NCBI GenBank assembly: GCA_044350025.1
Contig: JBILIK010000109.1
Span: 1-28,129, forward strand
Length of the DNA stretch: 28,129 nt
Reading direction: 5' to 3'
From: Polaromonas sp.
GTDB lineage: Bacteria > Pseudomonadota > Gammaproteobacteria > Burkholderiales > Burkholderiaceae_C
Part shown: positions 1 through 28,129 of the stretch, piece after piece
Numbering within the stretch: position 1 is the first letter of the stretch
How the letters are laid out: the number at the start of each line of letters is the position of its first letter
Program-made: the position numbers and the translations under genes
Notes under the pieces: generated by a model
What the model saw: the letters and a program-made list of their open reading frames with translations, nothing else
The model's database searches: none
Told to the model about the DNA's origin: nothing

Positions 1-794
1 TCGGGGCGGCCGATGATTTCGTAGCTGGCGCTCTTTCTGCGAATGTCTTCATTGGCAGGAATGGTGGACAACACCGGGATGCCCACTTTGGTGGCAAAGG
101 CAGCGGCTTCGCCGGTGCCGTCGTCACGGTTAATCACCATGCCGGCCACACCCACATTGCCGCCCAGCTTGCGGAAGTATTCCACCGCAGAGCACACGTT
201 GTTGGCCACATACAGTGACTGCAAGTCGTTGCTGGCCACCACTATCACTTTTTGGCACATGTCGCGGGCAATCGGCAGGCCAAAGCCTCCGCACACCACG
301 TCGCCCAGGAAGTCGAGCAGTACGTAATCAAAACCCCACTCATGAAAGCCGAGTTTTTCTAGCAACTCAAAACCGTGAATGATGCCGCGGCCACCACAAC
401 CACGACCGACTTCAGGGCCGCCCAATTCCATGGCGTAAACGCCGTCGCGCTTGAAGCAGACATCGCCAATGGCAACGGCTTCACCAGCTAATTTTTTCTT
501 CGAAGAAGTTTCAATGATGGTGGGGCATGCACGGCCGCCAAACAACAAACTGGTGGTGTCACTTTTCGGGTCGCATCCGATCAATAAAACCTTTTTGCCC
601 TGCTGCGCCATCATGTAGCTCAGGTTGGCGAGCGTGAAGCTTTTACCAATGCCGCCTTTGCCATAGATGGCGATGATTTGCGTTTCTTTGGTCGGCTCTT
701 TGGTGATCACCGGCTCGGGGGGCATGGCTGCCTCATGACGAAGTCGATCCACGAATTGAATCGTTTTTTCGTTGCCAGAAGTTTGTGTGTTCAT
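1..794 (-). CDS. bchX: Chlorophyllide a reductase iron-protein subunit BchX (N-terminal ~264 codons; C-terminus runs off the left window edge)
   Basis: My own minus-strand translation from the ATG at 794 (ATGA overlap with the bchC stop) reads MNTQTSGNEKTIQF...IIAIYGKGGIGKSFTLANLSYMMAQQGKKVLLIGCDPKSDTT...GGPEVGRGCGGRG...VVCGGFG. These are the NifH/BchL/BchX P-loop and Cys motifs. The gene sits directly downstream of bchC, as in crtEF-bchCXYZ operons. Confidence 0.85.
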   Translation of the reverse strand, partial: MNTQTSGNEKTIQFVDRLRHEAAMPPEPVITKEPTKETQIIAIYGKGGIGKSFTLANLSYMMAQQGKKVLLIGCDPKSDTTSLLFGGRACPTIIETSSKKKLAGEAVAIGDVCFKRDGVYAMELGGPEVGRGCGGRGIIHGFELLEKLGFHEWGFDYVLLDFLGDVVCGGFGLPIARDMCQKVIVVASNDLQSLYVANNVCSAVEYFRKLGGNVGVAGMVINRDDGTGEAAAFATKVGIPVLSTIPANEDIRRKSASYEIIGRP

Positions 795-1741
795 GCGTGC
801 GCACTCCAGTCCAGTACCATCTTGAGACAAGAAATATCACCGAATGCTGTCTCGTAGGCAGCGGTGGCAGATTCAAAGTTTTGAGCGTGTGTGATCAAAC
901 CTTTGAGAGAAAGCCGTCCGTTATTGACCAACTGATTGACAGCCAATAAATCAGGGCGCTTCCATTCGGAGGCAATGCGCAGCCGAACTTCGCGCATGAA
1001 GGCCGGGGCATAAGTGAACTGCAGCATTTGCGGGTAAGAGCCCGCCAGCACCACTTCACCGCCGGGACGAATTCTTTCAATCAGTTGATCCAGAATTGAA
1101 GCGTCACCGCTCACGTCGTAGACGGCCTGGTAGTCGAGGCGTGTATCTTCTTGTGGCCTGATCACTGTGTAGCCATCGCCGCCATGCATCAGCCCGGCTT
1201 GCGTTTCCCAAACAGTCGGTGCTGCGCAACCAGCGGCAACAGTGAGCCGGGCCAGCAAGCGTCCCATGACGCCGTGGCCAATGATGAGGTCCGGTGGAGT
1301 GAAGGGCTTTTGCTGACCGCCACCAGAGACAGCGTGGTAGGCCGTGGCAGCCAAGGCCAGCAAAACGGCGTCAGGGCCGAGCTCATGGGAAACCGGCAAT
1401 ATCGCTTGGTCAGACACCACCAAGCGAGAAGCAGCGCCGCCATACAGACTGCGTACACCTGTAAAGCAATTGGCACCTGGTACAAAAACCGCTTGGCCCT
1501 CTTTGAGCTTGCTGCCAGCTGCGGCTTTTACAACCAGCCCTGCGGATTCGTAACCGGGCACCAGGGGGTACATGCCTTGCAAGGTCTGGCTGCTGCCATC
1601 CCACAGCATGCGCTCAGTGCCAGTGCTGATACCGCTGAATTGAACAGCCACTTCGACTTGACCGTACTGCAGCTGCGGCAGCTCTAGCGCCTGCAGAGAC
1701 ATGTGTCCGGGGTCGTCAAAAACGACAGCTGTTGATTTCAT
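791..1741 (-). CDS. bchC: 3-hydroxyethyl bacteriochlorophyllide a dehydrogenase BchC (operon copy)
   Basis: 316 aa ORF of the MDR-type dehydrogenase family with FSGISTGTERMLW...YPLVPGYE. It lies between crtF and bchX. PpsR-type palindromes are immediately upstream. Confidence 0.85.
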   Translation of the reverse strand: MKSTAVVFDDPGHMSLQALELPQLQYGQVEVAVQFSGISTGTERMLWDGSSQTLQGMYPLVPGYESAGLVVKAAAGSKLKEGQAVFVPGANCFTGVRSLYGGAASRLVVSDQAILPVSHELGPDAVLLALAATAYHAVSGGGQQKPFTPPDLIIGHGVMGRLLARLTVAAGCAAPTVWETQAGLMHGGDGYTVIRPQEDTRLDYQAVYDVSGDASILDQLIERIRPGGEVVLAGSYPQMLQFTYAPAFMREVRLRIASEWKRPDLLAVNQLVNNGRLSLKGLITHAQNFESATAAYETAFGDISCLKMVLDWSAHA

Positions 1742-1744
1742 GGT

Positions 1745-1788
1745 TGTATTCTTAAGCTTACACAGAAAAGTGTCAAATTAGATTTACA
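1745..1788. promoter_or_regulatory. Tandem PpsR/CrtJ-type operators (two TGT-N12-ACA palindromes 8 bp apart) upstream of bchC
   Basis: TGTATTCTTAAGCTTACA (1745-1762) and TGTCAAATTAGATTTACA (1771-1788) lie in the 73 bp crtF-bchC spacer. The arrangement matches the classical bchC promoter operator layout. Confidence 0.6.
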
Positions 1789-1814
1789 TTATTTCTTTAA
1801 ACCTAGGGTAATCA

Positions 1815-2990
1815 CTAGGATTTCAGCCCCAAAAGCAGCTGGGCATGGATAGGCATGGTGTTGTTCACACGCTGTACATCCGCAAAACCGGCCTGGGTCA
1901 TCAGTCGCATCAACTCTTCCGGCGTTCTCAGGCGGCCGGCGCCCATGGCCAGCAGATAAAAATGAAAGTACGCGTCTGTTTGCGTTGCGCCGGGATTGAA
2001 CTCAGAGCGGGTTTGCGCCATCGGCTCGGCCAAAAGCAGTACGCCGCCGGCAGGGAGTGCTGCGTGAATTTTTTGCAACAGCTGCTTGACGACCTCGTCC
2101 GGGTGGTCGTGGGCTACGCGCACCAAGGTCACTAAGTCGGCGCCTTGCGGCAAGTCATCATGTAAAAAATTGCCGGGGTACAGGCTTGCTCTGTCGCCCA
2201 AACCTTTGGACTTGAAATTGGCGCCGGCCAGCTCCAACACCGGCGGCAAATCAAAAAGTTTTAACTGCAAGTGCGGCGCATGCACAGCCAGTTCGCTGGT
2301 GAAGCGCCCCTTGCCGGCACCCACGTCCAATACGCATCGGTGGCCTGCGAATGAATAGGACGACAAGATCTCTTGAACCACAAAGCCTTGGGATGCAGCC
2401 ATCAAATCCGAATAGCGCTGGAATTTTTCACTTGCCACACGCTCAGCTGCTTGAGCGTCATGGGCATATGGCCAGTACTCAGCCATGCCACCTTGCCAGG
2501 CATTCTGCAAAAAACCGAGAGGGTCTTGCATATCGCAATAGAGCAAATGGTTGTGCTCAATCATGGCGCCAATGCCCTCGTGCACCGCCAAAGGAACACC
2601 CAGCGGCCCCAGGCCGAAACGCGAGTTGCTGCGGCACTCCAACAGGCCCAGAGAAACGGCAGACAAGAGCAAGCGCTGCAAGACCGGCTCAGGCACTTTC
2701 ACGCGCTGTGCAATTTGCTGTAAATCAGCCGGCGCCTGGTGCAGCTGCTTAAACAAATCCAAGCGCAAACATCCCAACATGACCTGGGTGTAGACAAAGC
2801 CGGACATCAGGTCGAAAAGTTTTTGCGTACGCCTGCGCACAACCCAGCGCGTCAAGGGGTTCTTCAAAGACCACTGGTACAAGGAGGGGCTGGCGTACAA
2901 ACGCTCCAGACGTTGTAATAAACGGTCACGCCAGGAAGTAACTTCCCGGAAGGCATAGGGGACGCTGGTGAGATCCATGGGCTGTGTCAT
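1815..2990 (-). CDS. crtF: Carotenoid O-methyltransferase CrtF (demethylspheroidene/hydroxyneurosporene O-methyltransferase)
   Basis: 391 aa family-2 O-methyltransferase with SAM motif LDVGAGKGRF. It sits between crtE and bchC (crtEF-bchCX order). Confidence 0.75.
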   Translation of the reverse strand: MTQPMDLTSVPYAFREVTSWRDRLLQRLERLYASPSLYQWSLKNPLTRWVVRRRTQKLFDLMSGFVYTQVMLGCLRLDLFKQLHQAPADLQQIAQRVKVPEPVLQRLLLSAVSLGLLECRSNSRFGLGPLGVPLAVHEGIGAMIEHNHLLYCDMQDPLGFLQNAWQGGMAEYWPYAHDAQAAERVASEKFQRYSDLMAASQGFVVQEILSSYSFAGHRCVLDVGAGKGRFTSELAVHAPHLQLKLFDLPPVLELAGANFKSKGLGDRASLYPGNFLHDDLPQGADLVTLVRVAHDHPDEVVKQLLQKIHAALPAGGVLLLAEPMAQTRSEFNPGATQTDAYFHFYLLAMGAGRLRTPEELMRLMTQAGFADVQRVNNTMPIHAQLLLGLKS

Positions 2991-3006
2991 TGCTGGCTTT
3001 GGAGGC

Positions 3007-3936
3007 TTAGCGCGCTGCAGCTGAACGCGTTGCCGGGGCTTTGACCGGCAGCACAGCAGTTGTTGGTTTGCGATAGCCCTCGCACATGGATTTGGGCACC
3101 AGGCGCTCAGACTCCATCAGCACCAATTGCCCCAGCATGTCCCGGTGCGTGCAATCAGGAATGGCGTCACCGGCTTGCTTGATCAGCGCGTCAAAGTGAG
3201 CGATCGCGCCCTCCAGACCCATCGCTTGCGCAGAGCTGGGCCGGTCGTTGAGCGTGTCCTGACCAACGGGTTTGCCCAAACTGGCAACGTCACCCAGCAC
3301 ATCACGAATGTCATCAGCCACCTGATAAGCCTCGCCCAGAAACGCGCCCAAGGGCGCCCAGGGCTCGCAGGCGCGACCGCTGGCAATAGCACCCGCACAG
3401 GTTGCCGAAACAAACAAAGCACCGGTTTTAGAACGCTGGTATTGCGCCAGATCAGCAGCTGTTTCGCACTCCCAGGCTTGGCCCGCCACAATGCCAGCGG
3501 GCAGACCTACGCCGCGCGATAGGTTGTCCATCAACATGATCAGACGTTCGGGGTGCTGGCGACCCGCCTGCAACAGAACCTGGTATGCCATGACGATCAA
3601 ACCGTCGCCGGACAGCAAGGCCAAGGGCTCGCTAAAGGCTTTGTGAACGGTGGGGCGGCCACGGCGGACATCGGCGTTGTCGAACGTGGGCATGTCATCG
3701 TGCACCAGGGAAGCGCAGTGCATGAGCTCCAGAGCCACCGCGGCCGCATTCGTGAGCTCCGGTGCATCGTCGCCGCAGGCAGTGGCCACTGCCATGCACA
3801 GCTGGGGGCGGATTCTGGCCCCGCCGGAAAACACGGCGTGTTGCATGGCAGCCTGCAAGCGGGGCGGAGCTCCCACACCGGCGGCGGTTTGAAAGTGTGA
3901 CTGCAGCGCCGCTTCGGCTCGCTTCAAAAGACTCAT
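3007..3936 (-). CDS. crtE: Geranylgeranyl diphosphate synthase CrtE
   Basis: Polyprenyl synthase aspartate-rich motifs LVHDDMPTFD and QVADDIRD. The ORF opens at a TTG (3966), but the ATG at 3936 (MSLLKR...) follows a GGGGGG Shine-Dalgarno-like run and is the likelier start. Confidence 0.8.
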   Translation of the reverse strand: MSLLKRAEAALQSHFQTAAGVGAPPRLQAAMQHAVFSGGARIRPQLCMAVATACGDDAPELTNAAAVALELMHCASLVHDDMPTFDNADVRRGRPTVHKAFSEPLALLSGDGLIVMAYQVLLQAGRQHPERLIMLMDNLSRGVGLPAGIVAGQAWECETAADLAQYQRSKTGALFVSATCAGAIASGRACEPWAPLGAFLGEAYQVADDIRDVLGDVASLGKPVGQDTLNDRPSSAQAMGLEGAIAHFDALIKQAGDAIPDCTHRDMLGQLVLMESERLVPKSMCEGYRKPTTAVLPVKAPATRSAAAR

Positions 3937-3986
3937 AACACCCCCCTTTTTTGAGGAATCCGTCAAGTAAAAATGACGAACCTGAG

Positions 3987-4030
3987 TGTCAATATATCAT
4001 CACACAAAACAATGTCAATATGGATTGACA
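3987..4030. promoter_or_regulatory. Tandem PpsR/CrtJ-type operators upstream of crtE
   Basis: TGTCAATATATCATCACA (3987-4004) and TGTCAATATGGATTGACA (4013-4030) are both TGT-N12-ACA and lie 8 bp apart. Confidence 0.6.
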
Positions 4031-4178
4031 CCTGCGGGCGGCCCGCCCGCCTCAGTCGCTCAGAGACTCAAACACAGGACGCAACAAGCCCTGGCGCCCA
4101 TGTGCCGGCCAAAGCACTGTGCCCCGCATAAGCCCCAAAGGGCTGCGGCAGGCCTTTGTACCGAACCACCAGGGCAGA

Positions 4179-5174
4179 TTATTGAGAGCTGAGTAGCTTG
4201 GCGTCCAAAAACTCGGTGACCTTCGCCAGACCGATGTCAGCATGCTCTTCGTGCAACAGATGCCCCAGCTTGGGAATGAACACGGTTTGAGACTGCGCTA
4301 ATACCCCCGCATAGCTTGCCGCATTGCTGCTGGGAATCATTTTGTCCGCCTCCCCCCACAGGAGCAAAGTGGGCGCCTTGATTTGTTTTAAGCGGGGCAC
4401 CGGGTCCGTGTAAATGGTTTGATTGGCTCTTTCCAAAATAGCCCCCCGAACGCCTGGCGCCCTGAGCATGTCGTGGTAGCGACTGACCATCTTGTCATCC
4501 AGCGCGCTCGGATCTGCAAAAGCAGGCTCAATGGATTTGCGAACAAAGTACCTGGGCAGAGAAAACTTCATCACGCCCATGATGGCCGGCATGGCGTAGG
4601 GTTTGGTGCCGATGGCCTCTGGCTGCGGGAATCCATCCGGCGCCATCAAGACCAAAGCCTTCACCCGGTCAGGGTGCGCAGCCGCAAAAGTCCAGGCTAT
4701 TTTTCCACCCATCGAATGGCCGATGACGGACAAGTCCGAGATACCCAGCTTGTCGACAAACTGCGTCAATGTGTTGACGTCATTGAGCTCTGAATAATCA
4801 TGAGAAGGGCTAGGGCCTGTCAATCCAAAGCCAGGCAAATCAAGCCTAATCACGCGGTACTTTTTTTCCAAAGTACCCGCCCAGACATCCCAGGTTTGCA
4901 GACTCGAGCCAAAGCCATGCAAGAGCAAAAGCACAGGCGCATTTTGAGGGCCCGTGTCCTTGTAGTGAATACGCATTCCGTCGACATTCACCACATTGCT
5001 TGCGGTCGAGTCGTAACGCTTTTGAAGCTCGCCCATGCTCAGATCAGGCGCCCATAAACCATAGGCAGCGAGCGCTAACAAAACTGTACTGATTAACAAG
5101 ATAGCACTCAGACTCATTGATTTATACAGACGCATAAGAGACTTGCAACCCTCAAATTCTTTTTCATTATGCAT
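4179..5174 (-). CDS. Membrane-anchored alpha/beta-fold hydrolase
   Basis: 331 aa. It has an N-terminal hydrophobic segment (LSAILLISTVLLALAAYGLW), an HG oxyanion motif (LLLHGFGSS) and a nucleophile elbow (GHSMGG). Start is uncertain; internal Met codons are possible. Confidence 0.7.
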   Translation of the reverse strand: MHNEKEFEGCKSLMRLYKSMSLSAILLISTVLLALAAYGLWAPDLSMGELQKRYDSTASNVVNVDGMRIHYKDTGPQNAPVLLLLHGFGSSLQTWDVWAGTLEKKYRVIRLDLPGFGLTGPSPSHDYSELNDVNTLTQFVDKLGISDLSVIGHSMGGKIAWTFAAAHPDRVKALVLMAPDGFPQPEAIGTKPYAMPAIMGVMKFSLPRYFVRKSIEPAFADPSALDDKMVSRYHDMLRAPGVRGAILERANQTIYTDPVPRLKQIKAPTLLLWGEADKMIPSSNAASYAGVLAQSQTVFIPKLGHLLHEEHADIGLAKVTEFLDAKLLSSQ

Positions 5175-5299
5175 ACCTTAATTGCGCTGGATGGAGGCGC
5201 TTTGCACTGGAAAAAGATGTATTGCTGATTGTCATGCGCATGGCTTCAGACTGGTTTGAACTTTGACCGGCGCTGTCCGACTGAGTCAGAATAAGCAGC

Positions 5300-6247
5300 A
5301 TGAAAGCCAAAGCCATCGTTTTTGAAGCCCCCCATTCACTGTCTGTTCGTGAACTCGAACTTGCCCCCATGGGGCCCCGCGATTTAGAGATCACAGTTGC
5401 CTTCAGTGGCATCAGCACCGGCACAGAGCGCCTGCTCTGGGAGGGCAGCATGCCGCCCTTCCCCGGCCTGTCCTACCCCCTGGTGCCTGGTTATGAAACC
5501 GTAGGCACCATCGCCAAGATGGGCGCAGAAGTCACTGGCTGGGCGGTTGGCGACACGGTTTTTTTACCGGGCTCCTACGCCTTTCAAGGCGTGCAAAACA
5601 TATTCGGCGGCTCTGGCGAGCGTCTGGTGGTGCCGCATGAGCGGGCCGTCAAACTGGACCCGGCTTTGGGTGCCAAGGGGGTGCTGCTGGCCCTGGCGGC
5701 CACGGCCCATCATGTGTTCACGGTGGGTCGGGACAATTTACCCTTGGCCTACCCGGACTTGATCATCGGTCACGGCATCATGGGCCGATTGTTGGCGCGC
5801 ATGGTGATTGCCGCTGGCAAGCCGGCGCCTGTGGTGTGGGAAACGCAGGCCATTCGCCAAAAGGGCGCTTTGGGCTATGAGGTCATTCACCCCGACCAAG
5901 ATATGCGCAAAGACTACCGCTGCATTTGCGACGTCAGTGGCGACTCGGGTATTTTGAACCGGGTCATTCCCAAAATGGCAGCCGGTGGTGCGGTCGTATT
6001 GGCTGGCTTTTATAAACAGGATTTGTCCTTTGCTTATGCCCCGGCCTTCATGCGCGAAGCCAGTATCCGCGTGGCAGCGCAATGGAAAAAACATGATCTG
6101 GATGCTGTGGTGGCCATGTTTCATGACGGCAGCCTTCCGCTCGAAGGCCTCATCACACACACCGAAAAAGCAGAGCATGCGCAACGCGCTTACGAGATTG
6201 CCTTTGGTGACCCGGAGTGCCTCAAAATGATTGTTGAGTGGCTTTAA
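5300..6247 (+). CDS. bchC: Second BchC-family dehydrogenase (paralog of 791-1741)
   Basis: 315 aa, colinear with the other copy at roughly half identity by eye. It carries FSGISTGTERLLWEGSMPPFPGLSYPLVPGYE and ends in GDPECLKMIVEW. Confidence 0.7.
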   Translation: MKAKAIVFEAPHSLSVRELELAPMGPRDLEITVAFSGISTGTERLLWEGSMPPFPGLSYPLVPGYETVGTIAKMGAEVTGWAVGDTVFLPGSYAFQGVQNIFGGSGERLVVPHERAVKLDPALGAKGVLLALAATAHHVFTVGRDNLPLAYPDLIIGHGIMGRLLARMVIAAGKPAPVVWETQAIRQKGALGYEVIHPDQDMRKDYRCICDVSGDSGILNRVIPKMAAGGAVVLAGFYKQDLSFAYAPAFMREASIRVAAQWKKHDLDAVVAMFHDGSLPLEGLITHTEKAEHAQRAYEIAFGDPECLKMIVEWL

Positions 6248-6341
6248 AAAACCAACCGAGTCACTCCTCATGATCAACGGCAAGCCATTCAAGGCCGGCA
6301 AAGCCCGGGAATCTGTTTGTAGTAAATCAGCGAGCAGCTGA

Positions 6342-7373
6342 CTAAAAGACGGCGTGATCGCCTCTGTCGGGAACGCCTTCACCCTTGACCCAGCGCTCGT
6401 AAGCATCGAACAGGGTTTGCGTGCCATGTGATGGTGTGGCCTCAGCGTCGTAGCGTTGAGCACTAGCATCCCACAAGAGCATGGACTCCGTGGCGTAATA
6501 GCGCCCGATGCGAGCCAGCTCAGCCTTGTCGGCGGCGCCAGGCACGACTTTGCCAACCCAGCTCAGGAGCGTGATGATGACGTCCAGCAGGCTCACAGGC
6601 ACGCTCTTGAAACGGGCTGGCTTGCCCATGAGCGCAAACAAATGCTCGCCCTGCTGACGCGGAGTGATCGCCGGCCCGGGACCCCCTATGGGCAAGATGC
6701 GCTTATGCCGGCTCTCGTCATCCAAACAACCGGCCAGAAAATCACCCAGATCCTCATCGCTGATGGGTTTGCAAGCGGTGAGCTTGCCGTCGCCAAACAG
6801 CAAAAAGGGTTTGCCATCTTTGACCCTTTGCAGCTGACCTGACAAAGATTTAAAAAATGCAGTGGGCCGCACGATGGAGTAGATCAGCCCGGAGTCGATC
6901 AGGGCTTTTTCAAAAGCCAATTTGGCATGCTGAAAACCCAGCAAGGGTTTTTGCACACAGATGGCCGAGAGCTGGACAAATTGACGAACCCCCGCCAGTT
7001 TGGCAGCCTGCAGCACATCCACATGCGCCTGGTGATCGACCCGCCAAGCATCTTTCGGCGTGCCGGTTCTTGAAGCCATGCAAGAGACAACTGCATCAAA
7101 TTGTTCGCCTGCAAAACCGTCATGCCGCAAAGATTGAGGGTCGCAGGCATCTCCCCAACGGATGGTGGCGCCGGCCAGTTGGGCAGATATGTCAGGATCC
7201 AGGGCATTTTTGCCTTGGCGGGGCCGCAGCAGACACACGACGTGATGGCCGCGCTTAAGCAGTGCACGCGCAGTGGCTCTGCCGATCGTGCCTGTTGCGC
7301 CCAGCAAGAGCACCCGCTGTGATGCGCCGTGCTGAAGGATCGAAGGAGGAGAAGTTGCGAGCACTTCAGTCAT
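6342..7373 (-). CDS. bciA: NAD(P)H-binding atypical SDR, probable 3,8-divinyl (proto)chlorophyllide 8-vinyl reductase (BciA/DVR type)
   Basis: It has a Rossmann motif LLLGATGTIGR. It also has motifs I associate with DVR/BciA: LSAICVQKP, YSIVRPTAFFKS, GDGKLTACKPISE, IGRYYATESML and a C-terminal GDHAVF. The ORF opens GTG-ATG, and the ATG at 7373 was taken as the start. Confidence 0.65.
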   Translation of the reverse strand: MTEVLATSPPSILQHGASQRVLLLGATGTIGRATARALLKRGHHVVCLLRPRQGKNALDPDISAQLAGATIRWGDACDPQSLRHDGFAGEQFDAVVSCMASRTGTPKDAWRVDHQAHVDVLQAAKLAGVRQFVQLSAICVQKPLLGFQHAKLAFEKALIDSGLIYSIVRPTAFFKSLSGQLQRVKDGKPFLLFGDGKLTACKPISDEDLGDFLAGCLDDESRHKRILPIGGPGPAITPRQQGEHLFALMGKPARFKSVPVSLLDVIITLLSWVGKVVPGAADKAELARIGRYYATESMLLWDASAQRYDAEATPSHGTQTLFDAYERWVKGEGVPDRGDHAVF

Positions 7374-7409
7374 CACATCATGTGCAAAGGTTCTAAAACC
7401 ATGGATGTC

Positions 7410-8063
7410 TTAATCGAGTAGATGTCCTGTCTTCACAAAGATGATGCAGCCTTCCTGACTGAAAGGTTTGTGCAGGCTCATGTGAGGACTTCTGATCCAC
7501 GATCCAGCGGGATAGCGACCGTGCTCATCTTCAAAAACGCCATCAATAACAAAAATCTCTTCTCCTCCATAGTGCCTGTGGGGGTTGAAAAAAGTTTGGG
7601 GTGCCCACCGAACCAAGGTTGAGCCACTGCCCTGTTGCATGAGTGGCATCACAGTGAGTCCCGAAACCATGCCTTGGTGCCAAGTGGCTGTACGAGTGTC
7701 AATGACTTCTCGCTCCAATTGATCTGACCCAAGATGTCGCAACTTCACGAAAAGCACGCACCCGGACTCACTAAAGGGCGCATGCGAAGAACCCGGCGGA
7801 TTCATGATGTAGGTGCCGGCGCAATAGTTGCCAGCCTCATCACTGAATGTTCCATCCAATACCAATATCTCTTCCCCAAGCTCATGAAGATGCGCCTGGA
7901 ACTTAGAACCTGGCTTGTACCGAACGATAGAAGTTGCCTTAGCCAGTTCATCGCCTTGGCGCTCAAGCATGCGCCTTTCTACCCCCGATTCGGGGCTGGC
8001 GATCCAAGGCAACTCATGGTGATTGATCACGACCCTTTGGCTGTAATCGGCGTTGATATTCAT
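7410..8063 (-). CDS. Bicupin protein with two ChrR-type (Cupin_7-like) domains and no anti-sigma zinc domain
   Basis: 217 aa with two repeats of the pattern H.H..GEE..V.DG.F.DE.G.Y.AG....P..S.H.PFS..GC..FVK. Confidence 0.7.
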   Translation of the reverse strand: MNINADYSQRVVINHHELPWIASPESGVERRMLERQGDELAKATSIVRYKPGSKFQAHLHELGEEILVLDGTFSDEAGNYCAGTYIMNPPGSSHAPFSESGCVLFVKLRHLGSDQLEREVIDTRTATWHQGMVSGLTVMPLMQQGSGSTLVRWAPQTFFNPHRHYGGEEIFVIDGVFEDEHGRYPAGSWIRSPHMSLHKPFSQEGCIIFVKTGHLLD

Positions 8064-8101
8064 GGGCCTAAGGCAAAGTGATGAGACAGTTTAAAGCAAT
8101 G

Positions 8102-8129
8102 AAAAAACCCCCGGCATTTCTGACGGGGG
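8102..8129 (-). terminator. Rho-independent terminator downstream of the (split) host tRNA
   Basis: On the minus strand this reads CCCCCG-tcagaaatgc-CGGGGG followed by TTTTTT, starting 9 nt after the tRNA CCA end. Confidence 0.6.
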
Positions 8130-8138
8130 TTTGGACGG

Positions 8139-8183
8139 TGGTGGGCCCACCAGGACTTGAACCTGGGACCAAAGGATTATGAG
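8139..8183 (-). pseudogene. 3' half (C32 to A76) of the host tRNA(CAU) gene; attL junction
   Basis: The minus strand reads CTCATAATCCTTTGGTCCCAGGTTCAAGTCCTGGTGGGCCCACCA. That covers the anticodon loop, T arm CCAGG-TTCAAGT-CCTGG, the acceptor 3' strand and an encoded CCA. It complements the 5' half at 24149-24189. Confidence 0.85.
8175..8183. repeat. att core copy GATTATGAG (left junction)
   Basis: Identical 9-mers occur at 24149-24157 (right junction) and 24127-24135 (inner copy). The left and inner copies share the extension GATTATGAGAA. Confidence 0.7.
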
Positions 8184-8239
8184 AAGTTTCAATAAAAAAA
8201 TACCATTATAAATCATAGACTTACAACATTATTTCTTTG

Positions 8240-8259
8240 GTGTGTAGCAAAGTGTGTAG
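8240..8259 (+). repeat. Pair of GTGTGTAG motifs (candidate integrase arm-type sites, attL side)
   Basis: GTGTGTAG occurs at 8240-8247 and 8252-8259. The same 8-mer in the same orientation occurs at 23658, 24064 and (as GTGTGTAA) 24053. Confidence 0.45.
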
Positions 8260-8470
8260 TGAACTAAATCGTTTTTAGTTAAAAAATAACTTCAAATTTT
8301 TCTAGTTCAATGAACTTTCACACTACAAAAAATCTCCACTCAATCGCTTGGCGGGAATGTGTCAAACATACATAAATTAATCTTAAACGACCACACCATT
8401 TGTCACTGTCATCTTCATCAAAGCCAAACTTGTCGTCAAGTCGTTGTTGTGGTTTTGTCATTGTTTATTA

Positions 8471-8776
8471 TTAATTAGACAACATTTTGCCAAAATCTGG
8501 CACTTGATGCCTTCTATCAAAAACGGCTGGTGGCTGAATTTGAATTGGCTGCTGCATCTGGTGTTGATTTTGTTGCTGTTGTCTTTGCATCGCTTCAATA
8601 TTTTGCTGATTTCTTGACCGCTCCAAGCATCGGTAATAGTTTTCCACCATCAATGACCGTGTTTCAGCACCGGCATTTGCATAATTGGAAGTCTGATTTG
8701 GTGGAGCACCGCAATTTTGAGCATTCCCCTCAGTAGTAAAAAAAATTAGTGCCGATGCAGCAATTATGAATTTCAT
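8471..8776 (-). CDS. Small secreted Gln-rich protein (unknown function)
   Basis: 101 aa with a signal-peptide-like N-terminus MKFIIAASALIFFTTEGNA and a QRQQQQNQHQMQQPIQIQ tract. Its ATG overlaps the upstream stop (ATGA). Confidence 0.5.
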   Translation of the reverse strand: MKFIIAASALIFFTTEGNAQNCGAPPNQTSNYANAGAETRSLMVENYYRCLERSRNQQNIEAMQRQQQQNQHQMQQPIQIQPPAVFDRRHQVPDFGKMLSN

Positions 8777-9099
8777 ATACCGTACTTTCTTGAGAAAAAT
8801 TCAAACTCTCTAACCTCGCCACTTTTTTCATTCATATCATTTTGCTCACTGAAAAATTTTTCACCCATATTTAAAATGTGTGCCATAAAGATTGGCTCAT
8901 CATCATTAAATCCGTAGTTTTTATAATCAGCCCCCTTTTCTTCAAAGACCTCAATCAGTTTAAATCTTTCTTCAATTGTAAAAATTTGTCTCGTTAATTC
9001 ATTGTCTTTAAATCTATCTGGCAGCAGCAATACTTTTGTTCCAGGCTGCTCCTGCAGCCAATATTTAGGTTGATTTTTTTTAAAGAGTGATCCAAACAT
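8773..9099 (-). CDS. Hypothetical protein (108 aa)
   Basis: Clean ATG ORF, translationally coupled (ATGA) to the downstream secreted protein. No family recognised. Confidence 0.5.
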   Translation of the reverse strand: MFGSLFKKNQPKYWLQEQPGTKVLLLPDRFKDNELTRQIFTIEERFKLIEVFEEKGADYKNYGFNDDEPIFMAHILNMGEKFFSEQNDMNEKSGEVREFEFFSRKYGI

Positions 9100-9296
9100 A
9101 CTTTTCTCTTTCTAAAAGTCTTAGGCATCCGTCTTACAAAAGTTTAGATTTATGACAGTCTATCAGCCCCCATTGTCGCTGTGAATTTGCTGTAGTGCCG
9201 CTAAATCGTTGAGGCTCTGTTGCCCATCTGCTTGCTCAACATGTGTATGTCAGGGCTGTGGCCTACGCGTCGTGCAATTTTCTTACGTGCAAAAGT

Positions 9297-9548
9297 CTAA
9301 GTGGCCATCAGCGCATCTTCGATCGAACCTTGGAAACCCTCGGCGTCGCCATAGTGCACAACAAGGCGGCTACCAACGAATCGCGAGTCATTGAAATGCC
9401 ATGTGTACGTGAACTCTTCGCCTTCGTAAAATCCTTGGGCATCTTTCACAAGATGCGCACCACTTTTAACATCCATCCACTCTGTTGAAGTAAGGCTCAC
9501 AGTCTGAGTTTCGTAACCAATTTGAACACTTAAACTAATATCAGCCAC
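9297..9548 (-). CDS. Hypothetical protein (83 aa, GTG start)
   Basis: ORF with an AAGGA-like motif upstream of the GTG. Local GC (~50% by eye) is higher than its neighbours. No family recognised. Confidence 0.4.
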   Translation of the reverse strand: MADISLSVQIGYETQTVSLTSTEWMDVKSGAHLVKDAQGFYEGEEFTYTWHFNDSRFVGSRLVVHYGDAEGFQGSIEDALMAT

Positions 9549-9640
9549 AAGGAAGATCCTTCAACATTGGTTAAATTAGAAAAGGCCAGTGAAAGAATTC
9601 GCCATCGTTGAGTCAATACTTCAGAAGCATACCAAGGCTG

Positions 9641-10447
9641 TCAATAAGCACCCGTGTTCAAATCGCCTTGATAACACTCTGGGAAAAATATATTGATCAT
9701 TTTCATTGAGTCATCTTCTTCTTTTTCAGACACAATTATTTGCTCCAGCAATTCAATTATTTCTTCTTTGCTGTATTCGTCATCATCAAGTATTTCACCA
9801 TCCAAACCCTTCAACTGATAGACACCATGTTGATTGGGACCAGAATCTAAAGCATGTTCTAGTTTGTCTTGATCAGGCGTACTGTCGTAGTTGTACATGG
9901 CCAAGCCAAGTTTGTGGAGTGCATGAGCCAGATCACTTACAAAATCATATACATCGTGCTGAGTGAATCTATCCATATAGTCGATATCTTCAGCAGGGTT
10001 TGAGCCGCCAAGCAATCCAAATGCATTTACTGTTTTTCCAGTTACAGCATCGAAAGAGAAAATCCTGTTCTTTCTGCCTAGACCGAAACATAAAACTTGT
10101 TTTGTGAAGAGATTAACTATTATGAAATCTGGATTGAGATTTCCAGAGTTGAGATAACTTGCAAAAGGTTCATAAAGTTCGATTAATACATTTTTCAATT
10201 CAGGCCTGAGAACGCTAACATTAATGAAAAACAAATGGCCTACTGGTTTTTCTTCGCTATCAGGATTATTTTCATAGTGTTTCAGCAAATATTCAAAATC
10301 ATCTTGGTTGTATTCCGCATTGGGAATATCTTTGGCTCTGGGTTGACGGTCAAAAAAGGATTTTGAATACACATCAACCAAATCACCTTGTTGCTGAAGT
10401 TTCGCAAGCAAGGCAATGGCTGTTTTTGTACCACCCGTGATTTTCAT
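9641..10447 (-). CDS. Hypothetical protein (268 aa) with an acidic C-terminal region, immediately downstream of the Type ISP gene
   Basis: ATG preceded by GAAGGGA. Same strand and similar low GC as the ISP gene. No motifs recognised. Confidence 0.55.
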   Translation of the reverse strand: MKITGGTKTAIALLAKLQQQGDLVDVYSKSFFDRQPRAKDIPNAEYNQDDFEYLLKHYENNPDSEEKPVGHLFFINVSVLRPELKNVLIELYEPFASYLNSGNLNPDFIIVNLFTKQVLCFGLGRKNRIFSFDAVTGKTVNAFGLLGGSNPAEDIDYMDRFTQHDVYDFVSDLAHALHKLGLAMYNYDSTPDQDKLEHALDSGPNQHGVYQLKGLDGEILDDDEYSKEEIIELLEQIIVSEKEEDDSMKMINIFFPECYQGDLNTGAY

Positions 10448-10582
10448 AACAGTTCCCTTCTGTTCTTAAAAATTTCTTACGAATTCACAAACGATGCACT
10501 ACTGGAATCGTTCACAACATCTGCAATCGTGCCATCTTTAATCCGCTGTACTCTTTGTTCAATCATTTTTTTAGATCGGTTA

Positions 10583-13500
10583 TCACAAATCCAATTTTGG
10601 AAGCGAGTTAACGATCTTCATAGTTTCAAGTGAAACGGTAATCACACGTTGAAAGAGTTCCAGAGGATACGCTGGGTTATTCATCGTTTCAATCGCATAG
10701 TCATTTGCGTCATTGACGATGCCACTATCCTTGTCGACTTTCAAGCATTGACGTTCCATGACCCACTCAAGCGCGGGTTTACCGTTCACTACGTATTCAT
10801 AGGCTTCAAGCGGAATGTTCTTGATCGTGATGCGTTCGTTATAGATGACCGTTGTTTTATCTTCACGACCACGGGTTCCTGCAAAGCGCATTTTCTCTAC
10901 CCTATAAAGAAAGGTAGGGTCTACATTATTAAGTAAATCAGTTTGACTCTCTATGCTCAAGTTTCTATAGGGCTCCGCTCTCTCATAACCAACATGTAGG
11001 GTGCCGAGGGATTTTCCTGCATCTGCGATTTGACTGAAGATGCCAAAACCCTTAACTAAAGGTATCTTAGGCAAGCCCTTTTGCAAATTATTTTGAAACC
11101 GAGTCTTGAATTCTAAGGAGTGCAGAACACCATAAATATAATAAAAAATATCTTCTTTCTTTAGGTCGGAATTTTTATAAAAATTCCTAAACTCAGAAAG
11201 ACTCCAATCACTAATTGAGTCAAGACGTTTATATGAGGAATCATCCTTCTTCAGAGAAAAAAGATCTTCGTCCCTTTCCTCTCTCTCATAAAGAAAAAGA
11301 GGAAAAACTTGACCATTGAACTGAAGTTGCACATCTGGTAGTACATCTGCAAGAACTGCAGAAAAGTTCTTTGAACCAACTCCTGAAACCGCTATGCAGA
11401 GATTAGAAAAACCATTCTGTGGGAAGATTTTGGGTAATTGATAGACCCGATTATTGAAGTCTCGATCCGCATATGCCCAGCGCTTGGTGAAAGGTCTATA
11501 TAGGGTAAGTTGTATTGATTCAGGGCGGAAAGTGATGGTTTCACCCCTTCTAACACCCTCTCTCTGAGCAGTATCCCAACTAATAAGTTTCGGATCTGTG
11601 TTGATGAAGTTTTCGATTGCTATCGATGGCTGACGATGACTATCTTTTGAAAATCGTTCAACCTCGGTGTTATAAAAATTGATTGTCCGGCTTACATTTT
11701 TTTTAAGTTTTTCAATCGAATAGTTGTAATTCCAAGAATCTCGGTTGGTTTTAAGACCGCTTGAATAGTTATTAAAAACTACTTTGCTGCCCTTACCCTT
11801 TTTGTCGCCCAAGGTAATGAAAGAGTCAAATATTACTTCTCCTTGGTTGATCCAGTCGTTTGTGTTATCTGGCGACAGGCAAGTCCACTTTCCCTCTTTT
11901 GAGATCCCTTTAATTGATTGATAGTGCGAAATTATCTTGAGTTTCTCCTCGCGATCAAAGTAGTCACCAATATCACAGTAGAAAATCTCCCCAGACCTTG
12001 GCGAAGTACCCCGCTTCCTAACCAGAATTGTTATTGCTATCGGTGATCTGCTACCAGATCCAAAAATTTTGCCTCCCTCTCGCCGAGACAACTCTCCAGC
12101 AGTTCTCTGATTTCCGCGAAGATTGAAAACGTAAATCTTGTCAAATTCCTCGACAAGGCACTTACGCATTCCGTCGGTTGCGTTTCCGTCAATCCATCCC
12201 GCACCCGTTACAAAGCCGATTACACCTTCATCACCGATGCGATCGGATGCCATTCGAAAGGCACGGATGTAACTGTCGTAGAGGGAGTTTTTTAACGTTG
12301 CTGAACTAGATGCCGCGTAGGTGCTTTCGATACGCCGATCTAAATTTGAGTACTTCACATTTGCCGCATTGTCATTAGCACTTGTTTGTCCAGCGGAATA
12401 TGGTGGGTTGCCAATGATCACATTGATCTTACGTTTTCTCTGATTCTTTCTGCGCTGAGAGTTATCCGGCAAAAGATTCGCGATCATGTCGTGATCTTCT
12501 TCGTAAAGTTGAAAAGTGTCAGTTAGAACAATCCCGTTGAAAGGACGATATTGATGATCGTCAGTCAAGTCTTGGTAGACTGATTCAGCATTTATCGAAG
12601 CGATGTAGTAAGCGAGAAGCACTATCTCGTTCGCATGAATCTCGCTTTCGAACTTACGTTTCAGACTTTGCTTATCAATCAATCCTGATTGCAAAAGTCG
12701 TGAAATAAATGTGCCCGTGCCAGCAAAAGGATCAAGAACATGCACATTCTTCTCAGTAATTCTTGTTCCAAACTCTTCATGCAAAACGTCTTCAACTGAG
12801 TGAATGATGAAGTCCACCACTTCGACTGGCGTATAGACGATACCCAGTCGCTCAGTCATTGACTTAAATGCATAACTGAAGAATCGCTCATATAACTCTA
12901 GTATGAGCGTCTGTCGACCAGTAGAGGTTTCAATGTCTGCCGATCTGCGCTTGACAGAATCGTAGAACTTTTGAAGCGAATCACTTTCCTTCTCAAGTCG
13001 TTGCGCTGATAACGCAGTCAGAATTGACTGCATAGACTTTGAAACAGGATTTTCTTCTGTAAATTTATGATCTTTGAAGAGTGATTCAAAGACAGGTTTA
13101 GTCACCAGATGCTGTGCGAGCATCTCGACTGCTTGCTCCTCTGTGATAGAGGGATTCAAATCATCACGAATCTCTGCAACAAATTCCTCAAAAAGTTTTC
13201 GCTCTTTCGTTCCAGAGTTGAAGACTATGGCTTTGATTCGTATGATGTGAGCCTGAGCGATCTTCGCAATGTCCTTAGCCCAGTTCTCCCAGTAATCCCG
13301 AGTACCGCATCGCTCGACAATCTTTGCCTTGATTGCTTTTGATAAATCAGACAAGACGAATGCAAGTTGCTCTCCAGAGGTAGATTCTGGCTCCTCAATT
13401 GGTTCCTTTTCTCCTTTACCTTCATTCTCTAGACCCTCATCGCCACCTTCTTTGCGTTTTGGTTTTATATCATCAACTACAGCGGTAGTTGCTTCAAGTT

Positions 13501-15484
13501 CCGCTCTCGCTCCAACCCCGACAATCTCAATACGATCTGAAACGTCTTCACCTAGCCCCATTTTGTTAATGGTGCTATCGAATCGCTCATCGTGCGATCG
13601 AAGCGCATTCAAGATCTGCCATACGACACGGTACTTATCGTTGTCATTCAATGCTTTTTCGGGTGATACGCCAGGAGCGACCGTAATTGGAATAATCACA
13701 TAGCCGAGATCTTTACCCTCCGCTTTACGCATTACCCTCCCAACCGACTGCACCACGTCAATTTGACTTTTACGGGGATGCATAAAAATGACTGCATCTA
13801 ACGCTGGAACGTCAACGCCTTCAGACAAACACCTGACATTAGTAAGAACACGACATGAGTTATCTTCAATATCGTCTTTGAGCCAATTCAATCGTTCGTT
13901 TCGTAGATCAGCATCAAAACCACCATCTACATGCTTTAGATCCACGCGAAAATTATCGCTTTTTTCCTCTGCAGATTCCTTTGAAAGATATTCATCAACA
14001 ACTTGTGAAAACTCTTGCTCAAGCAACTTTGAAAGTTTTATGTTTTGACAAAACGCTAACGCCCTTCGCATGGGCTTCAAAGATGAAAAATCTAGCGCAT
14101 CTGACTCTGTAAATCCTTCTTTTTCAAGTGCTTTATAGCAACCGATAATTTTTGTTGCATCGTCAAGTTTTAGTTCAGCACCTTCCGCTAATCGATTCTG
14201 AACTTTTTCGCTAACGATACCCTCATCAACTGCCAGCACAACAACTTTGTAGTCAGTTAAAAGATTGTTTTCAACAGCCCATCCGAAACCTTTGTAGAAG
14301 AATAATGGACCATAAGTACTTTCATCGTCCATAGAGGCAAGAGTGACATTTTCGTCATCCGCCTTTGTCTTTGCCTTTTCACCATAGATTCGTGGTGTTG
14401 CCGTCATATAAAGACGCTTTACACCATTGACGTTATCGTTACTATGTATCTTGACGAAACTTGACTCATCGTCTCCAACAAGCGTTGCACCTGTCGTTCG
14501 GTGCGCTTCATCACAAACAATAAGTTCAAAGTTACCTAAGCCGTGCTTCTTTTGCGCCTCTGAAATTACATCTATTGAGTGATATGTGGAGAAAACAACT
14601 GTCATTCGATCAGAAGATGCTTTTGCAACAGCATCAGCAAGATCTTTCGCATTGGTTGTTGCTGGAAACGCAAGATCGTTAGTGCTTATGATTACTTCAT
14701 CGTCCTTCTTTCTGCTACCAACAGTAGCATCTGAGCAAGCAGAAAAAGCATTAAAGTCATGTGTCGCATCATTCTTCCACTCTCTGATCGTTTGCGACAT
14801 GAGTGACAGTGACGGAACCATATACAGAACTGTTTTTCCCGCACCTGCAATAGATTCAGAAATGATCAAACTGGTATATGTTTTACCTGTACCGCAAGCC
14901 ATGATGATCTTGCCGCGGTCATGTTCTGCGAATCCCTCTCTAGTCTTCTCTAGAGCCTCAGATTGATGAGGGCGTGGTCCATGCTTTGCTCGAAAACGGA
15001 GTTCATCTTTTTTGACAAGAGTGAGCCAGTCGATTAGACAGTTCTCTAATTCTGAAGTTTGAATTCGAAGATATTCTTTGTCGAGTTTATCAAGCACTTG
15101 TTGTGCGTTTGGAGCAATGCCTAAACTTGATGTGTCGATCAATAGCAAACGACTAAAGTCTTTGTTTGACGAAGCAGAGACAAAAGAATCAAGGTCTTGC
15201 TTTGTGATCTGATTTTCGGCGCCATAGCACTTGCATTGAATAGCGCAAAAGGTGTCTTGACCACGAATCTTGGCAACTAGATCGATTCCAATGTCTTTAC
15301 CGCTATAACCCTCATGCCCTGTTACCCAATCTGTGTAGTGCCAAACTCGCTCATATTGTTGCGTTTGAGTAGGATCGTTCTCAAGAAAGACCTTGACCAT
15401 TTTTTCAAATGCAGTTCCTAACTCAGTCGTGTTTGTTGAGCGGGTCCTTATTACTTCAAGGGCTTGTCTGAAAATAGTTGCCAT
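10583..15484 (-). CDS. Type ISP restriction-modification enzyme (single polypeptide: Mrr-like nuclease + SF2 helicase-like ATPase + gamma-class N6-adenine methyltransferase + C-terminal target-recognition region), LlaGI/LlaBIII-like
   Basis: 1633 aa. The PD-(D/E)xK-like motif is GIDLVA...AIQCKCY (about residues 66-86). The ATPase motifs are Walker A ACGTGKTYT (about 196-204), DEAH VCDEAHR (about 323-329), TATP, and motif VI QSVGRVMR. The methylase motifs are SAM motif VLDPFAGTGTF (about 916-926) and IIGNPPYSAG (about 1023-1032). A further ~600 aa C-terminal region follows. Domain order and size match the described Type ISP architecture. Confidence 0.85.
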   Translation of the reverse strand: MATIFRQALEVIRTRSTNTTELGTAFEKMVKVFLENDPTQTQQYERVWHYTDWVTGHEGYSGKDIGIDLVAKIRGQDTFCAIQCKCYGAENQITKQDLDSFVSASSNKDFSRLLLIDTSSLGIAPNAQQVLDKLDKEYLRIQTSELENCLIDWLTLVKKDELRFRAKHGPRPHQSEALEKTREGFAEHDRGKIIMACGTGKTYTSLIISESIAGAGKTVLYMVPSLSLMSQTIREWKNDATHDFNAFSACSDATVGSRKKDDEVIISTNDLAFPATTNAKDLADAVAKASSDRMTVVFSTYHSIDVISEAQKKHGLGNFELIVCDEAHRTTGATLVGDDESSFVKIHSNDNVNGVKRLYMTATPRIYGEKAKTKADDENVTLASMDDESTYGPLFFYKGFGWAVENNLLTDYKVVVLAVDEGIVSEKVQNRLAEGAELKLDDATKIIGCYKALEKEGFTESDALDFSSLKPMRRALAFCQNIKLSKLLEQEFSQVVDEYLSKESAEEKSDNFRVDLKHVDGGFDADLRNERLNWLKDDIEDNSCRVLTNVRCLSEGVDVPALDAVIFMHPRKSQIDVVQSVGRVMRKAEGKDLGYVIIPITVAPGVSPEKALNDNDKYRVVWQILNALRSHDERFDSTINKMGLGEDVSDRIEIVGVGARAELEATTAVVDDIKPKRKEGGDEGLENEGKGEKEPIEEPESTSGEQLAFVLSDLSKAIKAKIVERCGTRDYWENWAKDIAKIAQAHIIRIKAIVFNSGTKERKLFEEFVAEIRDDLNPSITEEQAVEMLAQHLVTKPVFESLFKDHKFTEENPVSKSMQSILTALSAQRLEKESDSLQKFYDSVKRRSADIETSTGRQTLILELYERFFSYAFKSMTERLGIVYTPVEVVDFIIHSVEDVLHEEFGTRITEKNVHVLDPFAGTGTFISRLLQSGLIDKQSLKRKFESEIHANEIVLLAYYIASINAESVYQDLTDDHQYRPFNGIVLTDTFQLYEEDHDMIANLLPDNSQRRKNQRKRKINVIIGNPPYSAGQTSANDNAANVKYSNLDRRIESTYAASSSATLKNSLYDSYIRAFRMASDRIGDEGVIGFVTGAGWIDGNATDGMRKCLVEEFDKIYVFNLRGNQRTAGELSRREGGKIFGSGSRSPIAITILVRKRGTSPRSGEIFYCDIGDYFDREEKLKIISHYQSIKGISKEGKWTCLSPDNTNDWINQGEVIFDSFITLGDKKGKGSKVVFNNYSSGLKTNRDSWNYNYSIEKLKKNVSRTINFYNTEVERFSKDSHRQPSIAIENFINTDPKLISWDTAQREGVRRGETITFRPESIQLTLYRPFTKRWAYADRDFNNRVYQLPKIFPQNGFSNLCIAVSGVGSKNFSAVLADVLPDVQLQFNGQVFPLFLYEREERDEDLFSLKKDDSSYKRLDSISDWSLSEFRNFYKNSDLKKEDIFYYIYGVLHSLEFKTRFQNNLQKGLPKIPLVKGFGIFSQIADAGKSLGTLHVGYERAEPYRNLSIESQTDLLNNVDPTFLYRVEKMRFAGTRGREDKTTVIYNERITIKNIPLEAYEYVVNGKPALEWVMERQCLKVDKDSGIVNDANDYAIETMNNPAYPLELFQRVITVSLETMKIVNSLPKLDL

Positions 15485-15516
15485 GATTTTTTATATTATT
15501 TTTTGATTAATTAAAA

Positions 15517-16140
15517 TTACTGCTGCTCATCTTCAAGACGAAGGCGTCGGGCAGCGAGAGTCTCGTCCTCATACTGCCAGTAGTCGTTACCACTGACGGA
15601 AGTCCACTGGTATCCCATTTTCCGAAGAGCAATCAGTGCTGCCCCACTTGGCGAAAGAGATTGCCCTTCATGTTGCACTCTGCCATCTGCTACCACGGTG
15701 CAGGTCACGTTGGAGTCTTTTGTAAAGATCAACATGGCACCCACAGGAATGCCCAACTCTGAAAACCTCAGACGAGTCCTACGCTCTTCTGTGGCCACGG
15801 CTCTTTGCAAGGCCTGCACATCTGAGGCATCCACGACCACGTCAACCTTGGGCGTGACCTCTTTAAGTTCCGCAAGTTGGATGGCTTCTTTGACTTGATT
15901 GGCATCAGCACGAAAAAACTCGCGGTTTGATCTAATGCGCTTGTCGGAAAAGATGCGGTGAAGTTTGCCCTCAACCAAAGCGGAATTGCCAACCTCAGCC
16001 GCATAAAAGCACTGGAATGGCAATGGCATGCTGGTGTTGTCCAACTCTCTGATCCGCTGCTCTACGCTAGTGGTTGTACGTCCGATCTTGACCATGCCTT
16101 CCATGGCTTCATTGGTCAGAACGTAGACAATTTCAGGCAT
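15517..16140 (-). CDS. T5orf172/MUG113 (GIY-YIG superfamily) domain protein with a DUF4357-like C-terminal domain
   Basis: The N-terminus MPEIVYVLTNEAMEGMVKIGRTT...RIRELDN...EFF is typical of T5orf172. The C-terminal part (GQSLSPSGAA...GNDYWQYEDETL) resembles the small domain often fused to these proteins near R-M loci. The ATG at 16140 overlaps the upstream stop (TGATG). Confidence 0.65.
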   Translation of the reverse strand: MPEIVYVLTNEAMEGMVKIGRTTTSVEQRIRELDNTSMPLPFQCFYAAEVGNSALVEGKLHRIFSDKRIRSNREFFRADANQVKEAIQLAELKEVTPKVDVVVDASDVQALQRAVATEERRTRLRFSELGIPVGAMLIFTKDSNVTCTVVADGRVQHEGQSLSPSGAALIALRKMGYQWTSVSGNDYWQYEDETLAARRLRLEDEQQ

Positions 16141-16907
16141 CAATTTTCTTTCTTGGTTGGAGTACTCACAGGGAAAACACCATTCTCTACGTTTTTGATT
16201 ATTTGTTGGGCTTGGGAAACGTATCTTTTCACGTGTGCACCCAACATGTTTCGTCCAAGCAACCGTTCTGCGCTGGTCTTGGACAAGGCCTGTCTACTGG
16301 CATCTCGGTTAAAGCGCATGTCAACGCCAATTTCCCACAAGGTCTTGCGCTCTGGCTTGGGCAAGGCTTGGTTGGCTAGCCAGAGGTCATAGGCCTCCAG
16401 TGTGCGTTCAAGGTTCTGTATGGTGTAGTTGCGTGCCAAGGGGTACCGAGCAGTCTGCGTGACCTCGGCCAGTGCTGGCCGCCCTCTTGACCTCTGCAAC
16501 CTACTGTCAAGCAACTTGGCGAACTCGCCTTTAAGACGACGATTGCTGACACGCAATGGCACAGCCACGATCATCACGTCCTCTACGTTCCAAGAGGCAT
16601 CCCATTGATCTCGCGATGTCAACTCACCGAACTTGGCTTCCAACCGCTGCTCAGCAAACAGCCTAGGTCCACGCTGCTCATGGGTCCACCACTTGTGGAA
16701 ATCAGCAGCACGTACGTCACCAAAGTCGGCGTATAGCCCAGCCAAGCGGCCCTCACCACCAGCCTCGCAGCACTCAAGGTAGGCCGCACTCCTCATCAGA
16801 TACGCCCACCACCAGTAATAGGGGCTGCGCTTCTGGTAGGTGTCAGCAAGTCGGTTGTTGACCCGTCCAAACAGTGGGTGTGGAGCGAGGAAGTGCGTCT
16901 TAGCCAT
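16140..16907 (-). CDS. Hypothetical Trp-rich protein (~255 aa), unknown function
   Basis: The ORF opens at a TTG (16958), but the first ATG is at 16907 (MAKTHFL...). It contains SPYYWWWAYLMRSAAYLECCEAGG. GC is ~50% by eye. No family recognised. Confidence 0.55.
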   Translation of the reverse strand: MAKTHFLAPHPLFGRVNNRLADTYQKRSPYYWWWAYLMRSAAYLECCEAGGEGRLAGLYADFGDVRAADFHKWWTHEQRGPRLFAEQRLEAKFGELTSRDQWDASWNVEDVMIVAVPLRVSNRRLKGEFAKLLDSRLQRSRGRPALAEVTQTARYPLARNYTIQNLERTLEAYDLWLANQALPKPERKTLWEIGVDMRFNRDASRQALSKTSAERLLGRNMLGAHVKRYVSQAQQIIKNVENGVFPVSTPTKKEN

Positions 16908-16998
16908 TCTTACCAAGTAATTGATGTGAATGCTCGGATGGTACACGAAAACAGCCAAAAACTTGATACTTCATCTACTGCAAATTCGCAGTATTTTT

Positions 16999-17421
16999 AT
17001 GGAGATGAATATGAACCACGTTAAGCAAGCACTATCAATTAACAAAGAAAAAAAGGCACATGCACTGCGACTTTATAAACAGGCCGTTAGTGAAGTTGTG
17101 CGCAAAGATTACAAACCAATGGACGATGATGCGCATGTTGATCTAAGTGCTGTATTTGGAATGAAATATGTTGAAGAACTTTTACAAAATGGAAAATCTT
17201 TTATCAATGCAAGCGTTTATGCCGCTTCGAATGTGGAATTTAATTATGCCAATTGCTTGTATTCACAAAAAGAAAAGTTTATCCAACTAGCGAAGGAACT
17301 TGTTTCCAAAAATGAAAGAGTTGACGATCAAAAACTCGAAAACATCGCAAGTCAAATGAATTTTATTTTGACATTTACTACAGCGAAACCTGCCGAAAGG
17401 CCATTTGTGCTGTTCAAATAA
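16999..17421 (+). CDS. Hypothetical protein (~137-140 aa)
   Basis: In-frame ATGs occur at 16999, 17005 and 17011. GGAG at 17001-17004 favours 17011 (MNHVKQ...). No family recognised. Confidence 0.5.
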   Translation: MEMNMNHVKQALSINKEKKAHALRLYKQAVSEVVRKDYKPMDDDAHVDLSAVFGMKYVEELLQNGKSFINASVYAASNVEFNYANCLYSQKEKFIQLAKELVSKNERVDDQKLENIASQMNFILTFTTAKPAERPFVLFK

Positions 17422-17438
17422 TATTTAGAAATAATCAA

Positions 17439-17492
17439 TTCCACGGCCTGAAAGTATTGCTCTTTACAAATACTTAATTAATGGCCGTGGAA
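17439..17492 (+). other. Nested intergenic stem-loop
   Basis: The outer 10 bp perfect inverted repeat is TTCCACGGCC / GGCCGTGGAA (17439-17448 / 17483-17492). It encloses an inner AAGTATT / AATACTT pair. No U-tract follows. Confidence 0.4.
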
Positions 17493-17511
17493 CATCATAC
17501 AAGGAAAAATC

Positions 17512-17886
17512 ATGGAAATTATTACCACACCCGTCAAAGTCAAGACTGGAAAAGGCAGATCTAGGAAATATCAATTTCTAGATGCTGAGAAAATGAACAA
17601 TCAATACCCATCAACGTTTATGCTTCATTCACTTCAGATTAGATCTAATATACCCAACCGAATGTGGGTCAAATGTGGGGTTCAATGGAGTGGAGGCATT
17701 AATGAAAATGCATGGTTTGAGGTAATTGAAGTACAAAAAGATGATCTCGGAAAAATCACATATACAGCCGAGTTAGACAAATACAACTTGAGTGGGCTCG
17801 GCGAAGGTGTTGTTGCTTGTGGGATTGAACCGCGACATATATTAGATTTGGATTTCGAAAAATTCAAAAAGATGTTTGCACCTTAA
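17512..17886 (+). CDS. Hypothetical protein (124 aa)
   Basis: ATG preceded by AAGGAAAAA. Faint resemblance to DUF2314-like proteins (MWVKC...AWFEVIEV) that I cannot verify. Confidence 0.5.
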   Translation: MEIITTPVKVKTGKGRSRKYQFLDAEKMNNQYPSTFMLHSLQIRSNIPNRMWVKCGVQWSGGINENAWFEVIEVQKDDLGKITYTAELDKYNLSGLGEGVVACGIEPRHILDLDFEKFKKMFAP

Positions 17887-18455
17887 ACCAGTTCCACAGC
17901 CTTGCGCAACATGTTGTCATTGGCATCGATGTAAACGGCTGTGGTGCTGACATTCCTATGTCCCATCAATCGCATCAACACACGCAGACCCACGCCTTGC
18001 GATGCAATTGATGTGGCATAGGTTCTACGGCCACTGTGGCTGCTGGCACCTTCAATGCCCGCTGCGCGGTACAGGCTCAAAAAGTGTTGTGTGAGTGTGT
18101 TGGCTGTGAAACCTTTGCGTGGATTTTTCTGAGTGGGAAACAAGGCGCGATCCTTGTCGTCTGTGCGAATCAGCGTGACGTACTGGGTCAGTTCTTCCTT
18201 GAGTCTAGTGCTGACAAACACGGTGCGTGGATGCTTGCCCTTGGTCTGTTCAGCAGTCAAACGGATTTCATTTTTGATGTTGCCAGTGGCATCCACAACA
18301 TGACCAACAGTGAGTGAGGCAATCTCCCCTACCCGCATGCCGCTCAAATGACTTGTGAGAATCAACGCCCTATCGCGTGCTGCGTATTTTTTAGCACTGA
18401 CATGCTCAAGTACCCGTTTAATTTCTTGTTCGTTTAGTGTTTTGGCTTGTGACAT
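17883..18455 (-). CDS. Small tyrosine recombinase consisting of the catalytic domain only (190 aa)
   Basis: Candidate catalytic residues appear in order: R (ARDRALIL), HSGRRTYAT (H-x-x-R), GHRNVSTT (H/W) and AVYID (Tyr). There is no N-terminal core-binding or arm-binding domain. It overlaps the 3' end of the convergent gene by 4 bp. Confidence 0.7.
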   Translation of the reverse strand: MSQAKTLNEQEIKRVLEHVSAKKYAARDRALILTSHLSGMRVGEIASLTVGHVVDATGNIKNEIRLTAEQTKGKHPRTVFVSTRLKEELTQYVTLIRTDDKDRALFPTQKNPRKGFTANTLTQHFLSLYRAAGIEGASSHSGRRTYATSIASQGVGLRVLMRLMGHRNVSTTAVYIDANDNMLRKAVELV

Positions 18456-18759
18456 TTGTTGCTCCTTGGCGTAATCAAATAATTAACTTGAAATAAGCAT
18501 AATTTCTGAGATTAGGTCTGAGCAACCTCTATGTAAACGACCCGCCAAGGTGACGGGTTTCTATGTTGTTTTGTTCAAAATCAAGGGGTTAGCGCAGCAA
18601 CTACATATTTCAGTAATTTTCTTTGGTTTCGTATTTATGAGTTTTCTGTGGCTTATAGAACACGAATTGACGGACAAGCCCTGCAAGCGTTTTTAAGCGT
18701 AGGCCGCTACCCAAGTACCCATTTGTATTTTTTGATTTGCTGTAGGGCTTTTAAGTGCG

Positions 18760-19230
18760 TTAATTTTTAATGACTGTGTGATACAGCGTTTCTAAGTCAA
18801 GTTTGTAGGTCAGGTCACTCACATTGAGAATTTCAACAGATCCTCTAATAAACCACTCAACGACACCTTCTTCACTTCTGATTGAAATCTGACCTTCATC
18901 ATCATCAACAACAACTTCTTCCTCACCATAGTCGTGTTGAGGTAATTTGAAGATCCATATGAGTTGTTGTAATTCATACTCCATAACTAAATCTATGTTT
19001 GTTGCAAGATAGTCTGGTGAAAGAGCAAACTTGATCTCTTTTTCACTGTCACGGATGTTCTTTATGTCAAGTACCTGTACTGGTGTCAATATTGGACGTG
19101 TGTACGATTTATGTTCTATAGATTCTTGTACAGCGACTGGATCTTCACTTCCATTGCTCATTTGATAAACAGCAAGAACACTTATTTTTACGAGTAGATT
19201 TTTTAACTGCTCTTCATCCATTAAGTTCAC
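18760..19230 (-). CDS. Hypothetical acidic protein (156 aa, GTG start)
   Basis: GAGGAAG lies 6 nt upstream of the GTG at 19230. It has many D/E residues (YGEEEVVVDDDEGQ). No family recognised. Confidence 0.5.
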   Translation of the reverse strand: MNLMDEEQLKNLLVKISVLAVYQMSNGSEDPVAVQESIEHKSYTRPILTPVQVLDIKNIRDSEKEIKFALSPDYLATNIDLVMEYELQQLIWIFKLPQHDYGEEEVVVDDDEGQISIRSEEGVVEWFIRGSVEILNVSDLTYKLDLETLYHTVIKN

Positions 19231-19340
19231 TTGTCTTCCTCTTTAGCAATATTTTCAAAATCTTCTATTAAAGCATTCACATGTTTGGCTCTAAACCAAG
19301 TTCACTGCACTCCAATTCTTTTATTTCACATGTCCGACTT

Positions 19341-19841
19341 TCACTTGTGCTCTAACAACGTCTCAATGATGTCCCATCTATTTTTGTATTCATCAATTCG
19401 CCAACCTGAGTAAGAAGCAGATGGAGGGATATTGATGGTTCTGACTGTGCCATCTTGCCTGACGCTTCCATCTTTACTCAATTCACTAAGCCACATCTTA
19501 TGCGCCTTTGAAACATTCGTTGAGACTTCTAAAGAAGGAATAACGTAGTACTCAAAATCTGCTGTTGAGTTTGCTGACGGAATACCAGCAAGAACCCAAA
19601 TGAAGTTCTCACCAAAATTCTTTTCAGCCTTTACACCAACCGTAACTGTTTTATTGCCAGGCACATATGTCTTGACTTGTATGTGAACGAACTTTGTTCC
19701 CTCTGCGTTGCTACAAAGAATGTCCGTATTAGGCGTATTGCCCATAGTGACTACAGCAACCAAATCACGTCTACAAAGTTCACCAGCCACAAAAAACTGT
19801 GCTGAACTTCCTCTTGCGTTCTTATTTGTGGTTGCCATCAT
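19341..19841 (-). CDS. PD-(D/E)xK nuclease-like protein (166 aa)
   Basis: The pattern GSSAQFFVAGELCRRDLVAV...TDIL...VHIQVKT resembles the restriction-endonuclease-like fold (D...(E/Q)xK) of small stand-alone nuclease-like proteins. Confidence 0.45.
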   Translation of the reverse strand: MMATTNKNARGSSAQFFVAGELCRRDLVAVVTMGNTPNTDILCSNAEGTKFVHIQVKTYVPGNKTVTVGVKAEKNFGENFIWVLAGIPSANSTADFEYYVIPSLEVSTNVSKAHKMWLSELSKDGSVRQDGTVRTINIPPSASYSGWRIDEYKNRWDIIETLLEHK

Positions 19842-19992
19842 TGACTCAATTTTTGTTTAGTTGACTCATCTTACTTGTCAGTCTTGTTTTATTCAATGTT
19901 TGAGTTTTTATCTATGTATGAATCGTTCAAGCATGACAAAGAACTACGAACCCTTGTGCGATTCGCAGTGTTGTAAGAACCTTAAAGTGACT

Positions 19993-20583
19993 TCAGTCTG
20001 CTTTAAGGGCGGCGTGAGGAATCCAGCAGTTGCTTACATCCCAAATGCTGTTTGTGTCCCACGCCTTACGTGTGTTTTGTTGTGCCTCTTTTAATGAGTA
20101 GCCTGCCCAATGTGAGGCCTCGCCTACTTTGTAGTAGTCGTAGGCTTTCACATCCGTTGATTGATGTGCCATATCGTGCCAAGCGTGCCTAAATAATGTT
20201 TCTATGTCATCCGTACTGAGAACGGAGGGCAAGTTGCCTAATGAGATGTTTACGTGAATTGTTTGTGATCTGTCAGTGGTCTCTTTTGCCCCTTCGATCG
20301 TTACGAAGGTAAGTGGCTTAAAGAGATACGGGTTCTGGGCGGGCCTATTTGATCGTGCTGGATAAAGGGATCTGAAGAAGCAGTTCAATGCGTGCCTTGT
20401 GTCCTTGCTTGTTTGCTCCATCTTTGATTTGATGTACTGATCTGCCCTCACGTGCTTAAAGCGCCCTACATCTGTACTCGCTACATATGGGCGATGCAAG
20501 GTGTGGGCAACGACTACGTGGCTTACGTGTTGCTCGTGCTGATTAAACATAGATTCAATGTCTTTGGCGTTGTACTGTCTCAT
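19993..20583 (-). CDS. Hypothetical protein (~196 aa; 203 aa if the TTG at 20604 is used)
   Basis: Long ORF with no recognised family and no obvious Shine-Dalgarno for either start. Confidence 0.45.
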   Translation of the reverse strand: MRQYNAKDIESMFNQHEQHVSHVVVAHTLHRPYVASTDVGRFKHVRADQYIKSKMEQTSKDTRHALNCFFRSLYPARSNRPAQNPYLFKPLTFVTIEGAKETTDRSQTIHVNISLGNLPSVLSTDDIETLFRHAWHDMAHQSTDVKAYDYYKVGEASHWAGYSLKEAQQNTRKAWDTNSIWDVSNCWIPHAALKAD

Positions 20584-20654
20584 GAATTTATTTAGTAAAA
20601 CCAAAGAAAAGGAGACAGAAATATTGAGGTTGCTCTTCTTGCAGATCAGAAATT

Positions 20655-20677
20655 AAAGTTAAGTTCTCTTTAACTTT
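20655..20677. promoter_or_regulatory. Inverted repeat AAAGTTAA-N7-TTAACTTT in a divergent intergenic region (candidate operator)
   Basis: Perfect 8 bp arms at 20655-20662 and 20670-20677, 14 nt upstream of the ATG at 20692. Confidence 0.3.
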
Positions 20678-20691
20678 TTAGGACGATCGCG

Positions 20692-21135
20692 ATGAGCATT
20701 CTTTCAACTCTCAAATTTGTAGCAAGCAAGAAAAAGCAGGGAATTGCACCCTTAATTCAACGCAGAAACAAGTTGAGCAACAAGATCTTTGAACAAATTC
20801 AACTGGCCCAAGCACAAAAAGATGGACGCACGTACGCACCCACACGCTTGAAGACTTACGTCAACAAGCAAACGGGCGAACGCAAGACCATTGAATCAGT
20901 CAAAAAAGTGCGTGAGTGGTGGCACATCAATGACAGCGGAAAAATCAACTTGATTTGCAAGTACGGCAGCAAGCAGATCCAATTTGACGCAAAAGGCAAG
21001 AATGCTATTGAAGTGTCAAATGGCGATGAATTGCTGACTGCACTTGAGTCGCTGAAGTTGGCTGTTGAGCAAGGTGAACTTGATCAGCAGATTGAAGCAA
21101 CCAGCAGCGCCTTGCGAGCAGGATTTTCTAAGTAA
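20692..21135 (+). CDS. Island-associated hypothetical protein (147 aa; resembles a conserved family seen next to integrases, possibly DUF6641-like)
   Basis: The layout is MSILSTLKF...RRNKL...EQIQLA...WW...G.I.L..KYG.K...F...GKNAIEV...L...L..AVEQGELD. The family name is recalled from memory and unverified. Confidence 0.5.
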   Translation: MSILSTLKFVASKKKQGIAPLIQRRNKLSNKIFEQIQLAQAQKDGRTYAPTRLKTYVNKQTGERKTIESVKKVREWWHINDSGKINLICKYGSKQIQFDAKGKNAIEVSNGDELLTALESLKLAVEQGELDQQIEATSSALRAGFSK

Positions 21136-21143
21136 GGGCACAA

Positions 21144-21173
21144 GTTGTTCATATAAATAAATGTATGAACAAC
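21144..21173 (+). promoter_or_regulatory. 10 bp perfect hairpin GTTGTTCATA-N10-TATGAACAAC sequestering the start codon of the next ORF
   Basis: The arms are at 21144-21153 and 21164-21173. The right arm contains the ATG at 21165. It lies 8 nt after the preceding stop. Confidence 0.35.
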
Positions 21174-21509
21174 TATTTGGCCACAGTGCGTGCCATGGGA
21201 CGAGTGTTGCAGACAGCAGTCTTTGCACAAAGCCCATTACATGCACGGTATATTTTAGAATTTCAATTTGGGATCGGCAATGTACACATCAATCCCAAAC
21301 CCGTGTCGCTTTTATTAGCAGATGCTGTAGTTGGTGAAGGAGCAGCGACACAAGCGAATTTAAACCCGCATCAACAACGCATCAAAACACTGCAAAGACA
21401 AAAAGACTTGATCTCAAAAAGCATTGAGTCTGAGCGAGCCAAAGACAAGTTGTCAAAGGCCCAGCAGCAGATGCGAATGGCAACTCAAATCAAAACTGGT
21501 TTTTCTTGA
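21165..21509 (+). CDS. Hypothetical protein (114 aa)
   Basis: ORF with a basic, coiled-coil-like C-terminus (QRQKDLISKSIESERAKDKLSKAQQQMR). No family recognised. Confidence 0.4.
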   Translation: MNNYLATVRAMGRVLQTAVFAQSPLHARYILEFQFGIGNVHINPKPVSLLLADAVVGEGAATQANLNPHQQRIKTLQRQKDLISKSIESERAKDKLSKAQQQMRMATQIKTGFS

Positions 21510-21741
21510 GATTTCATGAAATCGGATTGGGTAGATTTTTATAAGTTGCGCACACAATTTTTTGTCTTAACTACTTTTCTATCACCCCACCATTTTTTTG
21601 ACCATACCCCTTTTCAATTCAAAATGCTCAAACCGGTCGATAGGTAGTTGCTGACTGGTTTAAGCGCTGGTATAGGTGTTGATTGCTAGGAACTGGCCTA
21701 ATGAATGACAGGTGTAGTTGAAATGTTTTTCAGCCAACTGC

Positions 21742-22107
21742 CTAGTATTCGCTTGGCAACATGACCACCCAAAACTCACCCGTCCAACAACCGTAAAGTG
21801 TGATGGCAGATAGTGGGAAGTCTGTGTACTCGATTTTCTGCTTTGCCAAGACCCTGCCGTTTCCATCCTCAATTGAAACAGATGCTGATCGATTTGTGCT
21901 TGTGAGTTTCAGACAAGTGAACCAATCTTTGTTGCCATCAACGCCACTTAAGTGTGATGCGTACACATCAAACAACCAAAAGCACTCTGCGTTTTCAGCA
22001 AGGTAGCGTGAGCCCTCTGTGAGCAATACAGTCCGTGTCAATTTCGCTAACTGATCACAACCAGTGAACTGTTTGAGCGTTGCGAGTAATTCATTTTCTT
22101 CAACCAT
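21742..22107 (-). CDS. DUF6876-like protein (121 aa), a family common on plasmids and integrative elements
   Basis: The layout is QFTGCDQL...LTEGSRYLAENAECFWLFDV...IEDGNG...IEYTDFPL...LPSEY. An AAGGA motif lies upstream of the ATG. The family name is from memory. Confidence 0.55.
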   Translation of the reverse strand: MVEENELLATLKQFTGCDQLAKLTRTVLLTEGSRYLAENAECFWLFDVYASHLSGVDGNKDWFTCLKLTSTNRSASVSIEDGNGRVLAKQKIEYTDFPLSAITLYGCWTGEFWVVMLPSEY

Positions 22108-22201
22108 TTCTGTGTTCCTTTAAGTGTGAACACAGTATTAGTTCTTCGCATCAAATGGACAACCTGTGTCCTGCCAGATTGGCGGTGTATCAATAGCCTA
22201 C

Positions 22202-23614
22202 TCACTTTGCCTTGACAGAAACCTTGGCATTTGTTTTCTTAGGGGCTATTTTTCTTGCCAGCAATTCTGCTTTTTTCTTTGCTTGTGCTGAGTGATAGAT
22301 TTCTTCAACAGTTGAAGTTGAGGCAATTCTTCGTCGTGTTTCTTGTCCACGCAATTGCTCAGTTGCTTCAATTACTTTGAGATGACTATAGTGACGCTCA
22401 ATCATCAGCACACTTGTACCCATCTGTTTAGCAAGCGTGTGAATTGGCACTTTATCGTGCGTCAGTGCCAGCGTTGCGTATGTGTGACGAAAACTGTAGA
22501 ACACACGGTTCTGCTCCGTTTTTGGATCGTACAGCAAGTTGTGCTCATCCAAGTACCTCTCAAACATGTGTTGAAACGCTGCACTGACGTCTTGCTTCTT
22601 TTCTTTTGTACGCAACACAAAGTCATCATTGTTTGGAGTCACAACATTTTTGAACGGATCAATGATGTTATTTCTAACGCCATAAACACGACGAGCAATA
22701 CGCTCAAGCACTTTCACCGTTGGCTGTCTTCCAACAATTTCACGTGTGCCCGTCTTACCCGTAACAATTAACTCAACACCTCTGTTTAAATCAGTCAGAA
22801 CAATTTCTTCTTCTGTGCCATCGTCTGAAACAGCCTTTTGCCCAGTGTAAATTTCTCTAGGATTCATCGTGAACTTGATCTGTTTCCATTTCAAGTTCAT
22901 CAACTCTTTGCCAGGTCGTGCTCCTGTATCAATGAGCATCTCAGAATAGTCACGCATTATCTGGCGCATCTCTTTGCTGTGTGCGTTACGTGCCCGTTCA
23001 ATCCATGCTTCGAAGTTGTTGATCACAGCCTGTATTTCCTTCAGCGTAAAGGCTGGATGGCGTGTGCTCTTCTTACCTTTCGCTTCAAGTTTTGGACGAT
23101 TGAGATCAGTTAAAAAATTACGCAGCACAGCCTCGTCAAACACCAGATTCAGTGCTGCGTTGTGGCTAAGCATGGTGCTGTTGCTTGGCGTTCTTTCCAT
23201 CATCTGTATGCGTTCAGCATCCAAGTGATCCAGTGCTGTGCTGTCAATGTTGGTGATGAGCCTGTTGCCCAAAATTGGGATCAAGTACTCATTGATGATG
23301 CGCATGTAGTCTTTGTAGGAGACTTTGCCATCGCCGTTGGCAATCTTCTGTTCCATACGCTGTACGGCAAGTTTGGCAACGTCTCTGAACTTGCGTGTGA
23401 TGACTGGCAGGTTGTCGTGCTTGCGAATTTCCGCACGTATCTTTATCGCCTTCGCTACTTCTTTGGCATCTTTCAACTTGCGTTCTTTAGTTGAGGCACG
23501 TTGCCAAACACCATCAACTTTGTAGCGGCATTGCCAAATTGAACTTCGCTCTCGTCTGTAAACGACAAGTTCGTTTTCTGTGACTATGTGAGTCGTTTCA
23601 AGTTTGGCTGACAT
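22202..23614 (-). CDS. int: Tyrosine-type site-specific integrase of the island (470 aa)
   Basis: The C-terminal catalytic region reads TGARPGKELMNLKW...FYSFRHTYATLAL...TLAKQMGTSVLMIERHYSHL (R, H-x-x-R, H, Y). It lies at the island end next to the tRNA/att region. Confidence 0.85.
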   Translation of the reverse strand: MSAKLETTHIVTENELVVYRRERSSIWQCRYKVDGVWQRASTKERKLKDAKEVAKAIKIRAEIRKHDNLPVITRKFRDVAKLAVQRMEQKIANGDGKVSYKDYMRIINEYLIPILGNRLITNIDSTALDHLDAERIQMMERTPSNSTMLSHNAALNLVFDEAVLRNFLTDLNRPKLEAKGKKSTRHPAFTLKEIQAVINNFEAWIERARNAHSKEMRQIMRDYSEMLIDTGARPGKELMNLKWKQIKFTMNPREIYTGQKAVSDDGTEEEIVLTDLNRGVELIVTGKTGTREIVGRQPTVKVLERIARRVYGVRNNIIDPFKNVVTPNNDDFVLRTKEKKQDVSAAFQHMFERYLDEHNLLYDPKTEQNRVFYSFRHTYATLALTHDKVPIHTLAKQMGTSVLMIERHYSHLKVIEATEQLRGQETRRRIASTSTVEEIYHSAQAKKKAELLARKIAPKKTNAKVSVKAK

Positions 23615-23657
23615 AAACGCACTTTAATTTCAAAACGACAAAAGATCAACCAAGTAA

Positions 23658-23665
23658 GTGTGTAG
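23658..23665 (+). repeat. GTGTGTAG motif between the integrase start and the island tRNA (candidate arm-type site)
   Basis: Same 8-mer and orientation as at 8240, 8252 and 24064. Confidence 0.4.
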
Positions 23666-23674
23666 TGTGCAGAC

Positions 23675-23706
23675 AAAAAAAGAGAACTGCTTTTACACAG
23701 TTCTCT
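23675..23706 (-). terminator. Rho-independent terminator after the island tRNA
   Basis: The minus strand reads AGAGAACTG-tgtaaaag-CAGTTCTCT followed by TTTTTTT, starting 9 nt after the tRNA CCA end. Confidence 0.6.
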
Positions 23707-23714
23707 TTTAGATT

Positions 23715-24003
23715 TGGTGGGACCAGCGAGACTCGAACTCGCAACCAAAGGATTCCGCTTTGTGTGACTTTCGCCACTCGCTGGACTTTGCCTTCACCAT
23801 ATTGATTGCTCAACTTAGGCGGGTGCCGTCAAGTCTCTACACGTTCCAAAGTGCTTTCGCACCAAGGCTTCGCTCGGCATTGCCGTATGTGTTTCCACAC
23901 TTAGGTTTCACCGAATTTGACACCATCCCTTACACAGTTTCCACGTGTAAGGCACATTTGAGAAATATGAGTCCTCTGCGCTAACCAATTGCGCCATAGT
24001 CCC
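23715..24003 (-). tRNA. Island-borne tRNA(CAU), most like tRNA-Ile2 (lysidine type; Met not excluded), interrupted by a group I intron after the anticodon
   Basis: The 5' exon is GGGACTATGGCGCAATTGGTTAGCGCAGAGGACTCAT (24003 to 23967). The 3' exon is AATCCTTTGGTTGCGAGTTCGAGTCTCGCTGGTCCCACCA (23754 to 23715). Joined, they fold as a canonical cloverleaf with anticodon loop CTCATAA. Confidence 0.85.
23755..23966 (-). ncRNA. Group I intron, subgroup IC3, Azoarcus pre-tRNA-Ile type (212 nt, no ORF)
   Basis: The minus strand is near-colinear with the Azoarcus ribozyme as I remember it. The matching segments are AUGUGCCUUACACGUGGAAACUGUGUAAGGGAUGGUGUCAAAUUCGGUGAAACCUAAGUGUGGAAACACAUACGGCAAUGCCGAGCG, then GUGUAGAGACUUGACGGCACCCGCCUAAG, then GGCGAAAGUC, ending in GCGG. 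P1 forms as CAU|AU with AUGUG, with a U.G wobble at the 5' splice site. The terminal G precedes AAUCC. Confidence 0.85.
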
Positions 24004-24012
24004 TTAATACTG

Positions 24013-24018
24013 ATTGTA
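24013..24018 (-). promoter_or_regulatory. Candidate -10 box TACAAT for the island tRNA
   Basis: The minus strand reads TACAAT-cagtattaa-GGGAC. The host tRNA has the same hexamer and spacing at 24199-24204. No convincing -35 box. Confidence 0.35.
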
Positions 24019-24052
24019 CGTGGTCGTTTTACTATAAAAACAGTCCTCAAAA

Positions 24053-24071
24053 GTGTGTAAGCGGTGTGTAG
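24053..24071 (+). repeat. Pair of GTGTGTA(A/G) motifs (candidate integrase arm-type sites, attR side)
   Basis: GTGTGTAA is at 24053-24060 and GTGTGTAG at 24064-24071. The paired spacing resembles the attL pair. Confidence 0.45.
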
Positions 24072-24126
24072 TGTTTAACGCACCCTCTTAAACTACGTAA
24101 CATGTTGATTTATATAGATAATTTAC

Positions 24127-24135
24127 GATTATGAG
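24127..24135. repeat. Extra inner copy of the att core GATTATGAG, 13 bp inside the right junction
   Basis: CGATTATGAGAACTTTT here compares with GGATTATGAGAAGTTT at attL. Confidence 0.5.
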
Positions 24136-24148
24136 AACTTTTTTAATA

Positions 24149-24189
24149 GATTATGAGTCCTCTGCTCTAACCAACTGAGCTATAGGCCC
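24149..24189 (-). pseudogene. 5' half (G1 to C40) of the host tRNA(CAU) gene; attR junction
   Basis: The minus strand reads GGGCCTATAGCTCAGTTGGTTAGAGCAGAGGACTCATAATC, then diverges into AT-rich island DNA with no T arm or acceptor strand. Confidence 0.85.
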
Positions 24190-24198
24190 CTGAAATTG

Positions 24199-24204
24199 AT
24201 TGTA
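24199..24204 (-). promoter_or_regulatory. Candidate -10 box TACAAT of the host tRNA promoter
   Basis: The minus strand reads GGCAAG-TACAAT-caatttcag-GGGCC. If still active it would read through the tRNA 5' half toward the island tRNA. Confidence 0.35.
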
Positions 24205-24371
24205 CTTGCCTCGATTTGAAGTCTGAGTGACTCCGATGCTGCCGGGGAGCACGAAGTTGTCGGTGTCCATGATTGGCTCTATTGCGGCCATGTTTTACGT
24301 GGGTAGTTTTTTGGCAGCCTGGGCTTTTGGGCCACTTTGAACGGATTTTTTCTGTTCGTCTGACGCTGGCT

Positions 24372-25388
24372 TTACTTGCTGTGGCTCAGCGCGCTGCTGA
24401 CCAGCCTGGAGGTGATGTCAACGATCTGAATCATCTTTTCGTAGGGCATGCGCATGGGGCCGATCACGCCCAGCGTGCCGACCACTTGGCCGTCAACCTC
24501 ATAAGGCGCTGTCACCACGGACAGTTCCTGGTAGGGAACGACCTGGCTTTCGCCGCCTATGTAGATGCGCACGCCTTCGGCCCGGCTGGAGACATCAAGC
24601 AGGCGCATGAGTTGGGCTTTTTGCTCGAACAAATCAAAGAGCTTGCGCAGGCTGCCCATATCGCCGGAAAAGTCGCTCACGGCCAGCAAGTTGCGCTCAC
24701 CGGAAATGACCACCTCGTCACGCGACTCATTGGCTTCGGAGCTGACCTGCACGGCCGCCTGCATCAAACTGGCGATTTCACCGCGCAGCACTTCCACCTC
24801 GTTTTGAAGCCGCTGGCGCACTTCTTCGATGGCCATGCCGGTGTAGTGGGAGTTCAGAAAGTTGGCCGCCTCAATCAGTTGCGCCTGGGTGAAATCGGTC
24901 TCGGTGAAGATCACGCGGTTTTGCACGTCGCCGTCGGGCGACACAATGATGACCAGGAAACGCCGCTCGGAGAGCCGCAAAAACTCGATATGCCGGAACA
25001 CCGATGTGCGTTTGGGTGCCATCACCACACCCACGAACTGCGACAAGCTCGACAGCATGTGGGCCGCGTTGCTGAGAACTTTCTGGGGTTGGTCGGGGGC
25101 CAGCACTTGCGCCCCCATACCGCCGGCGCTCAAATGAGCCGGCTGCAGGGTCAGCATGGTGTCAACGAACAACCGGTATCCCTTGGCCGTGGGAACCCGA
25201 CCGGCCGAGGTGTGCGGGCTGACAATCAGGCCTAATTCTTCAAGGTCGCTCATCACGTTGCGAATGGTGGCCGGCGAGAGCTCCAGGCCCGATGCCCGTG
25301 AGAGCGTGCGCGAACCCACCGGCTGTCCCTCGGTGATGTAACGCTCTACCAGCGCCTTGAGCAGTAACTTGGCACGGTCGTCTAACAT
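24372..25388 (-). CDS. hrcA: Heat-inducible transcription repressor HrcA
   Basis: [55 protein letters not shown]... The start was taken at the ATG at 25388 (339 aa) rather than the upstream ORF opening at 25565. Confidence 0.85.
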
Positions 25389-25437
25389 GCGCTTGATTCT
25401 ACGAAGACCTGCGAGCCGGTTGTGATGTAATTTAAAA

Positions 25438-26313
25438 ATGAGTTCTAAATTCCGCCATGTCGCCCTTATAGGTAAATACCAGGCCCAGGGCTCACGCTCG
25501 GCACTGGAGGACATCGCGCGCTTCCTGATTGAGCAGGGTTGTGAGATAGCGCTGGAAAAAGACACCGCTCAAAATACCGGCATCACTGCGCACACCATTT
25601 TGGATGTTGCGCAAATTGGCAAGCAATGCGACCTCGGTCTGGTGGTCGGTGGCGACGGCACCATGCTGGGCATAGGCCGGCAATTAGCGCAGTTTGGCGT
25701 GCCATTGGTCGGTATCAATCAGGGTCGGCTGGGCTTTATCACCGACATTGCCTTTGACGACTACCAGACCACGCTGACGCCCATGCTCCATGGGAACTAC
25801 CAGGAAGACCCGCGCTGGATGATGCAGGCCGAGGTGGTGCGTGGCGGCGAATCCGTCTTTCATGCGACGGCCATGAATGACGTTGTGGTCAACCGGGGGG
25901 CCTCAGCCGGCATGGTGGAGTTAAGGGTCGAAATCGATGGCCGCTTTGTAGCGAACCAGCGTGCGGACGGCCTGATCATCGCCTCCCCGACCGGCTCGAC
26001 GGCCTATGCCTTGTCGGCAGGTGGGCCGCTGATACACCCCTCTATCGGCGGCTGGATTCTGGCCCCGATCGCCCCGCACACGCTGTCTAACCGGCCCATC
26101 GTGCTCTCCGACAAAGGAGAAATCGCCATCGAAATCGTGGCCGGACGCGACCCTAGCGTCAACTTCGACATGCAGACTTTTGCCAGCCTGCGCCATGGCG
26201 ACCGGATCATCGTGCGTCGATCTGCGCACCAGGTTCGTTTCTTACACCCGGTCGGCTGGAGCTACTTCGACACCTTGCGCAAGAAGCTGCACTGGAACGA
26301 AGGCGTGGCCTGA
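25438..26313 (+). CDS. nadK: NAD kinase
   Basis: 291 aa with GGDGTML, NRG and [14 protein letters not shown] motifs. It is divergent from hrcA, as is usual in betaproteobacteria. Confidence 0.85.
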
Positions 26314-26345
26314 GGCCACACCCAACTTGCAACGAGCACTGTTTC

Positions 26346-27989
26346 ATGAGCCTGAAAAGTATTTTTCTGCGGGATTTTGTGATCGTCCACGCGCTGGAGC
26401 TGGACCTGAGCAAGGGTTTTACCGTACTGACCGGCGAAACCGGCGCCGGCAAGTCCATCTTGATCGACGCCCTGCAACTTGCACTGGGCGCCCGCGCAGA
26501 CGCAGCCATGGTGCGCGAAGGCGCGCAGCGCTGCGAAATCAGCGCCACTTTTGACTGCCCCGCCTCTCTTGCGAACTGGCTGGATGAAAACGGTTTGCCG
26601 GCAGGCGAAGAGTTGCTGCTCAAACGCACCATCGATTTGCAGGCCAAGAGCAGGGCCTGGGTCAATGGCAGTCCTGCCACCGCCACACAGCTGCGGGAGA
26701 TCGCAGACCTGCTGGTTGATATCCATGGCCAGCACGCCTGGCAAAGCCTGACGCGGCCGGATGCGGTGCGCGGCCTGCTGGATGCGTTTGCCGGCGTATC
26801 ACTGGGGCCGCTCAACCAGGGCTGGCAGGCCTGGCGCACAGCGCAAAAAACACTGGACGAGGCCCGCAGCGCCCAAGACAGTCTGCAACGCGAGCAAGAA
26901 CGCCTGGCCTGGCAAATCGGCGAGGTCGACAAGCTGGGGCCGGGCGAGGACGAGTGGGAAGAACTCAACACCCAGCACAGCCGCCTGTCCAATGCGCAAG
27001 CACTGCGCCAAGCTGTTGAAGCCGCGCTGCAAGCCCTGCAGGATGCCGAGGACAGCGCTTGTAGTCAGCTCGCTCGGGCCGCGTCTGCACTGCAGGCGCA
27101 AGCGCATATCGAGCCGCAATTCGTCGCCCCGCTGGAGGTCCTGCAAAGCGCGCTGGCTCAGGCTGAAGACGCAGTGCACTCGCTCAATGGCTATGCCAGG
27201 CACTCCGAGCTGGAGCCGCAACGCCTGAGTGCGCTGGATGAGCGCCTGGCCAGCTGGCTCAGTCTGGCGCGACGCTACAAGCGCCCGCCCGCCGAGCTTT
27301 CTGAACTGCTGGCAAGCTGGCGCCAGGAACTGCAAAAGCTCAATGCAGCCACCGACCTGGCCGCGCTCGAATCGGCTGCCACCCTGGCACATGCTACGTA
27401 TATGCAAGAGGCAGCAGTTATCTCCAAAGCCCGGCAGAAAGCAGCGCCTGCCCTGGCCAAAGCCATCACCACAGCCATGCAAGGGCTGGGCATGCAAGGC
27501 GGACAATTTGAAGTCAAGCTGAGCAAGCTCGAGCAAGCCGCCGCCTACGGTCTGGAGCAGGCCGAGTTTTTAGTCGCCGGCCACAGCGGCAGCACGGCGC
27601 GGCCGGTCGGCAAGGTGGCCTCGGGCGGCGAGTTGTCGCGCATCGCGCTGGCCATTGCGGTGACCACCAGCCAGCTGGGCCAGGCGCAGACTTTGATTTT
27701 TGACGAAGTCGATGCCGGCGTAGGCGGTGCTGTGGCGCAAACCGTGGGGCGGCTGATGCGCCAGTTGGGCAAAGACCGGCAAGTCATGGCAGTCACGCAT
27801 CTGCCCCAAGTGGCGGCCTGCGCCGACCAGCACCTGGTGGTGGCCAAGCACAGCGACAAGGGCGGCACCGCCAGCACTGTCAACGCCGTAGAAGGCCAGG
27901 CCAGGGTGGCAGAAGTTGCGCGCATGCTGGGCGGCGAAAAACTCTCGCCGGCCACGCTGGCGCACGCCAAAGAAATGTTGGGTTCATGA
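26346..27989 (+). CDS. recN: DNA repair protein RecN
   Basis: 547 aa with an SMC-like N-terminal Walker A ([16 protein letters not shown]), a long coiled coil, and a C-terminal signature/Walker B ([12 protein letters not shown]...[12 protein letters not shown]). Confidence 0.9.
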
Positions 27990-28129
27990 ACACACCCGAG
28001 CCGGCCATGACAAGCATGGAAATGGTGCTGATCACCGGCATGTCCGGCTCAGGCAAGTCGGTCGCGCTGCACGCCCTGGAAGACGCTGGCTACTACTGTG
28101 TGGACAACCTCCCGCCAGAGCTGCTCGAA
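27986..28129 (+). CDS. rapZ: RNase adapter protein RapZ (N-terminal fragment; continues beyond the window)
   Basis: ...[37 protein letters not shown]. The first in-frame ATG overlaps the recN stop (ATGA), but the true start may be a later Met (28016 or 28022). Confidence 0.7.

Follow-up and report, generated by a model that had tools for sequence, protein, structure and literature searches.

The window analysed here, a stretch of 28,129 nucleotides from Polaromonas sp. (GCA_044350025.1 JBILIK010000109.1:1-28129), raises the question of how a bacterium decodes AUA when its tRNA(CAU) gene has taken up a mobile island within the anticodon loop and is not rebuilt by it. The first-pass annotation had described two tRNA fragments that overlap by the 9-mer CTCATAATC, and re-reading the sequence gave exactly the same halves. 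The orphan 5' half of the resident gene (G1 to C40, 41 nt; 24149-24189, minus strand) terminates in the 9-bp core CTCATAATC (24157-24149) and forms the attL junction, and the displaced 3' half (C32 to A76, 45 nt; 8139-8183, minus strand) opens with the core (8183-8175) and forms the attR junction. Only three copies of the 9-mer occur in the window, all on the minus strand and at the junctions, the third at 24135-24127. The joined halves form a 77-mer that ARAGORN called as tRNA(cat) with a canonical cloverleaf, as had been proposed. Island-free relatives with contiguous halves, a test set beforehand, were also found: in six independent island-free metagenome contigs, picked by an identical cupin protein (L001, L002, L004, L005, L006 and L009), the tRNA(CAU) given by the joined halves was intact, in the order hrcA, tRNA(CAU), cupin gene. 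The same neighbors flank the island in the window, namely a ChrR-type cupin gene (7410-8063, minus strand) and hrcA (24372-25388, minus strand; 338 aa in the gene calls of public contigs). A terminator-like hairpin of the resident tRNA gene (8100-8130, minus strand) was identified by eye from the sequence and is unscored by the scan tool.

The target is most likely, from its sequence, a resident tRNA-Ile2(CAU) with the mobile island in its anticodon loop. By the usual criteria for initiator tRNAs, the body of the tRNA is of the elongator type, because G1-C72 is paired, the anticodon stem is GAGGA/UCCUU rather than three G-C pairs, and initiator features are absent. The TilS identity elements of E. 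coli, which Ikeuchi and colleagues are said to have defined in 2005, are reportedly C4-G69/C5-G68 and G27-U43. Compared with these E. coli elements, which may not be those of Betaproteobacteria, the host copy has C4-G69 and C5-G68, and the tRNA copy carried by the island, described below, has A4-U69 and C5-G68. C5-G68 and G27-U43 showed no variation across 62 homologues. The assignment to Ile2 suggested in the first-pass annotation is thus plausible, given these invariant pairs, the lack of initiator features and the Ile2.5Ug class of the intron found in the island copy.

The two halves are physically split by a low-GC island of 15,965 bp (8184-24148), as the estimate of about 16 kb had anticipated; GC content drops from about 0.55 outside to about 0.40 between the two junctions. 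The insertion is in a tRNA gene, each end carries a copy of a short direct repeat, and the site is empty in relatives. From 24148 downward the attL core is followed by TATTAAAAAAG…, which is non-tRNA sequence, and the 3' part of the target is not contiguous with the core; the earlier reading that no contiguous 3' segment regenerates the gene therefore stands. Neither the window nor the island-bearing contigs gave an uninterrupted tRNA. The left (P') arm, which extends from the core to the island tRNA (24004-24148, minus strand), contains a second, non-conserved TTCTCATAATC copy (24137-24127), the arm-type repeat CACTACACACCGCTTACACAC (about 24073-24050) and a -10-like box, TACAAT (about 24017-24012). 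This arm is kept in seven other loci (L015, L023, L033, L039, L077, L089 and L093), in most of which the second core copy is degenerate. The right (P) arm (8184-8262, minus strand) ends with ...TTATTGAAACTT ahead of the core, holds two CTACACAC arm-type repeats (8259-8252 and 8247-8240), and has as its homologue in L093 and L089 the sequence that precedes the core at their attP-type junctions. Six attL junctions, these two attP-type junctions and the attR of the window aligned in register on the core. The predicted attP junction is present in related elements, in L089 and in the metagenome contig L093, a related cargo-less element whose junction may represent a circle or a tandem copy; neither a circular form nor an attP junction of this exact island was found.

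A complete tRNA(CAU) gene was found inside the island (24003-23715, minus strand), beginning 145 bp inside the left junction. Behind U36, exon 1 (positions 1-36, ending in CUCAU; 23967-24003, minus strand) gives way to a group I intron of 212 nt, of subgroup IC3, Azoarcus or Ile2.5Ug type, which ends in omega-G (23755-23966, minus strand). Exon 2, a repeat of the corresponding part of the tRNA, runs from A37 to CCA (23715-23754, minus strand). ARAGORN with the -i option reported the gene as tRNA-Met(cat) i(38,212). The 289-nt precursor is predicted to splice to a canonical 77-nt cloverleaf, which agrees with the host tRNA at 63 of 77 positions, and the stem differences between the two are compensatory. 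Directly after the gene lies an intrinsic-terminator-like hairpin with a 13-bp stem and a T run (23678-23709, minus strand), which is likewise present in L015, L093, L094 and L095. Since a further copy of CTACACAC is located directly upstream of int (23658-23665, minus strand), the intron-containing tRNA gene lies inside the P' arm of attP; this repeat occurs four times, all within the att arms, against 0.46 copies expected. The first-pass annotation had allowed for an overlooked 3' tRNA segment at attR. What had escaped notice is different, an entire tRNA gene in the int-proximal arm.

Sequence comparisons indicate that the intron is an Azoarcus-type group I intron, predicted to be self-splicing. 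The Rfam Intron_gpI model matched it with 45.7 bits (E=5e-9), just under the gathering score of 50, and matched the L015 intron with 48.2 bits; Williams 2020 (bioRxiv 10.1101/2020.01.27.920355), in which this class is named Ile2.5Ug, accepted matches of at least 18-20 bits if they lay inside split tRNA calls. Identity with the Azoarcus pre-tRNA-Ile ribozyme (sequence from PMC8890501) was 79.3% over 188 columns. Both introns reside in the same tRNA(CAU) behind the fifth anticodon-loop nucleotide, that is, after U36, with P1 formed by CAU:GUG, and both have the 3' end …GUCACACAAA(G/C)CGG. The window intron is 212 nt and the natural Azoarcus intron 205 nt (197 nt printed in PMC8890501 plus 8 nt stated there to be missing). 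Across homologues, U-1 and omega-G were present in 64 of 64, all of which spliced in silico to a canonical tRNA(CAU). RNAalifold on 62 sequences recovered the tRNA stems together with P2-P6, P8, P9 and P9.0, in 80 pairs, 31 of them with compensatory changes. Covariation extended over P2-P9, supported the core helices P3-P8, including the P3/P7 pseudoknot, and was perfect in P7 (A:T in 47 and T:A in 15), and the CAU and GUG guide sequence of P1 was found in 62/62. The covariation, the conserved splice-site nucleotides and the canonical spliced tRNA indicate functional constraint on the intron-containing gene.

The gene adjoining the left junction encodes a tyrosine integrase of 470 aa (22202-23614, minus strand; PF00589, 28.5 bits in Pfam, and PHROG integrase), in whose family R233, R376 and Y409 are conserved and which had 2017 homologues at E<=1e-10. 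The conserved backbone of the island comprises a DUF6876 protein (21742-22107, minus strand; at the same position in L015, L093, L094, L098 and L109), a DUF6641 protein (20692-21135, plus strand) and a second, small tyrosine recombinase of 190 aa consisting of the catalytic domain only (17883-18455, minus strand; PF00589, 94.5 bits; also in L011, L015, L093 and L097). Another backbone gene is a 268-aa ORF near the right end with no family match (9641-10447, minus strand). Gene calls for L003 and L007, two contigs that bear this island, include the same ORF, and L093 has a 268-aa ORF at the corresponding position, matched by size and position rather than by alignment. The cargo consists of a candidate defence protein of the T5orf172 / PDC-S57 type (15517-16143, minus strand) and a Type ISP (IIG) restriction-modification enzyme of 1633 aa (10583-15484, minus strand), which matched PADLOC REase_MTase_IIG with 2107 bits and contains, in order, an Mrr nuclease, an SF2 helicase, a coupler, an N6-adenine methyltransferase and a C-terminal specificity domain.

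Many Betaproteobacteria share this design. In the complete genome of Limnohabitans sp. 63ED37-2 the locus at hrcA is arranged in the same way, and all eight assessable relatives with an integrase identity of at least 71% combine an orphan half with an intron-containing tRNA. Relatives with 64-70% integrase identity have either the classical layout (L096, L098, L108 and L109) or an intron-less whole tRNA. Among 72 assessable loci with Azoarcus-type introns in GTDB genomes, an orphan 5' half lay just upstream in 35, and the core without a tRNA half in 8 more; in the other 29 the orphan half was absent, and these resemble resident chromosomal genes. L034 shows both junctions. The orphan halves have decayed in L034, L036, L052 and L081, which points to long-term replacement of the host gene.

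We consider it very likely that an integrative defence island split the resident tRNA-Ile2(CAU) gene and brought its own intron-bearing replacement. Recombination by the tyrosine integrase between the attP core (T)TCTCATAATC and the anticodon loop would have left the resident gene in two dead halves, 16 kb from each other. The island's own complete tRNA-Ile2(CAU) in the int-proximal attP arm would be served by the -10-like box and its own terminator, and the intron would self-splice from the transcript to leave a normal 77-nt tRNA, so that AUA decoding would be supplied by the island. Of the earlier interpretation, the mobile island in the anticodon loop and the split gene are retained; the view that the host would need a substitute from elsewhere is not supported, since a complete tRNA(CAU) gene with a 212-nt intron lies inside the island and the substitute therefore arrives with it.

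A different account of the intron deserves serious weight, although we regard it as rather less probable than not. The island may have acquired its entire tRNA-Ile2 gene from a betaproteobacterium in which the intron already resided, as in Azoarcus; replacement of the whole gene would then be the functional feature, and the intron a neutral passenger without a role in att protection. The 29 resident-looking loci fit this account, as does L097, whose host flank is near-identical to that of the window and whose replacement tRNA, complete but without an intron, retains CTCATAATC. Moreover, the first base of the intron is A, so CTCATA, six of the seven loop positions, stays contiguous in the island copy. 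The account is weakened by the retention of the intron-containing tRNA in all eight close integrase relatives and by its occurrence with several island families, which differ in post-core sequences and downstream genes and one of which has a P4-like integrase, a family read by eye and not against a profile library. The intron-less copy of L097 has the anticodon stem GTCGA/TCGAT, against GAGGA/TCCTT in attB, a change that would be expected were the island copy required to differ from attB.

It is very improbable that the tRNA and intron of the island are a decaying, non-functional relic, such as the fossil of some previous integration. Some related loci do hold decayed intron and exon fragments (at the far end of L052, omega-G has become T and the exons are mutated), but in the window copy P1 (CAU:GUG) is intact, U-1, omega-G and every core helix are present, and the spliced form is a perfect cloverleaf. 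This copy also comes with a terminator and a -10-like box, and where it departs from the host tRNA the changes are compensatory and not random. Equally improbable, and already contradicted by the substitute gene in the island, is the reading that the island only inactivates the tRNA and that the host lives on another tRNA-Ile2 copy or an AUA-decoding substitute elsewhere. In its favor, the 3' segment is absent at the junction, ARAGORN without intron mode detected no tRNA in the window, and an Rfam scan of the window at the gathering threshold detected none either. However, the intron in its anticodon loop hides the island gene from ordinary tRNA finders and from reading by eye; that gene is complete, shows covariation across 62 homologues and is found in all close relatives of the island that could be assessed. 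Least credible of all is a mis-joining of the island into the tRNA locus during metagenome assembly: the island is split over contigs in several samples, with ends near the junctions (L008, L010 and L003/L011), but three JGI samples gave the same attL junction in separate assemblies, isolate genomes, the complete chromosomes CP011774.1 and OZ271846.1 among them, have homologous junctions, and the 9-bp core common to both junctions is as expected from site-specific recombination.

The replacement-carrying island resembles classical tRNA-targeting islands and prophages (Islander/TIGER-type; PMC4383910) in its tyrosine integrase beside the tRNA junction, its crossover within the 7-nt anticodon loop, the short direct repeat shared by its two ends, the arm-type repeats in attP, the low-GC cargo and the presence/absence polymorphism at the site. 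Unlike them, it has nothing beside the core that restores the gene, the resident gene remains split, and a separate complete intron-bearing tRNA gene lies 145 bp away in the P' arm. As with SPbeta in spsM (PMC5499854), the target stays divided for as long as the element is integrated and would be whole again after precise excision; targets of the SPbeta type are protein-coding and dispensable during integration, whereas here the target is a tRNA gene, presumably essential, and a replacement is carried. The Azoarcus intron has been described in a chromosomal tRNA gene and as a model ribozyme, whereas the present intron belongs to the tRNA gene of a mobile island that destroyed the intron-less copy of its host. 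In the literature searched, no paper linked this intron class to integrative islands. For archaea, the hypothesis of Randau and Soll, as cited in PMC4390854, holds that disrupted tRNA genes protect against integration, and Sugahara et al. 2012 (PMC3293823) proposed that an intron brought in on a mobile element could be of advantage to that element once integrated, since it would keep out further invaders. The idea shared with our case is that an intron inside a tRNA attB prevents integration. The archaeal cases involve protein-spliced introns, pNOB8/SSV-type integrases and an intron in the reconstituted host gene; the present one is bacterial, with a group I ribozyme predicted to self-splice, a whole substitute gene and a host gene that is still split.

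Replacement of the whole gene by the island may remove the need to match the host acceptor stem and thus widen the host range. In L094, a chimera of host 5' and island 3' parts would pair at only 4/7 acceptor positions. Where the host is Limnohabitans, its tRNA and that of the island are fully compatible, and host-range independence is therefore not always needed. The intron lies within the integrase crossover core (CTCAT|AATC), and the island copy therefore has no contiguous attB core. Because the intron replaces the 3' half-site, the island copy would probably be no substrate for its own integrase or for competing islands, while the only intact attB of the host would be destroyed; in this way the intron may protect the att site. 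We counted against such att immunity that it is dispensable for the design, as L097 replaces the gene without an intron and retains CTCATAATC, although its anticodon stem differs. Islands of this kind may spread this endonuclease-less intron, and may permanently replace the host tRNA gene.

The minus-strand segments 24189-24149 (GGGCCTATAGCTCAGTTGGTTAGAGCAGAGGACTCATAATC) and 8183-8139 (CTCATAATCCTTTGGTCCCAGGTTCAAGTCCTGGTGGGCCCACCA), read directly from the window, gave 77 nt when merged through their common 9-mer, and ARAGORN recognized the product as a tRNA(cat) with a canonical cloverleaf. The first-pass annotation had proposed that two such tRNA(CAU) halves flank an island of about 16 kb, share a 9-mer and can be joined to a canonical tRNA, and both the sequence and ARAGORN bore this out. 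The island spans 8184-24148 (15,965 bp). GC content changed from about 0.55 outside to about 0.40 inside exactly at the two junctions, and CTCATAATC occurred three times in the window, always on the minus strand and at junctions. The cupin protein (7410-8063) was encoded on 22 public contigs. Among the cupin contigs listed, six (L001, L002, L004, L005, L006 and L009) were free of the island, with hrcA and the cupin gene separated by 334 nt and an intact tRNA(CAU) between them that was identical to the joined window sequence, the gene order that had been anticipated for island-free relatives. Other cupin contigs (L003, L007 and L011-L014) carried the island. The presence of both empty-site and island-bearing contigs proves attB and indicates that natural populations are polymorphic for the island.

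The island's flanks in the window contained bch-type genes and shared the hrcA/NAD kinase/recN order with Limnohabitans genomes, both of which indicate that the host is a betaproteobacterium resembling Limnohabitans. The host side (window ~1-7400; 16300-20654 in the island-free contig L001) encoded BchL/ChlL-like (Fer4_NifH), Oxidored_nitro, polyprenyl synthase and O-methyltransferase proteins, suggesting a photosynthesis gene cluster that would fit an aerobic anoxygenic phototroph such as Limnohabitans.

The earlier interpretation that the gene is split and not rebuilt at the junction held, but the substitute that it said the host would need, were this the only AUA-decoding gene, comes with the island, which carries its own intron-bearing tRNA(CAU). 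Under permissive settings, an Rfam scan of the island placed a group I intron on the minus strand at 23979-23762, scoring 45.7 bits (E=5e-9), just under the gathering score of 50. This match lay directly 3' of a tRNA-like 5' half at 24003-23967, and a repeat finder showed that 23754-23715 was 78% identical to the host 3' half. With its intron search switched on, ARAGORN called a tRNA(cat) interrupted at position 38 by a 212-nt intron. In silico excision of 23966-23755 left GGGACTATGGCGCAATTGGTTAGCGCAGAGGACTCATAATCCTTTGGTTGCGAGTTCGAGTCTCGCTGGTCCCACCA, a perfect 77-nt cloverleaf that was like the host tRNA at 63 of 77 positions and whose acceptor, D and T stems differed from it by compensatory changes. 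A TACAAT box was found 5' of the gene and a terminator with a 13-bp stem 3' of it. The intron starts after U36 and ends in G, and its guide GUG pairs with the exon CAU. Over 188 aligned positions it was 79.3% identical to the pre-tRNA-Ile ribozyme of Azoarcus in the version given by PMC8890501, and it belongs to the class named 'Ile2.5Ug' by Williams (bioRxiv 10.1101/2020.01.27.920355).

An archaeal-style split tRNA, with the pieces joined in trans by complementary leaders, was set aside because a complete intron-containing gene accounts for the data. The view that the third 5' half is a fossil attL or a captured piece of the host was dropped because the intron and exon 2 are contiguous with it. 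A conventional tRNA hidden in the island was rejected, since neither ARAGORN in default mode nor the Rfam scan at the gathering threshold found any tRNA in the window and the gene was seen only by permissive Rfam or ARAGORN -i.

The island encodes a 470-aa tyrosine integrase (22202-23614, minus strand) next to the left junction, in which the R233, R376 and Y409 positions are conserved. Its backbone further includes a DUF6876 protein, a DUF6641 protein and a second tyrosine recombinase (17883-18455, minus strand; 190 aa, catalytic domain only, PF00589 at 94.5 bits) that is also present in L011, L097, the metagenomic locus L093 and L015 (Limnohabitans sp. 63ED37-2). Possible roles for this small recombinase are those of resolvase, Xis-like partner or invertase. 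The cargo consists of a Type ISP restriction-modification enzyme and a PDC-S57/T5orf172 protein. When attL and attR of the window were aligned with six attL sites and the junctions of L093 and L089, all were in register on CTCATAATC, and the two junctions ran from the right arm through the core to the left arm, the configuration of an attP. L093 was recovered by predicting the attP junction from the two ends of the window island (containing …TTATTGAAACTTCTCATAATCTATTAAAAAAG…) and searching metagenomes for it. It is a cargo-less relative with visible genes for the integrase, DUF6876, the small recombinase and a 268-aa ORF; the circular form of this exact island was not found in that search. L089 (attP-type) and L077 (attL-type, after the host 5' half) lie on one contig of Limnohabitans parvus II-B4 (NZ_NESN01000001.1), indicating tandem islands at the same tRNA.

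Four copies of the repeat CTACACAC were counted in the window against 0.46 expected. All are minus-strand copies within the arms: the right arm has two, the left arm has one, and the fourth separates the island tRNA from the integrase gene. This fourth copy places the intron-tRNA gene within the P' arm of attP. TTCTCATAATC was present a second time at 24137-24127 (minus strand), inside the island and 22 bp, or two helical turns, away from the crossover core. This additional copy was kept in L023, and in the att alignment it was degenerate in L015, L033, L039, L077, L089 and L093; an essential tandem core was rejected because of this degeneracy. A phage or plasmid origin was rejected as well: blastn with the attP-tRNA-int module gave no phage match and only short plasmid matches (~100 nt).

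Relatives were compared by integrase identity. The complete Limnohabitans sp. 63ED37-2 genome has an integrase of 92% identity after hrcA, and the locus is organized as in the window: first an orphan 5' half with CTCATAATC at its end, next the left arm, then an intron-tRNA scoring 48.2 bits in Rfam, and finally the integrase gene. The backbone of this island is shared with the window island, whereas the cargo is different. At integrase identities of at least 71%, all eight assessable loci (the window, L023, L015, L039, L077, L094, L095 and L107) had the orphan half and the intron-tRNA; L106 (75%) falls outside these eight, as its fetched flank ends short of any tRNA. At 64-70% identity, L108, L096, L098 and L109 were classical, with a single intact tRNA(CAU) immediately preceding the arm repeats and the integrase gene, indicating that whole-gene replacement was derived within a classical integrase family targeting the anticodon loop. 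In L097 (64%; JGI 3300071517, Ga0620987_00250, locus ~1300-3000), an orphan half was followed by a tRNA(CAU) that is complete, has no intron and differs in its anticodon stem (GTCGA/TCGAT). Its hrcA-side flank was nearly identical to that of the window and its island was different. Comparison of L097 with the intron-bearing relatives shows that whole-gene replacement occurs both with and without the intron. An IS element (HTH_Tnp_1 + rve) was also seen between hrcA and the orphan half of L097.

We scanned the intron core pattern GGGATGGTGTCAAATTCGNNGAAACC against one genome per GTDB species and obtained 76 intron loci, nearly all in Betaproteobacteria (Methylophilaceae, Comamonadaceae, Oxalobacteraceae, Rhodocyclaceae and Polynucleobacter). 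Azoarcus genomes were absent among these 76 GTDB matches, though the published Azoarcus ribozyme fits the search pattern; the choice of species representatives or masking could account for this. In all 64 cleanly called loci, U-1 and omega-G were present and in silico splicing gave a canonical tRNA(CAU). RNAalifold applied to 62 distinct aligned precursors predicted 80 pairs, 31 of them with changes on both sides that preserve pairing, and recovered the acceptor, anticodon (closing across the intron) and T stems of the tRNA together with P2, P3, P4, P5, P6, P8, P9 and P9.0. The P7 pseudoknot pair covaried perfectly (A:T in 47 and T:A in 15). This comparative evidence indicates structural selection on both the intron and the tRNA, and marks the introns as very probably a functional ribozyme family and not debris.

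Upstream sequence was sufficient for assessment at 72 of the 76 loci. An orphan tRNA(CAU) 5' half lay 125-340 nt upstream of the intron-bearing gene in 35 of these; eight had the core but no recognisable tRNA half (attP/tandem-like, masked or degenerate), and the remaining 29 had neither and resembled resident genes. The window integrase matched only 12 of the 76 loci by tblastn. The sequences after the core were of several unrelated types, and the downstream genes differed and included other recombinases, indicating that several island families, rather than one integrase family, share the design. One downstream gene, read by eye from the sequence, looks like a P4-type integrase.

Both junctions were visible in L034, a 1.2-kb integrase-less mini-element on the complete chromosome of Methylophilaceae ME-M6 (OZ271846.1). 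Its order is host 5' half, core, arm, intron-tRNA, arm, core and host 3' half, and in the oriented copy the element extends from ~190 nt before to ~1100 nt after the intron-tRNA start. It may be non-autonomous and mobilised in trans, or a deletion derivative. The host halves of L034 are mutated and the orphan halves of L036, L052 and L081 are degenerate as well; judged from these sequences, the host gene is permanently replaced by the island copy at all four loci. L052 also contained a second, decayed intron 3' end and exon 2 (omega-G changed to T, exon mutated) ~3.9-4.0 kb downstream of its intact intron-tRNA in the oriented copy. In L037, a Methylotenera MAG, a series of displaced tRNA 3' halves, each starting …AAAATCCG, followed an intron-containing tRNA(CAU), as though several classical islands of the kind that restores the 3' half had inserted one after another immediately 3' of the intron site. 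Seven predicted viral contigs from IMG/VR (L099-L105) had the intron core in tRNA(CAU) genes with different exons. Neither an upstream orphan half nor a homologue of the window integrase was found in these seven contigs, which may carry phage-borne intron-containing tRNA-Ile2 genes. On large plasmids or chromids, intron matches of ~100 nt at 74-78% identity (Tritonibacter mobilis NZ_CP015231.1 and NZ_CP110385.1; Comamonas aquatica CP079746.1) suggest related introns beyond Betaproteobacteria and on plasmids.

The evidence establishes site-specific insertion into the anticodon loop, the att architecture, the split resident gene and its island-borne replacement, which contains the intron and has a terminator of its own. 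A classical island must build a chimeric tRNA with the host 5' half, and carriage of a whole gene would remove this constraint and free the host range; a host-5'/island-3' chimera would pair at four of seven acceptor positions in L094 and six of seven in the window. Were the tRNA-Ile2 gene carried whole and without the intron, it would be an attB lying ~190 bp from the core of attP. In the island copy the core is interrupted by the intron (CTCAT|AATC), which takes the place of the 3' half-site and would in this way confer att-site immunity. This role of the intron is not required by the data, as the intron-less replacement in L097 shows, and the altered anticodon stem of L097 may be another solution to the same att problem. 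With the resident gene split and no intact core in the island copy, the cell would contain no intact attB, so that other insertions would be excluded, and it would rely on the island for tRNA-Ile2 unless another copy exists.

We regard it as a serious possibility, falling somewhat short of even likelihood, that the Azoarcus-type Ile2 intron is largely an island component. On this proposal, islands would destroy the intron-less host gene and install an intron copy as an att-site breaker hidden from their own and rival integrases; they would thereby remove attB, create dependence for AUA decoding and spread an endonuclease-less intron. Decay of the orphan half, or its recombination with exon 1, would then leave a 'resident' gene as in Azoarcus.

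Integration into tRNA genes is thought to be tolerable because the element rebuilds the gene. This island family breaks that rule and uses another solution, whole-gene replacement. The design combines a tRNA-targeting island with the Azoarcus-type intron, its distribution is unexpectedly broad, and no paper linking the Ile2 group I intron to integrative islands was found in the literature searched. To our knowledge, the natural context and mode of spread of this ribozyme, which is among the most thoroughly studied and carries no homing endonuclease, are unexplained. Standard tRNA finders miss intron-tRNA genes, so that island-bearing genomes seem to lack tRNA-Ile2, and island mappers relying on a rebuilt tRNA will put the island boundary in the wrong place. 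Proposals that introns protect tRNA genes have so far concerned archaea only (PMC4390854, citing Randau and Soll; PMC3293823). If our proposal is true, these islands would provide a concrete bacterial test case for that old, still speculative archaeal idea of tRNA introns guarding against integration. They would also represent a route by which group I introns of bacterial tRNA genes spread horizontally and become fixed in chromosomes, and a new means for mobile elements to become indispensable and shut competitors out of a hot-spot. The proposal offers a testable hypothesis on the reason for tRNA introns in bacteria and on their mode of spread.

Follow-up and report, generated by a model that had tools for sequence, protein, structure and literature searches.

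Group I introns of bacterial tRNA genes come without a homing endonuclease and are sporadically distributed, and neither their movement nor the reason for their persistence has been explained since they were discovered. In the Azoarcus intron, a member of the IC3 class, the insertion site lies directly after U36 and the P1 helix is formed by pairing of CAU with GUG, with a U.G wobble. Group I introns in Betaproteobacterial tRNA-Ile(CAU) genes are already known, and so is tRNA-dependent lysogeny, which to our knowledge has so far been shown in actinobacteriophages only. The Azoarcus intron is 205 nt long, is located in the anticodon loop of pre-tRNA-Ile and has both P9 and P9.0 (PMC13168695). 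In the tRNA-dependent lysogeny of mycobacteriophages (Guerrero-Bustamante and Hatfull 2024; PMC10865867), attP and attB have about 10 bp in common, and complementation of the disrupted host tRNA by a phage tRNA has been established experimentally; the same article cites prophage Lj965 of Lactobacillus johnsonii alongside the phenomenon. A hypothesis of Randau and Soll, as cited in a further article (PMC4390854), holds that introns and split genes shield archaeal tRNA genes from integrating elements.

The locus examined here combines elements of these systems. In the window, which is the whole 28,129-nt stretch of DNA that was analysed, a 15,974-bp island is inserted into the anticodon loop of a host tRNA-Ile(CAU) gene adjoining hrcA, and this island carries a complete, intron-containing tRNA(CAU) gene of its own. 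The island gene extends from 24003 to 23715 on the minus strand and consists of two exons, of 37 nt (5') and 40 nt (3'), around a 212-nt intron (Table 1), with the exon and intron coordinates resting on a base-by-base check. ARAGORN in intron mode detected one 77-nt tRNA(cat) over exactly this interval, with a 212-nt intron at ctcat-Intron-aatcc, and the 77-nt tRNA(cat), a cloverleaf with anticodon CAU, was called on the spliced and on the unspliced sequence alike. With default settings, ARAGORN found no tRNA in the whole window. A first-pass annotation of this DNA had described a complete second tRNA(CAU) gene whose exons are split by 212 nt between U36 and A37. The intron-mode search and the sequence check agreed with this description in full as regards the gene and its interruption; the word "second", where it implies a spare copy, had to be dropped, as no intact copy other than that of the island is present at this locus, where the host gene has been split.

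ARAGORN gives the Met label to every CAU anticodon, and the identity of the tRNA was examined by comparison with E. coli, in which the best matches of the spliced island tRNA were the two genes annotated as tRNA-Ile (78.7% identity), a result consistent with tRNA-Ile2(CAU). The island tRNA and the host tRNA are identical at 63 of 77 positions, including the entire anticodon arm. A (G)TACAATC block, which contains the putative -10 element of the island gene, was seen by eye to be kept 5' of related host and island tRNA-Ile genes.

The nature of the insert was examined by profile search and by folding. In E-value mode, the Rfam model RF00028 (Intron_gpI) matched positions 23762-23979 of the minus strand over its full length (model positions 1-253), with a score of 45.7 bits and an E value of 3.2e-10 in a 1-kb search. 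Nothing was reported for the intron region at the Rfam gathering thresholds, the score for this model being below the gathering score of 50; the RF00028 match anticipated in the first-pass annotation was therefore obtained at a significant E value but not at the curated threshold. A P1-P2-P3-P4-P5-P6-P7-P8-P9.0-P9 structure was then written on the intron sequence and examined in an alignment of 51 distinct tRNA-Ile introns that includes the one in the window. All 61 of the P1-P9 pairs in the window were canonical, including those of the P3/P7 pseudoknot. Across the alignment, 93.6% of cells were paired, compared to 26 to 41% when the partners were slid by 1 to 3 columns, and two-sided changes occurred at 32 pairs, with none of 500 shuffles attaining the observed values. 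The P3 helix was 99.3% paired with three covarying pairs, P7 was also 99.3% paired, P4 was invariant, and P5, P6 and P8 covaried.

The splice sites had the features of this intron class. P1 is formed by CAUAU/AUGUG with a U.G wobble at the 5' splice site; its C-G, A-U and U.G pairs did not vary in any of the 51 sequences, and the pair that follows them covaried. The final base of the intron, the omega-G at position 23755, was invariant in the alignment, as were the P7 core, the P4 helix and the splice-site U.G. Both P2 and P9 are capped by GAAA loops, and receptor-like motifs of the form CCUAAG...UA(U/C)GG were located in P5 and P8. These results bore out what had been read by eye in the first pass, namely an Azoarcus-type group I intron with a CAU 5' exon tail paired to a GUG guide, a U.G at the splice site and a terminal G. 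One reading was overturned: the hairpin GUGGCGAAAGUCAC, previously taken to be an extra 3' element with a GAAA loop that is absent from Azoarcus, is the ordinary P9, which was present in all 51 members, the 204- to 205-nt Rhodocyclaceae introns included, and the Azoarcus intron itself has P9 and P9.0 (PMC13168695). The residues that the window intron has in excess of the 204- to 205-nt introns were placed by the alignment in the P1 loop and P8. Judged by its profile match and fold, the insert is an Azoarcus-type (IC3) group I intron with an intact ribozyme fold, in which "Azoarcus-type" rests on Rfam, the Rhodocyclaceae homologues and PMC13168695, and it is predicted to be self-splicing.

Table 1. 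Positions of the features of the island, its tRNA gene and the displaced host gene in the window
Feature	Position	Strand	Remarks
5' exon, island tRNA-Ile(CAU)	23967..24003	-	ends ...GGACTCAT, anticodon CAU; ARAGORN -i and sequence check
Group I intron, IC3 Azoarcus-type, 212 nt	23755..23966	-	between U36 and A37; starts AUUUCUCAAA, ends ...CAAAGCGG, omega-G last
3' exon, island tRNA-Ile(CAU)	23715..23754	-	AATCC...CCCACCA, CCA encoded; ARAGORN -i and sequence check
Intrinsic terminator hairpin and T-run, directly 3' of island tRNA	23678..23709	-	13 pairs, T tail
TACAAT, putative -10 element	24013..24018	-	10 nt 5' of island tRNA start; promoter function predicted
Integrative island, 15,974 bp	8175..24148	.	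42.5% GC versus 57.6% in flanks; GC step at boundaries
Host tRNA-Ile(CAU), displaced 5' half	24149..24189	-	ends in 9-bp core CTCATAATC (24149-24157); directly downstream of hrcA
Second core CTCATAATC (8175-8183), then displaced host tRNA-Ile(CAU) 3' half (8174..8139)	8139..8183	-	
Core-like third copy TTCTCATAATC	24127..24137	-	11 nt inside island; partly conserved in relatives
Arm-type repeat pair CTACACACCGCTTACACAC, between core and island tRNA	24053..24071	-	
Arm-type repeat CTACACAC, between island tRNA terminator and integrase start	23658..23665	-	
Arm-type repeat pair CTACACACTTTGCTACACAC, island far end	8240..8259	-	homologous to L084 junction
Tyrosine integrase, 470 aa	22202..23614	-	PF00589, 28.5 bits; phrog_216 integrase
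Type ISP/IIG restriction-modification enzyme, 1633 aa, island cargo	10583-15484		
PDC-S57/T5orf172 protein, island cargo	15517-16143		

The island is bounded by the 9-bp direct repeat, outside which lie the two halves of the host gene; these form a perfect 77-nt tRNA(cat) when rejoined. The right junction reads ...CTCATAATC/TATTAAAAAAG and the left junction ...GAAACTTCTCATAATC/CTTTGG, the latter being preceded by ...GAAACTT and lacking a tRNA 5' part; outside the left repeat, the host 3' half is followed by a terminator and then by a ChrR-like gene. Default ARAGORN called no tRNA at either island junction in the window. A core of just 9 bp is common to both ends, so neither junction rebuilds the tRNA, and the island copy would therefore be a replacement gene. 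Classical restoration, in which a 3' portion borne by attP regenerates the target tRNA at one junction, was not what was found; the arrangement is that of an attB within a tRNA gene with a short common core, here 9 bp, and no tRNA rebuilt at attL or attR.

The integrase residues R233, R376, H408 and Y409 were invariant in six homologues. All five matches of YTACACAC in the window lie on the tRNA strand at the island ends. One pair is close to the left end, a second pair lies in the stretch from the core to the island tRNA, and the fifth match falls between the terminator of this tRNA and the start of the integrase; arm-type sites would be expected to be distributed in this way. With such repeats on both sides of it, the intron-containing tRNA gene falls within the attachment region of the island. 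The same arm repeats were present at the same positions in L010, L022, L032, L070, L083 and other loci. An attP predicted by joining the left and right ends through one core was colinear with a real inter-island junction in Limnohabitans parvus and with L088. The third, core-like sequence was also considered as a nested or older junction and was rejected as such, relatives showing it to be a partly conserved part of attP. Taken together, the island boundaries, arm repeats and integrase confirmed that the tRNA(CAU)-intron gene is carried on an integrase island, as had been proposed at the outset.

Besides the cargo listed in Table 1, the island encodes a DUF6876 protein, a DUF6641 protein and a short second recombinase. 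Phage structural families were not found among the island open reading frames, the integrase had no close relatives in IMG/VR, and a search with the pre-tRNA gave no match in a phage collection and three partial matches in a plasmid collection. These searches thus gave no support for a prophage or satellite identity of the island. The right-end stretch 23615-24200, which runs from the start of the integrase to the 5' half of the host gene, was identical in two JGI metagenome records (3300043469 and 3300042875); one of the two is possibly the source of the window itself. An assembly chimera was rejected, as the layout was found in these two records, in an isolate genome (L. parvus II-B4, L070) and in many other assemblies.

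The distribution of this layout was examined by scanning species-representative genomes with the conserved intron block TCAAATTCGGNGAAACCTAAG. Most of the 87 loci obtained were Betaproteobacterial tRNA-Ile(CAU) genes with the intron at the same position; the matches listed also included five Moorena records, four Pyrinomonadaceae records and CPR lineages. By eye, the exon flanking the Moorena matches resembled a tRNA with a CCU anticodon. In at least 26 loci besides the window, a host 5' half (...CTCATAA...) was followed 170 to 240 nt further on by a complete intron-containing tRNA-Ile(CAU) gene, and the recurring order was host 5' half, paired arm repeats, intron-containing tRNA-Ile(CAU), terminator and, often, integrase. 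This layout accounted for about 21 of about 53 (about 40%) complete intron-bearing tRNA-Ile(CAU) genes in the species-representative genomes. The split half was located at the 3' end of hrcA in L009, L070, L083 and L001, whereas in L010, L016, L061 and L080 it followed the 3' end of a sigma-factor gene that resembles rpoD, as read by eye from the C-terminal translation; at least four different types of arm repeat were distinguished across loci. In L. parvus II-B4, the hrcA locus (L070) is occupied by an island whose integrase is 91% identical, and this island is followed by an attP-like junction and then by a relic that consists of arm repeats and an intron-containing tRNA without an integrase (L084).

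An independent sample was obtained from metagenomes by selecting loci for integrase similarity. All relatives with 75 to 96% integrase identity and readable upstream DNA carried the intron-containing tRNA. In relatives with 59 to 69% identity, the host half was often split in the same way but the replacement tRNA had no intron, and in a few, L150 and L161, an intact tRNA was followed by arm repeats and integrase in the classical manner. The intron is hence not obligatory for the island superfamily, a notion that was rejected on the basis of 13 loci with intron-less replacement tRNAs and 59 to 69% identical integrases. The first-pass annotation had implied a one-off piece of cargo; the same design in about 21 of about 53 intron-bearing genes and in close integrase relatives from metagenomes contradicts this.

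The relationship between intron, integrase and exons was examined across loci. Intron identity to the window tracked integrase identity (Spearman 0.88, 20 loci). The exons did not follow this pattern uniformly: L088 has the exons of the window, L089 and L090 have a 96%-identical integrase and a 97.6%-identical intron yet Limnohabitans-type exons, and L092 has the exact host exons of the window around a 208-nt intron. Among loci with a split half, intron-type replacements kept the host 5' strand of the anticodon stem in 21 of 26 cases besides the window, which keeps it too, with the other five differing at one position from the adjacent half, whereas the intron-less replacements had a changed stem, GTCGA or GGCGA, in 13 of 13 loci. 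As the intron tracks the integrase, the exons are exchanged and the intron goes with a host-type stem, these comparisons suggest that the intron belongs to the island and not to any host gene, and they fit the masking of attB considered below. The contrast between stem and intron comes from few independent lineages, which counts against such masking.

The best explanation of what was observed here, namely the anatomy of the gene, the split host gene, the intact ribozyme fold, the recurrence in many genomes and the co-divergence of intron and integrase, is that the intron-containing tRNA-Ile(CAU) gene of the island replaces the host gene destroyed by insertion. We regard this as probable, with masking of attB by the intron added at lower confidence. 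In this reading, recombination by the island's tyrosine integrase joined the 9-bp core CTCATAATC to the anticodon loop of the hrcA-adjacent host tRNA-Ile(CAU) gene and left two gene halves 16 kb apart, with the tRNA rebuilt at neither junction. The island tRNA gene would be transcribed with what are apparently its own -10 element and terminator, and the intron would splice itself out with guanosine and Mg2+, leaving ligated exons. The resulting tRNA would decode AUA after lysidine modification and would take over from the lost host tRNA. Splicing would thus have to occur in vivo, with complementation of the host by a tRNA that is presumably essential.

A further role for the intron is suggested by its position, between the fifth and sixth bases of the 9-bp core. 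The host tRNA and the spliced island tRNA have their longest identical run in the 24-nt sequence GCAGAGGACTCATAATCCTTTGGT, centred on the core, and without the intron this host-attB-identical stretch would lie about 170 bp from the island's own core. By splitting the 24-bp stretch, the intron might let the island carry a host-type target without offering the integrase an intact attB. Two further observations count against masking. The intron-less tRNAs of related islands with 59 to 69% integrase identity still hold a contiguous 9-bp core, and in a sister lineage the site of integration seems to be the 5' splice junction of genes that contain the intron (L014, L033, L044, L078). Insertion by this lineage leaves decayed remnants of the host intron and 3' exon in L033, L014 and L044, and its own intron and 3' exon are carried in L078. 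In its widest form, the idea would make the intron a working part of the element, which interrupts the attB core in DNA and removes itself from RNA, so that neither self-recombination nor re-targeting takes place; the islands would be the vehicle that spreads Azoarcus-type introns through Betaproteobacteria, and the "chromosomal" copies would be relics or products of exon exchange after island decay. This wide form is put forward tentatively and is, in our judgement, rather doubtful.

The same data can be read with the intron as a passenger, captured together with the gene of an earlier host by an island that needs the tRNA, and persisting without any role for the island through harmless splicing. 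We consider such an origin quite possible, if somewhat short of an even chance. Co-divergence with the integrase in the face of exchanged exons speaks against it, as does retention of the intron in all close integrase relatives, although more distant islands manage with intron-less replacement tRNAs. In its favour, the TACAATC block 5' of the island gene resembles that of host genes, and 31 locus-strand entries from the genome and metagenome sets have an intron-containing copy alone, with no split half upstream; in L042, an intron-containing gene lies directly after hrcA. Integration of the sister lineage at the 5' splice junction and the contiguous core of intron-less copies mean that the intron could equally be a tolerated passenger, but its presence with a host-identical anticodon stem and its absence with an altered stem are less easily reconciled with this reading.

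It is very unlikely that the complete gene is a relic, either a former host gene or a remnant of an older tandem island, beside a classical tRNA-targeting element. Tandem arrays and relic copies do exist, the arm repeats and intron-containing tRNA without integrase in L. parvus (L084) being one, and heterologous island ends abut the start of this island type in L092, L105 and L106. In the window, however, the gene sits between the island's own arm repeats and its integrase, and L088 has the same order in its junction of attP form, as do the island copies L070, L059 and L032; moreover, a classical element would rebuild a tRNA at one junction and none is rebuilt here. That the intron or the tRNA is a pseudogene, with the cell relying on another tRNA-Ile(CAU) gene, is scarcely credible. 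The RF00028 score under the gathering threshold would fit such decay, but the 61 helix pairs, the U.G, the omega-G, the GAAA loops and the CCUAAG/UAUGG-type receptor motifs are all intact, compensatory exon changes between islands keep the cloverleaf, and copies that have decayed (L033, L014, L044) are clearly different in appearance.

Replacement of the host gene by the island copy would have consequences for how these introns are maintained. Integrase islands are a concrete vehicle, open to testing, by which endonuclease-less tRNA introns could spread and be retained: the resident tRNA-Ile(CAU) gene is destroyed, and the intron-containing copy put in its place would then be hard to lose. This design may explain how Azoarcus-type introns spread. 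It would also bring proteobacterial defence islands that are not phages within the scope of tRNA-dependent lysogeny, and a self-splicing intron might have a function at the DNA level, that of masking a recombination site. As the gene escapes both default tRNA finders and the Rfam gathering thresholds, genomes of this kind seem to be without tRNA-Ile(CAU) and to contain tRNA fragments only. No description of an island-borne, intron-interrupted replacement tRNA or of this island family was found in the full-text literature, a body from which most subscription journals are absent; this agrees with the remark in the first-pass annotation that such an intron is not known to have been described as cargo of an integrase island, although the same logic without an intron has been published as tRNA-dependent lysogeny (PMC10865867).

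Comparison with the described systems places this locus between several of them. It resembles the Azoarcus intron in its host gene, tRNA-Ile(CAU), and its anticodon-loop position (PMC13168695), in the possession of helices P2-P9 and P9.0, and in its small size (212 nt here versus 205 nt) with no open reading frame in the intron. The P1 loop and P8 are slightly longer here, and the gene is demonstrably located on an integrative island that destroyed the resident intron-less gene. With tRNA-dependent lysogeny, the locus shares a tyrosine integrase with arm-type sites, an attB in a host tRNA gene, a core of about 10 bp and the absence of a rebuilt tRNA. In contrast to the mycobacteriophage cases, the element is a small defence island without the characters of a temperate phage, the host is a Betaproteobacterium and the target is tRNA-Ile(CAU), and the replacement gene is interrupted by an intron of the self-splicing type exactly within the core. 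Classical Islander-type islands (PMC4383910) have in common with it a tyrosine integrase, a target in the anticodon loop, direct repeats at both ends and a displaced fragment that marks one end; they differ in that their target is regenerated from a 3' portion borne by attP, whereas here the two halves of the host gene have both been displaced and the island brings a separate, complete one. As in the idea of Randau and Soll, in the form in which PMC4390854 cites it, an intron in the anticodon loop removes a contiguous recombination target while leaving the mature tRNA unchanged, but the gene that would be shielded here is the mobile element's own, and the intron is a bacterial ribozyme instead of an archaeal intron spliced by an endonuclease.

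In four loci, the island end was joined straight to a group I intron and a 3' exon, with no 5' exon present, and the island end read ...CTGCTCTCAT at the fusion. Both the intron core and the 3' exon were degraded in three of these loci (L033, L014 and L044), while in the fourth (L078) they were intact and were followed by an integrase of 52% identity. These loci suggested that a sister lineage of islands inserts at the 5' splice junction of tRNA-Ile genes that contain an intron, and that it brings its own intron and 3' exon.

Exon sequences of a further related locus, L092, were also informative. The exons of its island tRNA (L092:278-562), which contained an intron of 208 nt, were identical to those of the split host tRNA of the window, and this identity indicated an exchange of exons between host and island copies. 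Junctions of attP form were present in several metagenome contigs (upstream regions of L092, L088, L105 and L106), some of which included the end of another island, with arm repeats TTGCTTCCACATTTGCTTCCACACC. These junctions are circles or heterologous tandem arrays. Near the junction core in the window, on the island side, a core-like third copy, partly kept in related islands as GTTCTCATAATCG and GTTCTCATATTCG, could represent either a site of core type for the integrase or a secondary one.

Coordinates and sequences of features in the window and related loci
Feature	Location	Strand	Details
Core-like third copy	window 24127-24137	(-)	TTCTCATAATC; 11 nt from junction core, island side
Stand-alone tyrosine recombinase catalytic domain, 190 aa	window 17883-18455	(-)	PF00589, 94.5 bits
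Defence-related island cargo	window 10583-16143	(-)	
Island end joined straight to intron and 3' exon	L014:3756-3990, L033:2713-2939, L044:3262-3486, L078:2463-2698		
Unrelated arm repeats	L020, L025, L039, L017, L079, L024, L001		TCTGGTCCATTTCTGGTCC; TTAGGCTACAAATTAGGCTACA; GCTTCTACGGCGCTTCTACGG

The defence-related cargo consisted of a restriction-modification enzyme, a Type ISP/IIG fusion of 1633 aa, adjoined by a PDC-S57/T5orf172 protein, a PADLOC candidate system. The recombinase domain lay in mid-island, and homologues of 46 to 49% identity were detected in three related islands (L001, L059 and L010).

The layout of a split half and an intron-containing tRNA recurred in the seven loci with unrelated arm repeats. 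No clear integrase homologue was detected in the 3 to 7 kb downstream in L020, L025, L039 or L079, with L025 having a single weak partial match (26%, about 5 kb away), and L001 had an integrase of 36% identity about 1 kb downstream. It seems that either the design is common to other integrase lineages or these loci are relics. By eye, a putative small conserved coding region was observed between the arm repeats and the intron-less replacement tRNA in L134, L135, L143, L153 and L146.

Two loci, L070 and L084, were located about 16 kb apart on one contig of Limnohabitans parvus II-B4, in the tandem order hrcA, host half, integrase-bearing island, attP-like junction and relic, the last of these consisting of arm repeats and an intron-containing tRNA without an integrase. 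It appears that the replacement tRNA persists after an island has decayed and that the hybrid site is reused by a new one.

Follow-up and report, generated by a model that had tools for sequence, protein, structure and literature searches.

A group I intron that may keep the spare tRNA-Ile(CAU) gene of a betaproteobacterial defence island from recreating the island's own attachment site

An integrative element that breaks the tRNA gene into which it inserts and brings a spare copy of that tRNA raises the question of why the spare gene is not itself a target for the element's integrase. This question is posed by the 28,129-nt stretch of Polaromonas sp. DNA analyzed here (contig JBILIK010000109.1, assembly GCA_044350025.1; hereafter, the window), in which the spare tRNA gene of an integrated island is interrupted by a group I intron. 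Comparison of the sequences of approximately 130 related loci suggests that this intron prevents the island's integrase from using the cargo gene as a target. What is new is the comparative pattern of introns and stems across these loci.

The borders of the island are set by direct repeats and by a composition profile (Table 1). The GC content of the island is approximately 0.42, as compared to 0.55-0.62 in the flanks, and the drop falls exactly between the repeats. One flank carries hrcA/nadK/recN and the other a ChrR-cupin gene. The insertion point is the anticodon loop of a host tRNA-Ile(CAU) gene, with 9-bp CTCATAATC repeats at both ends. When joined, the two host halves form a canonical 77-nt tRNA(CAU) fold, and its closest E. 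coli counterparts, with 84.4% identity over 77 nt, carry the annotation tRNA-Ile; the CAU anticodon is thus found on a tRNA-Ile rather than a tRNA-Met body, as in tRNA-Ile2, in which TilS would convert C34 to lysidine and the tRNA would be charged with isoleucine. At attL, the sequence runs on past the core as TATTAAAAAAG, and at attR the core is preceded by GAAACTT; the block of identity at the junctions is 9 bp, a short common core of the kind found in disrupt-and-replace elements. No intact tRNA was found at either island junction by ARAGORN in default or intron mode, and the junction sequences show that the island does not regenerate the split host gene as a tRNA-restoring island does. Because attP has only CTCATAATC in common with its target, the host tRNA gene is, as judged from these junctions, destroyed by integration and not rebuilt by the island.

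Table 1. Coordinates of the features identified in the window
Feature	Position	Strand	Details
Host tRNA-Ile(CAU) 3' half, attR side	8139..8183	-	Begins with core CTCATAATC (8183..8175); CCA at 8139
Integrated island	8184..24148	.	~15.97 kb; from direct repeats and composition profile
Putative arm-type site pair (P arm)	8240..8259	-	65-85 bp from attR core
Type ISP restriction-modification enzyme	10583..15484	-	1633 aa; payload; Pfam
T5orf172 protein	15517-16143		Adjoins Type ISP gene; Pfam
Second, small tyrosine recombinase	17883..18455	-	190 aa; island backbone; Pfam
DUF6641	20692-21135		Backbone gene conserved with small recombinase; Pfam
DUF6876	21742-22107		Backbone gene conserved with small recombinase; Pfam
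Tyrosine integrase	22202..23614	-	470 aa; Pfam PF00589; starts 101 bp downstream of cargo tRNA
Third putative arm-type site	23658..23665	-	Between cargo tRNA terminator and integrase start
Cargo tRNA terminator	23675..23706	-	Hairpin and T-run, from sequence; similar hairpin and T-run 3' of cargo tRNA in relatives
Cargo tRNA(CAU)	23715..24003	-	5' exon 24003..23967 (37 nt); intron 23966..23755; 3' exon 23754..23715 (40 nt, including CCA)
Azoarcus-type group I intron	23755..23966	-	212 nt; between anticodon nt 36 and nt 37
TACAAT, -10-like, predicted promoter	24013..24018	-	9 nt upstream of cargo tRNA start; GTACAAT at same place in relatives
Putative arm-type site pair CTACACAC, TTACACAC	24053..24071	-	~80-90 bp from core, upstream of cargo tRNA
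Island-internal second CTCATAATC copy	24127..24135	-	13 bp from attL core
Host tRNA-Ile(CAU) 5' half, attL side	24149..24189	-	3' end is core CTCATAATC (24157..24149); from sequence

The island integrase has 2017 homologues at E <= 1e-10, the best of which is from Limnohabitans. The motif [CT]TACACAC is found five times in the window, in each case on the minus strand and at the island ends (shuffle mean 1.6), and the integrase presumably binds at these sites. At the position of the pair upstream of the cargo tRNA, each island family has a tandem pair with a family-specific motif. The combination of a tyrosine integrase with flanking putative arm-type sites is that of disrupt-and-replace elements and, since the third putative site follows the cargo tRNA terminator and precedes the integrase gene, the cargo tRNA would be part of the attP P' arm. 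The backbone genes, encoding the 190-aa recombinase, DUF6876 and DUF6641, are also found in seven of the related loci (L001, L003, L123, L124, L126, L129 and L132). No phage structural or lysis genes, which would point to a temperate phage, were recognized among the island ORFs scanned. From its sequence, the element belongs to a large family of integrative defence islands in Betaproteobacteria.

The cargo tRNA gene is called by ARAGORN in intron mode, as i(38,212), while the default mode finds 0 tRNAs in the window. Its anticodon is CAU and, once spliced, it has exactly GCAGAGGACTCATAATCCTTTGGT (24 nt), the anticodon arm, in common with the reconstructed host tRNA and differs from it elsewhere; a matching tRNA of this kind is expected of a disrupt-and-replace element. 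An initial annotation of this DNA had described the 24-nt identity as well as the division of the core into CTCAT and AATC by 212 nt, and both were recovered exactly. Its further statement that the island carries the information of its target without a contiguous attB is borne out by the absence of the contiguous 24-mer from the window, even when 3 mismatches are allowed. The same annotation had named an origin in ancestral chromosomal DNA as one case that would speak against its reading. As the intron-bearing tRNA is located inside the direct repeats, in low-GC DNA and between the putative arm-type sites of the integrase, it is classified as island cargo and not as ancestral chromosome; native versions exist in other genomes.

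The intron aligns with the full Rfam model Intron_gpI (RF00028, positions 1-253) with 45.7 bits and E = 3e-10. Because this score falls under the gathering score of 50, the default Rfam scan is silent on the intron, and a gathering-threshold scan of the whole window returned 0 families. In an alignment of 55 distinct sequences, compensatory changes were found in 28 of the 59 predicted pairs. One of these is the anticodon-stem pair formed across the intron, which is AU in 31 sequences and CG in the other 24. This covariation is consistent with a functional ribozyme. The guide sequence TGTGCC is found near the 5' end of the intron, with TGTGC invariant (columns T23-C27) in the alignment, and pairing with the anticodon CAU takes place through its GUG. 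As expected for group I splice sites, the last nucleotide of the 5' exon is the U of CAU, which lies opposite a G of the guide sequence, and the terminal G of the intron is invariant (G224). The intron contains no open reading frame. Its conserved core appears to be nearly identical to the Azoarcus ribozyme, in agreement with the 39/205/40 layout; a full-text literature search with the Azoarcus core sequence returned no papers. The Azoarcus pre-tRNA-Ile has a 205-nt intron in the anticodon loop in a 39+205+40 layout (PMC13168695), which is exactly the layout of the type-B genes of our survey, and its guide sequence pairs with CAU (PMC2241849). The intron of the window shares with it the tRNA, the anticodon loop, the guide pairing and a length near 205 nt, with a splice junction after CAU. 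Unlike the Azoarcus intron, it is 212 nt long, interrupts a different tRNA-Ile body (with a 37-nt 5' exon) and is located on a mobile island.

Thirteen native, island-free tRNA-Ile genes carry the same intron at the same position; rpoD lies upstream of 10 of these genes and hrcA upstream of the other 3. Because these genes and Azoarcus have the intron at an identical site, the idea that its position was tailored to the att core was rejected; the position is, by this comparison, typical of the intron family and not specific to the island.

The survey covered approximately 130 related loci. In 49 islands among them, the cargo tRNA could be seen together with the broken half of the host gene. In 34 of the 49, the proximal stem of the cargo tRNA is host-like (GGA..TCC) and an intron is present in every case. 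In the other 15, the cargo is intron-less and the stem is divergent (GTCGA/TCGAT or GGCGA/TCGCT), again in every case. Mixed classes, with an intron and a divergent stem or with a host-like stem and no intron, were represented by 0 of the 49 islands. GGA adjoins the loop in all 49 host halves, whereas each intron-less cargo is altered in a base pair among the 3 bp nearest to the loop. Both classes have a common layout, consisting of the host half, 150-220 bp (approximately) with the tandem arm-site pair, the cargo tRNA and the integrase gene. The 34:15 split is not a count of phylogenetically independent cases, as it corresponds to 30 distinct combinations of cargo and junction, with perhaps three origins of intron-less cargo alongside two intron types. 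Moreover, the sample is biased because part of it was found by searching with the intron; the integrase-based part consists of the best 80 of 492 confirmed hits. At 8 integrase loci (L046, L054, L062, L085, L088, L091, L094 and L097) no tRNA was found in the available upstream sequence, probably because other genes lie between the tRNA and the integrase or because the contigs are too short. One further locus, L071, has an intron-less tRNA by the integrase that is a single base pair off the host stem, a change that may be too small to block the integrase; its host half is not visible.

Intron-bearing tRNA(CAU) genes were found alongside relatives of the integrase at dozens of loci, a co-occurrence that the initial annotation had proposed as a check, and it is not invariable. 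Within one integrase family, the classical layout, intron-less cargo and intron-bearing cargo all occur and are interleaved on the integrase tree; in the classical layout (L115, L124-L129), the island rebuilds the tRNA, and every arm site is downstream of it. Loci L095 and L111 are approximately 91% identical through the integrase gene, yet the cargo of L111 is intron-less with GTCGA, whereas that of L095 has a host-like stem and, at U33|C34, a group I intron of another type. Similarly, L010, with the intron, and L069, without it, have the common junction CTCATAATC|TATTAACTCA. A second integrase family, with 36% identity to the integrase of the window, has intron-bearing cargo with host-like stems (L004, L130, L132-134 and L136), including the second intron type in L130; the search for intron-less siblings in this family covered 4 look-ups. 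Hence two different introns, at two loop positions and with two integrase families, accompany host-like stems.

The survey also indicates which sequence would have to be hidden. At least 15 islands have an intron-less cargo tRNA that contains contiguous CTCATAATC (e.g., L069, L072-75, L079-81 and L123). Intron-less copies are thus common, an outcome that the initial annotation had named as speaking against its hypothesis. L123 is a different island in the same host attB and flanks as the island of the window, with intron-less cargo and a divergent GTCGA stem. Splitting of the 9-bp core is therefore unnecessary for stability, and the contiguous core was discarded as the sequence to be avoided; if anything needs hiding, it would be the full stem-loop-stem attB and not the 9-bp core alone. 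The proposal that the intron shields the cargo from the island's own integrase is thus not supported as it had been framed, for the 9-bp core, and is partly supported for the whole attB, for which the 34/15/0 pattern speaks. A second proposed benefit, protection from tandem insertion of sibling elements, was abandoned, as L034 and L040 represent tandem sibling islands that arose via a hybrid att site, with an attP-like junction between the two islands in L040 (Limnohabitans parvus).

These observations fit a rule that forbids the cargo to reconstitute the stem-loop-stem attB in full; an intron or, alternatively, an altered stem would ensure this. Recombination by the integrase in the 7-nt anticodon loop would break the host tRNA-Ile(CAU) gene, and the complete cargo gene, located in the attP P' arm approximately 150 bp from the core, would compensate for the loss, with self-splicing predicted to yield a mature tRNA whose anticodon arm is identical to that of the host. 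Because the stem-loop-stem attB would never be contiguous as DNA within the element, the attP core could not recombine with the element's own cargo gene. The event avoided would be a recombination that deletes the interval of approximately 190 bp, destroys attP and breaks the cargo tRNA. The intron would have been co-opted rather than invented, as a pre-existing tRNA-Ile intron apparently native to many Betaproteobacteria, and it would represent one of two interchangeable solutions, the other being an intron-less cargo whose stem differs from that of the host beside the loop. We consider the whole of this explanation, with the altered stem as the alternative solution, to have a somewhat better than even chance of being correct. 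A broader statement, that a self-splicing ribozyme was co-opted as DNA-level camouflage with at least two introns and at least two integrase families, and that native intron alleles resist the islands and perhaps exchange introns with them, could just as well be false as true. Native intron-bearing tRNA-Ile alleles lack a contiguous attB and would therefore resist this island family.

The main competing explanation is that the replacement tRNA was captured from a betaproteobacterium that natively carried the intron. The intron would cost nothing because it splices itself, and the overlap with the att core would be coincidental because group I tRNA introns and this class of integrase both act on the anticodon loop. 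The 13 island-free native genes with the same intron and position, the shared layout of Azoarcus and the type-B genes, and the stability of intron-less cargo tRNAs with contiguous CTCATAATC are all in line with this explanation, as is the exact match of the L010 cargo exons to the native L020 gene. Even the stems may be accounted for, since host-like stems may only mirror descent from native intron-bearing betaproteobacterial tRNA-Ile genes and divergent stems the foreign origin of intron-less cargo. Descent of this kind is harder to reconcile with a partition of introns and stems that has no exceptions, even though the integrase clades are interleaved and two integrase families are involved, or with a second, unrelated group I intron that is found at another loop position, again with host-like stems. 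Moreover, the target genes of the islands are all intron-less and host-like and, being adjacent, would have been the nearest source for capture, yet no such gene was found as cargo. Taking this into consideration, we regard passive capture as rather unlikely, although it is the strongest competitor of the camouflage explanation.

Alternatively, the island could be the vehicle of the intron. The cargo exons would then recombine homologously with the two pieces of the broken host gene, so that the intron moves in and the island is lost. The resulting native intron allele would have no attB and would therefore be immune to the islands. Native intron genes are found at exactly the two sites used by the islands, downstream of rpoD and hrcA; no host half among the surveyed islands is derived from an intron-bearing gene; and several loci (e.g., L001, L003, L007, L018 and L034, and also L132) have a cargo 5' exon with the same sequence as the host 5' half next to it, which suggests exchange, in either direction. 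However, no recombination intermediate was seen in the surveyed loci, the native intron-bearing loci have no island remnants such as arm sites, and the altered stems of all intron-less cargo are left unexplained. This scenario appears improbable, and so does its implication that selection acts to the advantage of the intron or the host instead of the island. A role at the RNA level without any in recombination, in which the intron couples tRNA supply to splicing conditions or guards the precursor from anticodon nucleases, is highly improbable, as it is made conceivable only by the conflict over tRNAs that defence payloads could entail, has nothing specific in its favour, does not predict the link between intron and host-like anticodon stem, and concerns a mature tRNA with the same anticodon arm as that of the host.

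Among known systems, an anticodon-loop crossover class of tRNA-targeting islands was reportedly described by Williams in 2002. As in that class, identity begins at the first loop nucleotide (L129) and, as in tRNA-targeting islands under the Islander definition, a tyrosine integrase, a tRNA target and a displaced tRNA fragment that marks the island end are present. Classical islands are described as restoring the gene by a tRNA 3' part held in attP (PMC4383910); the island of the window does not, whereas L124-L129, of the same integrase family, do. The disrupt-and-replace strategy is known from phages as tRNA-dependent lysogeny (Guerrero-Bustamante & Hatfull 2024, mBio, PMC10865867). As depicted in the abstract, Discussion and one Results section of that paper, it shares with our element a tyrosine integrase, arm-type sites (putative in ours) and an attB that overlaps a tRNA gene, as well as a short common core (approximately 10 bp there) and a tRNA that is not rebuilt; both systems also have long-core siblings that rebuild the tRNA, represented by Boilgate as opposed to Fionnbharth and by L124-L129 as opposed to the island of the window. 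The phage system involves actinobacteriophages and tRNA-Lys or tRNA-Leu, with an intron-less phage tRNA elsewhere in the genome, whereas ours is a restriction/defence island of Betaproteobacteria that uses tRNA-Ile(CAU), with the tRNA inside attP and carrying a group I intron. The element thus appears to work like the phage system yet is an island. Why the element's own tRNA escapes targeting is not discussed in those three parts of the paper, and the literature searched contained no link of the Azoarcus-type intron to integrases or att sites. A logical parallel is group I intron homing, in which the intron splits the endonuclease site so that the allele is no longer a substrate and splicing restores function (review, PMC3984707). 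In both cases, an intron interrupts the DNA recognition site of a protein and RNA splicing restores, or would restore, function; homing involves an intron-encoded protein and the intron's own homing site, whereas here the intron is ORF-less and the integrase belongs to an unrelated element.

The same intron family recurs in the attachment module of mobile defence islands, where its presence tracks whether the spare tRNA would otherwise resemble the island's own target. This family has been known since 1992, and the Azoarcus ribozyme has been a model for decades; group I introns of bacterial tRNA genes, the Azoarcus ribozyme among them, have been taken for neutral or selfish passengers and are not known to confer any benefit. 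If the camouflage reading is true, it would represent the first selectable function for these introns. If the link is causal, it would connect RNA catalysis to DNA site-specific recombination, extend disrupt-and-replace from actinobacteriophages to islands of freshwater and soil Betaproteobacteria, and provide a simple rule for the design of integrative vectors in which a copy of the target has to be included. In practical terms, genomes with such islands will appear to be without tRNA-Ile(CAU), because default tRNA and Rfam scans miss the cargo genes.

As a separate observation, CTCATAATC is found three times in the window as compared to 0.16 expected, a number that was reached in 0 of 100 shuffles. 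The third copy, which is internal to the island (24135..24127) and was absent from the initial annotation, is degenerate in relatives, with the form TTCT-N5-TCGTAAA.

The window carries a tRNA-Ile(CAU) gene in two halves, each bordered by a copy of the 9-bp sequence CTCATAATC, of which three copies were observed in the window (0.16 expected). When joined, the two host halves give a canonical 77-nt tRNA with anticodon CAU, whose top E. coli matches (84% over the full length) are annotated as tRNA-Ile and which appears to be of the tRNA-Ile2 type. GC content drops from 0.55-0.62 to about 0.42 exactly between the outer two CTCATAATC copies, and the flanking genes are housekeeping genes (hrcA, NAD kinase and recN at one end, a ChrR-type cupin gene at the other). 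Taken together, the split halves, the repeats, the GC drop and these flanks indicate that 8184..24148 is an inserted island, which split the tRNA gene in its anticodon loop and did not rebuild it.

Inside the island lies a replacement ("cargo") tRNA(CAU) gene interrupted by an intervening sequence. This gene was missed by ARAGORN in default mode and by an Rfam scan at the gathering threshold, but was called as tRNA(cat) i(38,212) by ARAGORN in intron mode; a sensitive Rfam scan gave a full-length Intron_gpI match to the intron (45.7 bits, E = 3e-10; curated cut-off 50). Spliced cargo and host agree exactly over the 24-mer GCAGAGGACTCATAATCCTTTGGT of the anticodon arm but not in the acceptor, D and T arms, and GCAGAGGACTCATAATCCTTTGGT was not found as a contiguous 24-mer in the window even with up to 3 mismatches. 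The initial annotation, which had described the island, the split tRNA, the intron-split core and the 24-nt identity, was thus correct in every particular. Default tRNA finders and the Rfam gathering threshold overlook the split genes in the window and in all related loci, and automated annotation of such genomes will give tRNA-Ile(CAU) as absent or fragmentary.

Features of the island in the window (all relevant features on the minus strand) and of selected related loci (L numbers, from other genomes or metagenomes)
Feature	Position or locus	Strand	Remark
Host tRNA 5' half	24189..24149	minus	ends in CTCATAATC, then directly AT-rich DNA
Third exact CTCATAATC	24135..24127	minus	13 bp inside island
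Putative arm-type pair	24071, 24060	minus	~80-90 bp from attL core
Cargo tRNA start		minus	146 bp inside attL end
Cargo tRNA 5' exon	24003..23967	minus	37 nt
Cargo intron	23966..23755	minus	212 nt
Cargo tRNA 3' exon	23754..23715	minus	40 nt, ends CCA
Hairpin terminator		minus	after cargo tRNA
Putative arm-type single site	23665	minus	between cargo terminator and integrase gene
Tyrosine integrase	23614..22202	minus	470 aa; start 101 bp downstream of cargo tRNA
DUF6876 protein	21742-22107		
DUF6641 protein	20692-21135		
Small tyrosine recombinase	17883-18455		190 aa
Payload	10583-16143		Type ISP restriction enzyme, T5orf172
Putative arm-type pair	8259, 8247	minus	65-85 bp from attR core
Host tRNA 3' half	8183..8139	minus	starts at second CTCATAATC (8183..8175), ends CCA at 8139; ~16 kb from 5' half
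Cargo with second (U33/C34) group I intron	L095:146-469; L130:1950-2275		intron ~245-250 nt, unrelated to Azoarcus-type; two integrase families
Native intron-bearing tRNA-Ile(CAU), downstream of rpoD (10)	L005, L006, L011, L022, L023, L028, L035, L037, L041, L042		
Native intron-bearing tRNA-Ile(CAU), downstream of hrcA (3)	L020, L030, L031		
Payload	L001		SNF2 helicase, methylase
Payload	L003, L014		MmeI-like proteins
Payload	L130		ThsB-TIR, Mrr, type I restriction system
Payload	L136		AAA_15/SMC_N-domain ATPase

In an alignment of 55 distinct homologous introns, RNAalifold predicted 59 pairs, of which 28 retain pairing through changes on both sides, among them the anticodon-stem pair formed across the intron (A-U in 31 sequences, C-G in 24). 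No variation was seen in the guide sequence TGTGC or in the terminal G. The window intron therefore has the appearance of a conserved, structured RNA of the Azoarcus kind. The Azoarcus guide sequence pairs with the triplet CAU (PMC2241849), and the Azoarcus pre-tRNA-Ile, with its intron in the anticodon loop, comprises 39 + 205 + 40 nt (PMC13168695), an arrangement that the "type B" genes among the relatives reproduce exactly. The position after CAU is thus set by the ribozyme and family-typical, with nothing particular to the window island.

The window integrase has more than 2000 homologues, the best from Limnohabitans, and integrase look-ups identified two Limnohabitans loci (L001, L003) with the same layout beside hrcA. 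A genome scan with the intron as query yielded 39 loci, nearly all in Betaproteobacteria, in three contexts: islands of several junction families, in which the intron tRNA is preceded at 150-220 bp by a broken host half, 13 native genes without a broken half or an integrase, and one tandem case (L040). The native genes have the same intron at the same position and are located at exactly the two chromosomal sites that the islands use; as they have no contiguous attB, their hosts should be refractory to islands. In the unbiased direction, a metagenome scan with the integrase as query covered the best 80 of 492 loci (58-96% identity to the window's integrase). In two Pseudoduganella loci (L008, L025), an inverted host 3' half is located about 290 bp away from the intron-bearing tRNA, which puts the cargo near the other island end in opposite orientation; no integrase was found in the 8-kb chunk.

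Three layouts were found inside the window's integrase family: classical, disruptive with intron-less cargo and disruptive with intron-bearing cargo. In classical loci (L115, L124-L128), an intact tRNA directly follows the host genes, with all arm sites downstream and then the integrase. One classical island with both ends visible (L129) has a rebuilt gene with an island-derived T arm, and its displaced host 3' half begins exactly at the first loop nucleotide, which suggests that classical integrases also cross over at the anticodon loop, with an attP that would hold the whole tRNA 3' half. Among disruptive loci with a visible host half, the cargo is intron-less in 15 and intron-bearing in 34. 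The initial annotation had proposed that the 9-bp core must be split to shield the cargo from the island's own integrase, and had named common intron-less copies in related islands as evidence against this; at least 15 such loci were found, with contiguous CTCATAATC in their cargo genes, and this narrow claim is refuted. The decisive case is L123: its host locus is the same as in the window and its host tRNA is identical, but the island there is another one, of 6.3 kb, whose two ends are both visible and whose cargo lacks an intron.

What does separate the two cargo types is the proximal stem, i.e., the anticodon-stem bases adjoining the loop. It is host-like (GGA..TCC) in all 34 intron-bearing cargoes and divergent in all 15 intron-less ones, which have GTCGA/TCGAT or GGCGA/TCGCT; GGA adjoins the loop in 49/49 host halves and all intron-bearing cargoes. 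Another stem, GAGAA/TTCTT, was seen in the intron-less tRNA of L071, a locus without a visible host half. On raw loci, which are related and not independent, the p-value from Fisher's exact test is 6e-13; there are 30 distinct cargo and junction combinations, and the cargo probably arose independently only a few times. The immunity idea is partly supported, in a refined form in which the cargo would avoid recreating a full attB through either an intron or a stem change; the comparative pattern behind it is consistent, though among loci that are not yet independent.

Several findings speak against shared descent as the sole cause of this pattern. On the integrase tree, loci of the three layouts are intermingled, and the junction CTCATAATC|TATTAACTCA is common to an intron-bearing (L010) and an intron-less (L069) locus. 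Through the integrase gene, L095 and L111 share about 91% identity; L111 has an intron-less GTCGA cargo, whereas the L095 cargo has a host-like stem and a different group I intron between U33 and C34. This second intron type recurs (Intron_gpI 32.5 bits, E = 1e-6) in L130, which belongs to a second integrase family with just 36% identity to that of the window, and Azoarcus-type intron cargo is also found in that family (L004, L132-134, L136 (Polynucleobacter)). Finally, every gene hit by these islands is intron-less and host-like. No source for a captured tRNA could be closer, and yet such a gene was never seen as cargo. The U33/C34-intron tRNA(CAU) gene is miscalled as tRNA-Leu(taa) by ARAGORN.

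As read from the DNA, the island integrates in the anticodon loop with 9 bp in common with its target, destroys the host gene and carries, inside its attP arm, a complete tRNA gene of the same anticodon with a group I intron. The cargo intron would self-splice to supply the tRNA. An anticodon-loop class of tRNA integration sites was reportedly described by Williams in 2002; as in that class, the integrase would depend on the arms of the anticodon stem as the core binding sites that flank the loop, so that a contiguous host-like stem-loop at only about 150 bp from the attP core would act as an attB in cis. If the two recombined, the interval would be lost, attP ruined and the cargo tRNA broken, a liability that a loop intron, or changed stem base pairs adjoining the loop, would remove. 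We lean modestly towards this mechanism as a whole, in which the intron is best seen as co-opted, not designed. Neutral hitchhiking of the intron from native intron-bearing tRNA-Ile genes, which accounts for the intron position and the native copies, seems rather unlikely and leaves the perfect partition and the second intron type unexplained. An intron- or host-centred explanation, in which the island spreads the intron and native intron alleles without attB resist islands, fits the data and can hold alongside the cis attB mechanism, although we consider it improbable. A purely RNA-level role of the intron predicts none of the DNA-level pattern and is very improbable.

Five copies of the octamer [CT]TACACAC were counted in the window, every one of them on the minus strand and at an island end (shuffled sequences average 1.6). 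In other island families, the same position is held by a tandem pair with a sequence of its own (CTTCTACGG, TTAGGCTACA, TCTGGTCCA, CTTCCACA). These are putative arm-type integrase sites, which would place the cargo tRNA within the P' arm of attP. With the internal CTCATAATC copy, absent from the initial annotation, the predicted attP reads AACTT-CTCATAATC-TATTAAAAAAGTT-CTCATAATC-GTAAA; in relatives the internal copy is degenerate (CTCGTATTC, CTAACAATC, CTTATATTC) within a conserved frame, TTCT-N5-TCGTAAA, and could be a second core-type or accessory binding site. Limnohabitans parvus II-B4 carries two islands, L034 and L040, on contig NZ_NESN01000001.1. The second starts at an attP-like junction of island end, CTCATAATC and island start, showing the predicted AAACTT-CTCATAATC-TATTTAAAA, which indicates that this island inserted in tandem by way of a hybrid att site rather than the cargo tRNA.

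Disrupt-and-replace integration has already been described in 2024 as tRNA-dependent lysogeny of actinobacteriophages; a tyrosine integrase, a core of about 10 bp and a same-isotype phage tRNA required for lysogeny match the window island, and sibling phages with a 43-bp core rebuild the tRNA (PMC10865867). Neither tRNA introns nor the self-targeting problem is mentioned in the available part of that paper (PMC10865867), islands and integrases are both absent from a 2014 review of bacterial group I introns, and literature searches on group I intron, tRNA, attB, integrase and island returned nothing relevant. Conceptually, the nearest parallel is that of intron-bearing alleles, which are immune to their homing endonuclease.

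The 190-aa recombinase, DUF6641 and DUF6876 genes form a conserved backbone in many related loci, including those of the second integrase family, and raise the question of a role in excision control. Given the defence-type payloads across loci, the window island and its relatives form a family of small defence islands. Cargo 5' exon and local host 5' half have the same sequence in six loci (L001, L003, L007, L018, L034, L132) but not in the window, where they diverge at the acceptor and D arms; this identity suggests gene conversion of host halves with cargo exons, or repeated re-capture. In Polynucleobacter sp. MWH-Spelu-300-X4 (CP061294; L136:224-553), the Azoarcus-type intron has grown to 253 nt, with about 45 nt inserted into a peripheral helix.
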